Source: Christensenellales bacterium
Lineage (GTDB): Bacteria; Bacillota; Clostridia; Christensenellales; UBA3700
Length of the DNA: 64,000 nt
Direction: 5' to 3'
Assembly: GCA_051883455.1 (NCBI GenBank)
Contig: JBJETT010000012.1
Span: forward strand, 64,833-128,832
The notes under the pieces: model-generated
Database searches by the model: none
Seen by the model: only the letters and a program-made list of their open reading frames with translations
Told to the model about the DNA's origin: nothing
Position numbers and translations under genes: made by a program
In this document: piece after piece, positions 1 through 64,000 of the stretch
Numbering within the stretch: position 1 is the stretch's first letter
How the letters are laid out: the number at the start of each line of letters is the position of its first letter

Positions 1-1874
1 GTATAATTAGATTGTCTATCGCTAGCGTATTTTACGACGGCGTTCATCGTGTTTTGAGTCAATCCTATTACGGAGTGAAGACCGCTACTTAGCATGCTTT
101 CCAGCTCTTGAGAATTCAACATGTCCATCATTGTGTTGGCGGAACCGTTGGCTTCTGCCGAAGGCATATATTTGCTATACTTTTCGTTATGCACGAGATT
201 GGTGTCGAACAAGCCCACGATTTTGTAAGCGCACAACTCCAAAGAAGGCACCGTTACGGGCAGTCCCCAATCCGTTGGCAACAATACCAACTTGCCTTCC
301 ACGTCCTCGAAACTAGCTATATCGTCCTTGCCCAAAGACGTCGTTTTATTCTGGGTTGGGTCATAGCTATTTATACCCGCCAAGGCAAAATGTTCGAACA
401 CGTATTGACTTATTGCTATCTCATCGTCGTTTTGAGGCAGTCTGCCTTTAAGGCTGTACCCCATATTTTGCAACAAGTCTTGATTTAGACTAGCAAGCCC
501 GGACACCTTGCAGTTATAGTAATTTATACCCGTCTTAGAGTCTAGTTTGGCCACCTCGTACAAAGCACTGCTCAACGAAAAGCCGTTATCCCAACCAAGC
601 CCCGAAAATACGGGTATTACGTCAATTCCTGTGTCTTGTTTGATTTGTGCAATGTCGTTGTCGTTGAGTTTAAGAGAACGTTCGCCGTACATATTTTCTT
701 CGGGGACGTAGTATTTGACGAAGGAAGCGTGGTCGATATTCTCGTCCTTGATAGACTGCTTTATTACCACGTTGCTATCGTAGGCGCTTATCGTATCCAC
801 TAGACCGAACATGGTAAACGCAACAATGCACAGCAGTATGGTCAGTACCAATCTAAAAGGTTTGGACTTGAGAGAAGAGGCTCCGATTTTTAGAGAGTTT
901 TTGTATGGCAAACGCGAGCGAATAAGCTTGCTATCCTCTATGGAATATTGTTTGATTTTGATATTTTCCGCTTGCGTATTCTCAAACTTTTCTTTGCAGC
1001 CGTCCTCGCTTATTCCCGCTACTTGTTTTATGCCGTCGTTGGTCTTGCCGTCGGTGGAGATAAAGGTGTCGCTATCTGCTTTGCCGAGGTATTCGTTGAT
1101 GAGATTTAGGTCGTCCGTGGTGAGGGTATAACCCTTTTTGACACGTAGCAGCCCGTCGTCCAACACGCACACGCCCTCGTTGACTTGGGTAGGGGCAACG
1201 TTGGTCTTGGTGGTGTCGGCAATAATCTTGCCGTCTTTTAGCTCGATGATTCTGTCGCCGTACTGCTCGGCAAACTCCCTATCGTGCGAAACGATAAGTA
1301 CCAGCTTAGTTTTGGACAATTTTTTGAGAGTATCCATCACTTGAATACCCGTTTTGCTGTCCAGCGCGCCCGTAGGCTCGTCCGCCATGATTATCTCGGG
1401 CGACTTGATGAGGGCACGGGCAATGGCGACTCTTTGTTTTTGACCGCCCGACAATTCGTTAGGTTTTCTATTGCCGTAGCCCGTCAAATCAACCTCGTCC
1501 AACAGCGTATTTAGCGACTGATTGTCGGCTTTTTTGCCTTGCAATTCCATAGCCAGCGCAATATTTGCGCCCACTGTAAATTCCGGCAATATGTTGTACT
1601 CTTGGAATATAAATCCCACGAATGTATTGCGATAACTGTCAAAGTCGGCTTGAGTAAAGTCTTTGCTCGATTTTCCTTTGATGACGAACTCACCGCAATC
1701 GGCTTGGTCTAGTCCGCCCAACACGTTGAGCAGGGTAGACTTACCGCTACCCGATTTACCTAGTATAAAGACCATGCCCGTGTCCGCGAATTTTACGCTT
1801 ACGTCGTTTAGGGCCTTTACGGGCACGCCCTTTTTAGGTTTATACGTCTTGCTGACGTTTCTAATTTCTAGCAT
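1..1874 (-). CDS. ABC transporter, fused ATP-binding and FtsX/MacB-type permease protein (3' end runs off the window)
   Basis: Absent from the ORF track because it is open at coordinate 1. Reverse translation from ATG at 1874 (GAGGTG RBS just upstream) gives MLEIRNVSKTYKPKKG. Walker A is GKSGSGKST (about 1740-1765), the signature is LSGGQKQR (about 1445-1470) and Walker B is IIMADEPTGALD. A membrane/extracytoplasmic region follows. The + strand ORFs at 108-1947 are antisense artefacts. Confidence 0.85.
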   Translation of the reverse strand, partial: MLEIRNVSKTYKPKKGVPVKALNDVSVKFADTGMVFILGKSGSGKSTLLNVLGGLDQADCGEFVIKGKSSKDFTQADFDSYRNTFVGFIFQEYNILPEFTVGANIALAMELQGKKADNQSLNTLLDEVDLTGYGNRKPNELSGGQKQRVAIARALIKSPEIIMADEPTGALDSKTGIQVMDTLKKLSKTKLVLIVSHDREFAEQYGDRIIELKDGKIIADTTKTNVAPTQVNEGVCVLDDGLLRVKKGYTLTTDDLNLINEYLGKADSDTFISTDGKTNDGIKQVAGISEDGCKEKFENTQAENIKIKQYSIEDSKLIRSRLPYKNSLKIGASSLKSKPFRLVLTILLCIVAFTMFGLVDTISAYDSNVVIKQSIKDENIDHASFVKYYVPEENMYGERSLKLNDNDIAQIKQDTGIDVIPVFSGLGWDNGFSLSSALYEVAKLDSKTGINYYNCKVSGLASLNQDLLQNMGYSLKGRLPQNDDEIAISQYVFEHFALAGINSYDPTQNKTTSLGKDDIASFEDVEGKLVLLPTDWGLPVTVPSLELCAYKIVGLFDTNLVHNEKYSKYMPSAEANGSANTMMDMLNSQELESMLSSGLHSVIGLTQNTMNAVVKYASDRQSNY

Positions 1875-1909
1875 TTTCACCTCGCGATATAATAACGTGA
1901 TTTTACAAC

Positions 1910-1937
1910 ATTATACCATAGCAATATTATTTGTCAA
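1910..1937 (-). promoter_or_regulatory. sigma-A type promoter for the ABC transporter gene
   Basis: On the minus strand: TTGACA, a 16-nt spacer, then TGG-TATAAT (extended -10), about 35 nt upstream of the ATG at 1874. Confidence 0.5.
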
Positions 1938-1959
1938 TACTTTTTAATAACCCTAGGCT

Positions 1960-2345
1960 AACCGTGGCAATCTCAAGTGCTTTGTCATTGCGAAGCCGTT
2001 AGGCTGTGGCAATCTCAACCGTATATAAGCCTCCTTTGTGCAAAGGGAGGTGTCTCACGGCGTATATACTTCGCAATACAGTGTCGAGTTTGCGGTTTTG
2101 TATCGGTCACATACGTTTTGACGGCGAATATACTACGCAATACAGTGTCGAGTTTGCGGTAGCTTATCGGTCACATACGATATAGTATGCTCCCTCACGC
2201 TATCCTCACTCTCCTTGTCTTGCTTGTATCTACACCGTCAAAATAATATAGTATGCTCCCTCACGCCGTCCTCACTCTCCTTGTCTTGCTCGTATCTCCA
2301 CCGTGAGCGAGCCGCTTAAGCCGAGACGGAGGGAGTGCATACTAT
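1960..2345. repeat. intergenic repeat array A (host repeat family, mostly reverse orientation)
   Basis: Contains two GTGGCAATCTC / TTTGTCATTGCG hairpin units, the hairpin CCTCCTTTGTGCAAAGGGAGG (2030-2050), two MITE-like heads (CACGGCGTATATACTTCGCAATACAGTGTCGAGTTTGCGG) and two tail units (AGTATGCTCCCTCACGC...CTCCTTGTCTTGCT...CCACCGT). Confidence 0.9.
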
Positions 2346-2367
2346 TCTATCTTATTTCAAGTCGATA

Positions 2368-2396
2368 TTGACAATTTTTTTTGCATTATTTATAAT
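2368..2396 (+). promoter_or_regulatory. sigma-A type promoter upstream of the fucosidase gene
   Basis: TTGACA (2368-2373), a 17-nt spacer, then TATAAT (2391-2396), 33 nt before the ATG at 2429. Confidence 0.6.
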
Positions 2397-2428
2397 GAAA
2401 CCAAAGTAATCAACGAGGCAGGCGAATT

Positions 2429-3814
2429 ATGACAGAGCAAGAGAAATTAGAGTTTTACACTTCGATAGTGCCCAGACCCAACCAACTCATCGTTCAAGAT
2501 ATGAAGTTTTACGCTTTCGTACACTATACCGTCAACACCTTCACAGACAAAGAGTGGGGTGACGGCACCGAGAGTGAGCAAGTATTCAACCCTACGGCGC
2601 AAGACACCGACCAATGGTGCAAGGCTATTGCGGGCGCGGGCATGAAAGGACTCATTCTCACGTGCAAGCACCACGACGGTTTTTGCTTGTGGCGCACCAA
2701 GACGACGGAGCACTGCATCTCCAACAGCCCTTACAAGGACGGCAAGGGCGACGTGGTGGCGGAAGTTGCCGAGAGCTGTCGCAAGTACGGCCTAAAGTTC
2801 GGCGTCTATCTCTCGCCTTGGGATAGGAATAGCAAGTACTATTCCACCGATGCCTACAACGATTTTTACGTAGAGCAGCTCACGGAACTACTCACTAATT
2901 ACGGCGATATATTTATGCTGTGGCTCGACGGCGCATGCGCCAGCGACGCCGACGGCAAACCCAAGCAAATCTACGACTTCGAGCGTATTTACGCCACGGC
3001 GTACAAGTTGCAACCTAATATTTGCATATCCGTTACGGGACCCGATATCAGGTGGGTAGGCAATGAGTCGGGCAAATGTCGCAAGAGCGAGTGGAACGTA
3101 GTGCCTTATATCGACCACAACCAAAATCAAGACACCTCCGACCAACAGACCGATGCCGACTATAAGAAGTTCCAGAAAAAAGCCGTGAATGCAATGCAAG
3201 CCGACCTTGGTAGCAGAGCCGCTCTCGAGGGTTACGACAAGCTCATGTGGTATCCCGCCGAGGTGGACGTATCTATCCGCAAGGGCTGGTTTTGGCACAA
3301 GTCGGAGGATAGATTTGGAGTCAAATCGCTCCGTAGACTTATGACTATCTATTACAATTCCGTAGGTGCCAACGGCTTGTACTTGCTCAATATTCCGCCA
3401 ACAAGTGAGGGCAAAATTGCCGACAAAGACGTGCAAAGACTCGCCGAGATGGGCTATTGGATAGACAAGGAAAAGTCGCTCATGCTACCGCCTTCTTCCG
3501 TCCAAACTACCGAGATAAGCAAGACGGATAGGGGCTACGAATTCGATATAACTTTCCCTTGCGAAGTCGTGGATAGAATAAGAATGGAAGAAGACCTCTC
3601 CTTTAGCCAAAGGATAGAGAACTTTACGATATACGCCGTCAACGCCAAAGGCAAAGAAAAGAAGCTCTACCGAGGCACGGTGGTAGGCTTCGGTAGGATA
3701 GCAATATTCCGCAAGACTAAGTGCGACCGCCTACGCGTCGTAATCAACGAATGCCGTCTCGAGCCGCATATCGAGATAGTAGAAGCGTACAAAAAGGGCG
3801 GGTACAGACTTTGA
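2429..3814 (+). CDS. alpha-L-fucosidase, glycoside hydrolase family 29
   Basis: 461-aa ORF with GH29-type motifs: KHHDGFCLW, GVYLSPWDRN and MLWLDGA. No obvious signal peptide. Confidence 0.85.
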   Translation: MTEQEKLEFYTSIVPRPNQLIVQDMKFYAFVHYTVNTFTDKEWGDGTESEQVFNPTAQDTDQWCKAIAGAGMKGLILTCKHHDGFCLWRTKTTEHCISNSPYKDGKGDVVAEVAESCRKYGLKFGVYLSPWDRNSKYYSTDAYNDFYVEQLTELLTNYGDIFMLWLDGACASDADGKPKQIYDFERIYATAYKLQPNICISVTGPDIRWVGNESGKCRKSEWNVVPYIDHNQNQDTSDQQTDADYKKFQKKAVNAMQADLGSRAALEGYDKLMWYPAEVDVSIRKGWFWHKSEDRFGVKSLRRLMTIYYNSVGANGLYLLNIPPTSEGKIADKDVQRLAEMGYWIDKEKSLMLPPSSVQTTEISKTDRGYEFDITFPCEVVDRIRMEEDLSFSQRIENFTIYAVNAKGKEKKLYRGTVVGFGRIAIFRKTKCDRLRVVINECRLEPHIEIVEAYKKGGYRL

Positions 3815-4038
3815 TTAGTATCGCCAATCTATATCTACGTGCGGTTGCCCGATGAGACGAAGTTGCGGGCGGTAGCATTTATAATCAAAATAACTTGTAC
3901 AAAAGGTATAATTGTGCTAAACTAAAATACGATAGTATTTTGTCAAGGTGGCGAAGAGTTTGATAGACGCTTCCGCTTTTCCAAATATATCGGGCACGGC
4001 GAAATCAATAACGCCAAAGCAAGTGAGGTCAGCAATAT

Positions 4039-4791
4039 ATGGCAGAAAAATTAGTGTCAATAATTACCCCAACGTACAATTGCGGCAAGTTTATAGCGCG
4101 GACGATTGATTCCGTTCAAGCACAGACTTACGGCAACTGGGAAATGATTATCGTTGACGATTGTTCTCAAGACGACACCAAGGCGATCGTCGAAGAATAT
4201 ATCAAAAACGACTCTCGTATCAAGTATCATTTGCTCGAAGAAAATTCGGGAGCCGCCGTTGCAAGAACCACCGCAATGAATTTGGCGCAAGGCTCGTATA
4301 TGGCTTTTCTTGACAGCGACGATATTTGGCTTCCCAACAAACTCGAAGCCCAAATCAACTGGATGGAGCAAAACGGATATGCTTTTTCTTGCACAGCGTA
4401 CGAGCAGATAGACGAAGAAGACAAACCGCTTGGCAAGAAGATCAAAACAATCAAAAAGACCGACTACAATCGCTTGTTGCTCGACTGTCCCGTTGGCAAT
4501 TCTACGGTAGTATACGACGTAGAAAAGATGGGCAAATTCGAAGTTCCTAATATTCGAAAACGCAACGACGACGCCCTATGGCTTCAGATGCTCAAGAAGG
4601 AGAAGTATATTTGGGGGATGCCCGACGTCTTGATGAAGTATCGCATTAGAAAAAACTCCATATCGAGCAACAAACTCAAAGTTATCAAATATCATTGGAT
4701 ATTGTATCGAGAGATAGAACATCTAAGCGTAATACGTTCGGCGTTTCATATTTTTTGGTGGTGCGTAATCAAAGTATTGCACATCAAATAA
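4039..4791 (+). CDS. glycosyltransferase family 2
   Basis: N-terminal SIITPTYNCGKFIARTIDSVQAQTY...IIVDDCSQDDT and the FLDSDD (DxD) motif. Confidence 0.85.
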   Translation: MAEKLVSIITPTYNCGKFIARTIDSVQAQTYGNWEMIIVDDCSQDDTKAIVEEYIKNDSRIKYHLLEENSGAAVARTTAMNLAQGSYMAFLDSDDIWLPNKLEAQINWMEQNGYAFSCTAYEQIDEEDKPLGKKIKTIKKTDYNRLLLDCPVGNSTVVYDVEKMGKFEVPNIRKRNDDALWLQMLKKEKYIWGMPDVLMKYRIRKNSISSNKLKVIKYHWILYREIEHLSVIRSAFHIFWWCVIKVLHIK

Positions 4792-4841
4792 TATCTGATA
4801 TCCGGCGTGTCCGACGCCGACAAAAAATATAGGAGTAAACG

Positions 4842-6041
4842 ATGGCTCAAAAAAAATATAATATTGCGGTAGTGGGAACAGGCTACGTTGGTTTGTCTAT
4901 ATCAGTGCTTTTAGCGCAACGTAACAAGGTGACTGCAGTGGATATTATTCCACAAAAGGTCGAATTGATCAACAACAAAAAGTCTCCTATCGAAGACAAG
5001 GAGATAGAGCAATATTTAGCGACTAAGGAACTCGATCTTAAGGCAACCACAGACGACGAAAGCGCGTACAAAGAGGCGGATTTCGTCATTATTTCCACGC
5101 CGACCAACTACGACGACGTCAAAAATTATTTTGACACGTCGTCCGTCGAGAGCGTTATCCAACGAGTTATATCCGTCAATCCCAACGCCATAATGGTAGT
5201 CAAGTCAACCGTTCCGGTAGGTTTTACCGAATACGTAAGAGAAAAATACGACAGTCAAAACGTTATTTTCAGTCCCGAGTTTTTACGTGAGGGACGAGCA
5301 CTATACGACAATCTTTATCCAAGTCGCATAATAGTCGGCGTTCCTTCGGGGAACGAGAGATTGCAACGGGCTGCAACGACCTTTGCCAATCTTTTGCAAG
5401 AGGGGGCAATCAAGGAGAATATCGAAGTCCGCTTTATGAACCCGACTGAGGCGGAAGCGGTCAAATTGTTTGCCAACACCTATCTTGCGCTAAGAGTGTC
5501 GTATTTCAACGAACTTGACACCTATGCACAATTACGCGGACTTGACACCAAATCCATAATAGAGGGGGTTTGCCTCGATCCGCGTATAGGCGACCACTAC
5601 AACAATCCGTCGTTCGGTTACGGTGGATATTGCTTGCCCAAAGACACCAAGCAACTACTTGCCAATTACAGTCAAGTACCGCAAAACATTATTTCGGCAA
5701 TAGTAGCGGCCAACAGTACGAGAAAGGACTTCATTGCCGAGCAAATTTTAGAAAAAAATCCAAAGGTCGTCGGTGTCTATCGCTTGACGATGAAAGCGGG
5801 TAGCGACAATTTCCGCCAGTCTTCGATACAGGGAGTAATGAAGCGTATCAAGGCAAAGGGAATAGAGGTCGTAATTTACGAACCGACTATGACCGAAGAA
5901 AGATTTTTCAATAGTCGCGTTATTCGTGATTTGCAAGAATTCAAGAGCATTTCCGACGTCATAATAGCCAACCGCTTTAGTGACGAACTCCAAGACGTAC
6001 GAGACAAGGTATATACGAGAGATTTATATTTTAGAGATTAA
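4842..6041 (+). CDS. ugd: UDP-glucose 6-dehydrogenase
   Basis: Rossmann motif [10 protein letters not shown], catalytic [11 protein letters not shown] motif, 399 aa. Confidence 0.9.
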
Positions 6042-6080
6042 GAGTAGCAACTCACACTACGGTGTACAACGAGCAACACA

Positions 6081-6130
6081 CCTATCGTCGACTCCGACGA
6101 GCAATTTCGGAGCACGTCGATAGGTTTTTT
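6081..6130 (+). terminator. intrinsic terminator after ugd
   Basis: Compound hairpin: CCTATCG...CGATAGG enclosing CTCCGA...TCGGAG, followed by TTTTTT. Confidence 0.6.
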
Positions 6131-6290
6131 CTTTGCCACGATTTTATATGCGTTTTAGTTTTTAACGGCAAGCGTTTTTCCTAACAATTTTGCCGATGCA
6201 ACTCTATCTTTTTACGATTTTCCCTTACTAATTCGCGGTTTAGCATATATATGCGCGTTGCGCACATTATATAAGTATTATAATAAACTA

Positions 6291-6319
6291 TTGACTACCA
6301 AAATCTTAGATGGTATACT
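6291..6319 (+). promoter_or_regulatory. sigma-A type promoter with a ~155-nt leader before the GT4 genes
   Basis: TTGACT (6291-6296), a 17-nt spacer, then TGG-TATACT (6314-6319). Confidence 0.5.
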
Positions 6320-6473
6320 AAAAAATAATACCGACGTCTTATTTTATAGGGCGGAGGAACAAGGGTAACCCCAAAATACACGTTCAAAATCGCGGTACGA
6401 TTGTTTGTTTTTGGCGTCATTATGGCAACGACGATAGGCTTTGCGGGCGGTTTTGAACATTGATAGAGGCAAT

Positions 6474-7568
6474 ATGAAGATAGCATTTATTTCTGATGCA
6501 GGTTGCGTGCACACGGTAAGGTGGGCTAACGCTATGGCGAAGAGAGGCAACGAAGTGAGAGTATATAGTTGCTCTAATCACGCGCCCAAGTACAACTCGT
6601 TTGACGAAGGCGTCAAGGTTGTTTTACTCAAGTTTTCGGCGCCGCTCGGATATTATCTCAACGCTTGTCAATTACGCAAGTCAATCGAGGAGTATGCTCC
6701 CGACGTAGTCAACGTGCATTATGCCAGCGGATATGGCACGTTGGGTAGATGGGCAGGACAAAAGAAGGCTTTGCTCAACGTATGGGGTAGCGACGTGTAC
6801 GATTATCCTTATTACAATGCTTTCAATATGTACGTAATCACCAAAAACCTGTCTTATTATCGCTATTTGGCGTCTACCAGTCATTGCATGGCAAGACAAA
6901 GCAAAACTTTGGTAGATAGAGATTTTCACATCACACCTTTTGGTGTTGACACCAAGGCATTTGCGCCTAAACAAGCGGACAAGCAAGCAGGGTATTTGAT
7001 AGGCACTGTCAAGACGCTGGACGACAAGTACGGAATCGACGTATCTATCAAGGCTTTTGCCAAGTTGCTTGAGCTGCTCAAAGCCAACGGTCGCGATGAG
7101 ATAGCCGACAGTATTACCTACGAAATATACGGTAGGGGCAACCAGTTGCAACAACTACAAGACTTGACGCAACAACTCGGAGTTGCCGACAAAGTCAAAT
7201 TTATGGGTTACGTAGAAAATAAATCTTTGCCAGATGTGCTCAATCGCTTCGACGTATTTTGTTGCACCAGTCGTGAAGAATCGTTTGGAGTTGCTGTTGT
7301 CGAGGCAATGGCTTGCGGAGTTCCCGCGGTTACGAGTGACGCCGAGGGCTTTGCCGAAGTTATGGTTGACGGCGAGACGGGAAGAGTCATAGAGAGAGAA
7401 GACTATCAAGCCACTGCTCAAGCATTGTACGACCTTATCATCGACGAAGATTTGCGCAAGCGATACGGCGTGGCAGGCAGACGAAGAGTAGAAGAATTAT
7501 ACGATTGGGACGCCAACGTAGACTATATGCTAAGTATATACAAAAAGATTATCGAAGAAAACAAATGA
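6474..7568 (+). CDS. glycosyltransferase family 4
   Basis: EESFGVAVVEAMACGVPAVTSD motif. The start is moved to MKIAFISDAG at 6474 (AGAGG RBS) instead of the track start at 6441. Confidence 0.85.
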   Translation: MKIAFISDAGCVHTVRWANAMAKRGNEVRVYSCSNHAPKYNSFDEGVKVVLLKFSAPLGYYLNACQLRKSIEEYAPDVVNVHYASGYGTLGRWAGQKKALLNVWGSDVYDYPYYNAFNMYVITKNLSYYRYLASTSHCMARQSKTLVDRDFHITPFGVDTKAFAPKQADKQAGYLIGTVKTLDDKYGIDVSIKAFAKLLELLKANGRDEIADSITYEIYGRGNQLQQLQDLTQQLGVADKVKFMGYVENKSLPDVLNRFDVFCCTSREESFGVAVVEAMACGVPAVTSDAEGFAEVMVDGETGRVIEREDYQATAQALYDLIIDEDLRKRYGVAGRRRVEELYDWDANVDYMLSIYKKIIEENK

Positions 7569-8656
7569 AGCAAGTCGTTAGAATACTCAATATTATATCC
7601 GGACTCAACCATGCGGGTACCGAAGCGGTCGTGATGAACTATTATCGCCATATCGATAGGACTCGGGTTCAGTTTGATTTTTTGGTTTTAAGCGAGGGAG
7701 AGGGCTATTACGAAAAGGAGATTGAGGAATTGGGCGGCAAAATATACAAGATTTGCAATTTTACGTCCAATCCTATCAATTGCATCAAACAACGCAACGC
7801 CTTTTTCAAGACTCACCATTACGACGTAGTAGAGATACACTCTCCGTCGGTTTTGCGATACGCATACGCCAAGTTAGCCAAAAAACACGGTGCAAAAAAG
7901 ATAATATACCATATTCACAGTAGCGTGGACAAGGACAACTTGCTTATCAAGTTTGCCCGGCGCCAAGTCGTCAAATATTGCACGCAACTCGTGGCTTGTT
8001 CTCGATTGGCGGGCAAAACCGCCTATGGCGAGGGAGTGGGCTTTGAGGTTGTCGCCAACGCCATAGATTACAAGGAGTATATGTTTGACGGACAAGCAAG
8101 AGATAGAGTAAGGCAAAAGTATAATATTGCAGAACAAGACTTCGTAATCGGACAAGTCGGCAGATATAGCGAAGTCAAAAATCATCGATTTTCTTTACAC
8201 TTGTTGGAGGAACTAAGCAAAAAACACACCAACGTCAAGATGCTTTTCAAAGGTTTTGGAGAATTGGAGGAAAGCCTGCACGAGCAAGCCGAAGACCTCG
8301 GCATAGCAGACAAAGTGGTTTGGTGCAAGGACGGAGACGTGCCTACTCAAGATTGTTACAGCGCGATGGATATGCTTATAATGCCGTCGCTTTACGAGGG
8401 GCTTCCTATGGTGTTGGTAGAGGCACAAATCAACGGGCTCGTATGCCTAATATCCGACACCGTGACGCAAGAGAGCCAAATATTCGACCAAGCGACGTTC
8501 ATAGGCTTATCCGATACCGAGAGTTGGATAGATAATATAGAAAGGCTTATCGCCCATCCTATTCGCGTACAAGTAGACGACGAAACGGTACAAGCAAGCG
8601 GATATTCCATATATCAAGAGACAAAAAAGAGGGAAGAATTTTATCTTGATGAGTAA
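7565..8656 (+). CDS. glycosyltransferase family 4
   Basis: YEGLPMVLVEAQINGLVCLISD motif. The start at 7565 (MKQVVRILNIISG) forms an ATGA overlap with the upstream stop. The track start at 7505 is an in-frame extension. Confidence 0.85.
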   Translation: MKQVVRILNIISGLNHAGTEAVVMNYYRHIDRTRVQFDFLVLSEGEGYYEKEIEELGGKIYKICNFTSNPINCIKQRNAFFKTHHYDVVEIHSPSVLRYAYAKLAKKHGAKKIIYHIHSSVDKDNLLIKFARRQVVKYCTQLVACSRLAGKTAYGEGVGFEVVANAIDYKEYMFDGQARDRVRQKYNIAEQDFVIGQVGRYSEVKNHRFSLHLLEELSKKHTNVKMLFKGFGELEESLHEQAEDLGIADKVVWCKDGDVPTQDCYSAMDMLIMPSLYEGLPMVLVEAQINGLVCLISDTVTQESQIFDQATFIGLSDTESWIDNIERLIAHPIRVQVDDETVQASGYSIYQETKKREEFYLDE

Positions 8657-10130
8657 CACTATCAGACTAAAAACCGATATAGAAGAGATATTTAGTGCCA
8701 GACTTTTTGGATTGTTGGGTGCTATTTTGTCGTTTTTTAGTTTGATATTCATTGCTTTTAGTGGGGTAGAGAGTGAGTTTTTCGCCATCGTCGTTTTGCC
8801 GATAGCGATGCTTATCATCTCTTGTATGGTTTTTGAATTCCAATTATTTTTCGGCATAGGCAGTCTTTGCATTTTTGCGACGTACCTATTGAGATTTGCA
8901 GTGGGCCCGGTCATTTTGATATTGGGTGATTTTCGTTGTGATTTTGATAGATCTTTGTATTTGGACTACTTTTCCACGGCGTGTTATTTGATGGCGTACG
9001 AGGGGATAGCGGTCTATATTCTTTTGGCGTTGTTCACCAAGGGTTTCAAGAAAAAACTGTCTGCGCAACAAGTAAAGCCGCTATATAATTCTCCTGTGCA
9101 AAAGCAGAAACAATCGCTCAAATTCGGCAAGTTTTTCAATCTTTTACTTATATTATTTACTCTCATCGTCGCGGTATGCTTTATCGTTTATCCGCAGTTT
9201 GTCAAGTACTTCAAGATTATGTTTTTTGACGACGACATGGAGGCTTTCATAAGATATTCGGAACTTGTCGCGTCGGTTCCGGGAGTAGTATTCTATCCTT
9301 TCAAGCTATGCATCGAGTTCCTCAAGATGTTTTTACCTCTACGCATAGCGATGTGGATATTCAACCACAAGAGATTGGGCGAAGATATCAAGATTTTTTT
9401 AAATTTTGTGTTGATAGGACTGAGTTTCTTTATTATGACGCAAGAACAAATCAACTCGCTATTTTGTTGTGTAATACTGTTTTTGTATATGATTATCAAG
9501 TCTGTTAAGTTCAAGCAAATCTTGGTAGTAACGGGTGTGGGAGCGGTGGCTGTTGCGGGCGTACTGTTCGTATTTAAGATAGCCGACGTAGGCGACCTAA
9601 AGGGATTTGCCAGAATAATCAACAACTATTTTGCTGGTCCGCAAAACTTATCCGCCGCTTTGGCAATGAGGAACCTTTCTCCCGCTACGGCAGAGTTGTT
9701 TATGGGTGATATCATCAGCAACGTCATATATTTCGAATTGTTTATGGATACCGCACTCGACAATTCCAACCTTCTTTTCAATCAAATAATCGGCAATACG
9801 CACAGTTCCGCCATTATGCCGTTGTTGGGACAAGGTTGTTATTATTTAGGCGTAGTTTTCGGCATTTTGCCATCCCTTTTGGTTATGACTTATACGCTTT
9901 TATTCGATTATTTGTCGCAAAATAACAAAGGCAACGTATATCAGTTAGCGTTTGCATTGACGACGGTTTTTTCGGGTATGACGATAGGAATGTATAATAT
10001 CAATATATTCGTAGCCAATTTTTGCTATCAAGGTATAATAGTTGTGGCGGCGTATATTGTGGATAAATTTTTGAACAAGAGACGGCGTATAAGGCAAAGT
10101 GTTGCAACGGCGTCGCCAAGCGAGGGATAA
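8646..10130 (+). CDS. polytopic membrane protein, O-antigen/EPS polymerase (Wzy)-like
   Basis: 494 aa, more than 10 hydrophobic segments, located between glycosyltransferase genes in a polysaccharide locus. No diagnostic motif recognised. Confidence 0.55.
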   Translation: MMSNTIRLKTDIEEIFSARLFGLLGAILSFFSLIFIAFSGVESEFFAIVVLPIAMLIISCMVFEFQLFFGIGSLCIFATYLLRFAVGPVILILGDFRCDFDRSLYLDYFSTACYLMAYEGIAVYILLALFTKGFKKKLSAQQVKPLYNSPVQKQKQSLKFGKFFNLLLILFTLIVAVCFIVYPQFVKYFKIMFFDDDMEAFIRYSELVASVPGVVFYPFKLCIEFLKMFLPLRIAMWIFNHKRLGEDIKIFLNFVLIGLSFFIMTQEQINSLFCCVILFLYMIIKSVKFKQILVVTGVGAVAVAGVLFVFKIADVGDLKGFARIINNYFAGPQNLSAALAMRNLSPATAELFMGDIISNVIYFELFMDTALDNSNLLFNQIIGNTHSSAIMPLLGQGCYYLGVVFGILPSLLVMTYTLLFDYLSQNNKGNVYQLAFALTTVFSGMTIGMYNINIFVANFCYQGIIVVAAYIVDKFLNKRRRIRQSVATASPSEG

Positions 10131-10133
10131 GAT

Positions 10134-11126
10134 ATGCAAGTAATATTTTTCAAAGAGACGGCAATCGAAAATTTCAACGCGGGCTACAAGGCTCGCGCCG
10201 ATATCGATTATATTATGACTAAGCGAGGAAGCAAGAGTATAGACGTCAGTTTTGCCTACGCCGATATCGACAAAATTCGCAAGGCTTTTGGCTATTTGTC
10301 CCTTGCTTTCAAGTTGCTATTTATTCCCAAGGGTACCGCCCTTTTGGTGCAATATCCTTGTAGGCAAATCTCCACTTTGCTTAGCAAATTGGCGAGAGGC
10401 AAGAGGATAATCTATCTCATACATGACCTTGAGGGACTAAGACGCCAAGACGAGGAGCAGCAGCGTAGAGATATCGCAACTCTCGACAAGGCGTACAAAA
10501 TCATCGCTCACAATCGTGCGATGAAGGAATATTTGGTAGGCAAGGGCATAGGCGAGGACAAAATCGTTACGCTCGGCGTCTTCGACTATATCGCCGATAC
10601 CGATAGAGAGCCTAACACCGACTATAGCGCGCAACTATGTTTTGCGGGCAATCTCAACAAGAGCGTCTTTTTGGACAAACTGCCGCAAGATATCACCGTC
10701 AATCTATACGGACTCAAAGAAGACGATAGGGCGTTTGGCGACAATATGCGCTATATGGGCAGTTTCCCGTCGGACGAGATACCTTTCGTATTGGATGGTA
10801 AGTATGCGTTGGTATGGGACGGCGACTCGGCGGATACTTGCACGGGGCTTATGGGAGAATACACACGATACAACAATCCGCACAAACTGTCGCTATATAT
10901 ATGCGCGGGCAAACCCGTAATCGTATGGAGACAAGCGGCAATCGCCGAGTTCGTAATAGAGCAAGGTATAGGCGTAGCGGTAGAGGGGCTATCTGATTTA
11001 TCCTCCGTGATAGCGGGTATTGACGACGAGCAATACGTGGCTATGCAAGACAGAGTTATGGGGTTGAGAAGTCAAGTAATGCAAGGAGAGTTTTTCGGTA
11101 GGGCTTTGGACAAGGCGTTAGGATAA
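10134..11126 (+). CDS. WbbI-like beta-1,6-galactofuranosyltransferase
   Basis: 330 aa. GEYTRYNNPHKLSLYICAGKPVIVWRQAAIAEFVIEQGIGVAV parallels my recollection of E. coli WbbI (GEYLKFNNPHKTSLY...). glf lies in the same locus. Confidence 0.7.
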   Translation: MQVIFFKETAIENFNAGYKARADIDYIMTKRGSKSIDVSFAYADIDKIRKAFGYLSLAFKLLFIPKGTALLVQYPCRQISTLLSKLARGKRIIYLIHDLEGLRRQDEEQQRRDIATLDKAYKIIAHNRAMKEYLVGKGIGEDKIVTLGVFDYIADTDREPNTDYSAQLCFAGNLNKSVFLDKLPQDITVNLYGLKEDDRAFGDNMRYMGSFPSDEIPFVLDGKYALVWDGDSADTCTGLMGEYTRYNNPHKLSLYICAGKPVIVWRQAAIAEFVIEQGIGVAVEGLSDLSSVIAGIDDEQYVAMQDRVMGLRSQVMQGEFFGRALDKALG

Positions 11127-11130
11127 AGAT

Positions 11131-12765
11131 ATGCTCAAGACAAAATCGGTCAAACTAAATATGTTTCTCAACGTCGTTCTAACGATAACGTCGTTGATTT
11201 TTCCGCTCATAACCTTCCCTTACGTATCCAAAATTCTCATGCCGGAGGGCATAGGTAAGGTTTCTTTCGTACAGTCTTTCGTCAGTTATTTTTCTACTTT
11301 TGCAATGCTTGGCGTATCAACGTACGGAGTCAAGGCTTGCGCGCAAGTCAGGGACGACAAAGTGCAATTATCCAAGACGGTACACGAGATACTTACCATT
11401 TTGCTCGTCACGACGGCAATAGCGTACGTTGCGTTGGCTATTTGTATGTTTTCGATAGAAAAACTCAAGGCGGAGAAGGTGCTCGTATTGGTCGTGTCGA
11501 CATCGTTGATGCTGACCACCATAGGTATGAACTGGCTATTTTCGGCGGTAGAAGATTATCTATATATCACCGTAAGGAGCATATTATTCAACGTCGTATC
11601 TCTCGTATTGATGTTCGTACTTATCAAGGATTCAAGCGACTATGTGTATTACGGGGCAATCAGCGTAATAGCGTCGGGCGGTTCCAACGTACTCAACTTG
11701 TTTTATTCGAGGAAGTACGTTTCTTACAAGAGGCAAAAGGGATACAACTTTAGACGTCATATCAAACCTTTGATTATGTTGTTCGGGTTGGTTGCCATCA
11801 CTCAAATCTATACCAATCTCGACAAAACGATGCTCGGCTTTATGGTCAACGACCAAGACCACACCGTCGGCATATACGAGACGAGCGTCAAGATATACCG
11901 TATTTTGACGTCGGTATGCACTTCGGTCAGTGCGGTACTGCTGCCGAGACTGTCGTACTATATCCAAAACAAAGAAAATGAAAAATTCAACGAACTTCTA
12001 AGACAAATTATGTCGTTTATGTTGATATTTGCGATACCCGTCGCCACTTATTTTATAATAATGGCTAAGGACTGTATCTTATTTTTGGCAGACCAACAAT
12101 ATATCGCGTCAATCGTGCCGATGAAGATAATGATACCTGCGATAGTGTTCGTTTCTTTGACCAATATCATTGGTATACAAATGCTAATTCCGCTTGGCAA
12201 GGAGAACAAAGTGGTAATATCCGTGGCGGTAGGCGCGGCGGTGGATTTGTTACTCAACCTATTGCTCATCAATTATTTTGCTGCGAGGGGTAACGGTGCG
12301 ATAGCCACGGCAATATCGACGTTGTGCGCGGAGTTTTGCGTACTAGTTGCCCAAATAATCATAGCGCGTAAGTACCTCAAAGGTATTTTCAAGAGTCTCA
12401 AGTTGTGGCGAATTATCTTGATAGACGTATTGTTTTTCGGCGTAGTCTTCGGCACGAGTTTCATCGACTTTAATATCGAAGGCACGCGCACGTTGGCTTT
12501 TGTCCGATTGGCGGTGACGGCTGTAATATGCGCAGTGTCTTACGTCGTAATACTGTGGGTATGCAAAGAGCCAATGCTCAGAGATATAATATCGGCTATA
12601 GTGGGCAAATTTAAGAAAAAAACCGTTGCGCAAGACGTGGACGGTGACGGTGTGATTGACGGCAAAGACGTTGTCGTCGAAGAAATCAATCAAAATAGCT
12701 CGGCAGAGGACGACTTACAACGAGATACGACCGACGGCAACGATTTACAAAATCCACAAGACTAA
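11131..12765 (+). CDS. wzx: oligosaccharide flippase, MOP/Wzx family, with an acidic C-terminal tail
   Basis: Multi-TM protein with N-terminal FPLITFPYVSKILMPEGIGKVSF typical of polysaccharide flippases. The last ~55 aa are acidic and low complexity. Confidence 0.8.
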   Translation: MLKTKSVKLNMFLNVVLTITSLIFPLITFPYVSKILMPEGIGKVSFVQSFVSYFSTFAMLGVSTYGVKACAQVRDDKVQLSKTVHEILTILLVTTAIAYVALAICMFSIEKLKAEKVLVLVVSTSLMLTTIGMNWLFSAVEDYLYITVRSILFNVVSLVLMFVLIKDSSDYVYYGAISVIASGGSNVLNLFYSRKYVSYKRQKGYNFRRHIKPLIMLFGLVAITQIYTNLDKTMLGFMVNDQDHTVGIYETSVKIYRILTSVCTSVSAVLLPRLSYYIQNKENEKFNELLRQIMSFMLIFAIPVATYFIIMAKDCILFLADQQYIASIVPMKIMIPAIVFVSLTNIIGIQMLIPLGKENKVVISVAVGAAVDLLLNLLLINYFAARGNGAIATAISTLCAEFCVLVAQIIIARKYLKGIFKSLKLWRIILIDVLFFGVVFGTSFIDFNIEGTRTLAFVRLAVTAVICAVSYVVILWVCKEPMLRDIISAIVGKFKKKTVAQDVDGDGVIDGKDVVVEEINQNSSAEDDLQRDTTDGNDLQNPQD

Positions 12766-12781
12766 AGCGTAGGAGAGAGAG

Positions 12782-13879
12782 ATGAACAAGTATGATTATT
12801 TGATAGTAGGGGCAGGACTTTACGGAGCCGTCTTTGCTCACGAGATGACCAAGAGGGGCAAAAAGTGCTTGGTCGTAGACAAGCGTGACCATATCGCGGG
12901 CAATATTTATTGTGATAAGTGCGAGGGAATTACCGTGCACCGTTACGGCGCGCATATTTTCCATACTTCCAACAAGGCGGTGTGGGAGTGGGTAAATCAG
13001 TTTGCCGAGTTCAATCGCTACACCAACTGTCCTATAGCCAACTATAGGGGCAAACTATACCATTTGCCTTTCAATATGGACACCTTTTACGCTATGTGGG
13101 GAGTGGTTACTCCTCAACAAGCGAGGGCAATCGTCGACGAGCAAGTGGCTCGCGAAAATATTACCGACCCGCAAAACCTCGAAGAAAAGGCACTGTCTTT
13201 GGTTGGTAGAGATATTTACGAGACTCTCGTCAAGGGCTATACCGAGAAGCAGTGGGGCAAAAAGGCAACCCAACTTCCCGCCTTTATTATACAGAGATTG
13301 CCGCTTCGCTTCAACTACGACAACAACTACTTCAATGCCAAGTATCAGGGCATACCTATAGGCGGATATACCCAAATGGTAAGCAATATGTTGCAAGGTA
13401 TAGAGGTTAGGCTTAATTGCGACTACCTCGCTCATAGGGAACAACTCGATGCCCTCGCCGACAAAGTGTTGTACACGGGCGAGATAGACAGACTATTCGA
13501 CTATTGCTACGGCGCGCTCGAGTATCGCTCTCTCAATTTCGAGACGGAGGTCCTCGACCAAGACAACTATCAAGGCGTTGCCGTAATGAACTATACCGAC
13601 AGAGACGTGCCGTATACCCGTATCATCGAGCACAAGCACTTTGACAACGAGCAGTCCGCCAAAACCGTCGTTACGCGCGAGTACCCAGCCGATTGGGATG
13701 TCGACAAAGAGCCTTATTATCCAATCAACAATTCCCGCAACGACCAATTATATCGTAAGTACTACGATTTGGCTTGCCAAAATCCTCGCCTCATAGTCGG
13801 AGGACGGCTTGGCAATTATAAGTATTTTGATATGGATAGGACTATTGAGGAGGCGCTTGCTCTTGCCTCCACCCTTTGA
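12782..13879 (+). CDS. glf: UDP-galactopyranose mutase
   Basis: YDYLIVGAGLYGAVFA FAD motif, HRYGAHIFHT and YPINN motifs. The stop TGA lies inside the first TTTGAC of repeat array B. Confidence 0.9.
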   Translation: MNKYDYLIVGAGLYGAVFAHEMTKRGKKCLVVDKRDHIAGNIYCDKCEGITVHRYGAHIFHTSNKAVWEWVNQFAEFNRYTNCPIANYRGKLYHLPFNMDTFYAMWGVVTPQQARAIVDEQVARENITDPQNLEEKALSLVGRDIYETLVKGYTEKQWGKKATQLPAFIIQRLPLRFNYDNNYFNAKYQGIPIGGYTQMVSNMLQGIEVRLNCDYLAHREQLDALADKVLYTGEIDRLFDYCYGALEYRSLNFETEVLDQDNYQGVAVMNYTDRDVPYTRIIEHKHFDNEQSAKTVVTREYPADWDVDKEPYYPINNSRNDQLYRKYYDLACQNPRLIVGGRLGNYKYFDMDRTIEEALALASTL

Positions 13880-14555
13880 CTTTTGACGGCGGATATACTT
13901 CGTTATACTGTGTCGAGTTTGCGGGTGCGTTCAGTCACGTACGCCCTAGTACGCTCCCTCACGCCGTCCTCACTCTCCTTGTCTAACTCGCATCTCCACC
14001 GTCAAAAAATAGTATGCTCCTATCGCCCAATCCGCACTTTCCTTGTCTAACTCGCATCTCCACCGTCAAAAAATAGTATGCTCCTGTCGCAAAAACTCCG
14101 CTCTTCGCGTCTTACTCGCACCTATGCCGTCAAAGTATATAGCGGATATACTGTGTCGTGCTTAGTCACGTACGCTTAGTACGCTCCTATCGCCCAATCC
14201 GCACTTTCCTTGTCTTGCTTGCATCTACGCACCCAAAGAAAACTGCAAACTCGCACCTATGCCGTCAAAGTATATAGCGGATATACTTCGCAATACTGTG
14301 TCAAAGGGCAATTTTTCTTGCTCACGTACGCAATAGTATGCTCGCTTCGATAAAATCATCGCTTTCCTCGCCTAACTCGCACCTATGCCGCGAGAGGGTA
14401 GTAATATCAACTAATAACAAGAGGCAACGATAAAGTTGCCTTTTTCCTTGTCTTGCTCGCATCTACGCATCCAAAAGTGCTTTGTCATTGCGCTGTGCAC
14501 ATTTTGCGTTATCAAAGACGTAGGCACTTGTTGCCGAAGTGTGGCAATCTCAATC
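13874..14555. repeat. intergenic repeat array B (MITE-like units with tandemly amplified ~60-bp tail sub-units, one GAGATT unit)
   Basis: Begins TTTGACTTTTGACGGCGGATATACTTCGTTATACTGTGTCGAGTTTGCGG. The tail unit TAGTAYGCTCC...CCTTGTCTAACTCGCATCTCCACCGTCAAA recurs at about 13949, 14010, 14073, 14178 and 14334. It ends with a reversed long GAGATTGCCAC...CGCAATGACAAAG unit (14478-14551). Confidence 0.9.
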
Positions 14556-14560
14556 AATAA

Positions 14561-14587
14561 AAAAAACTCGATACGTATCGAGTTTTT
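14561..14587. terminator. recurrent palindrome, bidirectional terminator-like (AAAAAACTCGATACGTATCGAGTTTTT)
   Basis: Perfect hairpin flanked by A-run and T-run, 28 nt past the stop of the convergent DUF1846 gene. Confidence 0.65.
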
Positions 14588-14614
14588 GCTATTTTTAGTT
14601 ATCTTTTCAAGGTT

Positions 14615-16105
14615 TTAATATTTTGCCGTAGTCTTTTTGGTATTGTATACGGGGTCGCTCGTCACGTTGAGGCCAAACTTTCTAAAGGTCTTTTCGTCTA
14701 CCGGCGACAATATCGTGGTGGAGTGTACTTCGCAACCGAAGAGTTTCTTTATTTGTCTTATAGCCTTCTTGGACACGTCACTTGTCGCCGCAGATATGGA
14801 TAGGGCAATCAACACCTCGTCGGTATGCAAACGCGGATTGACTTCTCCCATAACTTCTCTTTTTAGTTTGAGTATAGGCTCTATGGCTATTGGAGAAATG
14901 AGGTTGATATCGTCGTCAATATGAGCCAACTCTTTGAGCACGTTGAGTAGCATCGAAGCAGCGCTTGACATTAGGTCGGAGTATTTGCCCGTTATCACTT
15001 TGCCGTCCTCCAGCTCTATTGCGCATATCGGAGTTTGCTTTTCCTCACTGATATTTTGGGCAACAACGGCGACCTTTCTATCTTTGGTCGTTATGCCCAG
15101 CTTATCCATCAACAGTTTGATTTTTTGTACTTCTTCGTCACTGCCGTTGCCTTGACGTTCCGCCACCATAGCCTTGTAATATCTTCTGATTACTTCTTGC
15201 TTAGAAGCCTCGCTACAAACCTCGTCGTCGCATATAGCGTAGCCCGCCATATTTACGCCCATATCGGTAGGCGACTTATAAGGCGACTCGCCCATAAGGT
15301 TTTCAAACAAGGTGTTGAGTACGGGGAATATGTCTATATCTCTATTGTAGTTGACGGCAATTTGGTTGTACGCGCTAAGGTGCCACGGGTCAATCATATT
15401 GTTGTCCTTGAGGTCGGCGGTTGCCGCTTCGTAAGCAATGTTGACGGGGTGGTTGAGAGGCAAGTTCCATATAGGGAAGGTCTCGTACTTGGCGTATCCC
15501 GCTTTGACGCCTCTCTTGTAGTCGTGGTAGAGTTGCGATAGACAAGTCGCCATCTTTCCGCTACCGGGACCGGGAGCCGTTACGACGACTAGTTGACGAC
15601 TCGTTTCGATATACTCGTTTTTGCCAAAGCCCTCGTCGCTGACGATGAGAGGAATATTGTTAGGATAGCCTTTGATATAGTAGTGACGATATACCTTGAT
15701 GCCCATCTTTTCGACCTTTTGTTGGAAGGTACGGGCAGGGGTGTTGTTCTCGTCGTATTGCGTCAGCACTATCGAACCTACGAGCAGTCCCTTGCTTCTA
15801 AATATATCTATAAGTCTGATGACGTCGGCGTCGTAGGTTATGCCAAGGTCGGCTCTCAGCTTGTTTTTAGCGATATCGAGAGCGTTGATGACGATGACGA
15901 TTTCCGCCTTGTCCTTGAGAGTTTGCAACATAACCAACTTGTTGTCGGGTGCAAATCCGGGCAATACTCTCGAAGCGTGGAAGTCGTCAAAGAGCTTTCC
16001 ACCAAACTCGAGATACAGCTTTCCGCCGAACATATCAATTCTTTCGCTAATCTTTTGCGATTGCATTTGCAAGTATTTTTGGCTGTCAAATCCTATTTTG
16101 TGCAT
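14615..16105 (-). CDS. DUF1846 / UPF0371 family protein
   Basis: 496 aa. N-terminus FDSQKYLQMQSQKISERI...GGKLYLEFGGKLFDDFHASRVLPGF is characteristic of UPF0371. Confidence 0.8.
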   Translation of the reverse strand: MHKIGFDSQKYLQMQSQKISERIDMFGGKLYLEFGGKLFDDFHASRVLPGFAPDNKLVMLQTLKDKAEIVIVINALDIAKNKLRADLGITYDADVIRLIDIFRSKGLLVGSIVLTQYDENNTPARTFQQKVEKMGIKVYRHYYIKGYPNNIPLIVSDEGFGKNEYIETSRQLVVVTAPGPGSGKMATCLSQLYHDYKRGVKAGYAKYETFPIWNLPLNHPVNIAYEAATADLKDNNMIDPWHLSAYNQIAVNYNRDIDIFPVLNTLFENLMGESPYKSPTDMGVNMAGYAICDDEVCSEASKQEVIRRYYKAMVAERQGNGSDEEVQKIKLLMDKLGITTKDRKVAVVAQNISEEKQTPICAIELEDGKVITGKYSDLMSSAASMLLNVLKELAHIDDDINLISPIAIEPILKLKREVMGEVNPRLHTDEVLIALSISAATSDVSKKAIRQIKKLFGCEVHSTTILSPVDEKTFRKFGLNVTSDPVYNTKKTTAKY

Positions 16106-16554
16106 ATAGACCTCATCCGTCGTTTACTCAATTTCATATTATATCATAACGCTTAGATTTTTTTCAATACAAAAACGAAAATTATGGCGGCAATTTTTAC
16201 AATTTTTGTCTTACGTAGATTGCGTTGCTTTTCTTTTATATACGCGTGCAAGTATTATCAAATATTTTGTTTTGTTTTTTTATCATTATAATATAGCCCG
16301 CTACGTAAGACCGCGATTTGCATATACCCGTTTTACGCGTTGCACTCGCGTACGTTATAATCGACAAAAGTATTGCCAAAGACGTCGTTCGATGTTACAA
16401 TATTTATGTATATCGTGCGTAACTAAGGGCGAGTAGACAGCATAAAATGCTTATGCCGTCGTTGCCCCCGACCGTTCGCCGAGTCCAATCGCAATCCGAT
16501 AGGCTTCGGCGTGAGAAGTATCGCTCAACGGTGCACGACGAATTTGGAGAAGAT

Positions 16555-17388
16555 ATGAAGTTAATCAAATGGCAAGACTTACCGTCGCAGATGCAGACCG
16601 ACGAGGTAAAAAAGTATTACGATATTTTGCGTCAAAAAAGAGTGAGTTTGTTTTTCAAAAGGCTCTTTGACGTCGTCGTATCGTTTATAATGCTCGTATT
16701 GTTGTCACCAGTCTTTTTGGTATTGGCGATTGCAATCAAAGCCGATTCCAAAGGGCCCGTTTTTTATAGGCAAGTCAGAGTTACTCAGTACGGCAGAGAG
16801 TTTAGGATACACAAATTTCGCACGATGGTGCAAGACGCGGACAAAGGCTCTCAAGTGACTGTTGGAGCAGATAGCAGAATCACCCGTGTGGGACGGCGTA
16901 TAAGGGACCTTCGTCTTGACGAGATAAGCCAACTTATCGACGTACTCAAGGGCGATATGACTTTCGTCGGTACGAGACCCGAAGTGCCTAAGTACGTGCA
17001 ACGATACACGCCCGAGATGATGGCGACGCTACTCTTGCCGGCAGGAGTTACGAGTCTTGCAAGTATATGCTTCAAGGACGAAGCAAAACTTTTGGACGGG
17101 GCGGAGGACAGTGACCAAGTGTACGTAGAGCAAGTTTTGCCTGCCAAGATGAAGTACAATCTTTACTCTATCGCACGTTTTGGCTTTTGGAAAGATATCA
17201 AGACGATGTTTATGACGGTATTTGCGGTACTCGGCAAAAAGTACGTCATTGACCTCGACCAACCCGACGAGCAACGAGAGGAAAGAGAGGAAGACAATCA
17301 ATACCGAGAGTCAACGGAATTAACCAACGATTATATTGACAATCGAGACACTATTGTCGAGCAAGAGCCAAACGACCAAGACCAATAG
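16555..17388 (+). CDS. undecaprenyl-phosphate sugar phosphotransferase (bacterial sugar transferase family, priming enzyme)
   Basis: LFDVVVSFIMLVLLSPVFLVLAIAIKADSKGPVFYRQVRV...HKFRTM...MTFVGTRPE. The start is moved to MKLIKW at 16555 (GGAGA RBS). The C-terminal ~45 aa form an acidic tail. Confidence 0.85.
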   Translation: MKLIKWQDLPSQMQTDEVKKYYDILRQKRVSLFFKRLFDVVVSFIMLVLLSPVFLVLAIAIKADSKGPVFYRQVRVTQYGREFRIHKFRTMVQDADKGSQVTVGADSRITRVGRRIRDLRLDEISQLIDVLKGDMTFVGTRPEVPKYVQRYTPEMMATLLLPAGVTSLASICFKDEAKLLDGAEDSDQVYVEQVLPAKMKYNLYSIARFGFWKDIKTMFMTVFAVLGKKYVIDLDQPDEQREEREEDNQYRESTELTNDYIDNRDTIVEQEPNDQDQ

Positions 17389-17459
17389 CACCCCAAATAT
17401 CAAAGCAAGGTGTCGACAATGATACTATTGCGAGTAAAAGCGAGACCAACGAGGAATTT

Positions 17460-17951
17460 ATGCAGAGAATAGCGCAGTTTTACAAGGTAGATTATGAAGA
17501 ATTTTCTAAGGCGGTGATCACGCCCGATGCAATGCAAATTTGGCAAGATATCAAGTTGCCGTGTCGTGCCACCACGGGTTCGGCGGGGTATGATTTTTTT
17601 GCGCCGTACGATATAGACTTGCAAGTGGGCGAGAGCGTCAATATCCCTACGGGAGTCAGAGTCAAGATAGAGGAGGGATGGGTGTTGACAATATACCCTC
17701 GCAGCGGACTCGGCTTCAAGTATAGGGTGCAACTAGACAATACCGTCGGTATAATCGACTCCGACTACTTTTATTCCGACAACGAGGGACATATTTTTTG
17801 CAAAATCACCAACTGCGGATTGCAAGGTAAGGCGGTGCACATAGCCAAAGGCACGGGGTTTGCTCAAGGCATTTTCGTACAATACGGCATAACTCTCGAC
17901 GACCAAGTGACGACTGTACGCAACGGCGGGTTCGGTTCTACCACCAAATAA
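17460..17951 (+). CDS. dut: dUTP diphosphatase (dUTPase family)
   Basis: GSAGYDFFAP, PRSGLG, GIIDSDY and GGFGSTTK motifs. Confidence 0.8.
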   Translation: MQRIAQFYKVDYEEFSKAVITPDAMQIWQDIKLPCRATTGSAGYDFFAPYDIDLQVGESVNIPTGVRVKIEEGWVLTIYPRSGLGFKYRVQLDNTVGIIDSDYFYSDNEGHIFCKITNCGLQGKAVHIAKGTGFAQGIFVQYGITLDDQVTTVRNGGFGSTTK

Positions 17952-17968
17952 GACCAAAGAGGAAAATT

Positions 17969-18553
17969 ATGGATAGCAAACAACAATTTATAGAGATTTA
18001 CAACAAGTATATCAAGAGAGAAGGAGCGGACAAGCTTCTCGATTGGCTTATAAGGTCGGACTTTTTCGAAGCGCCCGCGTCAAGCAAATTCCACAATGCA
18101 AGACCGCAAGGACTCGTAGACCACAGCATCAACGTCTACTATAGATTGCGCGATTTAGTCGAGAGGGAAAAGCAGTTGCACCCCGAGCTTATCACGGCAA
18201 GCGACGAGAGCGTGGCAATAGTGGGACTATTGCACGACCTATGCAAAGTCAACACCTACAAAGTCGAGATGCGCAACGTCAAGGTGGACGGCAATTGGGA
18301 AAAAGTGCCTTATTACGCGCTTGACGACAATATGCCTTACGGACACGGCGAAAAGTCGGTGTACATTATCAACGGCTTTATAAGGTTGACGAGAGAGGAG
18401 GCAATGTGTATCAATTGGCACATGGGTGGCTTTGACAAGAGAGTAGTGGGCGGAGATTACGGTTTGTCCAAAGCCTACGAACAATATCCGCTTGCATGCC
18501 TCACCAACGTTGCCGATATGCAAGCAAGCTATCTGGACGAAGCTAGAGAATAG
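17969..18553 (+). CDS. HD-domain phosphohydrolase
   Basis: FHNARPQGLVDHS...GLLHDLCK (H...HD motif). Confidence 0.7.
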   Translation: MDSKQQFIEIYNKYIKREGADKLLDWLIRSDFFEAPASSKFHNARPQGLVDHSINVYYRLRDLVEREKQLHPELITASDESVAIVGLLHDLCKVNTYKVEMRNVKVDGNWEKVPYYALDDNMPYGHGEKSVYIINGFIRLTREEAMCINWHMGGFDKRVVGGDYGLSKAYEQYPLACLTNVADMQASYLDEARE

Positions 18554-18595
18554 AGCCTCAAGTCGACTTTTAGCCAAATAGCGCACGTATTTAGA

Positions 18596-18636
18596 CGCAA
18601 ACTCAGCAATTGTTGCAAGGAGAGTTTGCGTTTTTG
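18596..18636 (+). terminator. intrinsic terminator after the HD gene
   Basis: CGCAAACTC...GAGTTTGCG stem followed by TTTTT. Confidence 0.7.
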
Positions 18637-18885
18637 TATGTTCACTTACTAACAATGCAAGGCGCTATTATAAATTGTGCGTTCACTTTCAAACTATGCA
18701 AGGTGGTATTTTTTTGTTGGCTTACCAAACAACGTAAAGCGATTTTTTTGGCGTGCAAACTACCGAAAACACTGACTTTGCAATGCTAAGCAAAAAAATA
18801 TGTGTCCATAAAATCCCAAAAACACTTTACAGCCGTGGTATAATATAAGTGTCACCTCTGCTCTTTTTCCCCAAACGGAGAGACG

Positions 18886-20979
18886 ATGATTATCAATCTA
18901 AAATTCAATAGCCAGACGGGTATGTTGACGCCTATGTCCAACTACACGCTGGCGCAACACAATCATTTGGCGGACCAAATTGTAATCGTAAGCAATGCGC
19001 CTAATTGCAAGGACTACAATTATTGTCTGGAGTTTGTGTGTTACAACACCAAAAACGTGCCAAAAGCTCAATACGTATCGGAAATTTTGAATTATACGGA
19101 CGAAGGAATTACGTTTGACGTTCCCAATAATCTCACTCAATACGCAGGCTTCGTGGACGTACAGCTTACGGGATATTCCAAGGACAGCAACAACGTTATT
19201 TTTAAGTCAATCAGCAAAAATACCAAAGCATTTTCCGTAGAAGGCTCGTTGTCGGTTTTAGACAACGCGCTCAGCGATACGCCCAACATTCTGACGCTTT
19301 TGCAACAAGAGCTCGACTACGTGCGAGAGGTCAAAGAGACTATTGCCAACGACTTTGAAAACCTCATCAAAAACGACCTTGGACAAGTGCTCGAAGACTT
19401 TGAATATTGTAGCGTAGAGTTCGTGTTTTACGACAAGACCTTTTGCAAGAGCTATAAAAACAACAGCATCATAACCCCGCCCGTGCTCAATCTATCCGAT
19501 GACGTAACGATGCTAGGTTGGGTGGAGCAGAATAGCGGTAGACAGTGGAATTTTGACCAAGATAGAGTGCAAGGAAAATTGACGCTCGTTGCCAACGTGC
19601 AGAGCGTGGGCGTTGAGGTGCAAAACGGCAATCTGATTGGCTACGTCGGCAATAGCGACGATATATACGTGCCATACTGCGTGGACGAAATCATTACCTC
19701 GGCTATTGGCGATAGCTGGCAAGTTGCTACGCCAAAAAACGCCGTTTATTTGCCTATCGGTATGAGCGATTGTGCCAAAGTCAATGCAAGATTTTTTAAC
19801 CAAGTAGTGGGTGGAAAAGATACCGTAGAAAAGGACGGTATTTTTTATGACCAACAAGGTCAAAGACTCGTAGGCATGACGGCTAAGAGATTGGCTAGTC
19901 AACAAGACGTTTTGGTATTGGACGGCGTGCAAAGTATACAAGCTTACGCCTTTTTTGGAGCAAGTGCCACCAAGATAATTTTGCCTAACTCGCTAGAGAA
20001 AGTGGGAGAGTATGCTTTTGGCAATTGCCGAAATTTGCAACAAGTGACCATACCGAGCAACGTAGTAGAGATAGGCGCACGTGCGTTCTTTGGGTGTGAT
20101 AGCAATCTAGAGGTCACGCTAACCTCCGCCAAACCGCCTACTATAAGCGCGTCGACTTTTGAAGTTAATAGTGGGGCATACGCCAAAATTACGGTGTACG
20201 ATTGGGCGTACGAAGGTTATCAAGCCGACGTCAATTTTGCAACTATTACGTCACCGCTTGGCGGAGTGGATTGTATAGGCGAAATACGTAGTTTGCAACA
20301 AACGGTGGCGGAGAACCGACAAGCTATGCAGACGCGTATAGACGGTGTGGAGCAAACCGTAAGCAACAACCATCAAGCTATGCTCACTCGTATAGACGGC
20401 GTGGAGCAGACCGTAAGCAACAACCATCAAACTACACAGACACGTATAGACGGCGTGGAGCGGACCGTAAGCAACAACCATCAAACTACACAGACACGTA
20501 TAGACGGCGTAGAGCAAACCGTAAGCAACAACCATCAGACTACGCAGTCACGTATAGACGGCGTAGAACAAACAGTTAGCACCAACAAGCAGTCGGCGCA
20601 ATCGCAAATAGACGTGTTGAAAAAACTATACAGCGTGGGCAGTATATATATGTCGGTGAGTTCTACCAGCCCCGCAAGTTTGTTTGGCGGAACTTGGGAG
20701 AGAATAAAAGACAGATTTTTGCTTGGCGCAGGCGATAACTATAGTGCTGGTGCAACGGGTGGTAGTGCAACGCATACTTTGACGATTGACGAAATGCCGA
20801 GCCATACGCACAAACAATCGGGTGGTTCGAGCGGTGTAAATAACGACGGAAGCGTTTTCCAAAGAGGTTATTCGGCTACGCTAAAGGCGGCGGCGGACGC
20901 AAGCGTGACCGGCGGCGGACAAGCGCATAACAATATGCCGCCTTACTTAGCAATTTATATTTGGAAACGCACGGCGTAA
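18886..20979 (+). CDS. phage tail-fibre-like protein (N-terminal domain, BspA-type leucine-rich repeats, 18-aa repeat stalk, tail-collar-like C-terminus)
   Basis: 697 aa. LRR segment LPNSLEKVGEYAFGNCRNLQQVTIPSNVVEIGARAFFGC. About six copies of RIDGVEQTVSNNHQTTQT. C-terminus SVGSIYMS...LFGGTWERIKDRFLLGAG...HTLTIDEMPSHTH...GGGQAHNNMPPYLAIYIWKRTA is typical of Firmicute phage fibre tips. Confidence 0.75.
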   Translation: MIINLKFNSQTGMLTPMSNYTLAQHNHLADQIVIVSNAPNCKDYNYCLEFVCYNTKNVPKAQYVSEILNYTDEGITFDVPNNLTQYAGFVDVQLTGYSKDSNNVIFKSISKNTKAFSVEGSLSVLDNALSDTPNILTLLQQELDYVREVKETIANDFENLIKNDLGQVLEDFEYCSVEFVFYDKTFCKSYKNNSIITPPVLNLSDDVTMLGWVEQNSGRQWNFDQDRVQGKLTLVANVQSVGVEVQNGNLIGYVGNSDDIYVPYCVDEIITSAIGDSWQVATPKNAVYLPIGMSDCAKVNARFFNQVVGGKDTVEKDGIFYDQQGQRLVGMTAKRLASQQDVLVLDGVQSIQAYAFFGASATKIILPNSLEKVGEYAFGNCRNLQQVTIPSNVVEIGARAFFGCDSNLEVTLTSAKPPTISASTFEVNSGAYAKITVYDWAYEGYQADVNFATITSPLGGVDCIGEIRSLQQTVAENRQAMQTRIDGVEQTVSNNHQAMLTRIDGVEQTVSNNHQTTQTRIDGVERTVSNNHQTTQTRIDGVEQTVSNNHQTTQSRIDGVEQTVSTNKQSAQSQIDVLKKLYSVGSIYMSVSSTSPASLFGGTWERIKDRFLLGAGDNYSAGATGGSATHTLTIDEMPSHTHKQSGGSSGVNNDGSVFQRGYSATLKAAADASVTGGGQAHNNMPPYLAIYIWKRTA
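20281..20610 (+). repeat. 54-bp in-frame tandem repeat (about 6 copies) inside the tail-fibre-like CDS
   Basis: CGTATAGACGG starts at 20335, 20389, 20443, 20497 and 20551 (period 54), with a degenerate copy before. Confidence 0.95.
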
Positions 20980-20989
20980 AGGAGAGAAA

Positions 20990-21427
20990 ATGAGAGTATT
21001 CAATGAAGATAAAACGCAACAATTGACGACCTATGACCTTAGCAAGGGTAGACTCGTAGGCGATACGATAAAGACTATTATCCCCGCTATCGAGGGACAA
21101 GACGAAGTAGGACATTACGAAACGGTTGCCGAGTATCCTAACGGCGGTAAGGACGTCAAGTGGGTAATCGACCAACCTTATATCGCACCTCAAACCGAGC
21201 GGGAAGAGGAGGAACAAATACAAGTCTATATACCTTTTACCGCCGAGGAACAAGCAGGATACGACCAAGCATTGTACGAAAATTCGGTGGAGAGTAAGAT
21301 AAGACAAAGATACAGTCTTAGCCAAGAACTCGCCATTCTTAGACAAAGAGAAAGCAAAAAAGACGAATATCAAGCATATTACGACTATTGTGAGGCTTGC
21401 AAAGCCGAGGCTAAGAGCCAATTATAA
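20990..21427 (+). CDS. hypothetical protein, possibly a phage XkdW-like fibre-associated protein
   Basis: 145-aa ORF 10 nt after the fibre gene, with a GGAGAG RBS. The family assignment rests only on position and general resemblance. Confidence 0.5.
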   Translation: MRVFNEDKTQQLTTYDLSKGRLVGDTIKTIIPAIEGQDEVGHYETVAEYPNGGKDVKWVIDQPYIAPQTEREEEEQIQVYIPFTAEEQAGYDQALYENSVESKIRQRYSLSQELAILRQRESKKDEYQAYYDYCEACKAEAKSQL

Positions 21428-21430
21428 TGC

Positions 21431-21454
21431 AACGCCCGACCTGAGTCGGGCGTT
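21431..21454. terminator. hairpin between convergent genes
   Basis: AACGCCCGAC-CTGA-GTCGGGCGTT, a 10-bp perfect stem with a weak T tract. Confidence 0.55.
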
Positions 21455-21573
21455 GTTATAGCACTTTGACAACTTAATTAGGGACTATTCAACGATAGAG
21501 TATTGGTCACTTACGTAACTAATGCGCAATGCAATAGTTGCGCCCGCTTTTGTGTATCAAAACGACCGATATC

Positions 21574-22155
21574 TTATCGCCGAGGGATATACCAATAAGA
21601 GTTGAACTCGTAGAGATAGGTTCTCGCCCTCTTAGGCATTTGGGTGAGCGCGTTGAAAACGTTATAATAATCCCCCGCGCCCATGCTTGTAGTCATCACG
21701 CCAAAGGTGAGCAAAAACACGTTGGGGATTATCATGCCGACGACGTATGGGACTATGCCGAGGACGATATTGGGCAGTAGCGACATTATCACAAAGCGCG
21801 CCTTGCTCATCGTCTCGGGACCTACCACGAAGAGCATACCTTGCGACCAATTAGTGTATAGATAGACGTCGCCTTTGAAGCATATTGCGTGCAACAACTC
21901 GTGAGGGAATAGCGTAAGAATAGATACCCACAGTGCGAGCAACGCTTGCAAAAAGTGCTCCTTGAATACCGTTGTGCTACGTAAAAGAGCGGCTATGCCA
22001 AGCACTAAAATGATTACTACGCTGACGATGGTCGCAATCTTAGATAACTTTTTGCTATCCGTCGCCTCTTTGAATTGGACGGCGCCCTCTTGGTGCTCCC
22101 CGTGTGGCAAAGATTGCGGGTCGAGATTGTATTTGCCCATATAGTGTAACTTCAT
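21574..22155 (-). CDS. DUF3267-like membrane protein (putative zincin metallopeptidase)
   Basis: 193 aa, four hydrophobic segments and an HELLH motif. Confidence 0.65.
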   Translation of the reverse strand: MKLHYMGKYNLDPQSLPHGEHQEGAVQFKEATDSKKLSKIATIVSVVIILVLGIAALLRSTTVFKEHFLQALLALWVSILTLFPHELLHAICFKGDVYLYTNWSQGMLFVVGPETMSKARFVIMSLLPNIVLGIVPYVVGMIIPNVFLLTFGVMTTSMGAGDYYNVFNALTQMPKRARTYLYEFNSYWYIPRR

Positions 22156-22264
22156 ACGCGATACCTCTAATAGCCTATATACTTATTATATTGACTATTA
22201 GAAATGCTTGTCAAGGACAAGGCGCGCGTTACATATATGCGGGGGAGGAGATAGATTAGTTAGG

Positions 22265-22770
22265 TAGGTTTAGTCGTACTCTCAAAGGGTAAGATTAGAA
22301 GCAATCCCTCCGTCTTGCCTTTCGGCGAGCCACCTCCCTTTGCACAAAGGAGGCAGGCAGTCCCCCACTGGACAAAGTCGGGAGTCCCCTTTACACAAAG
22401 GGGCTTTTAAGCGGTTGAGATTCCCACGGCTTGCAAGCAAGCCTCTGAATGACAACATTATTTGGTCTGCGCTCCACCGCAATGACAAAGAGTTCAATCC
22501 CCCAGTCCGCAATGCGGATAGCCCCCTTTACACAAAGGGGCTTTTAAGCGGTTGAGATTCCCACGGCTTGCAAGCAAGCCTCTGAATGACAACATTATTT
22601 GGTCTGCGCTCCACCGCAATGACAAAGAGTTCAATCCCCCAGTCCGCAATGCGGATAGCCCCCTTTACACAAAGGGGCTTTTAAGCGGTTGAGATTCCCA
22701 CGGCTTGCAAGCAAGCCTCGGAATGACAAAACTATTTGGTCTACGCTTTACCGCAAAGACGAAATACTCA
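22265..22770. repeat. intergenic repeat array C, including a 3 x 137-bp tandem repeat (22358-22768)
   Basis: CAATCCCTCCGTCTTGCC double-hairpin module at 22302. CAATCCCCC units start at 22358 (variant), 22495 and 22632. Each unit holds two hairpins plus one GAGATTCCCACGGCTTGCAAGCAAGCCTCTGAATGACAA unit. Confidence 0.95.
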
Positions 22771-22850
22771 AAAAGTCGATACGTGTCCATAAAAATACAA
22801 AAACTGTATAAAATATGCCGTCTTTCTTATACTAAAACGGGAGGAAAATT

Positions 22851-23363
22851 ATGAGAAATACAGGTATAGTGAGAAGGCTCGACGAGCTAGGCAGAGTAGT
22901 AATTCCTAAGGAGATACGCAGTATTTTGCGTTTGAGAGAGGGAGAACAAATAGAGATTTTTATGCAAAACGAAACTCTCACTTTGCGCAAATATTCTAGA
23001 CTGGGCGAGGGGTTTGAAGAAGTGGAAAAACTGTGTCAAACGCTAAAGAAGTCGGCAAAATGCCAAGTCTTTGCCGTGGATAGTCTAAGATACGTTTTTT
23101 CTACCGTAGAGGGATTGGTGGGAGAGGAGACTTCGGAAAGCATACTCGAAGCTATGGAGAAAAGAAAGGCGACTATCGTCGAAGATATTAAGATGAGCGA
23201 TAGCAAAAGCGTCACTGTACCTTGGTTGTATATCGTGCCTATAGTTGCTTGTGGCGATCTTTATGGCGCGCTGATGATTGGAGGAAAAGAGATAGAGGAA
23301 GAACAAAAGAAGTTGTGTGATTTTGCCGTGGGCTTTTTGGCGGGGTGCATAGAGAACAAATGA
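22851..23363 (+). CDS. spoVT: stage V sporulation protein T (AbrB/SpoVT family regulator)
   Basis: N-terminus MRNTGIVRRLDELGRVVIPKEIRSILRLREGEQIEIF (SpoVT-AbrB swapped-hairpin domain) plus a GAF-like C-terminal part. Confidence 0.85.
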   Translation: MRNTGIVRRLDELGRVVIPKEIRSILRLREGEQIEIFMQNETLTLRKYSRLGEGFEEVEKLCQTLKKSAKCQVFAVDSLRYVFSTVEGLVGEETSESILEAMEKRKATIVEDIKMSDSKSVTVPWLYIVPIVACGDLYGALMIGGKEIEEEQKKLCDFAVGFLAGCIENK

Positions 23364-24922
23364 AGTCGACGAGTTTTGCCAAAGGCGCGTTGATATTGGC
23401 TGTGGGCGGAATGATAGCCAAATTGTTGGGGGCAGTCTACCGTATACCGCTCACCAATATTTTGGGAGCGGAAGGAATAGGTAAATACCAACTAGTCTTT
23501 CCGCTCTTTGCTTTGTTGTTGACACTCTCGTGCAATGCCTTGCCCGTCGCCGTATCGAGAATGGTGGCTAGCGATAGAGCGCGAGGAATAGACCACGGTA
23601 TAAAAAACACTATGGGGTCAAGCCTGTTGTTTGCGCTACTTGCGGGTGTGATTAGCATGGCGTTGATGATAGGGCTCGCTCCGTTTCTTGCCAAGGTACA
23701 AGGCGTAGAGGGGCTGGAGATATGTTATCGAATTTTAGCTCCGACTATCCTAGTGGTGGGGCTTAGCGGTGTGCTAAAAGGGTGGTTTTTGGGTATGTCA
23801 TATACTATCCCTTGCGCAGCCGTGCAACCTATAGAACAAATAGTCAAGCTTGCCGTGGGAATAATTGCGGCAAAATTGCTACTGCCTCGCGGTGTGATTT
23901 GGGGTGTTGCGGGCGCTCTCATGGGCGTGGGCGTGAGCGAATTGGTAGGGTTAATTACTTTGGCAACGTGGTATGCCGCCAGTCGTATGCCCGCTAAAGG
24001 AATTTCGCTCGTCGACCCTGCCTTTGGCTTGTATAGACTGTCCAAGACGGCTATGCCTATTACGCTCGGCGCGTTGATATTTCCTATAGTGACCTTTGTG
24101 GATAGTATCTTGATAGTCAAAGTGCTTACCTATAGCGGTGTAGACGGGGCGATGTCGGTGACCCAATACGGTCTACTCACGGGTCCCGTGTCGACGCTTA
24201 TCAATATGCCAGTGGTGGTTGCGTTGTCACTCGCCGTGGCAATAGTGCCCGCGGTGAGTAGCCATCTTGCCACCTACGACGTGGAGGCTATCAAACAAAA
24301 GACGGCTCTTTCTATCAAGTTGTCCTATCTAATCGGCGTGCCGTGTATGATAGGCTTGTGGATTTTGGCGTCGCCCATACTCAAGCTGTTGTACCCTACG
24401 ATGAGCCCGCTGGAGAGCGCGTTGTCGGCAAGACTATTGAGGGTGCAAAGCCCCACTATCGTATTGCTGTCGCAGCTCGAGGTCTTCAACGCAACCCTGC
24501 AAGGGCTGGACAAGTCGTCCAAGGTCGTGCTAAACGTGGCTATTGGCGGAATAGTAAAAATCGCGTTGGAGATATTGTTGATATACCGCCTAGGCATAGT
24601 GGGCGCGAGCCTGTCACTCGTGGTCTTTTACGCATTGTCGGGGGTGCTCGATATGGTCTTGTATCAAAAATTGGTGGGCAAAAACACTCAACTAGTCAAA
24701 AGTATTGGCAAAATACTGCTGAGTAGTGCTATAATGACGGTGGCAATCGTGTATTTGCCAAAAATCATCTCTTCGCCACTAGTGGCTACAGTAGTTGTGA
24801 CGGTGGTAGGTATGGTCGTGTATTTCGTTGCCGTAGCCATACTGAGAGTGTTGAGTAGAGAAGAGGTCAAATGTTTGCCGTTGCCGTCAAAGAAAACTAA
24901 AAGGAAGATTGAAAAGATATGA
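23360..24922 (+). CDS. SpoVB/YabM-like MOP-superfamily flippase (polysaccharide biosynthesis / MurJ-like)
   Basis: Polytopic. FAKGALILAVGGMIAKLLGAVYRIPLTNILGAEGIGKYQ. Its ATGA overlaps the spoVT stop. It occupies the same position as yabM in B. subtilis. Confidence 0.75.
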   Translation: MKSTSFAKGALILAVGGMIAKLLGAVYRIPLTNILGAEGIGKYQLVFPLFALLLTLSCNALPVAVSRMVASDRARGIDHGIKNTMGSSLLFALLAGVISMALMIGLAPFLAKVQGVEGLEICYRILAPTILVVGLSGVLKGWFLGMSYTIPCAAVQPIEQIVKLAVGIIAAKLLLPRGVIWGVAGALMGVGVSELVGLITLATWYAASRMPAKGISLVDPAFGLYRLSKTAMPITLGALIFPIVTFVDSILIVKVLTYSGVDGAMSVTQYGLLTGPVSTLINMPVVVALSLAVAIVPAVSSHLATYDVEAIKQKTALSIKLSYLIGVPCMIGLWILASPILKLLYPTMSPLESALSARLLRVQSPTIVLLSQLEVFNATLQGLDKSSKVVLNVAIGGIVKIALEILLIYRLGIVGASLSLVVFYALSGVLDMVLYQKLVGKNTQLVKSIGKILLSSAIMTVAIVYLPKIISSPLVATVVVTVVGMVVYFVAVAILRVLSREEVKCLPLPSKKTKRKIEKI

Positions 24923-26292
24923 TTACCGTCGTAGGAATGGGAATTAGACAAGGACAACTGACCCTTGCGGGAGATAGCGCTATAAAAAGTGCGAGTAAGG
25001 TCGTAGTCAAAACTGCTTTGACTGCCACCTATACATACTTCGTCGACAACGATATCGAGCATATTACGTTAGACGAGATTTTCGACAATGCACCCAACTT
25101 CGACGACTTAGATAGAGCCGTAGCCGATACCTTGTTAAAATATAACGAGCAAGGCGACGTTTGCTTTTGCGTGGACGGCAGCGGATACGAGGATAGGTCG
25201 GTGGCACTTTTGCGACAAACCACAAGCGATATCAAAATAATTGTCGGTGTGTCGCGTGCGCAAAACTACGCCGAGCCTTCTATTCCGCTTACGGCAATCA
25301 GCTGTTACGACCTCGTGTCGACGGTGGGTTGGGATTACGACACTCGCTCGACTCTTGTGGTGAGCGATATCGACGACGAATATATGGCGTCGCAAGTCAA
25401 GCTGATACTCGGCAATCTGATAGGGGAAGAAACGCAGGTCGAATGGAACGGCAAGACGATTGCGCTATATGAGTTGGATAGACAAAAAGAGTATAACTAC
25501 GACAGTTACGTCAAAGTTAAGCCAATGACGACTTTGGACAAGTCTAGGTTCAATTTTGGCGACCTGTATTGGATTATGCGCAGATTGAGGGCTAAGGACG
25601 GCTGTCCTTGGGATAAGGTGCAGACCCACCAAAGTATACGCTCCAATTTGATAGAAGAGGCATACGAATTGGTGGAGGCTATCAACAACGACGACCTCGA
25701 CAATATGATTGAGGAGACGGGCGATATCTTTTTGCAAGCCATATTCCATTGCGTGATAGGCGAGGATACGGGCGAATATAACGTGCAAGACGCCTTGAGC
25801 GGATTGTGTAAAAAACTCATCAGTAGACACACGCATATTTTTGGCGAGGTCAAGGCTAACAACGCCGAGGAAGCACTCAAAGCGTGGGAAGACGCCAAGG
25901 CAAAGGAGAAAAATACCGATACGCTGACGAGCAAGATGAAGAAAGTCGTTTTACCGTCTTTGATAAGGGCGTACAAGATACAAAAGATTGCCAGAAAGGG
26001 TGGAATGGAATTTGAAAGTCTAGCTCAAGTCGAGGACAAAATCCAAGAAGAATTGAGAGAGGTGGCTATCGCAAAGCCCGACGATTTGGAGAAGGAATTG
26101 GGCGATAGTTTGTTTGCGCTAGTCAACCTCTGTCGTTGGAAGGGCGTTGAACCAGAAGTGGCTTTGGCTAGGGCTACGGACAAGTTTGTCAAGCGCTTTG
26201 AGTACGTAGAAAAGCATAGCAAAAAACCTATGCAAGAGTGTTCGGCAGAGGAATTGGATAAGTTGTGGGAGGAAGCCAAGAGTGAAGATTGA
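24919..26292 (+). CDS. mazG: YabN-like protein: tetrapyrrole-methylase-like N-domain fused to MazG NTP pyrophosphohydrolase
   Basis: The C-terminal half carries two MazG repeats (CPWDKVQTHQSIRSNLIEEAYELVEAI and ELGDSLFALVNLCRWKG). Confidence 0.8.
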   Translation: MITVVGMGIRQGQLTLAGDSAIKSASKVVVKTALTATYTYFVDNDIEHITLDEIFDNAPNFDDLDRAVADTLLKYNEQGDVCFCVDGSGYEDRSVALLRQTTSDIKIIVGVSRAQNYAEPSIPLTAISCYDLVSTVGWDYDTRSTLVVSDIDDEYMASQVKLILGNLIGEETQVEWNGKTIALYELDRQKEYNYDSYVKVKPMTTLDKSRFNFGDLYWIMRRLRAKDGCPWDKVQTHQSIRSNLIEEAYELVEAINNDDLDNMIEETGDIFLQAIFHCVIGEDTGEYNVQDALSGLCKKLISRHTHIFGEVKANNAEEALKAWEDAKAKEKNTDTLTSKMKKVVLPSLIRAYKIQKIARKGGMEFESLAQVEDKIQEELREVAIAKPDDLEKELGDSLFALVNLCRWKGVEPEVALARATDKFVKRFEYVEKHSKKPMQECSAEELDKLWEEAKSED

Positions 26293-27211
26293 CGGTATAG
26301 TTTTGCCGAGCGACGCACTGCTTGCGCCTATTGCGGGCTATAGCGACGTGGGATTTAGAAAGGTGTGCGCCGATATGGGCGCAGGCTTGACTTATACCGA
26401 GATGATTAGCGCCAAAGGCTTGGCGTACGGCAGCGAAAAGACGGAAGAACTGCTGTACACTACCGACAGCGAAAAGCTCAAAGCAGTGCAAATCTTTGGC
26501 AGCGAGCCACAATATATAGAAAAGGCTTGCTTGCATCCCGCTCTCGCCAAGTTTGACATCATAGATATCAATATGGGCTGTCCTATGCCCAAGATAGTGT
26601 GCAACAACGAGGGTAGTGCGTTGCTGGAAAATCCTCGCCTTGCAAGCGAGTTGGTGAGGGCGGCGAAGAAGTCGGGCAAACCCGTCACAGTCAAGATAAG
26701 ACTCGGTATCAAAAACGGCGAGTACGTGGCAAGGGACTTTGCTAGGTATATGCAAGACGCAGGGGCGAGCGCTATCACGGTACACGGCAGAACTCGTCAG
26801 CAAATGTATAGCGGAGTAGCTGATTGGGAAGAGATTGCCAAGGTGAGAGAGGTGGTGGAAATACCACTCATTGCCAACGGCGACGTCTTTAGCTTGGACG
26901 ACTACAAAAGAATAAAAGAGGTGACTGGTGCCGACGGTGTTATGTTGGCAAGAGGCGCGCTCGGCAACCCGATGATTTTTGCCGAGATTGCAGGCAGGGA
27001 TACGAGTGGTATATCCTTGCTAAATCTCGTCTATGACCACCTCGATACGATGAAAAAGTTTCACGAGGAACGCTATATAGTAGCCAACTTCAAAAAGCAC
27101 GCGACCTACTATCTCAAGGGCATACAAGGCTCTAAAGAGGCGAGGTTGGAAGCCTATAGCGCAAGTAGCGTCGAAGAAGTTAAAAAAGTGATGTCAAAAT
27201 ACCTAAGATAG
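26282..27211 (+). CDS. dusB: tRNA-dihydrouridine synthase
   Basis: LAPIAGYSDVGFRKVCADMGAGLTYTEMISAKGL, DINMGCP and TVHGRTR motifs. GTG start. Confidence 0.85.
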   Translation: MKIDGIVLPSDALLAPIAGYSDVGFRKVCADMGAGLTYTEMISAKGLAYGSEKTEELLYTTDSEKLKAVQIFGSEPQYIEKACLHPALAKFDIIDINMGCPMPKIVCNNEGSALLENPRLASELVRAAKKSGKPVTVKIRLGIKNGEYVARDFARYMQDAGASAITVHGRTRQQMYSGVADWEEIAKVREVVEIPLIANGDVFSLDDYKRIKEVTGADGVMLARGALGNPMIFAEIAGRDTSGISLLNLVYDHLDTMKKFHEERYIVANFKKHATYYLKGIQGSKEARLEAYSASSVEEVKKVMSKYLR

Positions 27212-27220
27212 GAGAAAAAT

Positions 27221-27772
27221 ATGATAAACGTGGTGTTGGTATATCCCGAAATCCCTAATAATACGGGCAATATCGTAAGGACTTGCGCCGTGACGGGTGC
27301 TAAATTGCACGTCATCGAGCCGTGCGGATTTAGTTGGGAAGACAAATATCTCAAAAGAAGCGGGCTTGACTATTGGGAACTGAGCGACGTCAAGAGATAT
27401 CCCGATATGCAAACCTTTCTAAAGCAAAACTTTGGTGACGGCGCGTGCGTGAGCGGGAATATAGCCAACGACTTGTTCGATACGGCGAAAGCAAGCGGAA
27501 AGCAAATGCTCTTTGCCTCAACTAAAGCCGACCACAACCACGTGGACGTCAAGTACGACGACGATTGCTACGTCTTCTTCGGCAGAGAGACCAAAGGACT
27601 CGACGAAGAGTGGCTCAAGGTCAACTACACCCAAGCCGTCCGCATACCGATGAGAGCCCAAGCTCGTTCTCTCAACCTCGCCAACTCGGTGGCAATCATA
27701 ATATACGAATACCTTAGACAGCATGACTTTGAGGGGCTGAGTGAAGAGGGAAAATTGACAAAATATGACTAA
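27221..27772 (+). CDS. trmL: tRNA (cytidine/uridine-2'-O)-methyltransferase TrmL (SpoU/TrmH family)
   Basis: VVLVYPEIPNNTGNIVRTCAVTGAKLHVIEP...GLDYWE and SLNLANSVAIIIYE motifs. Confidence 0.8.
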   Translation: MINVVLVYPEIPNNTGNIVRTCAVTGAKLHVIEPCGFSWEDKYLKRSGLDYWELSDVKRYPDMQTFLKQNFGDGACVSGNIANDLFDTAKASGKQMLFASTKADHNHVDVKYDDDCYVFFGRETKGLDEEWLKVNYTQAVRIPMRAQARSLNLANSVAIIIYEYLRQHDFEGLSEEGKLTKYD

Positions 27773-27864
27773 AAAGTCGATACATATCGACAAAAAAGAT
27801 TCCTTTTGAAATATAAGGGAGTCTTTTTTTTACAAAGAGTGTAAACGTTTTTATTATATTTAGA

Positions 27865-28392
27865 CAACCCTTCCACCACCTACGGTGGTCCCCCTTCCCT
27901 TGCACAGGGGCGGCTTTTTGTATGGATAGAGATTCCCACGGACGTAAACGTCCTCTGAATGACAGACTACTTGGTCGATGCATGCAACGAAATGACATAT
28001 TTATCAATCCCTCCGTCTTGGCATAGGCGGCTTGCGCACGGTGGAGATACGAGCAAGGCAAGGAGAGTGAGGACGGCATGAGGTAGCATACTAAATTGTA
28101 TATGACCGAACGCACCCACAAACTCGACACCGCATTGCGAAGTATATGCCGTGAGACACCCTTCCCGTACACAGGAGGGCGGCAGGCAATCCCCCAGTCC
28201 GCAAGGCGGACAGCCCCCTTTACACAAAGGGGCTTTTTTTATGGAGTAAGATTGCCAAGTTACGCTACGCTCCACCGCAATGACATAAAGCGGTTGAGAT
28301 TGCCGCACTTCGTCTTTGCTAGCGCAAAATGCAGTGGGCGCAATGACAAAAATACGAGATTGCCACGCCAGAGGCTCGCAATGACAAAACTG
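27865..28392. repeat. intergenic repeat array D
   Basis: Double-hairpin variant (CCACC-ACCTAC-GGTGG, then CCCCTTCCCTTGCACAGGGGCGG). Four GAGATT units. A reversed MITE-like unit (28030-28150). A second double hairpin, TCCGCAAGGCGGA + CCCCTTTACACAAAGGGG (28198-28232). Confidence 0.9.
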
Positions 28393-28415
28393 CACCCAAA
28401 AGAATACTATAAACT

Positions 28416-29078
28416 ATGGTATATAGTTTGGCGGATATGGACCTCGAGGAGTTTTGGCTTGGGTATTGCGCGGTGTTCGGCGCGGGCGATATGGTGGTGC
28501 TAGATAGGCGAATAGTGGGAAGACTCGATTTGGATAAGGAAAGGGACGCCGAGATTGCGAGCAGACTCGCACTGCTTTCCAAAGAAAAGCAATTAGTTTT
28601 GCTAGTGCCCGTCAGGCTGTCGTGGCAGGGCGAAAATTGCAATAGCGTGATTGTGTGGGATAGAGGCAAGGTTGTGGGAGTCGTTGACGAAATCTCACCC
28701 GTGGGCAAGTACGACTGCGGTGAGGGAGTGACAGTGCTATCAACAAGCAAAGGAAATCTTGCCGTGGTGGTGGAAAACGATTTGTACTACGCGCAAGTGG
28801 CGGAATTGCTCAGCAGGGTGGAAGTTAGATACGTGGTGTACTCTTCCGCCAAGCCTTGTACTAGCAACGCCGTGGGGGTGTTGAGGGCGTTGAGTATATA
28901 TCTCGACTGTAAGTGCTACGGGTGTATGAGCGACCTCAGCGTAGAGGTGGGCGGCGGAGAAGTGATAGACGTGGAAGTAGGAAAACTGCGACCCTTGAGC
29001 GACCTCACAACGCTAGGCAAACCCAATAGAATGCCAAAGCCGATAAGCCTATACGTGGTGGACAAAAAACCGACATAA
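28416..29078 (+). CDS. hypothetical protein (faint carbon-nitrogen-hydrolase-like pattern)
   Basis: 220-aa ORF with host-like codon usage and no firm motif. Confidence 0.45.
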   Translation: MVYSLADMDLEEFWLGYCAVFGAGDMVVLDRRIVGRLDLDKERDAEIASRLALLSKEKQLVLLVPVRLSWQGENCNSVIVWDRGKVVGVVDEISPVGKYDCGEGVTVLSTSKGNLAVVVENDLYYAQVAELLSRVEVRYVVYSSAKPCTSNAVGVLRALSIYLDCKCYGCMSDLSVEVGGGEVIDVEVGKLRPLSDLTTLGKPNRMPKPISLYVVDKKPT

Positions 29079-29139
29079 CAAGTCATAAATTTTCAACAAG
29101 TTTTATCTTGCGACAAGTCAAAAGCCTTATGCTAATGGC

Positions 29140-31407
29140 ATGAAAAAATCTGCAAGAATAGTGGGCGTTTCTAAATATCTTTTGTGCCTCGTGCTCTTCT
29201 ATTTGCTGTCTATGGCAAAGCCCGTCGACGGTACTTTTGGCGTGGCGATAAGCTTGTACGCCACATTGGTGACGTGCGAACTCAACGTGTGGGCGTTGTC
29301 GCCTACCTATATAGCCGGGTGTATGCTTGCCGACCCGACTTTGGCGGGTATAGTGTATGCTCTGTCGCCCGTGGCGGTGATGATAGTCGGGCATTTGATA
29401 AGCAAAAAACTCAAAAAAAAGATGGGGATACTTGCTTGCAATATTTGCGCTTTCGTGGCGCTAGTGCCGATGATTATCGTAGACGCTTATAGACTCAATC
29501 CCTTTGCTCCGATAGTGGCGTTGGTGGTGACACAGACGGTGACTTACTTCGTAGCAGACTTTTTGAGAGCCTATCTATTGAGGGGAAGTAGCCACAAATT
29601 TTCTATCAGCGAAAGCGTTGGATGCGTAGTGCTGGCGGTGATGCTGTCGTGGGGACTATCGACTATCAACCTTTGGGGGTTTAGACCCTACTACGCCGTG
29701 ATGGGTTTGGCGCTAGGGTATGCAGTGAACAAAACTAATCCCGTGGGTGCGGTGACGTGTGGCTTTGCCGTGGCTATGGGCGGAGCTCTCAGCGGACAAG
29801 GACTAGAATTGGTCGGCTCGGTGCTAGCGGTGGTTTTAGTGGGAGAAATATTCGTCAGATACAATAAGTGGCTATCTTGTGCAAGTATGATTATGGTCTT
29901 CGTTGCCACAAATATTTACTTCAACTATTACGGCGAAATGGAATATCTAGCGCTTATTGGCTTTGGCGTTGGAATGGGTTTGTGGACGATTTTACCGACT
30001 AAACTCACCGATAGGTTGCCCGACTACAAGCGCGACGACGCAAGCGAAAGCGCAAAAAATATGTTGGTGCAAGCAAGGTGCGATTTGGCAGAGAGAGTGG
30101 GACAAATATCAAGCGTGTTTTTTTGTATGGCGGACGCATACTGTAAGTTTTCCGCTACCTTGCCCGACCCGGATAAAGCCGAAGTCGTCATCGCTACGGA
30201 ATTGATGAACACCACCTGCAAAAATTGCACGAAAAGGGAAGAGTGCGTCAAGGCGTTGGGCAAAGAGCCGTCGGCTATGTTTCAAGGTTTGGTGGCAAGT
30301 TGCTTGTCGACGGGCAAGGCTTCGCTGGTAGATTTGCCTAATTTTATTAATTCGCGCTGTATCAAAATTCCGCAACTATTGTCGGGGTGCAATTATTTGG
30401 CGGGAAGCTATCTAAGTAGACTAAAAGCCAAAGAGAGTTATAGCAAAGACCAACAACTTATGGCTACGCAACTTGCAGGCGTGGGTAGCGCACTGAGCGA
30501 GATTGGCGAAGAACTAAAAGACGTGCGTTGCATGGACGGGGTAACCGAAAAAACTCTTATAGAAGAACTCGGATATCAAAATATAATTTGCACCCAAGCG
30601 TTGGCTGTGGGTGGAAAAAACGGCGTGGGTTGGTCGCTCGTCGTGCGAAAAGAAGACGTGGAAAACCCTCGACTAATAGACGTGGCTAGCAAGGTGGCGG
30701 GCAATAAGTTGACGGTGGTGGGCGAGGTGAATTATACCGAAAATAATAAGGCGCACGTCAATCTTGCACCTCAATCTAAGTACGAGCTTTCGTACGGATA
30801 TTGCGGGCAAGTCAAAGAAAATTCGGGAGCTTCCGGCGATATAGTCAAGGTGATAAAAATTCGTAACAACAAGGCGCTGATTGCGCTATGCGACGGCATG
30901 GGTAGCGGCAAAGACGCTCAAACTGCAAGCGCAAGAGCCATAGATATGGTGGGAGGATATTATCAAGCGGGCTTTGACAATCCCCGTGCTTTGACTCTCA
31001 TCAACAAGCTACTCGCCGTCACTTCAGAGGACAACTTTTGCGCTTTGGATATGTGCGTGGTGGATTTGGACAGCGGGGTCAGCGACTTTATAAAGCTTGG
31101 CGGAGTTGAGAGCTATATTAGACGTGACATGGGCGTGCAAGTCATCTCCGCCGCGGCTTTGCCACTAGGAATAGTCGAAGAAGCCACCCCGAAAATCGAC
31201 AGACAAATGCTCGCCGTGGGCGATATGGCAGTGCTGGTGTCCGACGGAATAAGCGACGCTCTGGGTGTAGCCGGTCTAAAACTCATCCTCGACAAAATCG
31301 GTTCTCTCAATCCTCAAACCGTGTGCAACGAGGTGATGGCACAAGCCAAAAATATAGGACTGAAGGATGATGCGAGTGTGGTGGCGTTTAGATTATTCGT
31401 TGCGTAA
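29140..31407 (+). CDS. spoIIE: stage II sporulation protein E (membrane PP2C phosphatase)
   Basis: 755 aa. About 10 N-terminal TM segments, a central domain, and a C-terminal PP2C part (SGDIVKV...ALCDGMGSGKDA...VLVSDGISD). Confidence 0.85.
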   Translation: MKKSARIVGVSKYLLCLVLFYLLSMAKPVDGTFGVAISLYATLVTCELNVWALSPTYIAGCMLADPTLAGIVYALSPVAVMIVGHLISKKLKKKMGILACNICAFVALVPMIIVDAYRLNPFAPIVALVVTQTVTYFVADFLRAYLLRGSSHKFSISESVGCVVLAVMLSWGLSTINLWGFRPYYAVMGLALGYAVNKTNPVGAVTCGFAVAMGGALSGQGLELVGSVLAVVLVGEIFVRYNKWLSCASMIMVFVATNIYFNYYGEMEYLALIGFGVGMGLWTILPTKLTDRLPDYKRDDASESAKNMLVQARCDLAERVGQISSVFFCMADAYCKFSATLPDPDKAEVVIATELMNTTCKNCTKREECVKALGKEPSAMFQGLVASCLSTGKASLVDLPNFINSRCIKIPQLLSGCNYLAGSYLSRLKAKESYSKDQQLMATQLAGVGSALSEIGEELKDVRCMDGVTEKTLIEELGYQNIICTQALAVGGKNGVGWSLVVRKEDVENPRLIDVASKVAGNKLTVVGEVNYTENNKAHVNLAPQSKYELSYGYCGQVKENSGASGDIVKVIKIRNNKALIALCDGMGSGKDAQTASARAIDMVGGYYQAGFDNPRALTLINKLLAVTSEDNFCALDMCVVDLDSGVSDFIKLGGVESYIRRDMGVQVISAAALPLGIVEEATPKIDRQMLAVGDMAVLVSDGISDALGVAGLKLILDKIGSLNPQTVCNEVMAQAKNIGLKDDASVVAFRLFVA

Positions 31408-31975
31408 TTTGACTTTTGACGGCGGATATGCGTCGTTATACTGTGTCGAGTTTGTGGGTGCGTTCGGTCACGTACGCCTAAGTACGCTCCCTCACGCCGT
31501 CCTCACTTTCCTTGTCTAACTCGCATCTCCACCGTCAAATAGAGGTTAGCGGATATGTTTCGTTATGCATTGTCGACTTTGTAAGTGAAAACAATAAAAA
31601 CTCGATACGTGTCGATATTTTTAGTAAAATTGTGAAGCAAACCGTCAAAAGAAAAGAGTAATTGCTTATAAGATTTAGTCTTACTCTCAAAGGATAGAAC
31701 GGAATACAATCCCTCCGTCTTGCCATTCGGCAAGCCACCTCCCTTTACACAAAGGAGGCTAGAAAAGGATTGAGATTCCCACGTTTCACTCGGAATGACA
31801 AGGATATTATCGCAATGACATAGGAGGCTTTTTAAGCGGTGGAGATTGCCACGTCACTCCGTTCCTCGCAATGACATTAGGGTAGAGATTCCTACGCTCG
31901 CTTTGCTCGCTCTGAATGACAACACTACTTGGTCTACGCTCCACCGCAATGACATCGATATCATCGTAATGACGA
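31408..31975. repeat. intergenic repeat array E
   Basis: Starts immediately after the spoIIE stop with TTTGACTTTTGACGGCGGATATGCG (a complete MITE-like unit to 31535). Then a palindrome at 31596-31622, a double hairpin at 31707-31758 and at least three GAGATT units. Confidence 0.9.
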
Positions 31976-32075
31976 TAGAGCGTAATCGTCCGCCACTTTT
32001 AGTCGAGATAGGTCGGGAAAAAGTCGGGAGAAAATTGTTGTTGATTTATAAGTCTACTTATATTATAATTTATTT

Positions 32076-33377
32076 GTGATAGACCCTACGATTGTAAAAA
32101 AACTCCAAAAATTCAACTGTTTGGCATTGGCAGTAAGCGGGGGCAAGGACTCTACCTTCTTGCTCAACTATTGGGTGGAAAACCGTGCAATTTTGCCCGA
32201 CTTTTTCGTGGTCAACGTCGACCACAACCTTAGAGGCGAGGAGAGCAAGGCCGATAGCGATTTCGTTAGGAAACTTTGCAAAGAACTTGGCGTAGAGTGC
32301 AAGTGCTACGACGAGGATATCAAGGGCTATTGCAATAGGGGCGGATATGGCTTGGAGCAAGGGGCAAGGCTTAGACGGCGAGAGATTTTTGCCGAGGTAG
32401 TCACGACCACTAGAGCCGAGAGAGTGGTGACGGCGCATCACAAGGACGACCAATGCGAAAGCGTGCTTATGCACGTCTTTAGAGGTAGCGGAATCAACGG
32501 CTTGAAGGGTATGCCTTTTGACGACGGACTTATCTTAAGACCGCTGTTGAATATATCTAGCGACGAGATTGAGAGAGAGATGAAAAGACGGGGTTGGGAA
32601 TACAGAGTGGATAGTTCCAACCTCTCTACCGACTACACTCGCAACAAGTTGAGGGGTGAGATAATACCTACGATAAAACAAGTCTATCCGAGCGTGGTGG
32701 ACAACGTATTGAGATTGGCGAGCATTGCCGAAGATACGCAAAGTTTTATTGATAAGTTTTTGGTGCGCGCCGAGTGGAACGGCGAAGAATTGTCGTTGCC
32801 CGAAAACCTCGCAGAGTGCGACGACGCGGTGGCAACGGCTTCGATTTTCGATGGATTGCAACGAGCGGGTTGGCGTGTGGATATAGAGAAAAAGCACGTG
32901 CAAGCAATAAGGCGGTTGTATGATAAAAAACCACCTTCAAGAGTATCTTTGCCTAGCTCACTTGTGGCTTGGAGAGAGAGAAACGGCGTGGTGATTGCCA
33001 AAGAGCACCGGCAAAAAGACCAAAGATACGAGGTGGACTACGGCTCATACGTTATGGGAGATTGGATAGTCACATTGTCTAAAGAGTATAGTGAGGGCGC
33101 GCTTAGAGCCGATATGGACGAATTGAAAAAAGGCGTATTGAGATATCGTCAAAAGGGCGACAAAATATGCAAGTTTGGCGGTGGAAGCAAGAGTTTGGGA
33201 GACTATCTAACAGACAAAAAAGTGCCTCTCAGATTACGTGACGGGTTAGCCGTAATAGCGAGAGATAGCGACGTGCTGGCAGTGATAGGAGTGGATATAT
33301 CGTCTAAAGTGGCGGTAAGAGAAGATACGAAAGAAATATGTTATCTTAGCGTAAGCAAAAATACGGGAGAAAAATAA
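32076..33377 (+). CDS. tilS: tRNA(Ile)-lysidine synthase
   Basis: PP-loop LAVSGGKDSTFLL, HHKDDQ, GTG start. Sits directly upstream of hpt as in Bacillus. Confidence 0.85.
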   Translation: MIDPTIVKKLQKFNCLALAVSGGKDSTFLLNYWVENRAILPDFFVVNVDHNLRGEESKADSDFVRKLCKELGVECKCYDEDIKGYCNRGGYGLEQGARLRRREIFAEVVTTTRAERVVTAHHKDDQCESVLMHVFRGSGINGLKGMPFDDGLILRPLLNISSDEIEREMKRRGWEYRVDSSNLSTDYTRNKLRGEIIPTIKQVYPSVVDNVLRLASIAEDTQSFIDKFLVRAEWNGEELSLPENLAECDDAVATASIFDGLQRAGWRVDIEKKHVQAIRRLYDKKPPSRVSLPSSLVAWRERNGVVIAKEHRQKDQRYEVDYGSYVMGDWIVTLSKEYSEGALRADMDELKKGVLRYRQKGDKICKFGGGSKSLGDYLTDKKVPLRLRDGLAVIARDSDVLAVIGVDISSKVAVREDTKEICYLSVSKNTGEK

Positions 33378-33901
33378 TGGAAAGAATAGAAAAAGTGCTG
33401 ATTACCAAAGAGCAAATACAAGAAAGAGTCAAACAAATGGGCGAGCAAATTACCAAGGACTACGAGGGCAAAGCGCCTTATATGGTGTGCATACTCAAGG
33501 GCTCGATAGTCTTTTTTGCCGACCTTATACGAAACGTCGATTTGCCCGTGGTGGTGGACACAATGGTGGTGTCGAGCTATGGCAATTCTACCATATCGAG
33601 CGGTAACGTGAGAGTTAAAAAAGACCTTGCCGAGGATATAGCGGGCAGGGACGTCATAGTCGTGGAAGATATTATCGACAGCGGTCATACTTTGAACGCT
33701 CTGACCAAACTGCTGAGAGATAGAAACCCTGCCTCGCTCAAGGTAGTGACTTTCCTAGACAAGCCAAGCAGACGAAAAGTGGAATTCCAAGGCGACTACG
33801 TTGGCTTTGAAGTGCCTGACGAATTCGTCATAGGATACGGATTGGACTACAACGAAAGATACCGCAACTTGCCTTACGTGGGCGTGTTGAGCCTAGACTG
33901 A
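33377..33901 (+). CDS. hpt: hypoxanthine phosphoribosyltransferase
   Basis: VCILKGSIVFFADLIR and VIVVEDIIDSGHTL (PRPP-binding motif). Confidence 0.9.
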   Translation: MERIEKVLITKEQIQERVKQMGEQITKDYEGKAPYMVCILKGSIVFFADLIRNVDLPVVVDTMVVSSYGNSTISSGNVRVKKDLAEDIAGRDVIVVEDIIDSGHTLNALTKLLRDRNPASLKVVTFLDKPSRRKVEFQGDYVGFEVPDEFVIGYGLDYNERYRNLPYVGVLSLD

Positions 33902-33908
33902 GGACAGC

Positions 33909-35285
33909 GTGAAAAGGGTCGTCGAAGAAGAACTTAAGGCTTTGGCAAGTCTATTCCCGCCCACAAGGCCGTTGTATCTCGTGGGAGGTAGAGTGCGTGA
34001 CTGTATCGTGCGAGATATGGAATTGAGTCAAACCGACGCCGATATTTGTTCGGCTATTGCTTACGACGACTTTATAAAACTAGTGCAAACGGCGGGACTG
34101 CAGATTGAGAGCTGTAGCGAAAAGCTTGGTACGGCGTGGGTCAAAGGAAGAGAGGGCAGATACGAATACGCCACCTTTCGCAAGGACAGTTACCCCGTAT
34201 CAAAGGGCGACCACCTACCCGACAAGGTAGAATTTGTCTACGAGATAGAGCAAGACTGTCTTAGACGCGACTTTAGATGCAACGCCTTGTATTACGATAT
34301 AGTGGCGGGCAAAGTGATAGATCCGTTGAACGGCAAAAAGGACATAGACGAAGGGATTTTGTCCACCGTGCGTGATCCGAATTTGGTTTTTTGCGAGGAC
34401 GGACTCAGAATCCTCAGACTTTTCCGCTTTTGCTCGACGCTGGGATTTGGGATACAAGAGGACACTTTGCAAGGTGCGATAAGGCACGCTAGCAACCTCA
34501 AGGATATCAAGTCGGAGAGAATTGCCGTCGAGATAAAGAGATTGTTGGAGGGAAACAACGCGGGGCGTGCCTTGATAGGCACGGTAGAGTCGGGCGCAAT
34601 GAGATACGTCCTACAAAGAGTGGATGAGAGTTGTCAAATAAAAGACGGCGGAAGACTGTCAGTAGGCATAGATTATACGCCTAAGAGATTGAGAATAGTA
34701 ACTATGCTCGAAAATCTTGTTGAGATAGAAGAGGGGTGGACGAGCAAGGATACAAGCAACTTGATAGAAACGTGCGAAAGCTCAAAGATAGAGCAAAACG
34801 AGTCGGGAAGGACAGGAAAGTTTAGCCTTATCAAAAAGGCGGAACAGCTGGCAACCAAATGGAAAGAAACCTATCCGCAGAGTATGGAAAAGGGCTTGAG
34901 ATTGACGGCTTTGACCCGAGGCGTAGCGGCGTGCAAGCACGCAAGCAACGAAAATGAGGTCAAAAAAGTGTCCGTAGAGTATGCGAGCGAGATAGAGGAT
35001 ATATCGAGCGTTTTGCTCGCAATGGGCAACGACGGCGACGAGCGCGCGCAACTTGCCTACGAAAGACAAAGCGTATGGTTGAATAGAGTAAAAGAAAAAG
35101 AAATTCCGCTATCGGTTAAGAGCCTTGCCGTGAGCGGCGAGGATATGAAAGAATGCGGATATAGGGGCGCGGAAATAAGAGCCGTGCTCGAGAGATTGAG
35201 AGACCTATGCGTAGAAGAAGAAATATCGGGAGCAAGAGAAATCTTGCTATCAAAAGCTAAGGAGTGGAGAAGAAACGATGGATAA
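33909..35285 (+). CDS. CCA tRNA nucleotidyltransferase / poly(A) polymerase family protein
   Basis: LYLVGGRVRDCIV head-domain motif and RRDFRCNALYYD. GTG start. Confidence 0.75.
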   Translation: MKRVVEEELKALASLFPPTRPLYLVGGRVRDCIVRDMELSQTDADICSAIAYDDFIKLVQTAGLQIESCSEKLGTAWVKGREGRYEYATFRKDSYPVSKGDHLPDKVEFVYEIEQDCLRRDFRCNALYYDIVAGKVIDPLNGKKDIDEGILSTVRDPNLVFCEDGLRILRLFRFCSTLGFGIQEDTLQGAIRHASNLKDIKSERIAVEIKRLLEGNNAGRALIGTVESGAMRYVLQRVDESCQIKDGGRLSVGIDYTPKRLRIVTMLENLVEIEEGWTSKDTSNLIETCESSKIEQNESGRTGKFSLIKKAEQLATKWKETYPQSMEKGLRLTALTRGVAACKHASNENEVKKVSVEYASEIEDISSVLLAMGNDGDERAQLAYERQSVWLNRVKEKEIPLSVKSLAVSGEDMKECGYRGAEIRAVLERLRDLCVEEEISGAREILLSKAKEWRRNDG

Positions 35286-36633
35286 AGTGATTTTGGTATT
35301 GTCGATATTGTGCGCCTTGCTGTCGGCGGGCGTGTTGATATTCGTCATAGTGACGAGCGTCAAAGACAAAAAGAAAGAGCAAGACAGTAGCGGATACGAC
35401 GACGTGATAGACGCGTTGGGCGAAGCCGTGGGTATGGTCAAGGAAAATCAAGAAAACACCGCCAAAAACAGTAGAGAACATATCGTCAGCAATATCAATA
35501 CCGCCAACAACACCCTCAACGCTTTGCTCAAGACGTATATGGATAACTTTGCAAGGCAGATTGACGATATCAATATCAATCTAAGAAATTCGCTGAGCGA
35601 GATGAAGACGGAACTCAAGGCCTCTCTCGCCGAGATGAAGACGGAACTCAAACAGAGTATCGGCGAACTCAAAACCGAAGTGGGCGAGAGTATGACGGGG
35701 CTTAGAAAGGATAACGAAACTCAACTGGAAAAGATGAGAGAGACGGTGGACGAAAAGCTCTCCAGTACCTTGGAAAAGAGAGTCAACGCCGCCTTTGAAA
35801 TGGTCAATAGCCGTCTTGATGCAGTGCAAAAGGGCTTTGGCGAGATGCAAAGTCTATCGGAGAAGGTGACCAACCTCAACAAGTCGTTTAGCAATATCAA
35901 GACGAGAGGAAGCTGGGGTGAGGTGGCTCTTAATAGTTTGCTAGAACAAATGCTCGCTCCCGAACAGTACAAGTCGCAGTTTAATATCAAAGGAAAAAAC
36001 ATGGTGGACTTTGCTATCGTTATGCCGGGACAAGCGGGGGATAAGGTGTATTTGCCCGTGGACGCCAAGTTCCCGGTTGAAGACTATAACCGCCTTGTAG
36101 ACGCTACCGAAAGGGGCGATATGGTCGAGATAGAAAAGGAGCGTAAGCAACTCAAATTGCGTATAAAAGAAGAGGCAAAATCCGTAAAAGAAAAGTATAT
36201 CGTTCCACCAACGACGACCAACTTCGCCATAATCTATCTGCCAAGCGAGGGACTCTACGCCGAAGTCGTTAAGGACAGCGAACTTTGCAACGAGTTGCAA
36301 GTCAAGTACAATATCACCGTATGCGGTCCTAGCACTATTGCGGCGCTTCTCAATAGTTTACAAATGGGCTTTACCACACTCAAAATCCAAAAGAAGAGTG
36401 CGGAAGTGGTAAAACTTATGCTTGGATTTAAGAAGGACTTTGGCAAGTTTACCGAAGCAGTCGTCAAAGCGAGAGATAAGGCAAATAGTACCGTCAAAGA
36501 GCTGGACGGCATAGACAAGAGAACGGAGATTATCCAAAGAAAACTCGACAAAGTGGACGACATTGCGGGAGAATATCTGGATAAGAGTGAAGAAGCGCCT
36601 GCGATAGAGGGAGATACGATAGATGAAGTATGA
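35278..36633 (+). CDS. rmuC: DNA recombination protein RmuC
   Basis: N-terminal TM segment, long coiled coil, and an RmuC nuclease-like core (RGSWGEVALNSLLEQ...VDFAIVMPG...LPVDAKFP). Confidence 0.85.
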   Translation: MDKVILVLSILCALLSAGVLIFVIVTSVKDKKKEQDSSGYDDVIDALGEAVGMVKENQENTAKNSREHIVSNINTANNTLNALLKTYMDNFARQIDDININLRNSLSEMKTELKASLAEMKTELKQSIGELKTEVGESMTGLRKDNETQLEKMRETVDEKLSSTLEKRVNAAFEMVNSRLDAVQKGFGEMQSLSEKVTNLNKSFSNIKTRGSWGEVALNSLLEQMLAPEQYKSQFNIKGKNMVDFAIVMPGQAGDKVYLPVDAKFPVEDYNRLVDATERGDMVEIEKERKQLKLRIKEEAKSVKEKYIVPPTTTNFAIIYLPSEGLYAEVVKDSELCNELQVKYNITVCGPSTIAALLNSLQMGFTTLKIQKKSAEVVKLMLGFKKDFGKFTEAVVKARDKANSTVKELDGIDKRTEIIQRKLDKVDDIAGEYLDKSEEAPAIEGDTIDEV

Positions 36634-37438
36634 TTTGCATATACATTCCGTGTACAGCGACGGAACCGATACCCCTACACAAATCGTGCAAAAAGCCAAA
36701 GAAAAGGGCTTGAACGCTATTGCTTTGACCGACCACGATACCTTGGACGGCTTGGCGGAATTGAAGAAAGTTGCCAAAGTAGAGGGTATTCAGACGGTGG
36801 ACGGAGTGGAGTTGTCCACCTATTCTACCTCCGAAGTGCATATCCTCGGCTACAACGTCGACGTCGAAAGCGACGTTTTGTTGACGGCACTTGCCGATTT
36901 TGCAGAGCGTAGAGAGGAAAGGATAAAGAATATCTTGGTCAAGCTATCTAAGTACAATATCAACCTCGACTACGATAGCGTGGCTAGCGTTGCAGTGGGT
37001 GCTATCGGTCGAATGCACGTGGCTAAAGAGTTGATAAATAAAGGATACTGCGCCTCGGTGTACGAAGCCTTTGAAAGATATCTGGGCGCAAACGGCGTGG
37101 CGTATATTCCGTCCAAGAGAATTACTCCTATGGAAGGGGTAAAACTCATCAAACGCAGTAAGGGCTTGGCTGTGCTTGCGCACCCGTTGAGATTTATATC
37201 GGCAGGTAGATTTAACGACTTCGTGTACGGACTAAAGCCTTTTGGACTAGACGGCGTAGAGGGATATTATCCTACCCACGACGAAAAGACGATAAGGACG
37301 ATAGTGGACATAGCTAAGCAAAATCGCTTGATAGTGACGGGAGGAACCGACTACCACGGCGAAAATAAAAACGTGGAGCTAGGAAGCGTGGACGTCAAGC
37401 TCGACGAAAAAACTAAGAGAGCCTTGAAAATAAAATAA
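36623..37438 (+). CDS. PHP-domain phosphoesterase (TrpH/YciV-like)
   Basis: YDLHIHSVYSDGTDTP...ALTDHDT...GGTDYHG. Confidence 0.8.
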   Translation: MKYDLHIHSVYSDGTDTPTQIVQKAKEKGLNAIALTDHDTLDGLAELKKVAKVEGIQTVDGVELSTYSTSEVHILGYNVDVESDVLLTALADFAERREERIKNILVKLSKYNINLDYDSVASVAVGAIGRMHVAKELINKGYCASVYEAFERYLGANGVAYIPSKRITPMEGVKLIKRSKGLAVLAHPLRFISAGRFNDFVYGLKPFGLDGVEGYYPTHDEKTIRTIVDIAKQNRLIVTGGTDYHGENKNVELGSVDVKLDEKTKRALKIK

Positions 37439-37459
37439 ATAATTACTCATAATAGACTT

Positions 37460-38503
37460 GTGAGGCAAATAAATAAGTCGACAAGTCTAATAAAGATTAC
37501 GGCAGTCCTATTGACGATAGGTCTGCTTTTTGTATTGCTTTCGGTGGATTTTGGTCGGACGGTAACACCTACCTTGGCAACGGACATACAAGTCGTCGAT
37601 AGTAGCGCGACGGGAAAAACAGAGCAAGTCAAGGAAGACAAAACCTGCCGCCTACGTCAACGAAACCTATCGGACGTAGACGTCCAACGGGTGAGCAAAG
37701 ATGAAAAATATATTAGCAAAAAACTCGTCAAAATTGACTTGGAGCAAGACGGAGAAATTGAGAGGTTGGTGGGCAATTTTAGCCCAAAAACTCAAAACAT
37801 ATCGACATTTTCTACTTCTTTCGCTACTTCTTCCGCGGGACGAATACACAATATAACTTTGGCTACGGGCAACTTTAGTTGGTTGGTGGTCAAGGCGGGC
37901 GAAAAACTAAGCTTTAACACTATCGTGGGAGCAAGAACCGAAGAACGAGGTTACGCCAACGCCAAGGTAATATTGTGGGGTGAATACGTGGACGGCGTGG
38001 GCGGCGGCGTGTGTCAAGTGTCTACTACGCTATACAACGCTTGGATAAGAGCGGGTTTGGGCACGGAACAAGTCGTCAATCACTCGCTGCCGTCGTCGTA
38101 TTGCGAATTGAGTCAAGACGCCACCGTAAGCGAATATACCGATATGATACTTGTCAACGATAGCGGTTACGACGTGGTGGTCAACGGCAAAGTAATAGAC
38201 AAGACGGTAACCTTTTGGATATACGGCGCTCCTACCGAATATACCTATAAGATAGAGAGTACTCTCTTGGAAGTTTTGCCTCCCACCGCCCCCGAAGTGG
38301 TGTACAGCGCAACACTCGAGGGTATGGGCGAGATTAGAGAGGACGGAGAAGGGCAATACGTGGTGCTAAGACAAGAGAAAAACGGATTTCGCTCGCAGGC
38401 CGTTCGCAAAAAGTTCAAAGACGGCGTGGAAGTGGAAAGCAGATTGTTGAGGGTAGACACTTACAAGCCGAGCCGTGGAAAAATATGCGTCAAACGCCCG
38501 TAA
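37460..38503 (+). CDS. VanW-family protein
   Basis: N-terminal TM segment and the GGGVCQVSTTLYNA VanW motif. GTG start. Confidence 0.8.
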   Translation: MRQINKSTSLIKITAVLLTIGLLFVLLSVDFGRTVTPTLATDIQVVDSSATGKTEQVKEDKTCRLRQRNLSDVDVQRVSKDEKYISKKLVKIDLEQDGEIERLVGNFSPKTQNISTFSTSFATSSAGRIHNITLATGNFSWLVVKAGEKLSFNTIVGARTEERGYANAKVILWGEYVDGVGGGVCQVSTTLYNAWIRAGLGTEQVVNHSLPSSYCELSQDATVSEYTDMILVNDSGYDVVVNGKVIDKTVTFWIYGAPTEYTYKIESTLLEVLPPTAPEVVYSATLEGMGEIREDGEGQYVVLRQEKNGFRSQAVRKKFKDGVEVESRLLRVDTYKPSRGKICVKRP

Positions 38504-38558
38504 ATGTATTGAAAAAACATCGCGGGCATGTTATAATCTTGATATTGAGGTGAAGGAT

Positions 38559-40301
38559 ATGAACTATCAAGAAAATTACAATTATTGGAAAAACAACGTT
38601 GAAGAAAAGTATCAAGCCGAGATGATATCTATCGGCGGTGACGAAAAGGAAACCAAGGAGAGATTTACTCTGCCACTCGCCTTTGGTACTGCCGGCATGC
38701 GCGGTACTATCGGCATGGGTATAAGCAATATGAACGTCTATACCGTGGCAAGAGCAAGCCTCGGACTTGCCAAGTACATACTCAGTCTTGGCAAAAAGCA
38801 AGCCGAGATGGGTGTCATCGTATCTTACGATACTCGTAGAATGTCCTTTGAGTTTGCTTTGACGACTGCAAGAGTGCTGGCTAAGTGCGGCGTAAAGGTT
38901 AGACTGTTTGAGAACGTTAGACCTGTGCCAATGTGCTCATTTGCAGTAAGACACCTCGGTTGTATCGCGGGCGTTATGATTACCGCCAGCCACAACCCGA
39001 AAGAGTACAACGGATATAAAGTTTACGGCGACGACGGCGCGCAAATGTCGCCTGAGGCCACCAAAAAAGTGGTGGAATATATCGACCAAGCAGACTACTT
39101 CGGCATAGATTTGCAAGACGTCAAGACGACAAACCACGACGATATCAAGGGCAAGGACAACTACGAACTCGGCGAAAATATCACCGTGGTGGGAGCAAGC
39201 GCGGACAACGCTTATTACGATACTATCGAGAAGTTGGGACTATCTCCCGACTCGGTAAAGAGAGTGGGCAAGGATATAAAAATCGTGTATAGCCCTATCC
39301 ACGGCTCGGGTTGGATACCCGTGACTACGATACTTGCAAGAATGGGTATCGAGGTCAACGTGGTAGAAGAACAAAAATACCCCGATACCGAATTTAGAAC
39401 GGTGAGCGTGCCTAACCCCGAGCAAAGCGAGGCGCTTAGTATGGGTATACAACTCGCCGACAAGCTGGGTAGCGATATCGTCATCGGTACAGACCCCGAC
39501 TGCGACAGAATGGGCGCGGCAGTGAGGGACGACCAAGGAAAGTTCGTACTGCTCAACGGCAACCAAATAGGCGCAATGCTGATGAATTACATTTTGTCAA
39601 GACGAGAGGAGGAGGGCAATATGCCGTCCAATCCTGCCGTAGTCAAGACTATCGTAACCACTAGCCTTGCCGATAGAATTGCTCGCAGCTACGGCGTGAG
39701 AGTGTACGACGTGTTGACGGGATTTAAGTTTATAGGCGAAAAGATTAAGGAGTGGGAAACGAGTGGAGAGAGCACTTTCTTGTTCGGCTACGAGGAGAGC
39801 TACGGTTATCTCTCGGGCACTCACGCAAGAGATAAGGACGCCGTGGTGGCAAGTATGCTCTTTGCCGAGATGGTGTGCTACTACACCGACAAGGGCGTAA
39901 AAGTGTATGACAAACTGATAGAGTTGTTTGAAAAATACGGTTACTTCGTAGAGAACAGTAAGTCGATTTTCTTCAAGGGTCTCGACGGTATGCAAAAGAT
40001 GGCGGATATTATGACTAAGTTCCGTCAAAGTGAATTGAAAGAGATCGCCGGCACAAAGGTTGTCAGTAAGACAGACCTCAACGTGGGCAAGAAGTATAAC
40101 TGCGACGGCACCGTCGACGACGTTGACCTACCTAAGACCAACGTGGTCAAGTGGGATTTGGGAAACGACGAGTGGGCGTGCGTAAGACCGAGCGGAACCG
40201 AGCCGAAACTCAAGATTTACGTGTCCACCAACGCGGGCGATAAGCAGACCGCTAGCGAGAAAAATCAAAAGATTATGACGGCAATATCAGAGATGATTTG
40301 A
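38559..40301 (+). CDS. phosphoglucomutase / phosphomannomutase (alpha-D-phosphohexomutase)
   Basis: Active-site TASHNPKEYNGYKVY and GTDPDCDR motifs. The start is moved to MNYQENY at 38559 (GAGGTG RBS) instead of 38475. Confidence 0.9.
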   Translation: MNYQENYNYWKNNVEEKYQAEMISIGGDEKETKERFTLPLAFGTAGMRGTIGMGISNMNVYTVARASLGLAKYILSLGKKQAEMGVIVSYDTRRMSFEFALTTARVLAKCGVKVRLFENVRPVPMCSFAVRHLGCIAGVMITASHNPKEYNGYKVYGDDGAQMSPEATKKVVEYIDQADYFGIDLQDVKTTNHDDIKGKDNYELGENITVVGASADNAYYDTIEKLGLSPDSVKRVGKDIKIVYSPIHGSGWIPVTTILARMGIEVNVVEEQKYPDTEFRTVSVPNPEQSEALSMGIQLADKLGSDIVIGTDPDCDRMGAAVRDDQGKFVLLNGNQIGAMLMNYILSRREEEGNMPSNPAVVKTIVTTSLADRIARSYGVRVYDVLTGFKFIGEKIKEWETSGESTFLFGYEESYGYLSGTHARDKDAVVASMLFAEMVCYYTDKGVKVYDKLIELFEKYGYFVENSKSIFFKGLDGMQKMADIMTKFRQSELKEIAGTKVVSKTDLNVGKKYNCDGTVDDVDLPKTNVVKWDLGNDEWACVRPSGTEPKLKIYVSTNAGDKQTASEKNQKIMTAISEMI

Positions 40302-40307
40302 TGAAAA

Positions 40308-40332
40308 AGACCGAACGACGTTCGGTCTTTTT
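40308..40332 (+). terminator. intrinsic terminator after the phosphoglucomutase gene
   Basis: GACCGAA-CGACG-TTCGGTC followed by TTTTTG. Confidence 0.8.
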
Positions 40333-40384
40333 GTTGGGGAAGGGAAAAGATATCCGTCTTTGCCCTATTATGGGAGTTGGGTCT

Positions 40385-40410
40385 AAAAAGTCGATACGTA
40401 TCGACTTTTT
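40385..40410. terminator. recurrent palindrome AAAAAGTCGATACGTATCGACTTTTT (consensus copy)
   Basis: Perfect 26-nt palindrome overlapping the stop codon of the convergent ferritin-like gene. Confidence 0.7.
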
Positions 40411-40918
40411 AGTATTGCGTTGGCTCTTGCGCGAGTGTGGAGAGCAAGTCTTGGAATATGGAGATATGCAACTCTTCGTCCATTATTATACGGGAGATGA
40501 GGTCTTTGAGCGAAGGGTTGGATACGCACTCGATAGTGCGACGATATTTGGCGATGGCTTGCCGTTCCGCCTCGATATTGGCACGAAGAATAGCGACGGG
40601 ATTTTTGATATAATTGACGTTGCTACCCGACCAAAAACACGTGCTTCCCGCAATGATAGGGTCGCCACCTGCCATTACGATTGCTTCACCGAGAAGTTCG
40701 TGATGGTGCATCTCCGTAATAGCAATGCCCATGAGAGCGTCACCTATCTCGGGATATTCCGTGTCCAATATGTAATGTTGGTATACGTATTGCATAACTG
40801 CCGTGGTTTCGCTCTTACGACCGCCGTAGTCGTCAACAAGACAGCGGACTTCTTTGGGAGATAGATAGCCCGTAAGCTCGGGATAAGGTAGTGATAATGC
40901 GTATTGTTGGGTATTCAT
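40409..40918 (-). CDS. ferritin-like / manganese-catalase-family (CotJC-like) protein
   Basis: 169 aa. ETTAVMQYVYQHY, EMHHHELLGE and ERQAIAKY...DEELH resemble a di-iron four-helix bundle. Confidence 0.6.
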   Translation of the reverse strand: MNTQQYALSLPYPELTGYLSPKEVRCLVDDYGGRKSETTAVMQYVYQHYILDTEYPEIGDALMGIAITEMHHHELLGEAIVMAGGDPIIAGSTCFWSGSNVNYIKNPVAILRANIEAERQAIAKYRRTIECVSNPSLKDLISRIIMDEELHISIFQDLLSTLAQEPTQY

Positions 40919-40977
40919 AATATGCTCCTTAGATTGGTCTAGAGTATTGTATTCGGGTGGGGCGTTTTCTGTTACTC

Positions 40978-41212
40978 TTTGACGGCATAGCTACGTCGCA
41001 ATACTATGTCGAGTTTGTGAAGTATATGTGCCGTGAGGCACCTCCTTTACACAAAGGCTAACAATCCCCCACCCGACTTTCGTCGGGAGCCCCCTTTGCA
41101 CAAAGGGGCCTTTTTATAAGGATGATATTCCCACGCCTTACGGCTCGGAATGACATAACTACTTGAGATTGCCAAAGCATCGGGCGCAATGGCAAACATA
41201 GGAATTGCGGGC
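40978..41212. repeat. intergenic repeat array F
   Basis: A MITE-like head followed by its own inverted copy (40981-41037). A double hairpin with CCCGAC-TTTC-GTCGGG then CCCCCTTTGCACAAAGGGG (41071-41108). Two GAGATT-type units. Confidence 0.85.
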
Positions 41213-41304
41213 AAAGTTACCTCTATGTAAGGATTTGAAAGCACTCAAAACTACGATTTGGGGGATATAATGCTATAAAAAAGCCAAAAATTGATAAAAA
41301 ACAG

Positions 41305-41333
41305 TTGAAATTTGATAATCGGTATGTTATCAT
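41305..41333 (+). promoter_or_regulatory. sigma-A type promoter upstream of secG
   Basis: TTGAAA, a 17-nt spacer, then TATCAT. Confidence 0.45.
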
Positions 41334-41367
41334 ATGTTAGCAATCAAAAAATGGAGGATTGTTATTG

Positions 41368-41664
41368 ATGAACTTTATGTACATGCTCTCGGCTGCATTG
41401 ATACCGGCAGAAGTAACCAACTGGTTGCGTCCAACGCTTCAAATTCTTATGACTTTGGTGAGTGTGGCTGCTATCGTAATAGTTTTGATGCAAAAGGGTA
41501 CTAACGACAATATTGGCGTAATTGGCGGTCAGGAAACCGAAACTTATGCGGGCAAGAATAAGGCAAAATCTAAAGAAAGCGTGTTGAAAAAACTTACCAT
41601 TGTTATGGGCGTTTTGTTCTTGGTGCTTTCGGTATTGTTCTTTATCACTTATCTCGAAGCATAA
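41368..41664 (+). CDS. secG: preprotein translocase subunit SecG
   Basis: Two TM helices flanking LMQKGTNDNIGVIGG. Located upstream of smpB and ssrA. The ATG at 41368 is preferred (GGAGG 10 nt upstream) over the TTG at 41359. Confidence 0.7.
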   Translation: MNFMYMLSAALIPAEVTNWLRPTLQILMTLVSVAAIVIVLMQKGTNDNIGVIGGQETETYAGKNKAKSKESVLKKLTIVMGVLFLVLSVLFFITYLEA

Positions 41665-41753
41665 CGAAATCTAGAAATCGAGTTCCCTTGCTGCAATAGG
41701 CAAGGGAATTTTTTTGACCTAATTGGAAGGTAATATTGCAATGGGGCGGCAAG

Positions 41754-42045
41754 CAATCCCTCCGTCTTGCCTTTCGGCAAGCCACCTCCCTTTGCACAAA
41801 GGAGGCTAAAAGTAGAGATTGCCGCGGCTAAAGCCTTTGCTAACGCAAAATGTACACAGCGCAATGACATAAAGCGGTTGAGATTGCCACACTTCGTTCG
41901 CAATGACATATAGCTTAGATTCCCACGCTTAACGGCTTTACTAACGCAAAATGCACTGGGCGGAATGACAGAAAACACGAGATTCCCATGCCTGACGGCT
42001 CGGAATGACACATTACTTGGTTTAGGCGCCACCGCAATGAAAACA
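41754..42045. repeat. intergenic repeat array G
   Basis: A double hairpin (CTTGCC-TTTC-GGCAAG then CCTCCCTTTGCACAAAGGAGG, 41754-41805) followed by four GAGATT(G/C)CC...AATGACA units, two of them the long CTTTGCTAACGCAAAATG variant. Confidence 0.9.
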
Positions 42046-42173
42046 CCCTTGAGTCACGGCAAGAGTGTAGAATGTAATCGCTTGCGCTAACAAGATAGGC
42101 GTCAAATTGGACGGCGCTATACAAATAAAAATAACTATATACAAAATAAAAGAAAGAGTGTATAATAATAAAG

Positions 42174-42635
42174 ATGGACAATATCAAGATTGTTGAAAAT
42201 AACAAAAAAGCCTATTTCGATTATTTTATTGAGGACACCTTGGAGGCGGGCATAGTGCTCGTGGGTAGCGAGGTCAAGTCGATAAGACAGGGGCATATCA
42301 ATATCAAAGACAGTTTTTGCACTATCGTGGAAGGAGAAATGTGGCTAATCAACGCACACATCGCGCCTTACGAAAAGGGCAGTTTCTTTAACGTGGATAG
42401 TAGAAGAAAACGCAAACTGCTGATGAACAAAAGAGAGATAAACAAGCTGAGAGGCTACGTCACCCAAAAGGGTTACACCCTAGTGCCGACCAAGGTTTAC
42501 TTTAAGCAAGGCTTGGTCAAGGTGGAAGTGGGACTTGCCAAAGGTAAAGAGCTCCACGATAAGAGGCGCTCTCTGGCTGAAAAGCAGACTAAACGCGACG
42601 TGGAAAGACAAATCAAACAATATAATGCAAAATAA
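42174..42635 (+). CDS. smpB: SsrA-binding protein
   Basis: [29 protein letters not shown] and a basic C-terminal tail. Confidence 0.9.
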
Positions 42636-42645
42636 GGAGATGCAT

Positions 42646-43914
42646 ATGAAGATAGATACCAATTGCGTACAAGGCGGATATAGCCCAAAGAACGGCGAAG
42701 CGAGAGTTTTGCCTATTTATCAAAGCACGACCTTTGCTTACGACACGCCCGAGCAACTCGCAGACGTGTTTGACCTCAAAGACCCGGGATTTATGTACAC
42801 CCGTCTTGGCAATCCAACCGTCAATTATTTTGAAGACAAAATCGCATTGCTCGAAGGCGGTGTGGGCGCGCTTGCTACCTCGTCGGGACAAGCTGCCGCA
42901 CTGCTTGCAATTCTCAACGTGTGCAACGCAGGCGACAATATAGTAGCCGTCAACAAAATCTACGGCGGAACCTTCAACCTGCTCAACGTTACGTTGAGAA
43001 GGTCGGGCATAGAAACGCGTTTCGTAGATCCCGACGCCGACGCGGACGAGATAGAAAAACTCATTGACGATAAGACCAAGGTCATCTTTGGCGAAACCGT
43101 TGCCAACCCTGCAATGACGATTTTTGACTTTGACAAGTTTGCCGCAATCGCCAAGAAGTACGGCATTTTGCTCTACGTCGACAATACCCTTGCCACGCCT
43201 ATCTTGTGTAGACCTTTGGAACTAGGCGCCAACGTCGTGCTTCACTCTACCACTAAGTATATTGACGGACACGCTTGTTGTGTGGGCGGTATTATCGTAG
43301 ACGGAGGCAACTTTGACTTCGTGGGCAATCCTCGCTATCCGATGTTCAACGAGCCCGACGCAAGTTATCACGGAATGGTGTACACCAGAGATTGCGGTAA
43401 CAAGGCTTTCGTAGTCAAGGCGAGAGTGCAACTATTGAGAGACCTCGGCACGACTATGAGTCCGTTCAACGCCTTTTTGACCAATATGGGAGCGGAAACT
43501 CTGCACCTCAGAATGGAAAAACACAGCGCCAACGCGCTCGCCGTTGCCAAGGCTCTTGTGAACAACCCTAAGATAGAAGAGGTGAGATACAACGGATTGG
43601 AGAGCGATCCGAGCTATGAGCGTAGTTGCAAATACTACCTCGGAAGAGGCTTCGGCGGAATGATGACCTTTTGCGTCAAGGGCGGTAGGGAAGCCGCAAA
43701 TAAGGTGATGAAAAACCTCAAACTTGCCAAAATCGTCACCCACGTTGCCGATGCAAGAACTTGCGTGCTTCACCCAGCAAGTACCACACATAGACAACTC
43801 ACCGACGAACAGTTGGTGGCTTGCGGTATCAAGGACAACCTAATCAGACTCTCGGTGGGTATCGAGGACGCCGAGGACATCATTGCCGACCTCGAACAAG
43901 CACTCAACGCTTAA
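42646..43914 (+). CDS. metY: O-acetylhomoserine aminocarboxypropyltransferase (sulfhydrylase), PLP-dependent
   Basis: PIYQSTTF, the HSTTKYIDGH PLP-lysine motif and LSVGIED. The start is moved to MKIDTNCVQGG at 42646 (AAGGAGA RBS). Confidence 0.85.
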   Translation: MKIDTNCVQGGYSPKNGEARVLPIYQSTTFAYDTPEQLADVFDLKDPGFMYTRLGNPTVNYFEDKIALLEGGVGALATSSGQAAALLAILNVCNAGDNIVAVNKIYGGTFNLLNVTLRRSGIETRFVDPDADADEIEKLIDDKTKVIFGETVANPAMTIFDFDKFAAIAKKYGILLYVDNTLATPILCRPLELGANVVLHSTTKYIDGHACCVGGIIVDGGNFDFVGNPRYPMFNEPDASYHGMVYTRDCGNKAFVVKARVQLLRDLGTTMSPFNAFLTNMGAETLHLRMEKHSANALAVAKALVNNPKIEEVRYNGLESDPSYERSCKYYLGRGFGGMMTFCVKGGREAANKVMKNLKLAKIVTHVADARTCVLHPASTTHRQLTDEQLVACGIKDNLIRLSVGIEDAEDIIADLEQALNA

Positions 43915-43938
43915 AATACGACCACAAAGGAGAAAAAT

Positions 43939-44874
43939 ATGCCGATAGTTATTCCTAAATCACTGCCTGCGTTTCAAATACTGACCAAGGAAAGGATTTT
44001 CGTTATGCCTCAAGCGAGGGCAATCAAACAGGATATCAGACCTATCCGTATTGCCATCGTCAATTTGATGCCGACCAAAATCGATACCGAAACGCAACTT
44101 ATGCGATTGCTAGGCAATTCTCCTCTGCAAATAGAAGTCACTTTGGTGGCTATGGATAGCTATACCTCGCGCCATACCCCTCTCGAGCATATGGAAAAGT
44201 TCTATAAGACCTTCGACCAAATCAAGGATACCAAGTTCGACGGCATGATTATCACCGGCGCGCCCGTGGAACAAATGGCATTCGAAGAAGTGGCGTATTG
44301 GAAAGAGTTGACGAGAATAATGGATTTTTGCGAGAGCAACGTTACCTCGACTATTTATATTTGTTGGGGCGCACAAGCGGGCTTGTACTACCACTATGGC
44401 ATCAACAAGCACAACCTCGACAAAAAGCTATTTGGCGTGTGCAGTAACGTCAGTTGCGACACTAAGGAACTTTTGCTCAAAGGTATGGACGATACTATAT
44501 ATATCCCAATGTCAAGGCATACCGCCGTGGACGACCAAGCCATTGCCGCCAACCCCGACCTCGTGCCTCTCGCTTACGGCGACGACTGCGGTTATAGCAT
44601 CATCAAGTCTAAGGATAACCGCAAGTTTTTCTTGATGGGACACAGCGAGTACGATAGAGAAACCTTGCGCAACGAGTACCTCAGAGATAAAGAAAAGGGC
44701 TTGGATATCGAGCAACCTTTCAACTACTTCGTCGGCAGAGATATCAACAAAATCGACATGAAATGGAAGTCTACCGCCAACCTGTTGTTCTATAATTGGC
44801 TTAATTATTACGTATATCAAGTTACGCCATACGATTTGACGGCGGATATGCGTCGCGATACTGTGTCGAACTAG
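43939..44874 (+). CDS. metA: homoserine O-acyltransferase (MetA family). The last 13 codons are encoded by a repeat element.
   Basis: IRIAIVNLMPTKIDTETQ and GAPVE...ICWGAQA motifs. The conserved NYYVYQVTPYDL end runs into the TTGACGGCGGATATGCG repeat head at 44836. Confidence 0.85.
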   Translation: MPIVIPKSLPAFQILTKERIFVMPQARAIKQDIRPIRIAIVNLMPTKIDTETQLMRLLGNSPLQIEVTLVAMDSYTSRHTPLEHMEKFYKTFDQIKDTKFDGMIITGAPVEQMAFEEVAYWKELTRIMDFCESNVTSTIYICWGAQAGLYYHYGINKHNLDKKLFGVCSNVSCDTKELLLKGMDDTIYIPMSRHTAVDDQAIAANPDLVPLAYGDDCGYSIIKSKDNRKFFLMGHSEYDRETLRNEYLRDKEKGLDIEQPFNYFVGRDINKIDMKWKSTANLLFYNWLNYYVYQVTPYDLTADMRRDTVSN

Positions 44875-45088
44875 CATTTTTGTTTGGTCACATACAAGGA
44901 GTATGCTCCCTGCACAAAAGCCGCGTTCTCCTTGTCTCGCTCGCATCTCCACCGTCAAATGTGGAGGATAGCGGATATGCGACGTTAGGCTTTGTCAAGC
45001 GGCAATTTTTCTTGCTCACGTACGCCTAGTACGCTCGCTTCGATAAAATCACCGCTTTTCGCGCCTAACTCGCATCTTCACCGTAAAA
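44836..45088. repeat. intergenic repeat array H (two MITE-like units)
   Basis: Head-plus-tail units at 44836-44960 and 44968-45088, matching arrays B and E. Confidence 0.9.
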
Positions 45089-45356
45089 TGGGGGATAAGA
45101 TAAACTAAACTAGGGCAAAACACGTTGTGGTGTAAACAACTTTCCGCTCCCTTAAGACGGCAAATCCATTTGACATAAGTTCGTAATTTTGGAAGAATTT
45201 GTGTGGCGAAATAGGTTGTAAATTAATATAAAGTTATGTAAAATATAGTTGCTGAGCAATTAGATTGGGGATAATTTACTTGTAATCCAATTGCTTTGAG
45301 ACAATTAGCGTTGCTAAGTAAAAAAATCAAAAAAGTCGACACGTATCGACTTATTT

Positions 45357-45699
45357 GGGGGTGTTACGGATTCGACAGGAGAAATGAGGACTGTGTAAGC
45401 ACGGCGAAGGCTCGGCTTCGTAAAAACGGAAATTAAATTTAAACGCTAATAATAACAAACAAATTGCCGTAGCTGCTTAATCGCTCGGCTGTCGTCCAAG
45501 GGCTCCACGACTTTGGAACGGCATCAGTCAGTGGAAAGTGCCTAAGGGAAGCACCCGTGCCCATAGGCGAGATTAGGGCTTGTTCGACGACGACTTGGTA
45601 GCGTTGGCGCCGTCGAAGACCAATCAACGCATACTAACCGTGTAGAAAGCCCAGTAAGAATTCTTTTGGACGCGGGTTCAACTCCCGCCATCTCCACCA
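45357..45699 (+). ncRNA. ssrA: tmRNA (transfer-messenger RNA)
   Basis: 5' GGGGGUGUUACGGAUUCGAC. 3' GGACGCGGGUUCAACUCCCGCCAUCUCCACCA, whose acceptor stem pairs with the 5' end. Tag ORF GCT AAT AAT AAC AAA CAA ATT GCC GTA GCT GCT TAA (45445-45480) encodes ANNNKQIAVAA. smpB lies upstream. Confidence 0.95.
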
Positions 45700-45703
45700 C
45701 TCT

Positions 45704-45748
45704 AAACCTAACTTGAACCATTGATATGGGTGAGAGTTAGGTTTTTTA
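45704..45748 (+). terminator. intrinsic terminator after ssrA
   Basis: AAACCTAACT...AGTTAGGTTT stem followed by TTTTAT. Confidence 0.7.
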
Positions 45749-45775
45749 TTGTCCAGTTATTTGGCTCTTGCAGGT

Positions 45776-46912
45776 TTAGCATATAAACATTTCGATAAGC
45801 ATCTTTTTGGTATTAAGTTTTGGGGCGTTGGGCTTTTTATAATGCAAATGACCGATAATTGAACAAAAAGAAAAACCCTGACTGTCGTCAAGGTTTAATC
45901 GTGTTGGGTTGTTGAATATGATTTTTACTTTGTCTTCGTATAAGATTATTTCTTTCACCAGATGCTCAATCAGCATTTTTGGTTCGAGTTTTAGGGCTTC
46001 TATATAGAACTTACGCATTTCGCTTTCTGATATTTTTGTCTGTTGTCGACTTTTTTCTATTATGATTTCCTTTTCTAGACTATCTTGTTGTTGCTCAAGT
46101 TCCTTTAATCTTTGGATAGTGGTTCTTGTGGAAGCGCCGTTTTCGATTGCTTTTACGATATTGTTTAATGCTTTATCAACTTTACTTTTTTCTTTAGTTA
46201 GCATTGATAGGGTTTGATTCATCATTGTGTTTTCTTGCATTTTTAGCAAGGTTGGCACGATTTTGTTGATGATTTCAGGTTTGCTCATTTCTTTAATTAT
46301 GGCATTTATAATTAGTTCTTCCAAATACTCTTTGCGAACTTGCGATTTTAGACAACCGTTGTGGTCAATTTTTCTACCTTTACACTTGTAGTATCTAATT
46401 ACGCTACCGTTTTTTGCAGTTCCTGTTTCCGCAACAATCGGTCTGCCACAATATCCACAAGTTACTTTACTTCTCAATAAGTATTCGGTTTTTACGCTCC
46501 GTTTGCCATATCTATTTTTGTCTATCTTTGAACGGACGATAGAGTATATTTCCGTTGAGATAATTTGTGGATAAGTATTGTAGAAGACTTCGTCTTTATA
46601 TCGGTATACACCCGAATATTTTTCGTTTTTTAATATTCCGTATATGGTGTTTTGAGCAAACGGTTTTCCTTTGTGGTAAATACATTTATTGTTTAAGTTG
46701 TCGATAATTTCTCTAACGTAAGTGCCTTTTGCATATTCTTGGAAGATGTATCTAACGATTTCCGCTTCATTTTCGTCGATTATGATTTTTTGTTGGTTTA
46801 GTTTGTAGCCATAGGGTAGACCTCCACCGTGATAAAGTTCTTTCAATCTTGTTTCTCTCATTCCACGTCTAATCTTTTGCGAGAGTTCTGCCGAATAATA
46901 TTCTGCGTATCC
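45776..46912 (-). pseudogene. large serine recombinase, C-terminal 378 codons (recombinase domain and zinc ribbon), severed from its catalytic domain
   Basis: The frame stays open upstream of the track Met (46861) to 46939 and reads ...FDLLEGYAEYYSAELSQKIRRGMRETRL. There is no resolvase catalytic domain. The missing N-terminus is at 57866-58246. Confidence 0.8.
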
Positions 46913-46962
46913 TTCAAGTAGGTCAAATGGACATAATGCCTATTTTGAGGGTAGTTGGTTTG

Positions 46963-48588
46963 TTAAGTCGATAGAACCGAGTCAATATCAATCTTATAGT
47001 AGATATGAATCTCCTGCGGTTTTCCCGTAACCGTTTCTTTACCGCCGATGACAAGGTGATCGAATAACGCCAAACACATTTCACGGGTGAGCGTAGGAGA
47101 ATTAAAATACATTTTCAGCCTTAGGATAAATTCGTCCACGTCCGTCTTTACTTGCGTCAATTCTTCGATTCCCTGCGTAAGAGTGGTTACTTTCTCTTTC
47201 AGTTCCGTCTGTTCGGCGGTGTACTTTTCGATTAACTTCACGCACACGCTTTCGGGAATTATGCCTGCAACTTTTTCTTCAAACGCAGCTTCAATTAGCT
47301 TGTCAAGTTCGGTTAATCGCTTGTCGGCTCTTTTAAGATCTTTCTTGACGTCGGCTTGATTTCTGTCCGCAAGCGTCGCTTGCCGTTCCAGATACTGCCG
47401 TTTGAATTCCGCTTCGTGCCCTATAATCATTTTGGCTTTTGCGGCAATATCGTTTTTGACAATCTGTTCCAAAACGGGTACCGTAATGAAATGACTGAAA
47501 CAAGCAGACGATCCTAACCGTGATTTACTTCCGCAGTTGAAGTTGAAATACGGAATATCTTTCGGCATATTCCAACCAAGCCGCATTTTAGCGCCGCAGT
47601 CCGCGCAGAACATCAGTCCCGATAACGGGTGCATAAAACCTCTTGCAGTATGCTTTCCGTGTCCTATGGCTTTTTCGACCTCCTTGACTTTATCCCAGAG
47701 TTCTTTCGAGATAATGGCTGGGTGTGCGTTTTCGACGATAATCCATTCTTCTTCAGGACGGCGTTGCCACTTATGGTTCTTGTATGAAATTGTAGTTGAT
47801 TTGTGTTGAACTAAATTGCCGATATACGCCTGATTGTTCAGTAGAGTACGGAGAGCGGAAGTACTCCATAGGTGAGCAGAATTTCTGACGCCGTTTATGC
47901 CCGTCTTTGCAATGCGGTAATCGTTGGGCGTTAATACCTTTTCGACGTTGAGAATATCCGCTATCTTTCTCGGCGTTAAGTCGCTTGCCCGCATTTCAAA
48001 AATGCGTTTTACAATAGGTGCGGTTTCTTCGTTTATTTGCAGGGTACGTTTTTCGTCCGTTCCAAGTATGTAACCGTACGGCGGGTGGGACATTCCGTTT
48101 TTGCCTTCCTTTGCGTTCTTGATACGCACGGCGCGCAACTTCTTGCTTGTGGTTGCCGCCCACCATTCGTTAAACACGTTGGTAATCGGCATCATATCCA
48201 TAGCGGGAGTGTCTTTTTTCTCCGTGTCGATATTGTCCGATAGCGCCACAAACCGTATTCCGAACGTAGGGAAGACGTAATCGAGATACTGTCCTACCAT
48301 AATGTAGTTTCTTCCGAAACGGCTCATATCCTTTACGAGAATAGTATTGATAACCCCTTGCTTAGCGTCTTCGAGTAATCTCTTTACTCCCGGTCTTTCA
48401 AACGTGGTTCCCGAAATTCCGTCGTCCACATAAATATTATGGAGGGTCCAGCCCTGTTCTTCGATATACTCTGAAAGGATAGCCTTTTGGTTTTCGATAG
48501 ATAGCGATTCGCCAGCACGTTCGTCGTCTCGGCTTAATCTTACGTACATTCCGACAATGTAGTCTTTGTTGTTTTGCTTTGATTTCAT
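46963..48588 (-). CDS. large serine recombinase (TnpX/TndX-like)
   Basis: Catalytic domain YVRLSRDDERAGESLSIENQ...VKDMSRFGRN, a recombinase domain, a Cys-rich zinc ribbon (CADCGAKM...CGSK) and a C-terminal coiled coil. The start is moved to MKSKQNN at 48588 (AGGAGT RBS). Confidence 0.9.
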   Translation of the reverse strand: MKSKQNNKDYIVGMYVRLSRDDERAGESLSIENQKAILSEYIEEQGWTLHNIYVDDGISGTTFERPGVKRLLEDAKQGVINTILVKDMSRFGRNYIMVGQYLDYVFPTFGIRFVALSDNIDTEKKDTPAMDMMPITNVFNEWWAATTSKKLRAVRIKNAKEGKNGMSHPPYGYILGTDEKRTLQINEETAPIVKRIFEMRASDLTPRKIADILNVEKVLTPNDYRIAKTGINGVRNSAHLWSTSALRTLLNNQAYIGNLVQHKSTTISYKNHKWQRRPEEEWIIVENAHPAIISKELWDKVKEVEKAIGHGKHTARGFMHPLSGLMFCADCGAKMRLGWNMPKDIPYFNFNCGSKSRLGSSACFSHFITVPVLEQIVKNDIAAKAKMIIGHEAEFKRQYLERQATLADRNQADVKKDLKRADKRLTELDKLIEAAFEEKVAGIIPESVCVKLIEKYTAEQTELKEKVTTLTQGIEELTQVKTDVDEFILRLKMYFNSPTLTREMCLALFDHLVIGGKETVTGKPQEIHIYYKIDIDSVLST

Positions 48589-49194
48589 TCTTTTACTCCT
48601 TTGAATCAAAGCAGCCTGAATTTTCAATGTGCTATGATTATACCACGACACACCAAAAAATTCAAGCTACCCGATAATATATTTAGTTTGCAGAATTTTT
48701 CATTTCCGCAAGTACTTGTCTGAAAGCCAAATCGCCGAATACCTTTTTGAAGTCTTTGCCTCCGACGTAATGACTTACGACTACGTACTTTTTTCCGTTT
48801 ATGATCTCGGTATGAGAAGTAGTAGGAACGCTGTCTCTCCCGTTGATCAGCTGTGTTGATGCTCTGTTCGTAATTTTCCCTCCTATATCTTGTTAATTTG
48901 TCATTCATATTCAGTTTTCATATTTAATTCCTCCGTGTCGTCGCCGCAAACTTTGCTTTGAGCCGCCCTTTGGCACAGACGGCAACATTGCGTCGTTGCG
49001 GCTCCTCTTCCCACAAAAATATTTCATCTTTTTGCGGAAACCCTTTTGCACGATTCCTTAATGCGGTTTATCCGCATAACCGTTCAAACGGCATTTTTTC
49101 GTATAAAAAAGCCGTGATTACTCTTTCAATCCTTTTACCTTTTCACATTCATTAGGACGTATTCTTCACGGTCATTTTTTGTCTTATTCAGTTG

Positions 49195-50166
49195 TTACTT
49201 TCCGCCTTTACCGTTTGCGTTACTATGTACGTTAAAGGAAGAAGACGGGGTTTTCTTTTCTCTTGACTTCTTTAATAGTTCGTCGAATTCTTTGGGGTAT
49301 GCGCTCATCATATCCGCTACCATTCCGAACGCTGCGTCGTTTGCCTTGGCTTTGCGTTCCGCTTTTTGCAGTTGCGCAAACAGAGAATCGGTATCTCTGT
49401 TTTTGATAGCGATATACTCTTTGTAGGCGGCGTTTTGCGTTCGCAGACTTTCTATTTCCGCCTCAACAGCCTTCCGCATTTTGGGGATAGGCTTGTTTTT
49501 CGCATCTTCAACTACTTGAACAGTCTGCGTTAATTCGTCCAGCTCGGCTCTCTTTTTCTCGGTCTGTTCGTCGATTTCTCTTTCACGCTGTTCTGCACTC
49601 TCGATTATCTTCTTTGCCTTAAATTCTGCCGTGGAGAGGTGCTTTGCCTGACTGCCTTCCTTGCCTCGTTGTAATCCCCATTTCTTGCCGATTCTCTCGT
49701 GCAATTCGGTTTGGAGTTCGGCAAGTTTCTGCCTGTCAAAAAGACTTTTACTGCTCAACCGTCCTTGGTTGACAGGAATGAAATTGAGGTGCATATGCGG
49801 CGTGGTTTCATCCATATGTACGACTGCGGAAATCATATTTTCTTCCCCGTACTTGTCCGAAAAGAACTGCACACAGTCCTTGAAAAATTCCTGCTGTTCC
49901 CACGGGTATAGCCCCTTAAAAAACTCGCCGTCCGACGTTACTATAAACGAATTCATAAGAATAGCGTCCGAACGGATTTTGCGTTTTAAATCCAACTCCG
50001 ATAGCCTCTCGTTGATTATCTCCATATAGCTTTTCCTCGGCAATATAAGGTGATAATTGAGGTGCGTTCTCGAACTGTCTATCTGCGGATTGCTCGCCTG
50101 ATAGGTCTCGTCTCTTTCATTTTCCTCCTCGACAGGGCTGACTTCCTGCCGTTTATATTTTTCCAT
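49195..50166 (-). CDS. MobV-family relaxase (Mob/Pre plasmid recombination enzyme) with an atypical N-terminus
   Basis: NPQIDSSRTHLNYHL and the HMDETTPHMHLNFIP (HxDExxPHxH) motif, then a coiled-coil C-terminal half. The usual MSY...HNxR N-terminal segment is replaced (ENER). Confidence 0.8.
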   Translation of the reverse strand: MEKYKRQEVSPVEEENERDETYQASNPQIDSSRTHLNYHLILPRKSYMEIINERLSELDLKRKIRSDAILMNSFIVTSDGEFFKGLYPWEQQEFFKDCVQFFSDKYGEENMISAVVHMDETTPHMHLNFIPVNQGRLSSKSLFDRQKLAELQTELHERIGKKWGLQRGKEGSQAKHLSTAEFKAKKIIESAEQREREIDEQTEKKRAELDELTQTVQVVEDAKNKPIPKMRKAVEAEIESLRTQNAAYKEYIAIKNRDTDSLFAQLQKAERKAKANDAAFGMVADMMSAYPKEFDELLKKSREKKTPSSSFNVHSNANGKGGK

Positions 50167-50206
50167 ATGACATACTAAATAACTGATAATTTTTTCCTCC
50201 TACACC

Positions 50207-50271
50207 GCTTGCGCCTTGCACTATGCGCAAGCTCATCTCGGCTTGCCCAAACAGCGCACTGTGCTGTTTGG
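50207..50271 (-). other. candidate oriT (two inverted repeats immediately upstream of the relaxase gene)
   Basis: GCTTGCGC-N10-GCGCAAGC (50207-50232) and CCAAACAGC-GCACTGT-GCTGTTTGG (50247-50271). Confidence 0.4.
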
Positions 50272-50388
50272 AAAACTGCAAGCCTCGTCTCACAGAGCGA
50301 ACGGAACTTATGAAATAAGTGTAGTGAGTTACACCTATGATAAGGACATAGGTTTTGCTTCCCGTTTGCTTCCAAGTTGCTTGACATA

Positions 50389-51063
50389 TTAACCGCTTGC
50401 TCCTTTGCGACTGCGGAAGGTTTCAACTGCCTTATACAAAGACATTGAATGAGTATCTTCGTTTTCCTTTACAAACTCGTAAAGCTCGTTTACATCCACA
50501 CCGTCTAATATCGGATTCTGAAAACTTAAATTCCCCGTACAGCCGAACACTTTTAATTCATCTATCGTGTGTAAAGTAGTAGGAGTTTCCTGCTTAGGTT
50601 TCTTTGCTGTACCGCCTTTGCTTCCTGCCTTTCTCCGTTTAATGGAAGTGTTTAGAGTTAGCAACGTTAACTCGTAATACTTCTTGACTGTAGCAGATAA
50701 TTCCTTGGGTTGTCTGCCGTTGAACGCTAACTCGCATATTGCCTGCAAGTATTCCTTCGCTTTGTCATCTTCAAGGGATAGCATTTTGTTGTAATAGTTC
50801 CTGCGGAAAGTGAAGTGCTTCCATTTGGCGTTGTATGCCTTGGGCGTTTTGACTTGCAGTTCCTTTTCCCGTTGCGGAGCCAATACTTCCACAAGATCTT
50901 CCCAGATAAGTGCCTGAGTTTTGTCTGTAGGTGTTTCCTCGTTTCCGTCCAGCATATAGCGGCATATATGCCCGATAATGCTCTTTACGGTTGCCCCGTC
51001 CTCGTCCTTCACCAAATCCCAATATGGCTGGTAAAAAGTAAATTTGTCTTGTTTGTTTTCCAT
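50389..51063 (-). CDS. hypothetical protein of the mobile element
   Basis: 224-aa ORF in the same orientation as the mob gene. No motif recognised. Confidence 0.55.
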   Translation of the reverse strand: MENKQDKFTFYQPYWDLVKDEDGATVKSIIGHICRYMLDGNEETPTDKTQALIWEDLVEVLAPQREKELQVKTPKAYNAKWKHFTFRRNYYNKMLSLEDDKAKEYLQAICELAFNGRQPKELSATVKKYYELTLLTLNTSIKRRKAGSKGGTAKKPKQETPTTLHTIDELKVFGCTGNLSFQNPILDGVDVNELYEFVKENEDTHSMSLYKAVETFRSRKGASG

Positions 51064-51330
51064 TTCATTCTCCTTTTAATGTTTGATTTAATTACAAAAG
51101 CGGAACTGTTAATTACAGCTCCGCTTTTAGGTTGGTGTTATTCAGTTGTCTTTCAATTTGGTGGTGCTCGTGCCATGTCTTTCTCCTTTTTCGGTATAAG
51201 AAAAACCTGCAACAGACTTGTTACAGGTTTTATACCGTTTATTTTGTTGAAGGGGTCTTATCTACCCTCTCACTTATATAAGGACAACTACTGCCCGAAA
51301 TTATGCAAGTAATTTAAATAATTAAAAGTT

Positions 51331-52536
51331 TTATGCTTTCAACGTCTGCCAACGCTTTTTCTCCTTTGCCGGTAGACGGCTTATTATCTTTTCTATCTGT
51401 TCCGAAATGGGAGTAGTCTCGTCATCTGCCATAAAACGGACGTTTAACTGTTTCTTTGCAAAATCAATAAACTGATTTGTATTTCGTTCTTCAAGGTATG
51501 GCACAAATTTGGTTTCAAAATATTCCATAGGCTTCATTTTTGCCGCCTTAGCGACTTTTACAAGTTCCGTAATAAACTCTTTATATCTGTAATCTTTGGG
51601 TTTGGTAAAGCGTTCTTCACGCCGTTCAATCTCCTCTTGCAAGTGCAGGTACAGCCATTGATATTCAATGGGTAAATCGGTCATATAAGTCCAAAAATAA
51701 CCACGTATTGTCAGGTCCTTTAAGGTAAACATTTCCCGATATACGTTTCCCTGCGACAGGTCGTCCAACCGATAATATAGCAAGTTCTTAATGCCGTAAC
51801 GGTAGAGTTCAGTCTGCGTATAAAACCAACAGCGCAAACGTTCTTCTTCCTGCGGGAGTAGGCAGGAGAGGAAGTCGGTCATAACCACGTTTTCATTGTG
51901 CTCTAACTTACCAGTCTTGCGGTAGCGGTTGTAGAGGTAGTCTACCTCAATATCGATTGAGCCACGACTGCCGTCGTCTAAGGATTGCTTATCAAACGCC
52001 TCGGTAAGTTGTTGTAATAACCTCGATACCTGATATTGTTTTAACTTTAAATGCTTGGCTATTTCCTCTTGAGTGCAGTCGTATTTGTAGTATAAATCAT
52101 ACAACCTTTTACCGAATTTAGTCAGTTTAGAGTACAGACTATTCCTGTCAATATTATCGCAATTGTCCCTCTCGCAGGTTAGGCTTTTCTCGTCCGCTTG
52201 ATGTTCCATAGGGTCGTCTTCTTCGCCGTCCTCGTCCTCGTAAACAGGGAATCGGGCAAAGTAGCGGTCATCATAAAACTTTAAGTCGTGCCTTAATGCT
52301 TTCTTATTAAAGGCGTATAATGCCGTCCATTGTTCCTTGGTAACTTCGGTTTTAATTGTTATGCCGTCAACCTTTTGGAAGTAATAATACATACCTTCCG
52401 TCTTAGCCTTTTTCGGGTAACGGTTTAGATAATATTCCTCATTCTCCTGCCAGCAAAGCGGATCCTTTGCATGCAACGGCTCTCTTTTCTTCGCCTTAAT
52501 CTTCCTTTTCTCGTCCATTCCCGTCTTTTTACGCAA
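51331..52536 (-). CDS. hypothetical protein with a sigma-70 region-4-like helix-turn-helix
   Basis: 401 aa. The segment CTQEEIAKHLKLKQYQVSRLLQQL looks like an HTH. Confidence 0.55.
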   Translation of the reverse strand: MRKKTGMDEKRKIKAKKREPLHAKDPLCWQENEEYYLNRYPKKAKTEGMYYYFQKVDGITIKTEVTKEQWTALYAFNKKALRHDLKFYDDRYFARFPVYEDEDGEEDDPMEHQADEKSLTCERDNCDNIDRNSLYSKLTKFGKRLYDLYYKYDCTQEEIAKHLKLKQYQVSRLLQQLTEAFDKQSLDDGSRGSIDIEVDYLYNRYRKTGKLEHNENVVMTDFLSCLLPQEEERLRCWFYTQTELYRYGIKNLLYYRLDDLSQGNVYREMFTLKDLTIRGYFWTYMTDLPIEYQWLYLHLQEEIERREERFTKPKDYRYKEFITELVKVAKAAKMKPMEYFETKFVPYLEERNTNQFIDFAKKQLNVRFMADDETTPISEQIEKIISRLPAKEKKRWQTLKA

Positions 52537-52589
52537 ACATACGTTTATAATTTTTCTTGTATTATAAACCTATCTTCACAAAAAGTCAA

Positions 52590-52623
52590 CAGCCAAATGT
52601 CCACGTTCATGGACATTTGGCTG
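52590..52623. promoter_or_regulatory. perfect 14-bp inverted repeat in a divergent promoter region (candidate TetR operator)
   Basis: CAGCCAAATGTCCA-CGTTCA-TGGACATTTGGCTG, between the divergent 401-aa gene and the TetR gene. Confidence 0.4.
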
Positions 52624-52749
52624 TTTGTGGTGAGTTTTTTATGATTTTGTATAAGTAATAAGTGAGAAGTTAAGCGGAATCACTTGACATACGACCGTTC
52701 GGTAGGTATAATTATATTATGATATGATAGCAGATAAGGAGTATGCGCA

Positions 52750-53364
52750 ATGGATAAAGGAAATACAAAGCGTGAAATTCTGAATGTGGCGCTTGATTTA
52801 TTTTCAACGCAGGGATTCGAGGCGACTTCGATTTCACAGATAGCAGAAGCCGTCGGGATTCGCAAGGCGTCGCTTTACAGTCATTTCGAGAGCAAGCAGG
52901 CTGTTTTGGACGCTTTGATGCTTCAGGTGTTGGAAGGATATGCAAAGCAATCACTCTTTGCCAAGCCGAAACGGCAAGTTGGCGACGGCGCTTGTCCTAT
53001 AACCTGCGACGAGGTTGTAAGTCTGGTAAAAAGCCAGATAAATTATATTCTTCACGACCCCTTTATCCGTAAAGCCAGAAAGATGCTTACTATCGAACAG
53101 TTCAGGAATCAGGAACTTGCTGACCTTCAAACCAAGCAGAACTATACCGACGTAATGCATTATTTTACCAACCTTGTGATTTGTCTGCAAGAGCAAGGCG
53201 TTATAGACGGCGACGACCCCGAAATCATGGCGGCACAGTTCTGTCTGCCGATTACCGTATGGATAAACCTATGCGACCGTGAACCGGACCGAGAGACGGA
53301 AGTTATGGAATTGGTGGATAAGCATATTCGGCAGTTTTTTAAACTCTATCAGCCAAAGGCTTAG
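52750..53364 (+). CDS. TetR/AcrR family transcriptional regulator
   Basis: N-terminal KREILNVALDLFSTQGFEATSISQIAEAVGIRKASLYSHF. Confidence 0.85.
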   Translation: MDKGNTKREILNVALDLFSTQGFEATSISQIAEAVGIRKASLYSHFESKQAVLDALMLQVLEGYAKQSLFAKPKRQVGDGACPITCDEVVSLVKSQINYILHDPFIRKARKMLTIEQFRNQELADLQTKQNYTDVMHYFTNLVICLQEQGVIDGDDPEIMAAQFCLPITVWINLCDREPDRETEVMELVDKHIRQFFKLYQPKA

Positions 53365-53411
53365 TGAATTTATGAGTAAATACGATGCTTTGTGGGTGCG
53401 GAGGGGTTATT

Positions 53412-53615
53412 ATGACAATGTGGAATCCGTGGAGAGGCTGTAAAAAATGCAGTGACGGGTGTCTGCATTGCTATATTCATAAAGACGATGCCAAGCGCAA
53501 TATAAACACAAACGACATTTTAAGAACCAAAGATTTTTCTAAACCCACAGAGAAATTGAAAAACGGCAATTACAAAATGAAAAGCGGAATGGAGAGGTTC
53601 TGGCGGCGGCACTGA
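53412..53615 (+). pseudogene. 5' remnant of a DUF5131 (phage Gp37/Gp68-like) gene
   Basis: MWNPWRGCKKCSDGCLHCYIH matches the family N-terminus, but the ORF stops after about 67 aa (the family is about 250 aa by my recollection). Confidence 0.5.
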
Positions 53616-53725
53616 GAATATGAATACGTTATGCAACTCGGTCGAATAATTATCACGTCTAAACAACTCTACACTATAACACCAAGGTTGACTGTTATGT
53701 TATAATTATTTAAAAGGTGTGGATT

Positions 53726-54460
53726 ATGACGACGTATAGAACAGCCGAGGTTGCCGAAATAATCGGAATACACCCGAACACGGTACGGCTATATGAAAAA
53801 TTAAAACTCATTTCAAAGCCCGAAAGGCTACAAAACGGCTATCGGGTATTTACAGACCTTCATATTCAGCAATGCCGACTAGTGCGAATTGCATATCAGG
53901 TAGAAATATTGCAAAACGGTTTACGAAAGAAAATTACTGCAATAATAAAGACCTGCGCTACGGGAGATTTTGACACTGCCGTTTTACTGACGGACGAATA
54001 CCTTAATCAGATAGAAAGAGAACGTATCAACGCCGAAGAAGCCGTTGAAATCGTTAAACAACTGCTATCTTGCCCAAAAGTAACCAACACGCAATTTTTA
54101 AAGCTGAAAGAAGTATCGAAAGTCGTTGGCGTTTCTACGGACTCTATACGGAATTGGGAAATGAACGGGTTGCTCACCGCCAAGAGAAAAGAGAACGGGT
54201 ATCGCATTTACACGGACGACGACGTGCAACGGCTTAAAGTAATTCGCACATTGCGGTGCGCTAACTATTCCTTGGAAGCGATTTTACGACTATTGAATCA
54301 GTTGTCCAAAAACCCTGATACGGATATATTAACCACGCTGAATACCCCGAAGCAGTCGGACGATATCGTTTCCGTTTGCGACAGGCTGATTGTTTCTCTG
54401 TCTGCGGCTGAGAAAAACGCTAATAGAATGAGAGATATGCTGACAAATATGAAAAATTAA
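53726..54460 (+). CDS. MerR family transcriptional regulator with two MerR HTH domains
   Basis: YRTAEVAEIIGIHPNTVRLYEKLKLI...NGYRVFT and LKEVSKVVGVSTDSIRNWEMNGLL...NGYRIYTDDDV. Confidence 0.8.
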   Translation: MTTYRTAEVAEIIGIHPNTVRLYEKLKLISKPERLQNGYRVFTDLHIQQCRLVRIAYQVEILQNGLRKKITAIIKTCATGDFDTAVLLTDEYLNQIERERINAEEAVEIVKQLLSCPKVTNTQFLKLKEVSKVVGVSTDSIRNWEMNGLLTAKRKENGYRIYTDDDVQRLKVIRTLRCANYSLEAILRLLNQLSKNPDTDILTTLNTPKQSDDIVSVCDRLIVSLSAAEKNANRMRDMLTNMKN

Positions 54461-54472
54461 GGAGAATTTAAA

Positions 54473-55188
54473 ATGAAATACATAAAAAGCGAAAAATACA
54501 ATACCCCTGCATTGCAGGCTAAAATAATGGGTCCCAACCCTATTAAATTAGAGGAAGAATTATTAATTAATCACCAAATACCGGAAGGCGCCGTTGTCTG
54601 CGATTTAGGAAGCGGACAGGGCTTAACAAGCGTATTCCTTGCTAAAGAATACGGCTTTACCGTATATGCAGCAGACTTATGGAGCAATCCTGAAGATAAC
54701 CGTAGGTTTTTTGACGAAATGGGGCTGGATAAAATCAAATTATCCCCGTCAAGGCAGACGCTACGGATTTACCGTTTGAAAAGGAATTTTTCGATGCGGT
54801 TGTCAGTATAGATTCTTATAACTATTTTGGAAGAGACGAACGCTATCTTGACGATAACCTTTTACCGTTTATTAAAAAAGGCGGATATATCTACGTTGCT
54901 ATTCCGGGGATGAAGAAAGACTGTCACGATAATTTACCGCAGGAGCTTTTATTGTCCTGGACGCGAGAACAGCTTGAGTATATGCACGATATTGACTATT
55001 GGACTAATATATTTAAAAAAAGTAAGGGAGCTGAAATAATTTCAATTAAAGAAATGGAAAGCAACGATGAAGCGTGGGCAGATTGGTTGAAGCAAGACAA
55101 TGAATACGCTATTGGCGATAGAAAAGCAATGGAAGCAGGCGGCGGCAAATATTTAAATTCTATTGCGATTGTAATGAGAAAAAAATAA
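54473..55188 (+). pseudogene. class I SAM-dependent methyltransferase, frameshifted
   Basis: VCDLGSGQGLTSVFLA (motif I) in the first frame. After GATAAAATCAAATTATCCCC (about 54729-54748) the protein continues in another frame as IIPVKADATDLPFEKEFFDAVVSIDSYNYFG...IPGMKKD, joining ORF 54910-55188. Confidence 0.75.
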
Positions 55189-55232
55189 TTCGGTGTAGTG
55201 TGAATAACACTCAATCCGAGAGATGATAACGT

Positions 55233-55991
55233 ATGGTTGGAATATATTTAAGCGGTACGGGAAATACAAAGCACTGTATTGAAAAACTAATAAACTTATT
55301 GGATGTCTCTGCAAGGACAATACCCTTAGAGAGCGAAGACGTTATTGAAGAAATAGAAAATAATACCACCGTAATTTTGGGATATCCGATACAGTATTCT
55401 AACGCACCTTATATGGTTAGAGAGTTTATAAAGAAAAATAAGGCGTTATGGAACGGTAAAAAGGTATTCTGTGTGGCAACAATGGGGTTATTCAGCGGAG
55501 ACGGTGCCGGCTGCAGCGCAAGATTGCTGAAAAAATACGGCGCAACGATTTTGGGCGGGCTACATATCAAAATGCCTGATTCTGTCTGCGACAACAAAGC
55601 TCTAAAAAAGACGATTGAACAGAATAAGTCTATCGTAATGCAGGCTGATGCAAAAATAGAACTCGCCGCACGGCAAATCGGGGAAGGTAACTACCCCAAA
55701 GACGGATTATCTTTCTTCTCTCACTTTGCAGGACTATTTGGGCAAAGACTTTGGTTTTACAGGAAAACAGCCGGATATACGGATAAATTAAAAATTAGCG
55801 AAAAGTGTATCGGTTGCGGACTATGTGCTTCTCAATGCCCGATGAAAAATATATCGATTATAGACGGGAAAGCGGTAGCTAATAATAAGTGTACGATGTG
55901 TTATAGGTGTATAAGTCGGTGTCCCGAAAAAGCCATTACTCTGATTGGTGACGAAGTAATAGAACAATGCCGATATGAGAAATACTGTTAA
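55233..55991 (+). CDS. EFR1-like flavodoxin-fold protein with a 2x[4Fe-4S] ferredoxin domain
   Basis: N-terminal IYLSGTGNTKHC, and C-terminal CIGCGLCASQCP...CTMCYRCISRCP. Confidence 0.65.
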   Translation: MVGIYLSGTGNTKHCIEKLINLLDVSARTIPLESEDVIEEIENNTTVILGYPIQYSNAPYMVREFIKKNKALWNGKKVFCVATMGLFSGDGAGCSARLLKKYGATILGGLHIKMPDSVCDNKALKKTIEQNKSIVMQADAKIELAARQIGEGNYPKDGLSFFSHFAGLFGQRLWFYRKTAGYTDKLKISEKCIGCGLCASQCPMKNISIIDGKAVANNKCTMCYRCISRCPEKAITLIGDEVIEQCRYEKYC

Positions 55992-56184
55992 CCAAACCAC
56001 AATTTAGGTACTTCATAATAAATAATGCAGAGCTGACAAACCAACGATTTATCATGGTTTTTCGGCTCTGTTTTAAGTTTTTAATATTACGAGACAATAA
56101 AAAGAAACTTTTTTACCCTCCACTTTACCACCAACGTTCTCGTCGGTGGTATTCTTTTTACAAATAAAAAAAGGAGACGATATT

Positions 56185-56907
56185 ATGCAAACTGTAATCA
56201 AAGTGGAGAGGTTGTCAAAGACATACGGCAATCTGCTTGCGATAGACAATCTTAGTTTGTCTGTAGAACGCGGTACTGTTTACGGGCTGCTCGGCGCAAA
56301 CGGTGCAGGAAAGAGCACTACCATAGAGTGCATTTTAGGGACAAAAACAGCGGACAGCGGTACGGTAAGCGTTTTAGGGCATAGTCCCAAAAAGGACAGA
56401 AAAAAGCTTTTTCAAAAGGTAGGCGTACAATTTCAGGAGTGTGACTACCAGCCTGAAATCAAGGTTTACGAACTGTGCGAGGAGATTGCCTGCCTTTACA
56501 AAAATCCGTCCGATTGGAAGGAGCTGTGTGTTAAGTTCGGTATAGGGGACAAGTTAAAAAGCACGGTAAAAAATCTTTCAGGCGGTCAAAGACAACGGCT
56601 GTTTATCGTCCTTGCACTTATTCCCAATCCACAACTTGTATTTCTTGACGAGCTGACGACAGGGCTTGACGCAAAGGCACGAAGAGAAGTCTGGAAAATT
56701 TTATCCGACTTAAAAAACAAGGGTTTAACTATCTTTCTGACTTCACATTTTATGGATGAGGTCGAAGCGCTCTGCGACGAGATTTGTATTTTGAAACAAG
56801 GGAAATCCGTATTTCAAGGTACGGTCGAACAGGCAAAAAGTATATGCGATTGCAATAGTTTTGAAGATGCTTACCTTATTCTTTCAGGAGAGGAGGAAGA
56901 AAGATGA
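56185..56907 (+). CDS. ABC transporter ATP-binding protein
   Basis: Walker A GANGAGKSTT, signature LSGGQRQR, Walker B LVFLDELTTGLD. The start is moved to MQTVIKVERL (AAGGAGA RBS). Confidence 0.9.
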   Translation: MQTVIKVERLSKTYGNLLAIDNLSLSVERGTVYGLLGANGAGKSTTIECILGTKTADSGTVSVLGHSPKKDRKKLFQKVGVQFQECDYQPEIKVYELCEEIACLYKNPSDWKELCVKFGIGDKLKSTVKNLSGGQRQRLFIVLALIPNPQLVFLDELTTGLDAKARREVWKILSDLKNKGLTIFLTSHFMDEVEALCDEICILKQGKSVFQGTVEQAKSICDCNSFEDAYLILSGEEEER

Positions 56908-57644
56908 AATCATTTATTATGCTATTTAAAAATGAATTTAAACTTAATATCCGTAACATGAATATGGTCATCTTTGCGGTGATTATACCTATAGTCGTTC
57001 TGGTTATTCTCGGTTTGATATACGGAACGACGCCTGTAACCGACGGTGTGACATATACGTTTATGGAACAGTCGTTCGGCGCACTTTGTACTATAAGTAT
57101 GTGTGCAGGGGGCTTGATGGGATTGCCCCTTGTCGTATCGGAATACAGAGAACGTAAAATATTAAAACGGTTTAAGGTCACGCCCGTCAGTCCTTTAAAA
57201 CTACTTGCCGTTGAAGTCTTGATTTACGTTGTATATTGTATCGTGTCCGTTATTACGCTCGCTCTCGTTTCGCTTATATGGAAGGTAAGAATAAGCGGTT
57301 CCTGGTTGGCATTTTTGGGAAGCTGGATATTGACGATGGTTTCTACTTTAAGTGTCGGTATGATGGTCGGCGGCGTGGCTAAAAACACAAAGAGTGCAAG
57401 CGTAATTGCCTGTACTCTATACTTCCCGACTTTGATATTTTCGGGTGCGACGCTTCCGCTTGAGGTGATGCCAAACGTTATGCAAAGTATAGTAAAATTC
57501 TTTCCGTTGACGCAGGGTATTCAGTTGATGAAGTCGACTTTTCTTGGTTTGCCGATTGACAATATTTGGCTCCCTATCGTGGTTATGTCAGCCGTTACGA
57601 TTATCTGCACAGGTATAGCAGTAAAATTTTTCAGGTGGGAATAA
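56904..57644 (+). CDS. ABC-2 type transporter permease
   Basis: Six hydrophobic segments, with an ATGA overlap onto the ATPase gene. Confidence 0.8.
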   Translation: MKSFIMLFKNEFKLNIRNMNMVIFAVIIPIVVLVILGLIYGTTPVTDGVTYTFMEQSFGALCTISMCAGGLMGLPLVVSEYRERKILKRFKVTPVSPLKLLAVEVLIYVVYCIVSVITLALVSLIWKVRISGSWLAFLGSWILTMVSTLSVGMMVGGVAKNTKSASVIACTLYFPTLIFSGATLPLEVMPNVMQSIVKFFPLTQGIQLMKSTFLGLPIDNIWLPIVVMSAVTIICTGIAVKFFRWE

Positions 57645-57778
57645 ATGAAAAAAATACGCAAAAATCCGACCGTACCTTAACAGATTGACTTTTTTGCACA
57701 TATTATTTCTCGCACATAATTAATTAAATTAATGCTTATGTAAAGATATCCATTTTTCAAGTGGAAGGATTAAGAAAA

Positions 57779-57805
57779 GGTCGGACAAAACGTCCGACCT
57801 TTTAT
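57779..57805. terminator. hairpin terminator near the right end of the nested element
   Basis: GGTCGGAC-AAAAC-GTCCGACC flanked by an A-run and TTTTA. Confidence 0.6.
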
Positions 57806-57865
57806 ACATTGATTTGGCTGCTTAAATTCTGATTTTAAATTATTGTGTCCATTTGAATGCTTGAA

Positions 57866-58246
57866 CCCCTCAAACATGCTTTCTAAAATGATTGCCTCGG
57901 GAGTATCGGGTATATACTCGGTAGCGGATACAACCCTTACGCCGTTGTCTTTGAGCGTTTTCTTATGTTTTGTGGCTTCATATTTGTTTCGGCTGAAACG
58001 GTCAAATTTGTAAACGAGGACCATATTGAAATCGTGTCTTTTACTATCCTCAATCATTTGGCGAAAGTCGGGGCGATTGTCGTTGGTGCCCGTCATCGCT
58101 CTATCTATGTAGGTTTTGAGGACGAGTATATCGTTGTTTTTGGCATACTCGTTGCAAACACGGAGTTGTCCTTCTATGGATTGCTCCGATTGGCTGTCGC
58201 TCGAATAGCGAGCATATATTACTGCTGTTTTGGTTTTGTTTTCCAT
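57866..58246 (-). pseudogene. large serine recombinase, N-terminal 127 codons (resolvase catalytic domain), severed by the nested element
   Basis: AVIYARYSSDSQSEQSIEGQ...VYKFDRFSRN...PEAIILESMFEG, after which the track ORF (to 57770) reads into element DNA. It continues logically at 46912. Confidence 0.8.
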
Positions 58247-58283
58247 AATTTATTTTCTCCTTATATTTAGTTTTTGTTAGTTT

Positions 58284-58427
58284 GTCTTTCGACGGGAACG
58301 AGATAAACGGAAACGGTCTAAGTTGTTTTCTTTAGTTGCTAAACTCTTGTTCGTCAAGGGTTGTGGAACAATGCACTTTACCCTTGACGGACAAGCCGTT
58401 TTCGTTTACGCTCCCGTAGCGAAAGAC
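58284..58427. repeat. ~144-bp imperfect palindrome between the rep stop and the recombinase start (candidate single-strand origin or recombination site)
   Basis: Outer arms GTCTTTCGACGGGAACGAGATAAACGGAAACGG and CCGTTTTCGTTTACGCTCCCGTAGCGAAAGAC. Inner hairpin CGTCAAGGG-N20-CCCTTGACG (58352-58389). Confidence 0.6.
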
Positions 58428-58435
58428 TATTTGTT

Positions 58436-59350
58436 TTAGTTGCTCTTAGGCAACTTATCTATGACTTCTTTGCTCACTTTGCCAAGTATTTCGCCTTCGT
58501 TCATACAGGTGAAGTTGTCAAATAGCAATACTTTTCTATCGTCCACTCCGTAAGGACAAGCCACGTCTTCGTCCAATACGTCCGAAAGAAAATAGGTCGG
58601 CAATTTACCGCCATAGACTAAACGTTCGCCAGATTTTTCCATATACTTGGTTATGTATTTTGCCGCATTGGCAATGTCATCTTGCGTGGCAATATCTTTG
58701 AAGTCGTTTCTTCCAAAGTGTTTGAGAAAATGACTGTTTTGGCAGGTGGTTTGCATACGGTGGTTGCGTGTGTCGTAATCTCGCATCTTTTCCAACTCTC
58801 CAATCATCTTTGGGATATGGAATATTCCATGGAAATGTAACCTGTTGGTGTCGTTGCCACGCTCCCACACTCCTACGTACTTCCAACCGTTTCTTGCCAC
58901 AAGGTGTTTGAGTGTGTTGGATAGCTTCTTCCTAAACGATGCTTCCGTATGAAGTTCGTCCGAGTAGGTAAACGTACAAAAGAAATCCCAATCTTGTAGT
59001 CGCAGTTTTCGCATTAGCCGTACTTTGCGTTTTATGGCGTTGGTTTTTGCTCTTTCTACGCTTTCATCCACATAAGCGTTCAATTCTTCTTTGCTATCAA
59101 AATGTTCTTTTAATTCTTGTTTTATATGAGCCTTACGTTCTCTCTTTGGCAAAGATTGACTTTCCTTGTATGCCTTTTCAAAGCGTTCTTTTGTGGTGTT
59201 GGTTGAAGTATCAACCATCTGTTCTTTTTGCGTTTGTTGCATTGGTTTGACGACACGTCTTTTGCGTCCTTTCTTGCTTGGGAACGCTCCTTTAGGTATA
59301 CCTATGTAGTGACTGCCGTCAAAGTAGATTTTCATATCTCGGTTATTCAT
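58436..59350 (-). CDS. rolling-circle replication initiator (HUH endonuclease, two-tyrosine phiX-A-like type)
   Basis: Motif 1 FFCTFTY, motif 2 LHFHGIFHIP, motif 3 AKYITKYMEK (YxxKYxxK). Confidence 0.75.
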   Translation of the reverse strand: MNNRDMKIYFDGSHYIGIPKGAFPSKKGRKRRVVKPMQQTQKEQMVDTSTNTTKERFEKAYKESQSLPKRERKAHIKQELKEHFDSKEELNAYVDESVERAKTNAIKRKVRLMRKLRLQDWDFFCTFTYSDELHTEASFRKKLSNTLKHLVARNGWKYVGVWERGNDTNRLHFHGIFHIPKMIGELEKMRDYDTRNHRMQTTCQNSHFLKHFGRNDFKDIATQDDIANAAKYITKYMEKSGERLVYGGKLPTYFLSDVLDEDVACPYGVDDRKVLLFDNFTCMNEGEILGKVSKEVIDKLPKSN

Positions 59351-59583
59351 TGTTTTCCTCCTTTTTTGTGTATTTTGTATATCTATTTATTCGCTATTCA
59401 GCGTTATTTACAACTTTATTTTGCGTTTCTTTATGCAGTTCAACTATCTTTGAAAACAATGTTTCAAAGAACGCGTGTTTTTGGCTGTCGGAAATGGTTT
59501 CTATGTCAGGTTCGCCAACTGCGATCACGTTTAAGTTTGTCTGTAGCATTTTTTACATCCTTGTGTTTTTTTTGAGTGTAAAC

Positions 59584-59820
59584 TTCAAACTCGCAACTTT
59601 TTTGCGACTTTGAAAAATATTTTTCCTATTGCTTTTAATTTACACATCTCACGTTGCAGATTTTGAAACGTGATAAAACCTTTATGTTGAATTTTTTCTT
59701 CAAACAATTTGTGTTTGAGAAAATAATACCCACCAACTGTTGCAGGTTTTGCGACAGTTAAAATCTTTTTGTGTTTACTTTTAATCTACATTGCTCACTG
59801 TGCAGGTTTTGCACGAATTA
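59584..59820. repeat. origin-like repeats upstream of rep: three hairpins with a conserved TGCAG(A/G)TTTTG loop, plus a 13-bp-arm palindrome
   Basis: TTCAAACTCGCAA/TTGCGACTTTGAA (59584-59616). TCACGTT-GCAGATTTTGA-AACGTGA (59649-59673). AACTGT-TGCAGGTTTTGCG-ACAGTT (59735-59759). GTGC-AGGTTTT-GCAC (59800-59814). Copies 1 and 3 share about 40 nt (CTTTTAATYTACA...). Confidence 0.6.
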
Positions 59821-60213
59821 AAAACATTTATTGCCTATAGATTAACTTTTAACTAGGACACCTTTTGTCGTAATTAAAAAAATATTTTAACTTTTTTCAC
59901 CTATTTCAACTCGCTAACTTGGAAAGGGTATCAACTGATTGAAAAGCAACATAAAAATATCATTTTGAAGTAACGGAAACCAGAACGTCCGTGTGACAAA
60001 AAAGGACCAATTTGTGATGCGAGGAAGAAAAAAAGAACGACGTCAAAAACGCCGCATGAAAACACAACTAAAAACAAATACTTGTTGGAAAAAGGAAAAC
60101 AACTCAAAAATGCCGACAACGGAAAAACGGGCGCGGTTCGCAGCGGTGTAGCGAGAACGCCCCGTTCCGTTCGGCTTTGAGTTGTCCTTTCCCAAAGTGT
60201 TATTTAGTTGTTT

Positions 60214-60269
60214 CACGGGTGCTTGACCGCGGAGCTTTGCTCCGCGCTTGTATATGTCAAGCACCCGTG
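60214..60269. repeat. nested inverted repeat
   Basis: CACGGGTGCTTGAC...GTCAAGCACCCGTG (14-bp perfect arms) enclosing CGCGGAGC-TTTG-CTCCGCG. Confidence 0.7.
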
Positions 60270-60394
60270 AGAGTGCCATTTGATTATTTCTATATTATTA
60301 TTTTAGTTTTTTAATTGTAGGCTTCTATTGGTATTGACTTTTATCACCAAAAAATGCTAAAATAATGCTAATCTGATGATAACGGAGACATACA

Positions 60395-60583
60395 ATGACT
60401 TATGCCGAAAAAATTAAACAATCGAGAGAATCGCTTTTAATGACTCAAAGCGAATTTGCTGCCGAAATAGGTGTTAATTCTATTACCGTTTGCAGGTGGG
60501 AAACAGGGAAAACCGAACCAAGCATAAAGGCTAAAAAGGCATTTAGAGCCTTGTGTGAGCGTAAAGGCATCGATTTCAAATAA
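60395..60583 (+). CDS. XRE-family helix-turn-helix protein (possible R-M controller)
   Basis: 62 aa. LLMTQSEFAAEIGVNSITVCRWETGKTEP. Confidence 0.7.
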   Translation: MTYAEKIKQSRESLLMTQSEFAAEIGVNSITVCRWETGKTEPSIKAKKAFRALCERKGIDFK

Positions 60584-60587
60584 AACA

Positions 60588-61010
60588 ATGGCTAAAACAC
60601 AAGAGGAAATCACAAAAAATATGCGAAGCAACAAAAGCAAGGACACAAAACCCGAGTTCATGTTGCGTAAGGAATTGTGGAAACGCGGTTTACGTTACAG
60701 GAAAAATTACAAGAAGGTAATCGGGAAACCGGATATTGTATTTGTAAGCCGAAAGATAGCAATATTCGTAGACGGCAAAATGTGGCACGGCTACGATTGG
60801 GAAAAACAGAAAAACGACTTCAAATCTCATTGCGACTTTTGGATTCCGAAAATCGAACGGAATATTGAGCGAGACAAAGAAGTAACGGAACAACTGCAAA
60901 ACGAAGGTTGGACTGTGTTGCGATTTTGGGATTTCGAGATAAAGAAAAACCTTTCCGATTGCGCGGACAAAATCGAGAAGGTTTACAACGAACGGAGAAA
61001 CGGAGATTAA
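60588..61010 (+). CDS. vsr: very short patch repair endonuclease
   Basis: TKPEFMLRKELWKRGLRYRKN...GKPDIVF...IAIFVDG..WHG...VLRFWDFEI. The start is moved to MAKTQEE at 60588. Confidence 0.85.
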   Translation: MAKTQEEITKNMRSNKSKDTKPEFMLRKELWKRGLRYRKNYKKVIGKPDIVFVSRKIAIFVDGKMWHGYDWEKQKNDFKSHCDFWIPKIERNIERDKEVTEQLQNEGWTVLRFWDFEIKKNLSDCADKIEKVYNERRNGD

Positions 61011-61012
61011 AA

Positions 61013-62014
61013 ATGTTAAAAAGTATTGATTTATTCGCAGGTATCGGTGGAATTCGACTCGGCTTCGAAAACGCTTTCGGCGACGAACTGAAAACGGTAT
61101 TCGTCAGCGAATGGGACGAATACGCCCAAAAAACATATAAGGCGAATTTTCATGATGATTTCGAAATAGCCGGCGATATAACAAAAATAAAGGAAACGGA
61201 TATTCCCGATTTCGATATTTGTCTTGCAGGATTTCCTTGCCAGGCGTTCAGTCTTGCGGGGCAGCGCAAAGGATTTAAGGACGATTATAAAGGAATGTCG
61301 CGCGGCACGTTGTTTTTCGACGTGGCGAGAATTTGCGCCGAAAAGAAACCGAAAGTAATCTTTTGTGAAAACGTAAAGGGCTTGACTATCCACGACAAAG
61401 GCAGAACTTTTGAAATTATCACCGAAACGCTTAAAGAAATCGGCTACACTCCGTTCGAACAAATATTAAACAGCCGTAATTTCGGCGTTCCGCAAAACAG
61501 AGAGCGTATTTATATCGTGGCTTTCAGAAACGATATCGCGCCGAAAGAATTTGTCTTTCCGACTAAGACCGACGACACGAAACGTATTCGCGATATTTTG
61601 GAAGAAAATCCCGTTCCCGCCAAGTATTATCTCAGCACTTGCTATATGGATACGCTTATTCGTCATAAAGAGCGCCACGCCGCGAAAGGACACGGTTTCG
61701 GGTATGAAATCCGAGATCTCGACGACGTATCGGGCGCAATCGTATGCGGCGGTATGGGTAGAGAAAGAAACTTGATTGTCGATAAGCGACAAACGAATTT
61801 AACCCCCACCACCCACATCAAAGGCGAAATAAATAAAGACGGCATTCGTAAAATGACTCCGAGAGAATGGGCAAGATTGCAAGGCTTCCCCGACGACTAC
61901 AAATTCGTGTTGGCTGACGTGCATTTGTATAAACAATTCGGAAACAGCGTAACAGTTCCCGTAATACAGGCAATAGCGGAAAAAATCAAAGAGGTGCTCG
62001 ACAAAAATGACTGA
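61013..62014 (+). CDS. DNA (cytosine-5)-methyltransferase, M.HpaII-like
   Basis: DLFAGIGG (I), GFPCQAFS (IV), ENVKGL (VI), QNRERIYIV (VIII), GNSVTVPV (X). The variable region KYYLSTCYMDTLIRHKERHAAKGHGFGYEI and GIRKMTPREWARLQGFPDDY parallels my recollection of M.HpaII. The start is at 61013, not 60908. Confidence 0.85.
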   Translation: MLKSIDLFAGIGGIRLGFENAFGDELKTVFVSEWDEYAQKTYKANFHDDFEIAGDITKIKETDIPDFDICLAGFPCQAFSLAGQRKGFKDDYKGMSRGTLFFDVARICAEKKPKVIFCENVKGLTIHDKGRTFEIITETLKEIGYTPFEQILNSRNFGVPQNRERIYIVAFRNDIAPKEFVFPTKTDDTKRIRDILEENPVPAKYYLSTCYMDTLIRHKERHAAKGHGFGYEIRDLDDVSGAIVCGGMGRERNLIVDKRQTNLTPTTHIKGEINKDGIRKMTPREWARLQGFPDDYKFVLADVHLYKQFGNSVTVPVIQAIAEKIKEVLDKND

Positions 62015-63158
62015 ATCGATAAAAGGAAAGAAACTTAATAAAGGCGAATGGGCGGAGTTTTACGTTATGTTAAAACTGCTCGGAGAAGGCAAGTTGTACA
62101 CTGCGGACAATTTGTTGCAGAAAAATTACAAAAGTTATCTTGATATTTTGAAAATCATTCGCCAAGAATGCGAAAGCCAGGTTTTGGAATACGTTATCGA
62201 CGAAGAAAAATCAACGGTTACGATTAAACCTCAAGATTCCGAAACCGTTTTTGCCGTTATTCCGACAAGCGAGTTCAACAAGAACGCAAGCGCGCTGTTT
62301 AACGATATTAAAAACGCACGAGGTGCTTCCGTTCCGGCACCGGATTCGGTGTGCGATTTTGCAAGCGTAATTTACGTAAGCAAACCGAAAGCTCCCGCCG
62401 TAAAGGCATTGAAAAAGCAGTTCGGCGGCAAAAACGATATTTTTATCGAAGTAAGGGACGGTCAAACGGCAATCGTTTCGATAATGGGCTTTTCGATTAA
62501 GTCGAAATTCGGACAAAACCCCACTTTGTTCAATGCAGGTTCTTCTTCGCAATATTTGTACAAATTGTCCGGTTGCGACGACACGATGATGGCGGAATTC
62601 AACGATATATCGGAAAACGGCGGTCGCGGCTGGGCAAAATGCAAAGAGTATTTGAAAAATCACTCCGTTACGATGGAATTTGCAAGGACTCAAAACCCGA
62701 TTTACGAAAATAACTTGTTTCTCATAAGAGAATCGATGGCTAAAATAATGGCTTGGTGCGTTAAAGACAGGTTGATTTCGGGTACGGACAATCATAACGT
62801 CAAAGAAACAGTGGAAAGAATGGCGGTCGAAAATCCTCTTAACGTTCCGAATCCGCAAGTTTATTACGAAAAGGCGTTAAAAGACTTTTTGATTGCGGGA
62901 TTTACAGGAATGACGGCAGGAAACGTTTGGGACGGCAAAGAACAAGTCAACGGCGGTTACATAGTCGTAACGGACGACGGTGATATTCTCTGCTATCATT
63001 CCAACGATAGAGAAGGTTTTAGAGATTATTTGTATAGGAATACGTTCTTCGAATATGTAAGCGCGGAAAAATATTGTTGGAGTCGTATCAAAAAAATCGA
63101 CGGGGAATATTATTTGCCGCTTAACGTATCCGTCAGATTTAATTCGAGAACGAGATAA
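62007..63158 (+). CDS. type II restriction endonuclease, HpaII family
   Basis: NKGEWAEFYVMLKLLGEGKLY, GFSIKSKFGQNPTLFNAG and GGYIVVTDDGDILCYHSNDREGFRDYLYRNT...LNVSVRF parallel my recollection of R.HpaII. Confidence 0.8.
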   Translation: MTESIKGKKLNKGEWAEFYVMLKLLGEGKLYTADNLLQKNYKSYLDILKIIRQECESQVLEYVIDEEKSTVTIKPQDSETVFAVIPTSEFNKNASALFNDIKNARGASVPAPDSVCDFASVIYVSKPKAPAVKALKKQFGGKNDIFIEVRDGQTAIVSIMGFSIKSKFGQNPTLFNAGSSSQYLYKLSGCDDTMMAEFNDISENGGRGWAKCKEYLKNHSVTMEFARTQNPIYENNLFLIRESMAKIMAWCVKDRLISGTDNHNVKETVERMAVENPLNVPNPQVYYEKALKDFLIAGFTGMTAGNVWDGKEQVNGGYIVVTDDGDILCYHSNDREGFRDYLYRNTFFEYVSAEKYCWSRIKKIDGEYYLPLNVSVRFNSRTR

Positions 63159-64000
63159 TGCGAGTATGCAGTTTGTTTTGCGGAATCGGCGGAATAGACC
63201 TTGCCTTTACACAAGCGGGGCATAAAATCGTATGGGCTAACGATATCGATAAATACGCGTGTATGACCTATCGGCACAATTTCCCCGAGACGGTTTTGGT
63301 CGAAGGCGATATTCGCGCAATCGATAAACGCGATATTCCCGATTTCGATATACTTGCGGCAGGCTTTCCTTGCCAACCGTTTTCGGTTTGCGGAAAACAA
63401 AAAGGCTTTTCGGACGAACGAGGAAATTTATTCTTCGAAATCGGAAAAGTAATCGATGCGAAACATCCCTCTATTGTATTTTTAGAGAATGTCGCAAATC
63501 TTACGGAACACGACCACGGTAAAACGTTCAACGTTATTCATAACGAACTTGCGGGACGCGGATATTTTATTCGTTATTTGGTTGCGGATGCTTGCAATTA
63601 CGGCATCCCGCAACATAGAACGAGAATGTATATCGTCGCATTTTCGGACAGAACCGCCTGTGAAATTTTTACGTTTCCGGAAAAAGTTCCGCTCGAAAAA
63701 CGAATAACAGATCTTATCGACGTAACCGTAAAAGCTGACGACAAATATTATTATTCGCCAGATTCGGCAAAGTATCAACGATTAAGTCGATATATTGCCG
63801 ACAAAAAGCAGTTGTATCGATTTGCGGATTACGGTATTCAATCGAGTAAAGACGGCATATCGTTTACGCTCAAAGCGAATATGGGGACATATTACGATCG
63901 TGTGCCGATAATAAAAGATAATTTCGGCATACGAAATATCACACCGACGGAATGTCTTGCTTTGCAAGGTTTTCCGAAAAACTTCTCTTTTCCTCTTGCC
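63158..64000 (+). CDS. second DNA (cytosine-5)-methyltransferase (3' end runs off the window)
   Basis: Absent from the track because it is open at the window end. The ATG at 63158 overlaps the REase stop (TAATG). It reads MRVCSLFCGIGGIDLAF, GFPCQPFS, FLENVANL, QHRTRMYIV...TPTECLALQGFP. Confidence 0.85.
   Translation, partial: MRVCSLFCGIGGIDLAFTQAGHKIVWANDIDKYACMTYRHNFPETVLVEGDIRAIDKRDIPDFDILAAGFPCQPFSVCGKQKGFSDERGNLFFEIGKVIDAKHPSIVFLENVANLTEHDHGKTFNVIHNELAGRGYFIRYLVADACNYGIPQHRTRMYIVAFSDRTACEIFTFPEKVPLEKRITDLIDVTVKADDKYYYSPDSAKYQRLSRYIADKKQLYRFADYGIQSSKDGISFTLKANMGTYYDRVPIIKDNFGIRNITPTECLALQGFPKNFSFPLA

Follow-up and report, generated by a model that had tools for sequence, protein, structure and literature searches.

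Intergenic arrays of a Christensenellales genome combine unrelated hairpin families, one of them resembling the Neisseria NTS/dRS3 repeats

In a Christensenellales genome from pig gut (a MAG, assembled from a metagenome), eight intergenic regions are made up of short repeated modules, which raises the question of whether these modules form one host-specific system or have separate origins. The regions lie at 1960-2345, 13874-14555, 22265-22770, 27865-28392, 31408-31975, 40978-41212, 41754-42045 and 44836-45088 of the 64-kb stretch analysed (the window). They had been described in a sequence-only reading and were recovered at these coordinates by renewed sequence reading, repeat-family finding and a regular-expression map, in which motif cores alone covered 44-98% of each region. 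Their recomputed total length of 3,450 bp corresponds to ~7.6% of the first 45 kb, close to the ~7.5% reported earlier for the host part, and they occupy divergent, convergent and tandem gene contexts, as claimed. The module 3 pattern matched the window exactly 12 times (0.00 expected by chance), the module 2 pattern seven times (0.00 expected), and module 1 gave seven covariance-model hits with E-values of 1e-8 down to 1e-34; chance is excluded by these counts, which lie far above expectation. The regular-expression map placed no module of any kind in the mobile island at 45.7-64 kb, which follows the tmRNA gene. Confinement to the window had been named as an argument against a genome-wide system; the modules are not so confined and were found in other genomes.

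The reverse complement of module 3 (GAGATTSCCAC-hairpin-SAATGACA) is a hairpin of the NTS/SRM type, composed of TGTCATT(G/C)CGAG, a variable inner hairpin and GTGG(C/G)AATCTC. The NTS (CGTCATTCCCGCGMAVGCGGGAATCYRG) and SRM hairpins are the single-stranded DNA site of the GIY-YIG nuclease Ssn, which does not bind RNA (Chenal et al., Nat Commun 2025, PMC11893778). With this site, module 3 shares the frame GTCATT(C/G)C...G(G/C)AATC around a hairpin, and judged by its sequence it is an SRM of the Neisseria NTS/dRS3 kind. The earlier view that none of the modules belongs to a described family thus held for Rfam, in which no family matched any of modules 1-4, but not for module 3. The earlier description needs correction at the two S positions, which pair with each other and covary (ATTG/CAAT or ATTC/GAAT); this pair was complementary in 157 of 160 copies. 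A genome scan recovered at least 119 loci, and the same frame occurs in at least 15 phyla, including Chloroflexota, Bacteroidota, Pseudomonadota, CPR and many other groups. Bases that the scan pattern did not ask for were also conserved, with G following CCAC in 104 and TCG preceding CAATGACA in 113 of the 127 unique copies. The NTS-sense strand was the better-folding one in 122 of these 127 copies and carried 120 G.T/G.U pairs, as opposed to 19 on the other strand, an asymmetry that fits a substrate read on one DNA strand only.

At seven separate loci in other genomes (L009, L131, L139, L199/200, L202 and L018 of the CPR; L201 in part), module 3 flanks ssn, which encodes a GIY-YIG protein (PF01541), in the stereotyped order SRM-ssn-SRM. 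An NTS-sense copy lies 25-65 nt upstream and a copy in module 3 sense 18-40 nt downstream of the gene, except at L201, where only the downstream copy is found. The likeness to the published system (PMC11893778) comprises inverted copies on either side of a ~96-aa single-domain GIY-YIG gene, non-palindromic flanks that set the orientation, intergenic clustering, a structurally favoured NTS-sense strand and a spread over many bacterial phyla. Module 3 differs in having a bipartite stem, with 5 bp of ATTSC/GSAAT, a GAG/GTG internal loop and a variable inner hairpin of 5-35 nt, in forming same-orientation arrays mixed with other modules, and in its Gram-positive, spore-forming host. It also differs in that the published degenerate SRM search string had 0 matches in the window; the copies flanking ssn likewise fail it. 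No ssn homologue was found in the 64-kb window, and the nuclease may be absent from the host genome; any Ssn activity there would be a prediction from the motif.

Module 1 had been described as a ~120-bp unit bounded by TTTGACGG...CCGTCAAA. The unit is real and constitutes a single imperfect hairpin of ~125-130 nt, but its termini vary, some copies ending in CTCACGG...CCGTGAG and others in AAC...GTT. Among 49 loci from gut and other metagenomes (41-61% GC), 44 contain it, and 44 of the 49 carry neither module 3 nor ssn. In the alignment, 95.4% of cells were paired, compared to 76% in shuffled controls and 23-45% when partners were slid, and compensatory changes occurred at 25 of 32 base pairs. 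The covarying stems reported before are borne out. The two strands of module 1 differ in folding energy, with -53 to -58 kcal/mol for one and -34 to -51 kcal/mol for the other. The gene 3' of the better-folding strand lies on the opposite strand for 27 of 30 copies, and for 21 of these 27 it ends 0-27 nt away. The genes preceding module 1 are core genes in conserved synteny (SpoIIE, tRNA synthetases, CobW, ABC transporters). Many metagenome copies are flanked by an A-run and a T-run.

Module 2 is a double hairpin that also occurs in Faecousia and other Clostridia. Neither an enzyme, nor a target-site duplication, nor an autonomous copy was detected for modules 1 and 2 among the loci examined, and both look like undescribed structured elements common to many gut Clostridia. 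Module 4 is a stable, lineage-specific palindrome, with no occurrence found outside this lineage; it is retained at orthologous sites in relatives and looks like a bidirectional terminator. It and some hairpins of module 2b had terminator-like scores (hairpin plus T run). The palindrome was confirmed, although it also lies just beyond the regions listed, namely at 27771-27796 (variant directly 3' of the stop of gene 27221-27772), 40385-40410 (perfect copy between convergent genes, at the same site in relatives) and 45330-45355 (a variant likewise shared in position with relatives, 2 nt upstream of the tmRNA gene). It is listed without a strand.

The arrays are mosaics of these units, with module 1 present as full, half and nested copies and inverted once. 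In the first region, all on the minus strand, an orphan 5' box of module 3 (1964-1974) and a module 3 copy (1983-2016, module 3 sense on the minus strand) are followed by a module 2b hairpin (CCTCCCTTTGCACAAAGGAGG, 2022-2056) that adjoins a CTCACGG-type module 1 end. The adjacent nested structure (2054-2307) consists of a full module 1 copy (2115-2246, 126.6 bits) within the halves 2054-2117 and 2247-2307 of another. The second region begins 3 nt past the stop of gene 12782-13879 with a full module 1 hairpin (13880-14010, better-folding strand minus). Two tandem half copies (14010-14135, model positions 4-65), an internally shortened copy (14135-14228) and a copy of a divergent subfamily (14268-14399, 71 bits) follow on the same strand, as well as a further fragment (14443-14477), a long, 69-nt form of module 3 on the minus strand (14483-14551; NTS sense on the plus strand, TGTCATTGCG...GTGGCAATCTC) and, between convergent genes, module 4 (A5-CTCGATACGTATCGAG-T5, 14562-14587), by its appearance a bidirectional terminator. 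The third region carries, on the plus strand, module 2 with a degenerate second copy (22299-22414), then the tail of a first and two more ~137-bp tandem units of module 2, module 3 and degenerate module 3 (22417-22768; module 3 at 22417-22454, 22554-22591 and 22691-22728). In the fourth, a module 2b-like hairpin (27885-27915) and module 3 (27929-27964), both on the plus strand, precede a plus-strand module 2 (28005-28186) that is split, between its 2a box (28005-28013) and 2b hairpin (28160-28186), by the inverted module 1 (28030-28158, 99 bits, better-folding strand plus). Module 2 (28184-28239) and three module 3 copies (28248-28285, 28296-28348, 28356-28386) follow on the plus strand.

In the fifth region, a full module 1 copy starts 8 nt after the SpoIIE stop at 31407 (31413-31543, minus strand), followed by a partial second copy (31542-31583), a module 4 variant (31596-31621) and, on the plus strand (31704-31954), module 2 (31704-31768), module 3 (31772-31800, 31842-31876, 31885-31921) and a degenerate module 3 (31922-31954). 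The sixth (40979-41194, plus strand) comprises a module 1 fragment (40979-41035), module 2b (41036-41060), module 2 (41060-41116) and module 3 (41124-41155, 41165-41194). The seventh (41751-42043, plus strand) contains module 2 (41751-41815), four copies of module 3 (41815-41869, 41880-41908, 41916-41970, 41979-42010) and a degenerate copy. The last consists of two tandem module 1 copies on the minus strand (44833-44963 and 44967-45090, together 44833-45090), the former of which overlaps the 3' end of gene 43939-44874.

These arrays are dynamic, with rearrangement from strain to strain at the same sites. Relatives at 88-97% identity carry different module sets at the same positions: one of them (L121) has only 94 bp with different modules at the site of 40979-41194, and only the second module 1 copy at that of 44833-45090. 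Short-read contigs of the identical strain (L001, L127, L149) end within arrays, which indicates that the repeats are high-copy.

The four modules are independent, unrelated families. The sequence-only reading had instead proposed one host-specific system, its parts mobilised or used together, and some features of the window favour it: the modules are found together in the eight regions, modules 2 and 3 never differ in polarity or order, these two recur together in the 137-bp tandem unit, and CTCACGG-type module 1 ends adjoin module 2b in the window, L029 and L121. Given this shared polarity and order, modules 2 and 3 may be coupled to some extent in this lineage. The distributions nevertheless largely refute a single system, which we regard as quite improbable. 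Modules 1, 2 and 3 all occur in other taxa and only module 4 is lineage-limited; module 1 occurs without module 3 at 44 loci and module 3 without module 1 at about 100 loci of other phyla, ssn is flanked by module 3 alone, and the relative orientation of modules 1 and 3 varies inside the window. With the exception of L029, module 1 was absent from 669 kb of module 3-carrying loci.

A main role as RNA, whether in termination, in protecting 3'-UTRs from exonucleases (as suggested for REPs) or as small or antisense RNAs transcribed along with or opposite to adjacent genes, is unlikely, though of the rivals it has most in its favour. All copies of modules 2 and 3 in the window are co-oriented with the nearest gene (module 3 in 7/7 regions), which could indicate a role at the RNA level; covariation together with G.U pairing is a classic mark of RNA, and the terminator-like hairpins, the A- and T-run flanks and the position of module 1 0-27 nt past stop codons point the same way. 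However, modules 1, 2 and 3 in the window fold better on the strand antisense to their flanking genes, so that a co-transcribed mRNA would carry the weaker form. In other genomes, module 3 is not consistently oriented to genes, a conserved promoter was not seen, and the failure of Ssn to bind RNA and the lack of an Rfam match also count against it. An attC-like role of module 1 in an integron-like system is highly improbable. Both are imperfect hairpins with a conserved fold and a variable stem sequence, of 110-130 nt in module 1 and 60-140 nt in attC, whose structured bottom strand is antisense to an ORF directly upstream, and some module 1 copies have AAC...GTT ends. Yet RYYYAAC/GTTRRRY (R''/R') boxes in the attC arrangement are absent, none of the loci showed an integron integrase, the upstream genes are syntenic core genes, and tandem, half and nested copies have no ORFs between them. 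Mobilisation of REP/BIME arrays by a RAYT, an IS200/IS605-like Y1 transposase, deserves the least credence of all, even though the REP/BIME/REPIN arrays of E. coli and Pseudomonas are likewise intergenic mosaics of short strand-specific hairpins. There, too, gene-less copies far outnumber a repeat-flanked gene for an enzyme acting in trans, as in the relatives of this host, and possible domestication has a parallel in the fixed gyrB-ssn-gyrA site of several Oscillospiraceae. The flanked gene, however, encodes a GIY-YIG nuclease instead of an HUH/Y1 transposase, the 5' GTAG motif is missing, the host part of the window contains no transposase of any kind, and transposition by Ssn is only putative.

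The regions are probably BIME-like 'junkyards', in which at least four unrelated strand-specific hairpin families have accumulated, and are still rearranging, at tolerated intergenic sites; the earlier suggestion of selfish hairpin elements or structured DNA sites pointed in the right direction. Hairpins of the module 3 type form in single-stranded DNA only, where Ssn binds them and nicks a few bases upstream; in this genome such activity would be a prediction. SRM-ssn-SRM has the look of a small insertion sequence, with solo SRMs as its putative gene-less derivatives, comparable to REPs and their RAYT. Module 1 is a separate element of Christensenellales-like Clostridia, with conserved internal loops presumably bound by some factor, and in a single orientation it lands or survives directly past stop codons; module 2 is a third, double-hairpin element. 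Nested or tandem insertions, together with recombination among copies, probably enlarge and reshape the arrays. The mechanism of mobilisation is a proposal, as is any function for the host.

Modular or structured intergenic repeats are also represented in Firmicutes by pneumococcal BOX and the bcr elements of the B. cereus group, families confined to one genus. By description, they resemble the present arrays in their small module vocabulary, intergenic location near gene ends, stable predicted hairpins and compensatory changes, whereas modules 1, 2 and 3 range much more widely. Module 1 further resembles MITEs such as the Neisseria Correia elements in size (about 100-150 bp), terminal inverted repeats, copy number and insertion polymorphism between strains. 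It differs from them in that neither a target-site duplication nor a parent IS was found and in that the internal core is conserved in place of the termini, the terminal stem covarying freely.

The window encodes proteins MGN0766008-033, lies on a 174,647-bp contig of a MAG labelled Christensenellales bacterium and has a GC content of ~45-48%, with a positive + strand GC skew up to ~46 kb. The organism is a spore-former (SpoIIE at 29140-31407). The tmRNA gene at 45357-45699, which lies between the host part and the island (45.7-64 kb), was the only Rfam family passing the threshold in the window. Four hairpin modules were read across the eight intergenic regions (1960-2345, 13874-14555, 22265-22770, 27865-28392, 31408-31975, 40978-41212, 41754-42045 and 44836-45088): module 1, a ~125-nt imperfect hairpin; module 2, a double hairpin (2a/2b); module 3, a GAGATTSCCAC-hairpin-SAATGACA unit; and module 4, a palindrome. 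Repeat grouping confined multi-copy families to these regions, where the motif cores alone accounted for 44-98% of each region's length. The strict module 3 pattern matched 12 times and the module 2 pattern 7 times in the window, in each case against 0.00 in shuffles, and the module 1 covariance model gave seven window matches (E 1e-8 down to 1e-34). Outside the eight regions, the only finds were three additional module 4 palindromes and some partial matches at chance level, and a motif map of the window placed no module in the island. The repeat landscape described in the sequence-only reading is therefore real, dense, modular and hairpin-based. The same reading treated it as one host-specific system, and this has to be abandoned: the modules form four families with different distributions, and modules 1-3 are present in other genomes.

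The family to which the most abundant module of the arrays belongs was described in 2025. Chenal et al. 2025 (PMC11893778) reported a Neisseria sequence, NTS (CGTCATTCCCGCGMAVGCGGGAATCYRG), which contains dRS3, and NTS-related hairpins, termed SRM, that the 94-aa GIY-YIG nuclease SsnA binds as ssDNA. The enzyme cuts immediately upstream of the motif and is inactive on dsDNA, RNA and the reverse strand; an SRM lies near 71% of ssnA homologues and on both sides of 42%, and the authors liken the arrangement NTS-ssnA-NTS to an insertion sequence and to REP/RAYT/BIME (PMC11893778). The reverse complement of module 3, TGTCATT(G/C)CGAG...GTGG(C/G)AATCTC, has an oriented frame in common with the NTS (CGTCATTCCC...GGGAATCYRG). 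As in an SRM, 5' (H)GTC(A/T)(C/T) stands before the hairpin and AATC(Y) after it, and the hairpin is strand-specific. The published SRM string HGTCWYN(0-2)YYVSBRHN(0-5)WNVSBRGN(0-2)RNCYNB had 0 matches on both window strands. By inspection, the copies flanking ssn in three loci of other genomes (L009, L131 and L139) fail it as well, because of a GAG/GTG internal loop and a long inner hairpin. Since the published string fails and no ssn homologue was found in the 64-kb window, module 3 is filed as an SRM-type element of a subtype outside that string and as a candidate, rather than a proven, Ssn substrate in the window genome. The earlier statement that no described family is involved thus falls for module 3 (PMC11893778). 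It is in keeping with the search of Rfam, in which no module matched at E<=10 over the whole window and module 1 alone was likewise without a match, and no literature match to the raw repeat sequence strings was found. Novel features are the bipartite SRM subtype, arranged here in same-orientation arrays within a Gram-positive genome, and modules 1 and 2, which lie outside Rfam.

In other genomes, SRMs of the module 3 type flank ssn on both sides. A YhbQ probe for GIY-YIG genes recovered L009 only, where a 98-aa GIY-YIG gene lies between two inverted module 3-type copies; jackhmmer added L018. At six/seven separate ssn loci the order was NTS-sense copy (the reverse complement of module 3), ssn, M3-sense copy, with the former 25-65 nt before the ssn start and the latter 18-40 nt after the stop. 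One of the seven sampled loci is from Falkowbacteria (CPR); here (L018:2514-3019) the ssn frame is split by a ~160-bp palindromic insert (about 2700-2860) and is still flanked by module 3-type SRMs. In four gut Clostridia lineages (L131, L199-L202), one annotated as Ruminococcaceae, one as Oscillospiraceae and two represented by metagenome contigs, ssn lies directly upstream of gyrA, with gyrB on the other side in three. A fixed position of this kind, possibly a sign of domestication, would have a parallel in single-copy RAYTs. In L131, three alternating SRM pairs precede ssn. No NCBIfam name was found for ssn-like proteins.

A scan of one genome per bacterial species with the pattern GAGATTSCCAC-N5-35-SAATGACA yielded at least 119 stretches. 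By our own calculation, 596 Gb could contain several hundred matches by chance, and single matches therefore needed checking. Among the matches listed, bases beyond the search pattern were conserved, with G after CCAC in 104 and TCG before CAATGACA in 113 of 127 unique copies, and the two S positions were complementary in 157/160 copies. The NTS-sense strand gave the better fold in 122 of the 127 copies listed and carried 120 G.T/G.U pairs, compared with 19 on the other strand, as would be expected with a single DNA strand as substrate. The hosts listed comprise Dehalococcoidia, Mucilaginibacter and other Bacteroidota, Gamma- and Deltaproteobacteria, Nitrospirota, Acidobacteriota, Atribacterota, Elusimicrobiota, several CPR lineages and Rickettsiales, together with many Oscillospiraceae, Faecousia and Christensenellales MAGs. 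The published SRM definition misses a very common bipartite subtype that is present from CPR bacteria to Clostridia. Blastp clustering of ORFs from the 119 loci listed revealed no gene universally adjacent to module 3, and most copies there are solo. When translated (e.g. window 28356-28386), the NTS-sense strand reads SLRGAKRRGNL, VIARSEATWQS or HCEERSDVAIS and the other strand ...LAMT or ...ARND. Proteins annotated as 'hypothetical' in many phyla presumably contain these strings repeatedly, in which case module 3 probably gives rise to spurious gene calls on a wide scale.

Modules 1 and 3 both form hairpins that show covariation and strand asymmetry. The two strands of module 1 fold with -53 to -58 kcal/mol (z about -7) and -34 to -51 kcal/mol, respectively. 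Its structure, derived from a 40-sequence alignment (A2), contains 32 pairs, with 95.4% of cells paired versus 76% in shuffles and 23-45% when partners were slid. Compensatory changes occur at 25 pairs, in 251 cells, and one G.U pair is kept in 30/40 sequences; the internal-loop core is conserved and the terminal stem varies freely. Module 1 was absent from the ~100 module 3 loci listed from other taxa, except for L029, which belongs to another Christensenellales species. A metagenome scan with the module 1 core GNAGATRCRAGYNAGACAAGGAR retrieved 49 loci, of which 44 contained module 1 (41-61% GC); neither module 3 nor an ssn homologue was present in any of these 44. Among the hosts are one close to Candidatus Coproplasma stercoripullorum and another named as a Clostridia bacterium. 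Module 1 is thus a separate and widespread structured element that is apparently undescribed.

The placement of module 1 follows a rule. It starts right after a stop codon, with its better-folding strand antisense to the gene concerned. In 27/30 metagenome copies the gene 3' of the structured strand lies on the opposite strand, and in 21 of those 27 it ends 0-27 nt away. In the window, the stop at 13879 is followed by module 1 at 13882 and the stop at 31407 by a copy at 31415. A further copy overlaps the 3' end (44835-44874) of the homoserine O-acyltransferase gene at 43939-44874; with 311 aa here and 306 aa in relatives, the protein acquires a new C-terminus from the repeat. Module 1 is further represented in the window by half copies, by tandem copies and by a nested copy (2054-2307). 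The tandem junctions (14131-14150, 14254-14282, 31532-31556 and 44952-44978) are stereotyped, CCGTCAAA-N6-9-TAGCGGATAT, and the GACGG terminus is missing from the second copy in every case, a regularity that hints at a regular insertion or recombination point. No neighbouring enzyme was found in the module 1 loci examined; a ~400-aa ORF beside module 1 was dismissed as an antisense frame of a CobW gene.

On its better-folding strand, the double hairpin of module 2 reads AAGG-CTCCC-TTGTGTAA-AGGGAG-CTGTC-[variable hairpin]-GAC-TGAGGGATTG. Its second hairpin occurs in three covarying stem types; this covariation is visible in the alignment, and structure was counted for modules 1 and 3. Module 2 was also found in Faecousia, in other Clostridia and, beside module 1, in a Coproplasma-like contig. 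Module 4 (A5-GTCGATACGTATCGAC-T5) was found only in the lineage of the window, with five to six copies in the host part. Their positions are behind gene ends, between convergent genes and immediately in front of the tmRNA gene; relatives retain the copies at 40385-40410 and 45330-45355 at orthologous sites. Module 4 looks like a stable bidirectional terminator or protein-binding site rather than a mobile unit.

The arrays themselves turn over between strains. Pig-gut relatives with 88-97% identity have the same gene order as the window, and their corresponding intergenic sites are again filled with modules in different numbers and orders. The segment at 40958-41184 has 226 bp here and 94 bp in a relative, two module 1 copies at 44833-45090 correspond to one in a relative, and the module 3 series following the SpoU-methylase gene (window 27221-27772; 2026-2571 in the relative L121) differs between the two. 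In relatives, a 94-aa ORF predicted between SpoIIE and TilS is located on module 3 repeats, has no Pfam match and is probably spurious. Logan short-read contigs with 100% identity to the window have their ends inside arrays: L001 covers 28258-31467, L127 covers 31907-41109 and L149 starts at 2268. Such ends are expected if the repeats are high-copy elsewhere in the genome, and because same-strain contigs break there, the arrays are a systematic cause of fragmented assemblies in the lineage. They thereby explain its short-read contig breaks, which is of practical value, and anonymous assembly-breaking repeats of an uncultured gut Firmicute are tied to the known Ssn/SRM single-strand nuclease, a system put forward as a tool for biotechnology.

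Every copy of modules 2 and 3 in the window is co-oriented with the nearest gene. The template strand of the flanking genes, which by GC skew is also the leading-strand template, is thus the better-folding one for modules 2 and 3 and for most copies of module 1. A general rule for how module 3 is oriented relative to genes was rejected after crude ORF calls in other loci gave counts of 31 (-,-), 17 (+,+), 14 and 13, with L029 as a counter-example. Mutational strand bias was likewise dismissed as the cause of the fold asymmetry: in the inverted module 1 copy at 28030-28158 the asymmetry is inverted too, which makes it a property of the element and not of the chromosome strand. The main rival to recognition as ssDNA is a role at the RNA level, with the modules acting as terminators, 3' stabilisers or antisense RNAs. 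Module 4 and part of module 2 agree with such a role, which is also possible for module 1. Some module 2 copies precede a T run and have a terminator-like score; several module 2b copies are without a T run. A terminator scan flagged 14562-14587 (both strands), 27776-27791, 28215-28232 and 27896-27910, and the total of 23 terminator-like sites in the region was no excess over the 19.6 in shuffles. For the co-transcribed strand, the strand asymmetry argues against an RNA role. Ssn binds the ssDNA hairpin and introduces a nick upstream (PMC11893778). By inference, the window genome has, or once had, an Ssn maintaining or spreading module 3. Module 1 would be recognised by some factor via its conserved loops, and the arrays would grow by insertion beside or into existing copies and by recombination.

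The modules were also compared with known repeat classes. REP/BIME sequences are 20-40-bp palindromes with a 5' GTAG and a REP-flanked Y1 (HUH) gene; REP/BIME with RAYT was rejected because the modules lack a GTAG box and the flanked gene encodes a GIY-YIG protein (PF01541) and not a Y1 (HUH) transposase. The host part of the window contains no transposase. Integron attC sites were excluded for module 1, which has no RYYYAAC/GTTRRRY boxes in the attC arrangement and no integrase; cassette ORFs would be expected, whereas the upstream genes are core and syntenic. A MITE-like terminal stem is present in module 1 and covaries rather than being conserved; no clear target-site duplication was seen, and 303 kb of loci contained no autonomous copy. 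CRISPR arrays consist of regular identical repeats with unique spacers, whereas here the units abut or stand 8-12 nt apart, the variable part is a hairpin inside the unit and not a spacer, and the sole regular period, of 137 bp, stems from tandem duplication of a composite unit; this class was rejected on these grounds. It is possible, rather than probable, that module 1, and perhaps module 2, represents an undescribed, widespread class of strand-specific structured elements in gut Clostridia and, separately, that the bipartite 'GCAAT-type' SRM may be the commonest class of Ssn targets across bacteria. If so, the module 1 class would imply a hairpin-recognising ssDNA enzyme, or antisense RNAs made at gene 3' ends. 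Modules 1 and 2 are strongly covarying candidate families outside Rfam, and with a module 1 covariance model and placement rule in hand, they can be pursued in public metatranscriptomes and complete genomes.

Two further features of the window were noted. A 54-bp in-frame tandem repeat (20260-20614; five to six copies, 67-100% identity) lies inside the ORF at 18886-20979, which bears the NCBI name 'phage baseplate protein'. In the segment 45357-64000, directly after the tmRNA gene, an integrated mobilisable element of lower GC encodes two large serine recombinases (45776-46861 and 46963-48651), a Mob_Pre relaxase (49195-50166), a Rep protein (58436-59350) and an HpaII-type methylase/endonuclease restriction-modification pair (60908-63158), in addition to a resolvase, TetR and MerR regulators and an ABC pair; relatives (L121) are without this element at the tmRNA site.

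Follow-up and report, generated by a model that had tools for sequence, protein, structure and literature searches.

Which kind of sequence keeps a constant architecture of two hairpins while the first of the two stems is exchanged from copy to copy? This question is raised by a short intergenic module that recurs in the 64-kb stretch of DNA analysed here (the window). The window is a segment of a sporulating Clostridia chromosome with a G+C content of about 45%. It carries spoVT, a gene for a MurJ-like flippase, mazG, dus, spoU, spoIIE, tilS and hprT, and further cca, rmuC, pgm, smpB and the tmRNA gene; a polysaccharide gene cluster and an integrated mobilisable element also lie within it. 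Several of its intergenic regions measure 0.6-1.3 kb and are packed with at least four families of short repeats. The initial annotation had described one double-hairpin module at 22302-22403. A module is indeed found there, but the span is not a single unit and consists of two abutting modules, the second of which is degenerate. A covariance model built from 28 module copies and run on the 64-kb window recovers 10 modules, nine of them on the + strand and all of them intergenic. These copies, the parts of copy 1 and the array in which some of them lie are the following:

2028 to 2065, - strand: module copy 10, truncated, with hairpin 2 intact and the 5' part degenerate (26.9 bits)
22299 to 22355, + strand: module copy 1, left-end type (type C; covariance model, 52.2 bits, and predicted fold)
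22305 to 22311, + strand: pyrimidine tract TCCCTCC of copy 1, mirror of the hairpin-2 5' arm (mirror covariation)
22312 to 22331, + strand: hairpin 1 of copy 1, the variable stem, with the conserved mismatch near the base and a G.T pair
22333 to 22353, + strand: hairpin 2 of copy 1, CCTCC-C-TTT / AAA-GGAGG with the loop GCAC
22356 to 22406, + strand: module copy 2, degenerate, right-end type (type B; 37.2 bits and triplex detector)
22386 to 22760, + strand: tandem array, 2.7 units of 137 nt (Tandem Repeats Finder, 97% matches, score 701)
22492 to 22543, + strand: module copy 3, type B, stem TCCGC-AAT-GCGGA (69.2 bits)
22629 to 22680, + strand: module copy 4, type B, tandem duplicate of copy 3 (69.2 bits)
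27862 to 27915, + strand: module copy 5, divergent, with CAACCCTTCC, CCACC..GGTGG and TCCCTTGCACAGGGG (26.7 bits)
28184 to 28235, + strand: module copy 6, type B with the stem TCCGC-AAG-GCGGA and a T-run downstream (70.1 bits)
31704 to 31760, + strand: module copy 7, type C, in the spoIIE-tilS spacer (57.7 bits)
41059 to 41111, + strand: module copy 8, type B, stem CCCGAC-TTTC-GTCGGG (66.1 bits; terminator scan and triplex detector)
41751 to 41807, + strand: module copy 9, type C, stem CTTGCC-TTTC-GGCAAG (55.4 bits)

Copy 1 consists, in this order, of CAATCCCTCC, CGTC-CTTGCC-TTTC-GGCGAG-CCA and CCTCCCTTT-GCAC-AAAGGAGG. Hairpin 1 of copy 2 has decayed, while its hairpin 2 is located at 22386-22403, and each 137-nt unit of the array is a module joined to a GAGATTCCCAC..GAATGACA repeat. 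The variable stems that had been read from the sequence initially are all present: CTTGCC-TTTC-GGCAAG at 41768, its version with an ATTC loop at 31720 and its G.T variant at 22316, TCCGC-AAT/AAG-GCGGA at 22505, 22642 and 28198, CCCGAC-TTTC-GTCGGG at 41071 and CCACC..GGTGG at 27872. The head of the module, CAATCCCYC, occurs nine times in the window where 0.56 occurrences are expected, a number reached in none of 100 shuffles, and the hairpin-2 core occurs ten times where none is expected. Predicted folds of the window copies give both hairpins, with z values from 0 to -3.7. All modules of the window are singletons, and head-to-head pairing is absent here.

A scan of one genome per species revealed at least 116 loci with the hairpin-2 core, and the hosts of the listed loci are nearly all uncultured Clostridia of gut or rumen (Oscillospiraceae, Christensenellales, Acutalibacteraceae, Faecousia). 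Among plasmid and phage collections, 22 places were found in the 861-kb replicon of Vescimonas fastidiosa, and in the phage collections the matches were short and confined to unannotated faecal 'phage' contigs. We confirm that the module is a real dispersed DNA repeat with hundreds of copies in uncultured gut and rumen Clostridia. A literature search with the exact module sequence returned no match. From the loci listed in the scan we extracted 99 unique full modules and counted pairs in a register that was set by the two constant flanks, hence with no model fitting. Pairing at the three variable stem positions of hairpin 1 amounts to 87-89%, compared to 41-49% in shuffles, all four Watson-Crick pair types are present at these positions, and the hairpin-1 sequences are distinct in 89 of 95 unique copies. 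A larger alignment of 142 distinct copies, which was fitted to the model structure and leans towards it, gives 95.0% pairing cells versus 77.0% after shuffling, a covariation score of 0.428 versus 0.142 and 329 versus 99 cells changed on both sides; none of 500 shuffles reaches these values, although shuffle statistics overstate independence because the copies are related by descent. Shifting the partner columns abolishes the covariation signal in the aligned copies. The claim of the initial annotation that the layout stays constant while a paired first stem is freely replaced is therefore borne out by covariation far above the shuffles, also across copies of other genomes.

In the stem of hairpin 2, the T:A to C:G exchange that had been noted is confirmed (UA 93, CG 46), and the outermost pair flips as well (GC 80, CG 59). 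A mismatch near the base of hairpin 1 is kept as A.A or C.A. Three subfamilies are distinguished: type A reads CCCTC-AGTC..GACAG-CTCCC..GGAG-CC, type B is type A with C and G replacing T and A, and type C reads CCCTC-CGTC..GCCAC-CTCCC..GGAG-GC. An AAGGAGG sequence buried in hairpin 2, to which attention had been drawn at first, is a property of one subfamily, while the remaining ones carry AAGGAGC or AAGGGGC. Neighbouring modules are most commonly arranged head-to-head (18 cases, versus 9 head-to-tail and 3 tail-to-tail), and paired neighbours belong to different subfamilies.

Two features go beyond the initial annotation, the relation of the pyrimidine tract to hairpin 2 and the role of the module as the end of a gene-bearing element. 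The pyrimidine run behind CAA and the 5' arm of hairpin 2 are mirror images of each other, which makes the run the parallel (Hoogsteen) counterpart of the purine arm. Within the tract, the T/C position covaries with the T:A/C:G pair of hairpin 2. Mirror identity is 0.97 compared to 0.71 after shuffling, a value that none of 5000 shuffles reaches. Perfect mirrors account for 18 of 27 haplotypes, in lists that omit obvious false detections, whereas 5000 shuffles give a mean of 2.5 and a maximum of 9. An independent metagenome sample, in which the search pattern left the tract and arm positions free, contains three main haplotypes that are all perfect mirrors (41, 35 and 17 copies) as well as the rarer perfect variant TCCTCCC/AAGGAGGG. 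The variant TCCTTCC/AAGGAAGG is limited to the genome sample and keeps the mirror rule, which also holds in TCCCCTC/AAGGGGAG, CCTCTCC/AGGAGAGG and CCCCTCC/AGGGGAGG. A competing Watson-Crick helix of 4-7 bp between the tract and the purine arm is enriched, too (4.89 versus 4.21 in shuffles). As the sole cause of the covariation this pairing was rejected, its signal being weaker than the mirror rule, and it is kept as an alternative.

Because the tract mirrors the 5' arm of hairpin 2, the module has the block order of an intrastrand triple helix. The blocks follow each other as Hoogsteen-pyrimidine, pyrimidine and purine, an order that Holder et al. 2015 (PMC4666352) assign to class IV; the complement has the order of class II (purine motif). 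In copy 1, the tract TCCCTCC is a candidate for the third (Hoogsteen) strand. A pyrimidine-motif triplex with at least five adjacent protonated cytosines is unlikely at neutral pH, and only the purine motif of the complementary strand appears to be a physically plausible triplex. A strict triplex detector recognizes five copies of the window where 0.1 are expected, with copies 2, 3 and 8 among its matches. The second loop of the putative triplex is made of hairpin 1 and its linkers and spans 15-44 nt, which exceeds the limits of 1-6 nt in ITxF and 0-10 nt in an earlier triplex search (PMC4666352). A rare short form of the module that lacks hairpin 1 exists as well.

Clustering of the ORFs adjacent to modules yielded one recurrent family, Pfam DUF559 (100-108 bits). 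The protein matches PDB entry 3HRL with an E value of 5e-20 and 3R3P (I-Bth0305I) with 0.002, and the residues E62, D64, H68, D77 and R80 are invariant. The loci that were selected by the module contain 16 DUF559 genes, most of them tightly flanked by modules, and at least 10 of the 16 are bracketed by an inverted pair in which the CAATCCC heads point at the gene. A search with the DUF559 protein gave at least 8000 clusters (90% identity), and the contigs concerned are mostly 0.5-2 kb long. Four contexts were selected by the protein alone (HTH/recG, lipase/MFS, mazG/rpsT and aldose epimerase), and in all four one module ends at the ATG and the other begins 26-35 nt before the stop codon. An intact element measures about 450 bp and consists of two head-to-head modules around a gene for a DUF559 protein of 122-125 aa (Vsr-fold, EDxHD-type). 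The left end reads AGCCTCCCTTGTGTAAAGGGAGG-TGG-hairpin-AC-GGAGGGATTGTC-ATG; the left module provides GGAGGGATTGTC-ATG on its other strand, and the ribosome-binding site is thus made of the tract in reverse complement. At its 3' end the gene reads ...CAA TCC CTC AGT CAG CTT CGC TGA, so that QSLSQ, a variable tail and the stop are encoded by the right tract and hairpin 1, the TGA being located in the 3' arm of hairpin 1 of the right module. Usually the left end is of type C and the right end of type A or B, an order that is reversed in two loci (L032 and L059). Among 67 head-to-head pairs, the spacer length is bimodal, with 1-103 nt in 53 pairs and 347-424 nt in pairs that all hold an intact gene. 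Remnants of the gene were not detected by tblastn in the short doublet spacers, of which 4 of 53 begin with ATG. The sequences suggest that the DUF559 product may be an active nuclease, that the module may fold into a triplex and that the element may be mobile.

How do the copies of the window relate to these elements? A DUF559 gene is found neither in the 64-kb window nor in 38 kb of its three closest relatives, and the DUF559 link for the source genome therefore rests on family membership. The modules of the window are probably orphan ends in repeat arrays of fast turnover. This turnover becomes apparent when orthologous regions of relatives, all of them draft metagenome assemblies, are taken via SpoIIE homologues of 97%, 88% and 54% identity. 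The spoIIE-tilS spacer measures 669 bp in the window and 940, 488 and 67 bp in these relatives, respectively. Its module, copy 7, is of type C with a CTTGCC stem in the window and in the 97% relative, while the same slot holds a type B module with a TCCGC stem in the 88% relative, where the flanks are still alignable. Copy 6 (28184) and the repeats downstream of it are absent in the 97% relative (L118), and the slot of copy 5 (27862) is occupied by a type C module in the 88% relative. Decay of individual copies is seen in L118 and L119, where hairpin 2 is broken. Modules are thus lost, replaced and decayed at single loci, and conservation therefore belongs to the family and not to a single locus, as is predicted for a proliferating element. 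The initial annotation had proposed to date insertions in orthologous spacers; the comparison does show loss and replacement of modules, but exact insertion junctions are not among its results. For the mazG-rpsT slot, a comparison of empty and occupied sites via S20 homologues of 90-98% identity gave no exact insertion boundaries because the neighbouring DNA is not syntenic.

We consider it probable that the module, with its observed architecture, its two covariations, its DUF559 association, the dimorphism of its doublets and its turnover between relatives, is a DNA repeat of triplex layout that forms the ends of DUF559-nuclease elements, that the copies in the window are orphans of such elements, and that the repeat spreads by means of the nuclease and host recombination. 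The DUF559 nuclease would recognize the folded or distorted end of a module and nick or cut there, and recombinational repair against another copy would spread or exchange the module in the manner of homing or gene conversion. Since nucleases of the PD-(D/E)xK type cut without joining DNA, a host pathway has to be assumed for this step. Hairpin 1 would drift by compensatory changes because folding is the sole demand on it, while the tract and hairpin 2 would stay constant, being read by sequence or structure. Locally, long and unstable intergenic repeat arrays would be the outcome. Less in line with this reading are the modules of the window, being singletons and not head-to-head pairs, the decay of individual copies, and the two orientations in which the gene is found with respect to the end types. 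We infer that the ends are folded when DUF559 recognizes them, that copying proceeds via host recombination and that the triplex forms in cells.

A similar neighbourhood is found around DUF559 genes outside the Clostridia. We applied a generic triplex detector to eight DUF559 loci, from E. coli, three Deinococcus, Shinella, Sphingomonas, Neisseria and Azospirillum. Of the 25 triplex-type motifs detected there, 19 are located at most 300 nt from the DUF559 gene, in a zone that makes up 12% of the sequence (P = 3e-13), and usually one motif is found on each side of the gene, in inverted orientation. E. coli ycjD ends in a C-rich palindromic unit, with a TM_ECO-type motif about 170 nt downstream. 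The DUF559 gene of N. gonorrhoeae has CTCTCTCCC-TGT-GGGAGAGAG-CTA-GAGAGAGGG on either side, and that of Azospirillum has a unit resembling the gonococcal one about 30 nt before the ATG. BoxC/PIT/TM_ECO repeats have been described in E. coli and in over 260 further genomes (Holder et al. 2015, PMC4666352). The E. coli motif has a class II layout; its triplex is stable in vitro, and the loci that it marks are unstable. According to the 2015 survey, a mobility function was never found next to such motifs, and DUF559 is not mentioned there (PMC4666352). Our literature search for DUF559 and ycjD gave no link to triplex repeats. We tentatively propose, with the odds close to even, that DUF559 endonucleases, including YcjD and the N. 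gonorrhoeae 3HRL protein, are the missing partner of BoxC/PIT/TM repeats across phyla. A gene for a minimal Vsr-fold nuclease, bracketed by triplex-forming inverted repeats, would then constitute a distinct and ancient selfish element, solitary repeats would be its gene-less derivatives or its targets, and the Clostridial module would be the form in which the triplex loop grew into a hairpin of free sequence.

The same doublets could be understood differently, if modules were independent repeats of the triplex or REP kind and DUF559 a free-standing homing gene that targets the spacers of head-to-head doublets. In favour of this, spacers are either empty, with 12-25 nt, or filled with an intact gene, and partial remnants are missing; more than 90% of the doublets are empty, modules outnumber genes by about 20:1, and with respect to the end types the gene is seen in either orientation. 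The Vsr-like EDxHD fold also includes a proven homing endonuclease, I-Bth0305I, so that relatives of the protein are homing enzymes (PMC3239194). However, the Shine-Dalgarno sequence of the gene is part of one module, its last 7-12 codons and the stop are part of the other, and the distances are fixed across four unrelated contexts; moreover, DUF559 genes of five other lineages are flanked by distinct triplex-type motifs of their own, which points to a long co-evolution as a unit. We therefore regard a landing pad for an independent homing gene as rather unlikely, though it is the main rival of the reading of modules as element ends.

A cis-acting role in RNA is improbable. Transcribed hairpins could serve as intrinsic terminator, as stabiliser of mRNA 3' ends or as a switch that hides a Shine-Dalgarno sequence. 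Single copies agree with such roles: those at 28215 and 41091 pass a terminator scan, type B copies of the window have 4-7 T after hairpin 2, several copies fold better than their shuffles (z -2.5 to -3.7), the right module lies at the 3' end of the gene in intact elements, and AAAGGAGG is a perfect Firmicute Shine-Dalgarno sequence. The family as a whole behaves otherwise. With respect to the flanking ORFs the modules have no preferred direction (18 co-directional, 15 opposite, 8 convergent, 7 divergent), hairpin 1 shows 9 G.T versus 17 A.C mismatches, about 100 copies from other genomes continue after hairpin 2 with CCTTNN or GCTNN and not with a T-run, and a conserved start codon after hairpin 2 is absent. 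Also, the terminator scan finds 20 sites in the window and 20.3 in shuffles, and the spoIIE-tilS module sits between a terminator-like palindrome and a promoter-like box. That hairpin 2 might terminate transcription had been suggested from the sequence; 2-3 of the 10 window copies pass the scan, but the T-run is not conserved and the role is not a general one, and the ideas of termination and of Shine-Dalgarno burial fit some copies at most. An RNA-level role is thus not favoured, and the evidence points to DNA rather than RNA. A search of the whole window against Rfam 15 at gathering thresholds detects only the tmRNA, and no family matches the module. The Rfam Clostridiales-1 RNA (RF01699) resembles the module in its occurrence in gut Clostridiales and its multi-hairpin layout; membership was rejected, since the only match, from local E-value searches, has 12.6 bits compared to a gathering threshold of 48, and it is located on the opposite strand, for the most part in the adjacent repeat. 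Separately from the modules, the window contains a clearer terminator-like palindrome, AAAAACTCGATACGTATCGAGTTTTT.

A classical REP/BIME-type repeat moved by a RAYT or an IS200-type tyrosine (HUH) transposase is very improbable, even though the head-to-head heterodimers and mosaic arrays look like BIMEs and type C copies resemble CGTC-tagged REPs (PMC3733652) in that the CGTC tag itself and a CCA tail are present, since tblastn with IS200 and IS608 TnpA probes, approximate ones that distant RAYTs could escape, found no Y1 transposase in 1.8 Mb of module-bearing loci, DUF559 is the only gene recurrently bracketed by modules, and the stems lack two defining features of CGTC REPs, A-T as the first and second pair and a length of 8-9 bp.

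With the module placed at the ends of DUF559 elements, its likenesses to known systems can be ordered. In common with BoxC/PIT/TM, it has a pyrimidine arm, a complementary purine arm and a mirroring third tract in consecutive order, is G/C-rich and intergenic and occurs in many copies per genome, at loci that are rearranged between close relatives. In contrast to BoxC/PIT/TM, a hairpin of 15-35 nt and of free sequence replaces the second loop, the sequence is unrelated, and the hosts are Clostridia, a group not mentioned in PMC4666352; beyond that survey, a DUF559 gene adjoins the module, as it does at E. coli ycjD. REP/BIME and REPIN-RAYT systems (PMC3116915, PMC2817692) are likewise short structured repeats, often in inverted doublets and mosaic arrays, and REPIN repeats also far outnumber a single-copy gene that is bracketed by the same repeats. 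Here, however, the bracketed gene encodes a PD-(D/E)xK (Vsr-like) nuclease in place of an HUH tyrosine transposase, two hairpins and a mirror tract make up each repeat, and doublet partners come from different subfamilies. CGTC-tagged REPs (Di Nocera et al. 2013, PMC3733652) share with the module the predominance of head-to-head dimers, the frequent heterodimers and the fact that a transposase is unreported. These repeats carry an unpaired CGTC/TGTC tag and a CCA tail of 3 nt; hairpin 1 of type C has CGTC and CCA, but G and C of the tag can pair, and types A and B carry a paired AGTC at this place. In CGTC-tagged REPs the stem has 8-9 bp, with A-T as its first and second pair, and the loop measures 4-5 nt (PMC3733652), whereas the stems of the module have 5-10 bp and start with G-C or C-G, the loops mostly have 3-4 nt, and a constant hairpin and a conserved 5' tract are additionally present. 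The DUF559 protein shares the fold and the catalytic E, D, H and D with I-Bth0305I and Vsr (PMC3239194, PMC3424549). I-Bth0305I, in contrast, is located in a group I intron of a phage and possesses an additional DNA-binding region at its N-terminus, while the DUF559 protein is a minimal domain of 122 aa bracketed by structured repeats.

BoxC/PIT/TM repeats have been known since the 1990s, with triplexes in vitro and a link to genome instability, but their origin is unexplained, and DUF559 is a very common domain of unknown function. The association of DUF559 with the module may thus link two long-unexplained features of bacterial genomes. Its occurrence in Clostridia, Proteobacteria and Deinococcus gives both partners a testable function, the hypothesis being a structure-specific nuclease that acts at triplex or hairpin DNA ends. 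For genome analysis, the modules explain why intergenic regions of gut Clostridia are swollen to 0.5-1.2 kb, contig breaks and differences between close strains coincide with them in these bacteria, and they generate spurious ORFs and false candidate RNA motifs. A search for further contigs with the same SpoVT gave a single one, which breaks off inside repeats at 161 nt upstream of the gene. Another repeat of the arrays, GAGATTSCCRC..GSAATGACA, fits CGTC-tagged REPs better than the module does if it is read on the opposite strand.

Small DUF559 genes, which code for predicted Vsr-like endonucleases, also lie within catabolic or housekeeping operons outside Clostridia (loci L275, L276, L279, L282), at sites that include hpaB|next hpa gene (Deinococcus), paaD|paaZ and gatB/yqeY|dnaG. 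Each of these genes carries on its flanks inverted motifs of the triplex type (with the block layout that the double-hairpin module shares with the E. coli intrastrand-triplex repeats), which is what insertions would predict. In the E. coli K-12 ycjD region (L256, 3541-4335), the DUF559 gene ycjD has a perfect 17-bp inverted repeat closely upstream. On its downstream side the 3' end of ycjD is partially duplicated, and a TM_ECO/BoxC-type motif lies beyond this duplicate.

In the window, the modules are always accompanied, in the same orientation, by a second repeat family, GAGATTSCCRC-inner hairpin-GSAATGACA, with 24 matches against 2.9 expected. Its outer stem covaries (ATTCC/GGAAT versus ATTGC/GCAAT), and its other strand, TGTC-ATTSC...GSAAT-CTC, fits the CGTC/TGTC-tagged REPs (PMC3733652) in its tag, in having A-T at positions 1-2 of the stem, and in its 3-nt tail. 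Further families, ACGGCGGATATACTTCG..TGTCGAGTTTG and TCTCCTTGTCT..CTCCACCGTCAAA, lie immediately 3' of stop codons; they are kept in the 97% relative (relatives graded by SpoIIE identity) and missing from the 88% relative, where a 180-bp block is gone. A palindrome, AAAAA(C/G)TCGATACGTATCGA(G/C)TTTTT, recurs at gene ends.

Repeats and other features of the window
1964-2016 (-), 13294, 14541 (-), 22417, 22554, 22691, 27929, 28296, 28356, 31772, 31842, 31885, 41124-41989: GAGATTSCCRC..GSAATGACA repeats
2048-2340, 13875-14475, 31408-31580, 40973-41017, 44828-45025: ACGGCGGATATACTTCG..TGTCGAGTTTG and TCTCCTTGTCT..CTCCACCGTCAAA repeats
14562-14593, 22770-22807, 27773-27800, 31596-31627, 40385-40416, 45330-45361: AAAAA(C/G)TCGATACGTATCGA(G/C)TTTTT palindrome
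20260-20614: tandem array of five 54-nt (18-codon) units, inside ORF 18886-20979
45357-45699 and 45776-52536: tmRNA gene region and the block behind it

The palindrome resembles a shared bidirectional terminator. As a terminator candidate it is stronger than hairpin 2 of the module, to which the initial annotation had assigned a possible terminator role. The divergent module at 27862 is preceded by a promoter-like box, TTTACA-17-TATTAT (27829-27857), that is kept in both close relatives and stops 5 nt short of the module, and TTTTT follows the module; transcription of this single copy could yield an RNA of about 55 nt.

The block 3' of the tmRNA gene has a lower G+C content and encodes two serine recombinases, a Mob_Pre relaxase and a DUF6291 protein. 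The block probably represents an integrative mobilisable element with its insertion site at the tmRNA 3' end, and none of the repeats lies in it (45776-52536). The tandem array is part of an ORF for a 697-aa protein combining BspA-type LRR with a phage baseplate Gp10 C-terminal domain.

The repeats described here appear to cause breaks in short-read assemblies. The exact SpoVT of the window is encoded on just one other contig (L117, SRR30616779), which begins 161 nt upstream of spoVT, within the repeat array, and many DUF559 homologues sit on contigs of 0.5-2 kb. A finished replicon of the cultured Oscillospiraceae Vescimonas fastidiosa (NZ_AP023416.1, 861 kb) gives 22 blastn matches to the module and is suited to a complete module census.

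What the first reader, a model, noticed from the sequence alone, without database searches (positions are those of the whole stretch)
41815..42045. Arrays of GAGATT(G/C)CCAC...AATGACA units show strict head/tail covariation
I count about 19 such units across the arrays, at about 1964, 2006, 14478-14551, three in 22420-22700, four in 27930-28390, three in 31772-31915, two in 41124-41195 and four in 41815-42010.

Every head reading ATTGCC is paired with a tail reading CGCAATG(A/G)CA (at least 9 units). Heads reading ATTCCC or ATTCCT are paired with CGGAATGACA (5 units) or CTGAATGACA (5 units). I found no ATTGCC head with a GGAAT tail. ATTGC/GCAAT and ATTCC/GGAAT are reverse complements, so the outer stem is maintained by compensatory change.

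The interior varies. It is either a short GC hairpin (for example GGCTTGC-AA-GCAAGCC or GGACGT-AA-ACGTCC) or a conserved long insert, CTTTGCTAACGCAAAATGYAC. Conservation of pairing rather than sequence is the signature of a selected RNA or DNA hairpin.
Basis: seen in the sequence. Interest (0 to 1): 0.7.

Follow-up and report, generated by a model that had tools for sequence, protein, structure and literature searches.

The report
Arrays of REP-like DNA hairpin repeats
The flagged units are real copies of a small hairpin-forming DNA repeat, a relative of the 'CGTC-tagged' REP elements and of the Neisseria dRS3/NIME arrays, that has piled up between genes in this Clostridia genome and also occurs in more than 20 bacterial phyla and in phage contigs; its pairing is kept by compensatory changes, but what copies it is still unknown.

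Summary
The window holds 18 complete units (GAGATT[G/C]CC…[C/G]AATGACA) plus one head-only copy, in seven intergenic arrays, against 0.11 expected by chance. G-heads always pair with GCAAT tails and C-heads with GAAT tails.

Searches of public genomes, viral contigs and plasmids show the same unit in more than 20 bacterial phyla and in phage contigs. The 5-bp basal stem shows G-C, C-G, T-A and A-T at its variable position, with compensated changes at three other positions. The apical hairpin is hypervariable but almost perfectly complementary: 26 compensated double changes against 3 one-sided ones.

Read on the other strand, the unit is TGTC-ATTSC…GSAAT-CTC. This fits the CGTC/TGTC-tagged REP superfamily of Di Nocera et al. 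2013, which includes Neisseria dRS3. A Novosphingobium copy is nearly identical.

The evidence favours a non-autonomous DNA hairpin repeat over a gene-specific RNA element:
- The arrays sit between terminators and promoters.
- They are absent from a syntenic relative.
- Across 240 loci they show no orientation bias and no associated gene.
- Related phage contigs show filled and empty sites.

The mobilising enzyme is unknown. Verdict: real, structurally selected, and a new member of a known kind.

The parts
41815..42045 (+). Array G, the finding itself. It has four head-to-tail units: 41815-41869 (G-type, long insert), 41880-41908 (G-type, minimal), 41916-41970 (C-type, long insert) and 41979-42010 (C-type, GCC-TGAC-GGC hairpin). 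Spacers are 8-10 nt. A degenerate headless tail module follows at 42011-42045.
   Evidence: The array lies between the secG terminator (about 41683-41715) and the smpB promoter (42138-42166). The syntenic relative L241 lacks it.
41124..41194 (+). Array F, with two units: 41124-41155 (C-type, canonical hairpin) and 41165-41194 (G-type, AATGGCA tail).
   Evidence: It lies upstream of the secG promoter (41291-41333). L241 lacks it.
31772..31975 (+). Array E. Units are at 31772-31800 (C-type), 31842-31876 (G-type) and 31885-31921 (ATTCCT head, CTGAAT tail). There is an orphan tail at about 31801-31820, a headless tail module at 31922-31954, and a CGTAATGAC tail variant at about 31955-31975.
   Evidence: It lies between spoIIE (29140-31407) and tilS (32076-33377).
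27929..28386 (+). Array D. A C-type unit at 27929-27964 is followed by a headless tail at 27966-27997, then X, Y and H modules. Units follow at 28248-28285, 28296-28348 (long insert) and 28356-28386.
   Evidence: It lies downstream of the SpoU methylase gene (27221-27772).
22386..22760 (+). Array C. It is a 137-bp x2.7 tandem repeat. Each copy holds an H hairpin module, a C-type unit (22417-22454, 22554-22591, 22691-22728) and a headless tail module.
   Evidence: It lies in the divergent spacer upstream of spoVT (22851-23363).
14483..14551 (-). Array B. It is a single long-insert G-type unit on the minus strand, directly after the terminator of the minus-strand DUF1846 gene.
   Evidence: It is 94% identical to a unit in L026.
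1966..2016 (-). Array A. It has one canonical G-type unit (1983-2016) and a head-only copy (1966-1974). It lies upstream of a TTGACA-17-TATAAT promoter of a minus-strand ABC ATPase gene.
41754..41806 (+). H module, a GC hairpin of the form CCTCCCTTTGCACAAAGGAGG. It directly precedes the unit array. Equivalent copies lie at 2029-2052(-), 22302-22354, 22495-22545, 22632-22682, 28187-28237, 31707-31759 and 41088-41109.
   Evidence: module map. The copy at 41091-41108 scores as terminator-like.

Best explanation
**What it is.** The units are copies of a small, non-autonomous palindromic DNA repeat of the REP type.

**Anatomy.** Read on the complementary strand, each unit has these parts:
- an unpaired 5' tag, TGTC;
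- a 5-bp basal stem, ATTSC/GSAAT;
- a conserved irregular joint: a G.G mismatch, an A-T pair, a bulged G, then an R-Y closing pair;
- a hypervariable GC-rich apical hairpin;
- a 3-nt tail, CTC.

This is the architecture of the CGTC/TGTC-tagged REP superfamily. Neisseria dRS3 belongs to that superfamily.

**Shown.**
- The pairing is selected.
- The family is spread over many phyla and phage contigs.
- Single units are present or absent between close relatives.
- In this Christensenellales-like genome the units have accumulated, with other repeat modules, into head-to-tail mosaic arrays. The arrays sit in the dead space between terminators and promoters.

**Inferred.**
- The element extrudes as a hairpin on single-stranded or supercoiled DNA.
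- A trans-acting enzyme specific for both structure and tag recognises the conserved unpaired bases. It could be a Y1/HUH-type or another recombinase and has not been identified. It copies, moves or recombines the units.
- Local recombination and slippage between the conserved heads and tails then build and reshuffle the arrays, as proposed for NIMEs.
- Hairpin-templated correction may explain why the two apical arms change together.
For: **Structure.**
- Basal-stem covariation is shown.
- The closing pair CACG..CTC alternates with CACA..TTC.
- 112 of 209 unique interiors carry perfect apical stems of 4 bp or more.
- Among near-identical interiors there are 26 compensated double changes, 3 one-sided in-stem changes and 0 uncompensated double changes.

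**DNA rather than RNA.**
- Apical stems show no wobble bias: G.T 3 against A.C 2 among only 11 mismatches.
- Orientation is unbiased relative to flanking ORFs in 240 loci: genome loci 24 co-oriented and 35 anti-oriented, viral loci 33 and 32.
- The arrays lie after terminator hairpins and before promoters.
- No Rfam family matches.

**Insertion-like behaviour.**
- The syntenic relative L241 (SmpB 90% identical) has a 134-bp secG-smpB spacer, against 510 bp here, and no units.
- Related phage contigs show filled and empty sites: L206 against L157, L210 and L156; L195 against L217.
- L026 shares the same modules in a different order.

**Non-autonomous.** No protein family recurs next to the units.

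**Family link.**
- Novosphingobium pSA1 carries CGTCATTGCGAGCGTAGCGACGCAATCCA as a tail-to-tail dimer. The unit type seen here reads TGTCATTGCGAGCGTAGCGTGGCAATCTC on the complementary strand.
- The defining features are taken from PMC3733652.
- The dRS3 consensus and the NIME description are taken from PMC1797815.
Against: - No mobilising enzyme was found. The ssDNA/HUH step rests only on analogy with REP-RAYT and IS200/IS605.
- No target-site duplication or precise ends could be defined from the two filled/empty comparisons, so deletion rather than insertion is not excluded.
- Within the window, all four arrays that lie between co-directional genes point the same way as those genes. This is compatible with an RNA role, or with a replication-strand bias, since GC skew marks + as the leading strand.
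- Nine of 99 rows have a G.T at the A-T joint pair on the GAGATT strand. This hints at wobble tolerance.
- About half of the window's units are structurally decayed.
- The family differs from the published CGTC definition: a 5-bp basal stem plus an apical hairpin instead of a continuous 8-9 bp stem, a CTC tail rather than CCA, and tandem rather than head-to-head organisation.
Confidence: 0.7

Rival explanations
1. The units are transcribed and act as RNA hairpins. They could be mRNA 3'-end stabilisers, RNase processing sites or attenuators for the neighbouring genes, as shown for some E. coli REPs.
For: - The hairpin has covarying stems.
- In the window, every array between co-directional genes shares their orientation.
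- There is a G.T at the joint pair in 9 of 99 rows.
- Reverse-strand RNA folds are more stable: 153 units against 29.
Against: - There is no orientation bias relative to genes in 240 other loci.
- Apical stems have no G.U excess. The reverse-strand advantage comes largely from alternative folds of short units.
- The arrays sit downstream of terminator hairpins and upstream of promoters.
- Two arrays lie in divergent promoter regions.
- A relative with the same genes lacks them completely.
- No Rfam match.
Confidence: 0.12
2. The units are host-used DNA sites rather than selfish repeats. [quoted passage not shown] They could also serve a nucleoid or topoisomerase protein that promotes recombination or insulates neighbouring genes. 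This is the function proposed for dRS3 in NIME arrays.
For: - The arrays are mosaic, with module reshuffling between the window and L026.
- The unpaired bases are conserved across phyla, which suggests protein recognition.
- dRS3 is a phage integration target (PMC1797815).
Against: - No recombinase or IS is found inserted in or next to units in 240 loci.
- The integrative element in this window sits at the tmRNA gene, not at a unit.
- The distribution among close relatives is patchy.
- Many copies are decayed.
- This reading overlaps with the main explanation rather than excluding it.
Confidence: 0.12
3. The head/tail association only reflects two sequence subfamilies that each inherited their own head and tail. 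No selection on pairing is involved.
For: Inside the window there are only two states, so the association could stem from one ancestral event. Three C-type units are tandem duplicates.
Against: - All four Watson-Crick combinations occur at the variable position, and there are compensated changes at positions 2, 3 and 5, in unrelated taxa.
- There were 0 mixed units among 150 hits when both positions were left free.
- Apical-stem changes are compensated 26 to 3.
- Shuffle and slid controls support pairing.
Confidence: 0.02
4. The arrays belong to another repeat-array system: CRISPR, a type III toxin-antitoxin RNA array (ToxI-like) or integron attC cassettes.
For: The units are head-to-tail with 8-10 nt spacers and have variable interiors.
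Against: - The repeats are not identical in length or sequence.
- The 'spacers' are self-complementary.
- No cas, toxin or integrase gene flanks any of the seven arrays.
- The R''/R' attC core sites are absent.
- In other genomes the units occur singly or as inverted dimers.
Confidence: 0.01

Closest known systems
CGTC-tagged palindromic repeats (CGTC REP superfamily; Di Nocera, De Gregorio & Rocco 2013, PMC3733652)
   Same: - Both have an unpaired 5' tag, CGTC or TGTC.
- Both stems open with A-T then T-A.
- Both have a 3-nt unpaired tail.
- Both are intergenic and occur in many phyla.
- Both form inverted dimers in most genomes.
- Neither has an associated transposase.
- A Novosphingobium copy differs from the window-type unit at about 5 of 29 positions.
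   Different: - Here the continuous stem is only 5 bp, followed by a conserved mismatch/bulge joint and a hypervariable apical hairpin 2 to more than 10 bp long. The published stems are 8-9 bp with 4-5 nt loops.
- The tail is CTC, not CCA.
- The units form head-to-tail tandem clusters, which the paper calls rare.
- The host is a Clostridia (Christensenellales-like) genome. No Firmicutes appear in the paper's strain list.
Neisseria dRS3 elements and NIME arrays (PMC1797815; dRS3 = CGTC-1 in PMC3733652)
   Same: - ATTCCC…GGGAAT-type inverted arms surround a variable centre.
- Many copies are clustered in intergenic arrays and interleaved with other repeat families.
- The arrays differ between relatives.
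   Different: - dRS3 is a fixed 20 bp (6-bp arms, 8-nt centre). The units here are 28-68 nt.
- The C-type tail here is CGGAAT or CTGAAT.
- dRS3 is a known integration target of Nf prophages. No such use is seen here.
- In 2007 NIMEs were said not to occur outside Neisseria.
GTAG REPs / BIMEs / REPINs with RAYT (TnpA-REP) transposases
   Same: - Both are short extragenic palindromes with a conserved unpaired tetranucleotide at the foot of the hairpin.
- Both have stems that vary with retained pairing.
- Both form dimers and clusters.
- Both are presumed to be handled as single-stranded DNA.
   Different: - The tag is TGTC/CGTC, not GT[AG]G.
- No RAYT/Y1 gene was found near any unit, and none among the window ORFs scanned.
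- Sequences of this type are not in the RAYT-linked REP table of PMC6006769.
- The flanks are conserved across phyla instead of being species-specific.
Integron attC sites and IS200/IS605 subterminal hairpins
   Same: Structure is conserved while stem sequence varies. Recognition is of a folded single strand plus a few unpaired bases.
   Different: - The attC R''/L''-L'/R' core sites are absent.
- There are no cassettes and no IntI.
- There is no tnpA or tnpB, and no paired left and right ends.

Membership tests
CGTC-tagged REP superfamily (Di Nocera 2013) | Unpaired tetranucleotide tag, CGTC (variants TGTC, CCTC), at the 5' end of the palindrome | tested here: met
   The reverse complement of the tail …AATGACA is TGTCATT… in 17 of 18 window units and TGCC in one. 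CGTC and TGTC forms occur in other loci and in Novosphingobium.
CGTC-tagged REP superfamily (Di Nocera 2013) | Stem begins with complementary A-T and T-A at positions 1 and 2 | tested here: met
   ATT…AAT occurs in all window units. In the 99-row test the counts are pair 1 A-U 89/99 and pair 2 U-A 90/99.
CGTC-tagged REP superfamily (Di Nocera 2013) | 3-nt unpaired tail (consensus CCA) | tested here: inconclusive
   A conserved 3-nt tail exists, but it is CTC (the reverse complement of GAG), with ATC, CTA and CTT variants. CCA is seen in the Novosphingobium copy.
CGTC-tagged REP superfamily (Di Nocera 2013) | Continuous 8-9 bp stem and 4-5 nt loop | tested here: not met
   The structure is a 5-bp basal stem, a G.G / A-T / bulge joint, then a variable apical stem of 2 to more than 10 bp with 2-5 nt loops. 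The Novosphingobium CGTC copy has the same interrupted architecture, so the published 'stem length' may be an idealisation.
CGTC-tagged REP superfamily (Di Nocera 2013) | Head-to-head dimers predominant, clusters rare | tested here: not met
   All window units are in head-to-tail tandem arrays. Inverted dimers are common in other genomes. The paper notes large clusters in Neisseria and Wolbachia.
CGTC-tagged REP superfamily (Di Nocera 2013) | No dedicated transposase gene associated | tested here: met
   No protein family recurs near units in 240 loci. A Pfam scan of 103 neighbouring ORFs gave only housekeeping families.
Neisseria dRS3 / NIME | 20-bp element ATTCCCNNNNNNNNGGGAAT | tested here: not met
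   C-type heads read ATTCCC, but the tails are CGGAAT or CTGAAT and the arms are 13-40 nt apart.
Neisseria dRS3 / NIME | Intergenic arrays of the inverted-repeat element interleaved with other repeat families and variable between relatives | tested here: met
   The module map shows H, X, Y and headless-tail modules around the units. L026 has the same modules in a different order. L241 lacks the arrays.
REPIN / RAYT system | GT[AG]G tag at the hairpin foot and a RAYT (Y1 HUH) gene flanked by the repeats | tested here: not met
   The tag is TGTC. None of the 50 window ORFs scanned against Pfam hit a Y1_Tnp family, and none recurs near units elsewhere. The rest of the source genome could not be examined.
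Any Rfam RNA family | Match to a curated covariance model | tested here: not met
   At gathering thresholds only the tmRNA is found. In E-value mode on 41000-42200 there are only chance-level hits.
CRISPR / ToxI-type arrays / integron attC | Identical direct repeats with unique spacers plus cas genes; identical ~36-nt repeats upstream of a toxin; or attC core sites with cassettes and intI | tested here: not met
   Units are heterogeneous (28-68 nt) with self-complementary interiors. The flanking genes are spoVT, spoIIE, tilS, secG, smpB and others.

The most novel reading that the evidence does not exclude
The TGTC-ATTSC…GSAAT-CTC hairpin may be one pan-bacterial and phage-borne 'orphan' mobile element. 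On this reading, its invariant unpaired bases are read by a still unidentified, widely distributed single-strand DNA enzyme. Its apical arms would change in concert through hairpin-templated repair or copying. That would be a transposition or gene-conversion mechanism not covered by RAYT/REPIN, IS200/IS605 or IS110 biology.
Probability: 0.25. Interest if true: 0.75.

Novelty: new member of a known kind. Interest (0 to 1): 0.5.

Why it matters
- REP-type repeats are textbook features of Proteobacteria. Here a clear relative forms NIME-like mosaic arrays in a gut Clostridia lineage.
- The same about 12+12-nt frame recurs in more than 20 phyla and in phage contigs.
- The CGTC branch of REPs has no known mobilising enzyme. 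A family with this breadth, clean covariation and visible gain and loss of single units is good material for finding that enzyme by phylogenetic profiling.
- On the practical side, these units create spurious ORFs with peptides such as …DCHVAALLAMT… and …CHCEERSDVAIS…. They also break assemblies and inflate intergenic regions. Recognising them improves annotation.

Tried and rejected
- **Rfam.** Both the gathering and E-value modes were run. Nothing was found but the tmRNA.
- **Literature by sequence.** Ten characteristic sequence strings returned only unrelated primer hits.
- **Cis-encoded partner.**
  - All-against-all clustering of ORFs within 400 or 1200 bp of units found only spurious repeat-derived ORFs and phage structural genes.
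  - A Pfam scan of 103 neighbouring ORFs gave only housekeeping families.
  - From memory, I suspected an association with small 'four-helix-bundle', GIY-YIG or GxxExxY genes. These scans did not support it.
- **RAYT-linked REP tables.** This sequence type is not in the tables of PMC6006769.
- **Strand choice.** RNA minimum free energy favours the TGTC strand. This is driven largely by alternative folds of short units. Direct mismatch counting shows no G.T or A.C bias. The functional strand stays undetermined.
- **Promoter or terminator function of the units.** Neither was found.
- **Comparative analysis upstream of smpB.** The 80 related metagenome loci hold no units at all. This was useful as an empty-site control but not for covariation.
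- **Exact-protein look-up of the source genome.** Only a 3-kb Logan contig turned up, and it is identical to the window over the upstream region compared.

Full report
A head-only copy lies at 1966-1974 on the minus strand. Simulated windows give 0.11 units on average.
- Nine units have an ATTGCC head, and all nine end in CGCAATG(A/G)CA.
- Nine units have an ATTCCC or ATTCCT head.
- No unit is mixed (Fisher p = 4e-5).
- The interiors are as described. Some are short GC hairpins. Four units carry the insert CTTTGCTAACGCAAAATGYAC, which itself contains a TTTGC-TAAC-GCAAA hairpin.
- Three caveats apply. CTGAAT tails break the fifth pair. Three C-type units belong to one 137-bp x2.7 tandem duplication. 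Only about eight of seventeen units folded as DNA take the canonical shape as their minimum-energy fold.

**2. Organism and context.**
- The window comes from a spore-forming Clostridia genome. It encodes SpoVT, SpoIIE, TilS, SecG, SmpB and a tmRNA, with 44.8% G+C.
- A contig of the Christensenellales MAG LOHA21_bin.035 (L026) shares all the intergenic repeat modules at 83-97% identity.
- The seven arrays are all intergenic: 1966-2016(-), 14483-14551(-), 22386-22760, 27929-28386, 31772-31975, 41124-41194 and 41815-42045.
- Each array is preceded by a GC hairpin module (H) or by the upstream gene's terminator. Further repeat modules (X, Y and a headless tail module) lie nearby.
- The promoters of secG and smpB lie downstream of the arrays. 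The units themselves score as neither promoters nor terminators.

**3. Anatomy.** Written on the complementary strand, a canonical unit reads TGTC-ATTSC-G-A-R[apical hairpin]Y-G-T-G-GSAAT-CTC.
- The ATTSC/GSAAT stem has 5 bp.
- It is followed by a G.G mismatch, an A-T pair, a bulged G and an R-Y closing pair.
- A variable apical stem-loop follows.
- The unpaired tag, joint and tail are the conserved parts.

**4. Is the pairing selected?**
- I scanned one genome per GTDB species with GAGATTSCCAC-N5..35-CGSAATGACA, leaving both S positions free. All 150 hits were complementary: 134 G-C, 16 C-G and none mixed.
- With N at both positions, T-A units appear in Cloacimonadota, Berkelbacteria and a Clostridia MAG. 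A-T units appear in Eubacteriales and Anaerolineaceae.
- I then anchored only on the unpaired bases (GAG-N5-C[AG]C … [TC]C-N5-GACA) over 1.9 Mb of fetched loci plus the window. In 346 of 409 matches the 5-mers were perfectly complementary: ATTGC 308, ATTCC 20, ATCGC 8, ATTAC 5, ATTCT 4 and ACTCC 1.
- In a 99-row test set selected on the 5' arm only, 84% of cells pair. Shuffles give 70.1±0.8% and slid controls 28-37%. Nine of ten pairs show changes on both sides. The covariation score is 0.33 against 0.13, and 0 of 500 shuffles reach it.
- Of 209 unique interiors, 112 carry a perfect apical stem of 4 bp or more, with only 11 mismatches.
- Among same-length interiors that differ at one or two positions, 26 pairs show a compensated double change, including G-C to C-G transversions. 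Only 3 show a one-sided in-stem change and none an uncompensated double change.

**5. Distribution.**
- The record titles of the genome loci cover Chloroflexota, Bacillota, Pseudomonadota, Bacteroidota, Patescibacteria, Armatimonadota, Nitrospirota, Atribacterota, Elusimicrobiota, Spirochaetota, Actinomycetota, Cloacimonadota, Methylomirabilota and others. They include complete genomes of cultured Mucilaginibacter strains.
Some contigs carry 3-5 units.
- BLAST finds the unit, without annotation, on Methylosinus, Methylocystis, Novosphingobium and Halomonas replicons and in uncultured gut phage records.
- The minimal 29-nt unit at 41880-41908 is identical in L026 and in a contig binned as Aminicenantes (L083).

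**6. DNA or RNA, selfish or gene-specific?**
- Apical stems show no G.T over A.C bias.
- Orientation relative to flanking ORFs is random in 240 loci.
- No protein family recurs beside the units.
- A syntenic relative (L241; SmpB 90% identical, same gene order from the phosphoglucomutase gene to the tmRNA) has no units. Its secG-smpB spacer is 134 bp against 510 bp here. None of the 80 smpB loci of more distant relatives has units either.
- Single units are gained or lost in related phage contigs. L206 carries about 50 extra nt (a unit plus short flanks) where L157, L210 and L156 are empty. L195 carries an extra spacer plus unit next to an existing inverted unit, and L217 lacks it.
- Between the window and L026, the units on either side of the same spacer are exchanged. 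This fits recombination at the conserved heads and tails.
- Together this favours a non-autonomous DNA repeat that accumulates where it does no harm.
- Points that keep the RNA reading alive:
  - Inside the window, the four arrays lying between co-directional genes all share the orientation of those genes.
  - GC skew marks + as the leading strand, so 16 of 18 units also share a replication orientation.
  - A G.T occurs at the joint pair in 9 of 99 rows.

**7. What known thing is it?**
- Di Nocera et al. 2013 (PMC3733652) defined a CGTC-tagged REP superfamily. Its features are:
  - an unpaired CGTC, TGTC or CCTC tag;
  - stems opening with A-T and T-A;
  - a 3-nt tail;
  - mostly inverted dimers;
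  - occurrence in five phyla;
  - no dedicated transposase.
- Novosphingobium resinovorum pSA1 carries CGTCATTGCGAGCGTAGCGACGCAATCCA as a tail-to-tail dimer. The unit type found here reads TGTCATTGCGAGCGTAGCGTGGCAATCTC on the complementary strand. The two are plainly homologous.
- The window's units meet the tag, stem-opening and no-transposase criteria.
- They differ from the published definition in three respects:
  - tail sequence;
  - an interrupted stem with a variable apical hairpin;
  - tandem head-to-tail organisation.
- The paper's strain list contains no Firmicutes.
- The units are not RAYT-type REPs. The tag is different, no Y1 gene is present, and they are absent from the REP table of PMC6006769.
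- A 2025 REP survey adds nothing specific on this family.

**8. How it most likely works.**
- Shown:
  - a selected two-stem hairpin with conserved unpaired bases;
  - discrete gain and loss of units;
  - clustering next to other hairpins and units;
  - no cis-encoded enzyme.
- Inferred:
  - The hairpin forms on single-stranded or supercoiled DNA.
  - A trans-acting enzyme reads the tag, the joint and the tail.
  - Copies are made or exchanged near existing hairpins.
  - Recombination and slippage build the mosaic arrays.
- The 26-to-3 excess of two-sided over one-sided apical changes suggests either very strong selection or correction of one arm against the other within the hairpin.
- The enzyme is the main unknown. 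The analogy to Y1/HUH transposases is a lead, not a result.

**9. Verdict.**
- The element belongs to a known kind (REP-like, CGTC/TGTC-tagged, NIME-like arrays). I therefore rate it a new member of a known kind, not a new class.
- Interest is moderate. It comes from:
  - the breadth of the family;
  - its presence in phage contigs;
  - the unusually clean compensatory pattern;
  - the unsolved question of what mobilises CGTC-type repeats.

Noticed in passing
window 45700-63200: Directly after the tmRNA gene (45357-45699) lies what looks like an integrated mobilisable element. Its genes include serine recombinases (45776-46861, 46963-48651), a Mob_Pre relaxase (49195-50166), TetR and MerR regulators, an ABC transporter, a small resolvase (57770-58246), a rolling-circle Rep-like protein (PF23343, 58436-59350) and a C5 DNA methylase (60908-62014). 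G+C drops to 0.39-0.43, and the region holds none of the hairpin units.
   Followed up: partly
window 2049-2304, 13893-14464, 28038-28160, 31443-31536, 44927-44956: Two further repeat modules accompany the unit arrays in both orientations. Module X reads GACGGTGGAGATACGAGCAAGACAAGGAGAGTGAGGACGGCGTGAGGGAGCATACTA. Module Y reads CGTATGTGACCGAACGCACCCACAAACTCGACACCGCATTGCGAAGTATATGCCGTGAGACACC. Some copies are 64-66 bp tandem duplications. The Christensenellales contig L026 shares them. Their nature was not studied.
   Followed up: partly
window 14562-14587, 22770-22787, 27775-27800, 31596-31615, 40385-40410, 45330-45352: Nearly the same palindrome, AAAAAGTCGATACGTGTCGACTTTTT, recurs at the ends of at least six unrelated genes. 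It looks like a bidirectional terminator. The terminators therefore seem to form a repeat family of their own.
   Followed up: no
window 20320-20614: A 54-bp x4.9 tandem repeat (89% matches) lies inside the gene at 18886-20979. That gene encodes a protein with BspA-type leucine-rich repeats and a phage baseplate Gp10 C-terminal domain.
   Followed up: no
window 22456-22487, 22593-22624, 27966-27997, 31922-31954, 42011-42045; also L030, L051, L086, L092: A complete unit is often followed 12-20 nt later by a headless second tail (…CCGCAATGACA). This happens in the window, always after C-type units, and in unrelated phyla. It could be a footprint of how units are copied or deleted.
   Followed up: no
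L206 (reverse strand, about 4890-4940) against L157, L210 and L156; L195 against L217: Related phage contigs differ by the presence or absence of a single unit. In L206 the inserted stretch carries an extra CCCCC…GGGGG outer inverted repeat and sits just upstream of a ribosome-binding site on the other strand. No target duplication was evident.
   Followed up: partly
L083 (Aminicenantes bin) and L026 (Christensenellales bin) against window 41880-41908: The 29-nt unit GAGATTGCCACACTTCGTTCGCAATGACA is identical in the window and in contigs binned to two different phyla. In L083 it also lies in head-to-tail arrays with 7-8 nt spacers. This reflects either strong constraint or a mis-binned contig.
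   Followed up: no
loci L003, L013, L033, L035, L055 and others: Six-frame ORFs across the units give recurrent pseudo-peptides (…CHCEERSDVAIS…, …RLPRRCAPRNDK…, …DCHVAALLAMT…). These cluster as if they were protein families. They are a likely source of spurious 'hypothetical proteins' in databases.
   Followed up: no
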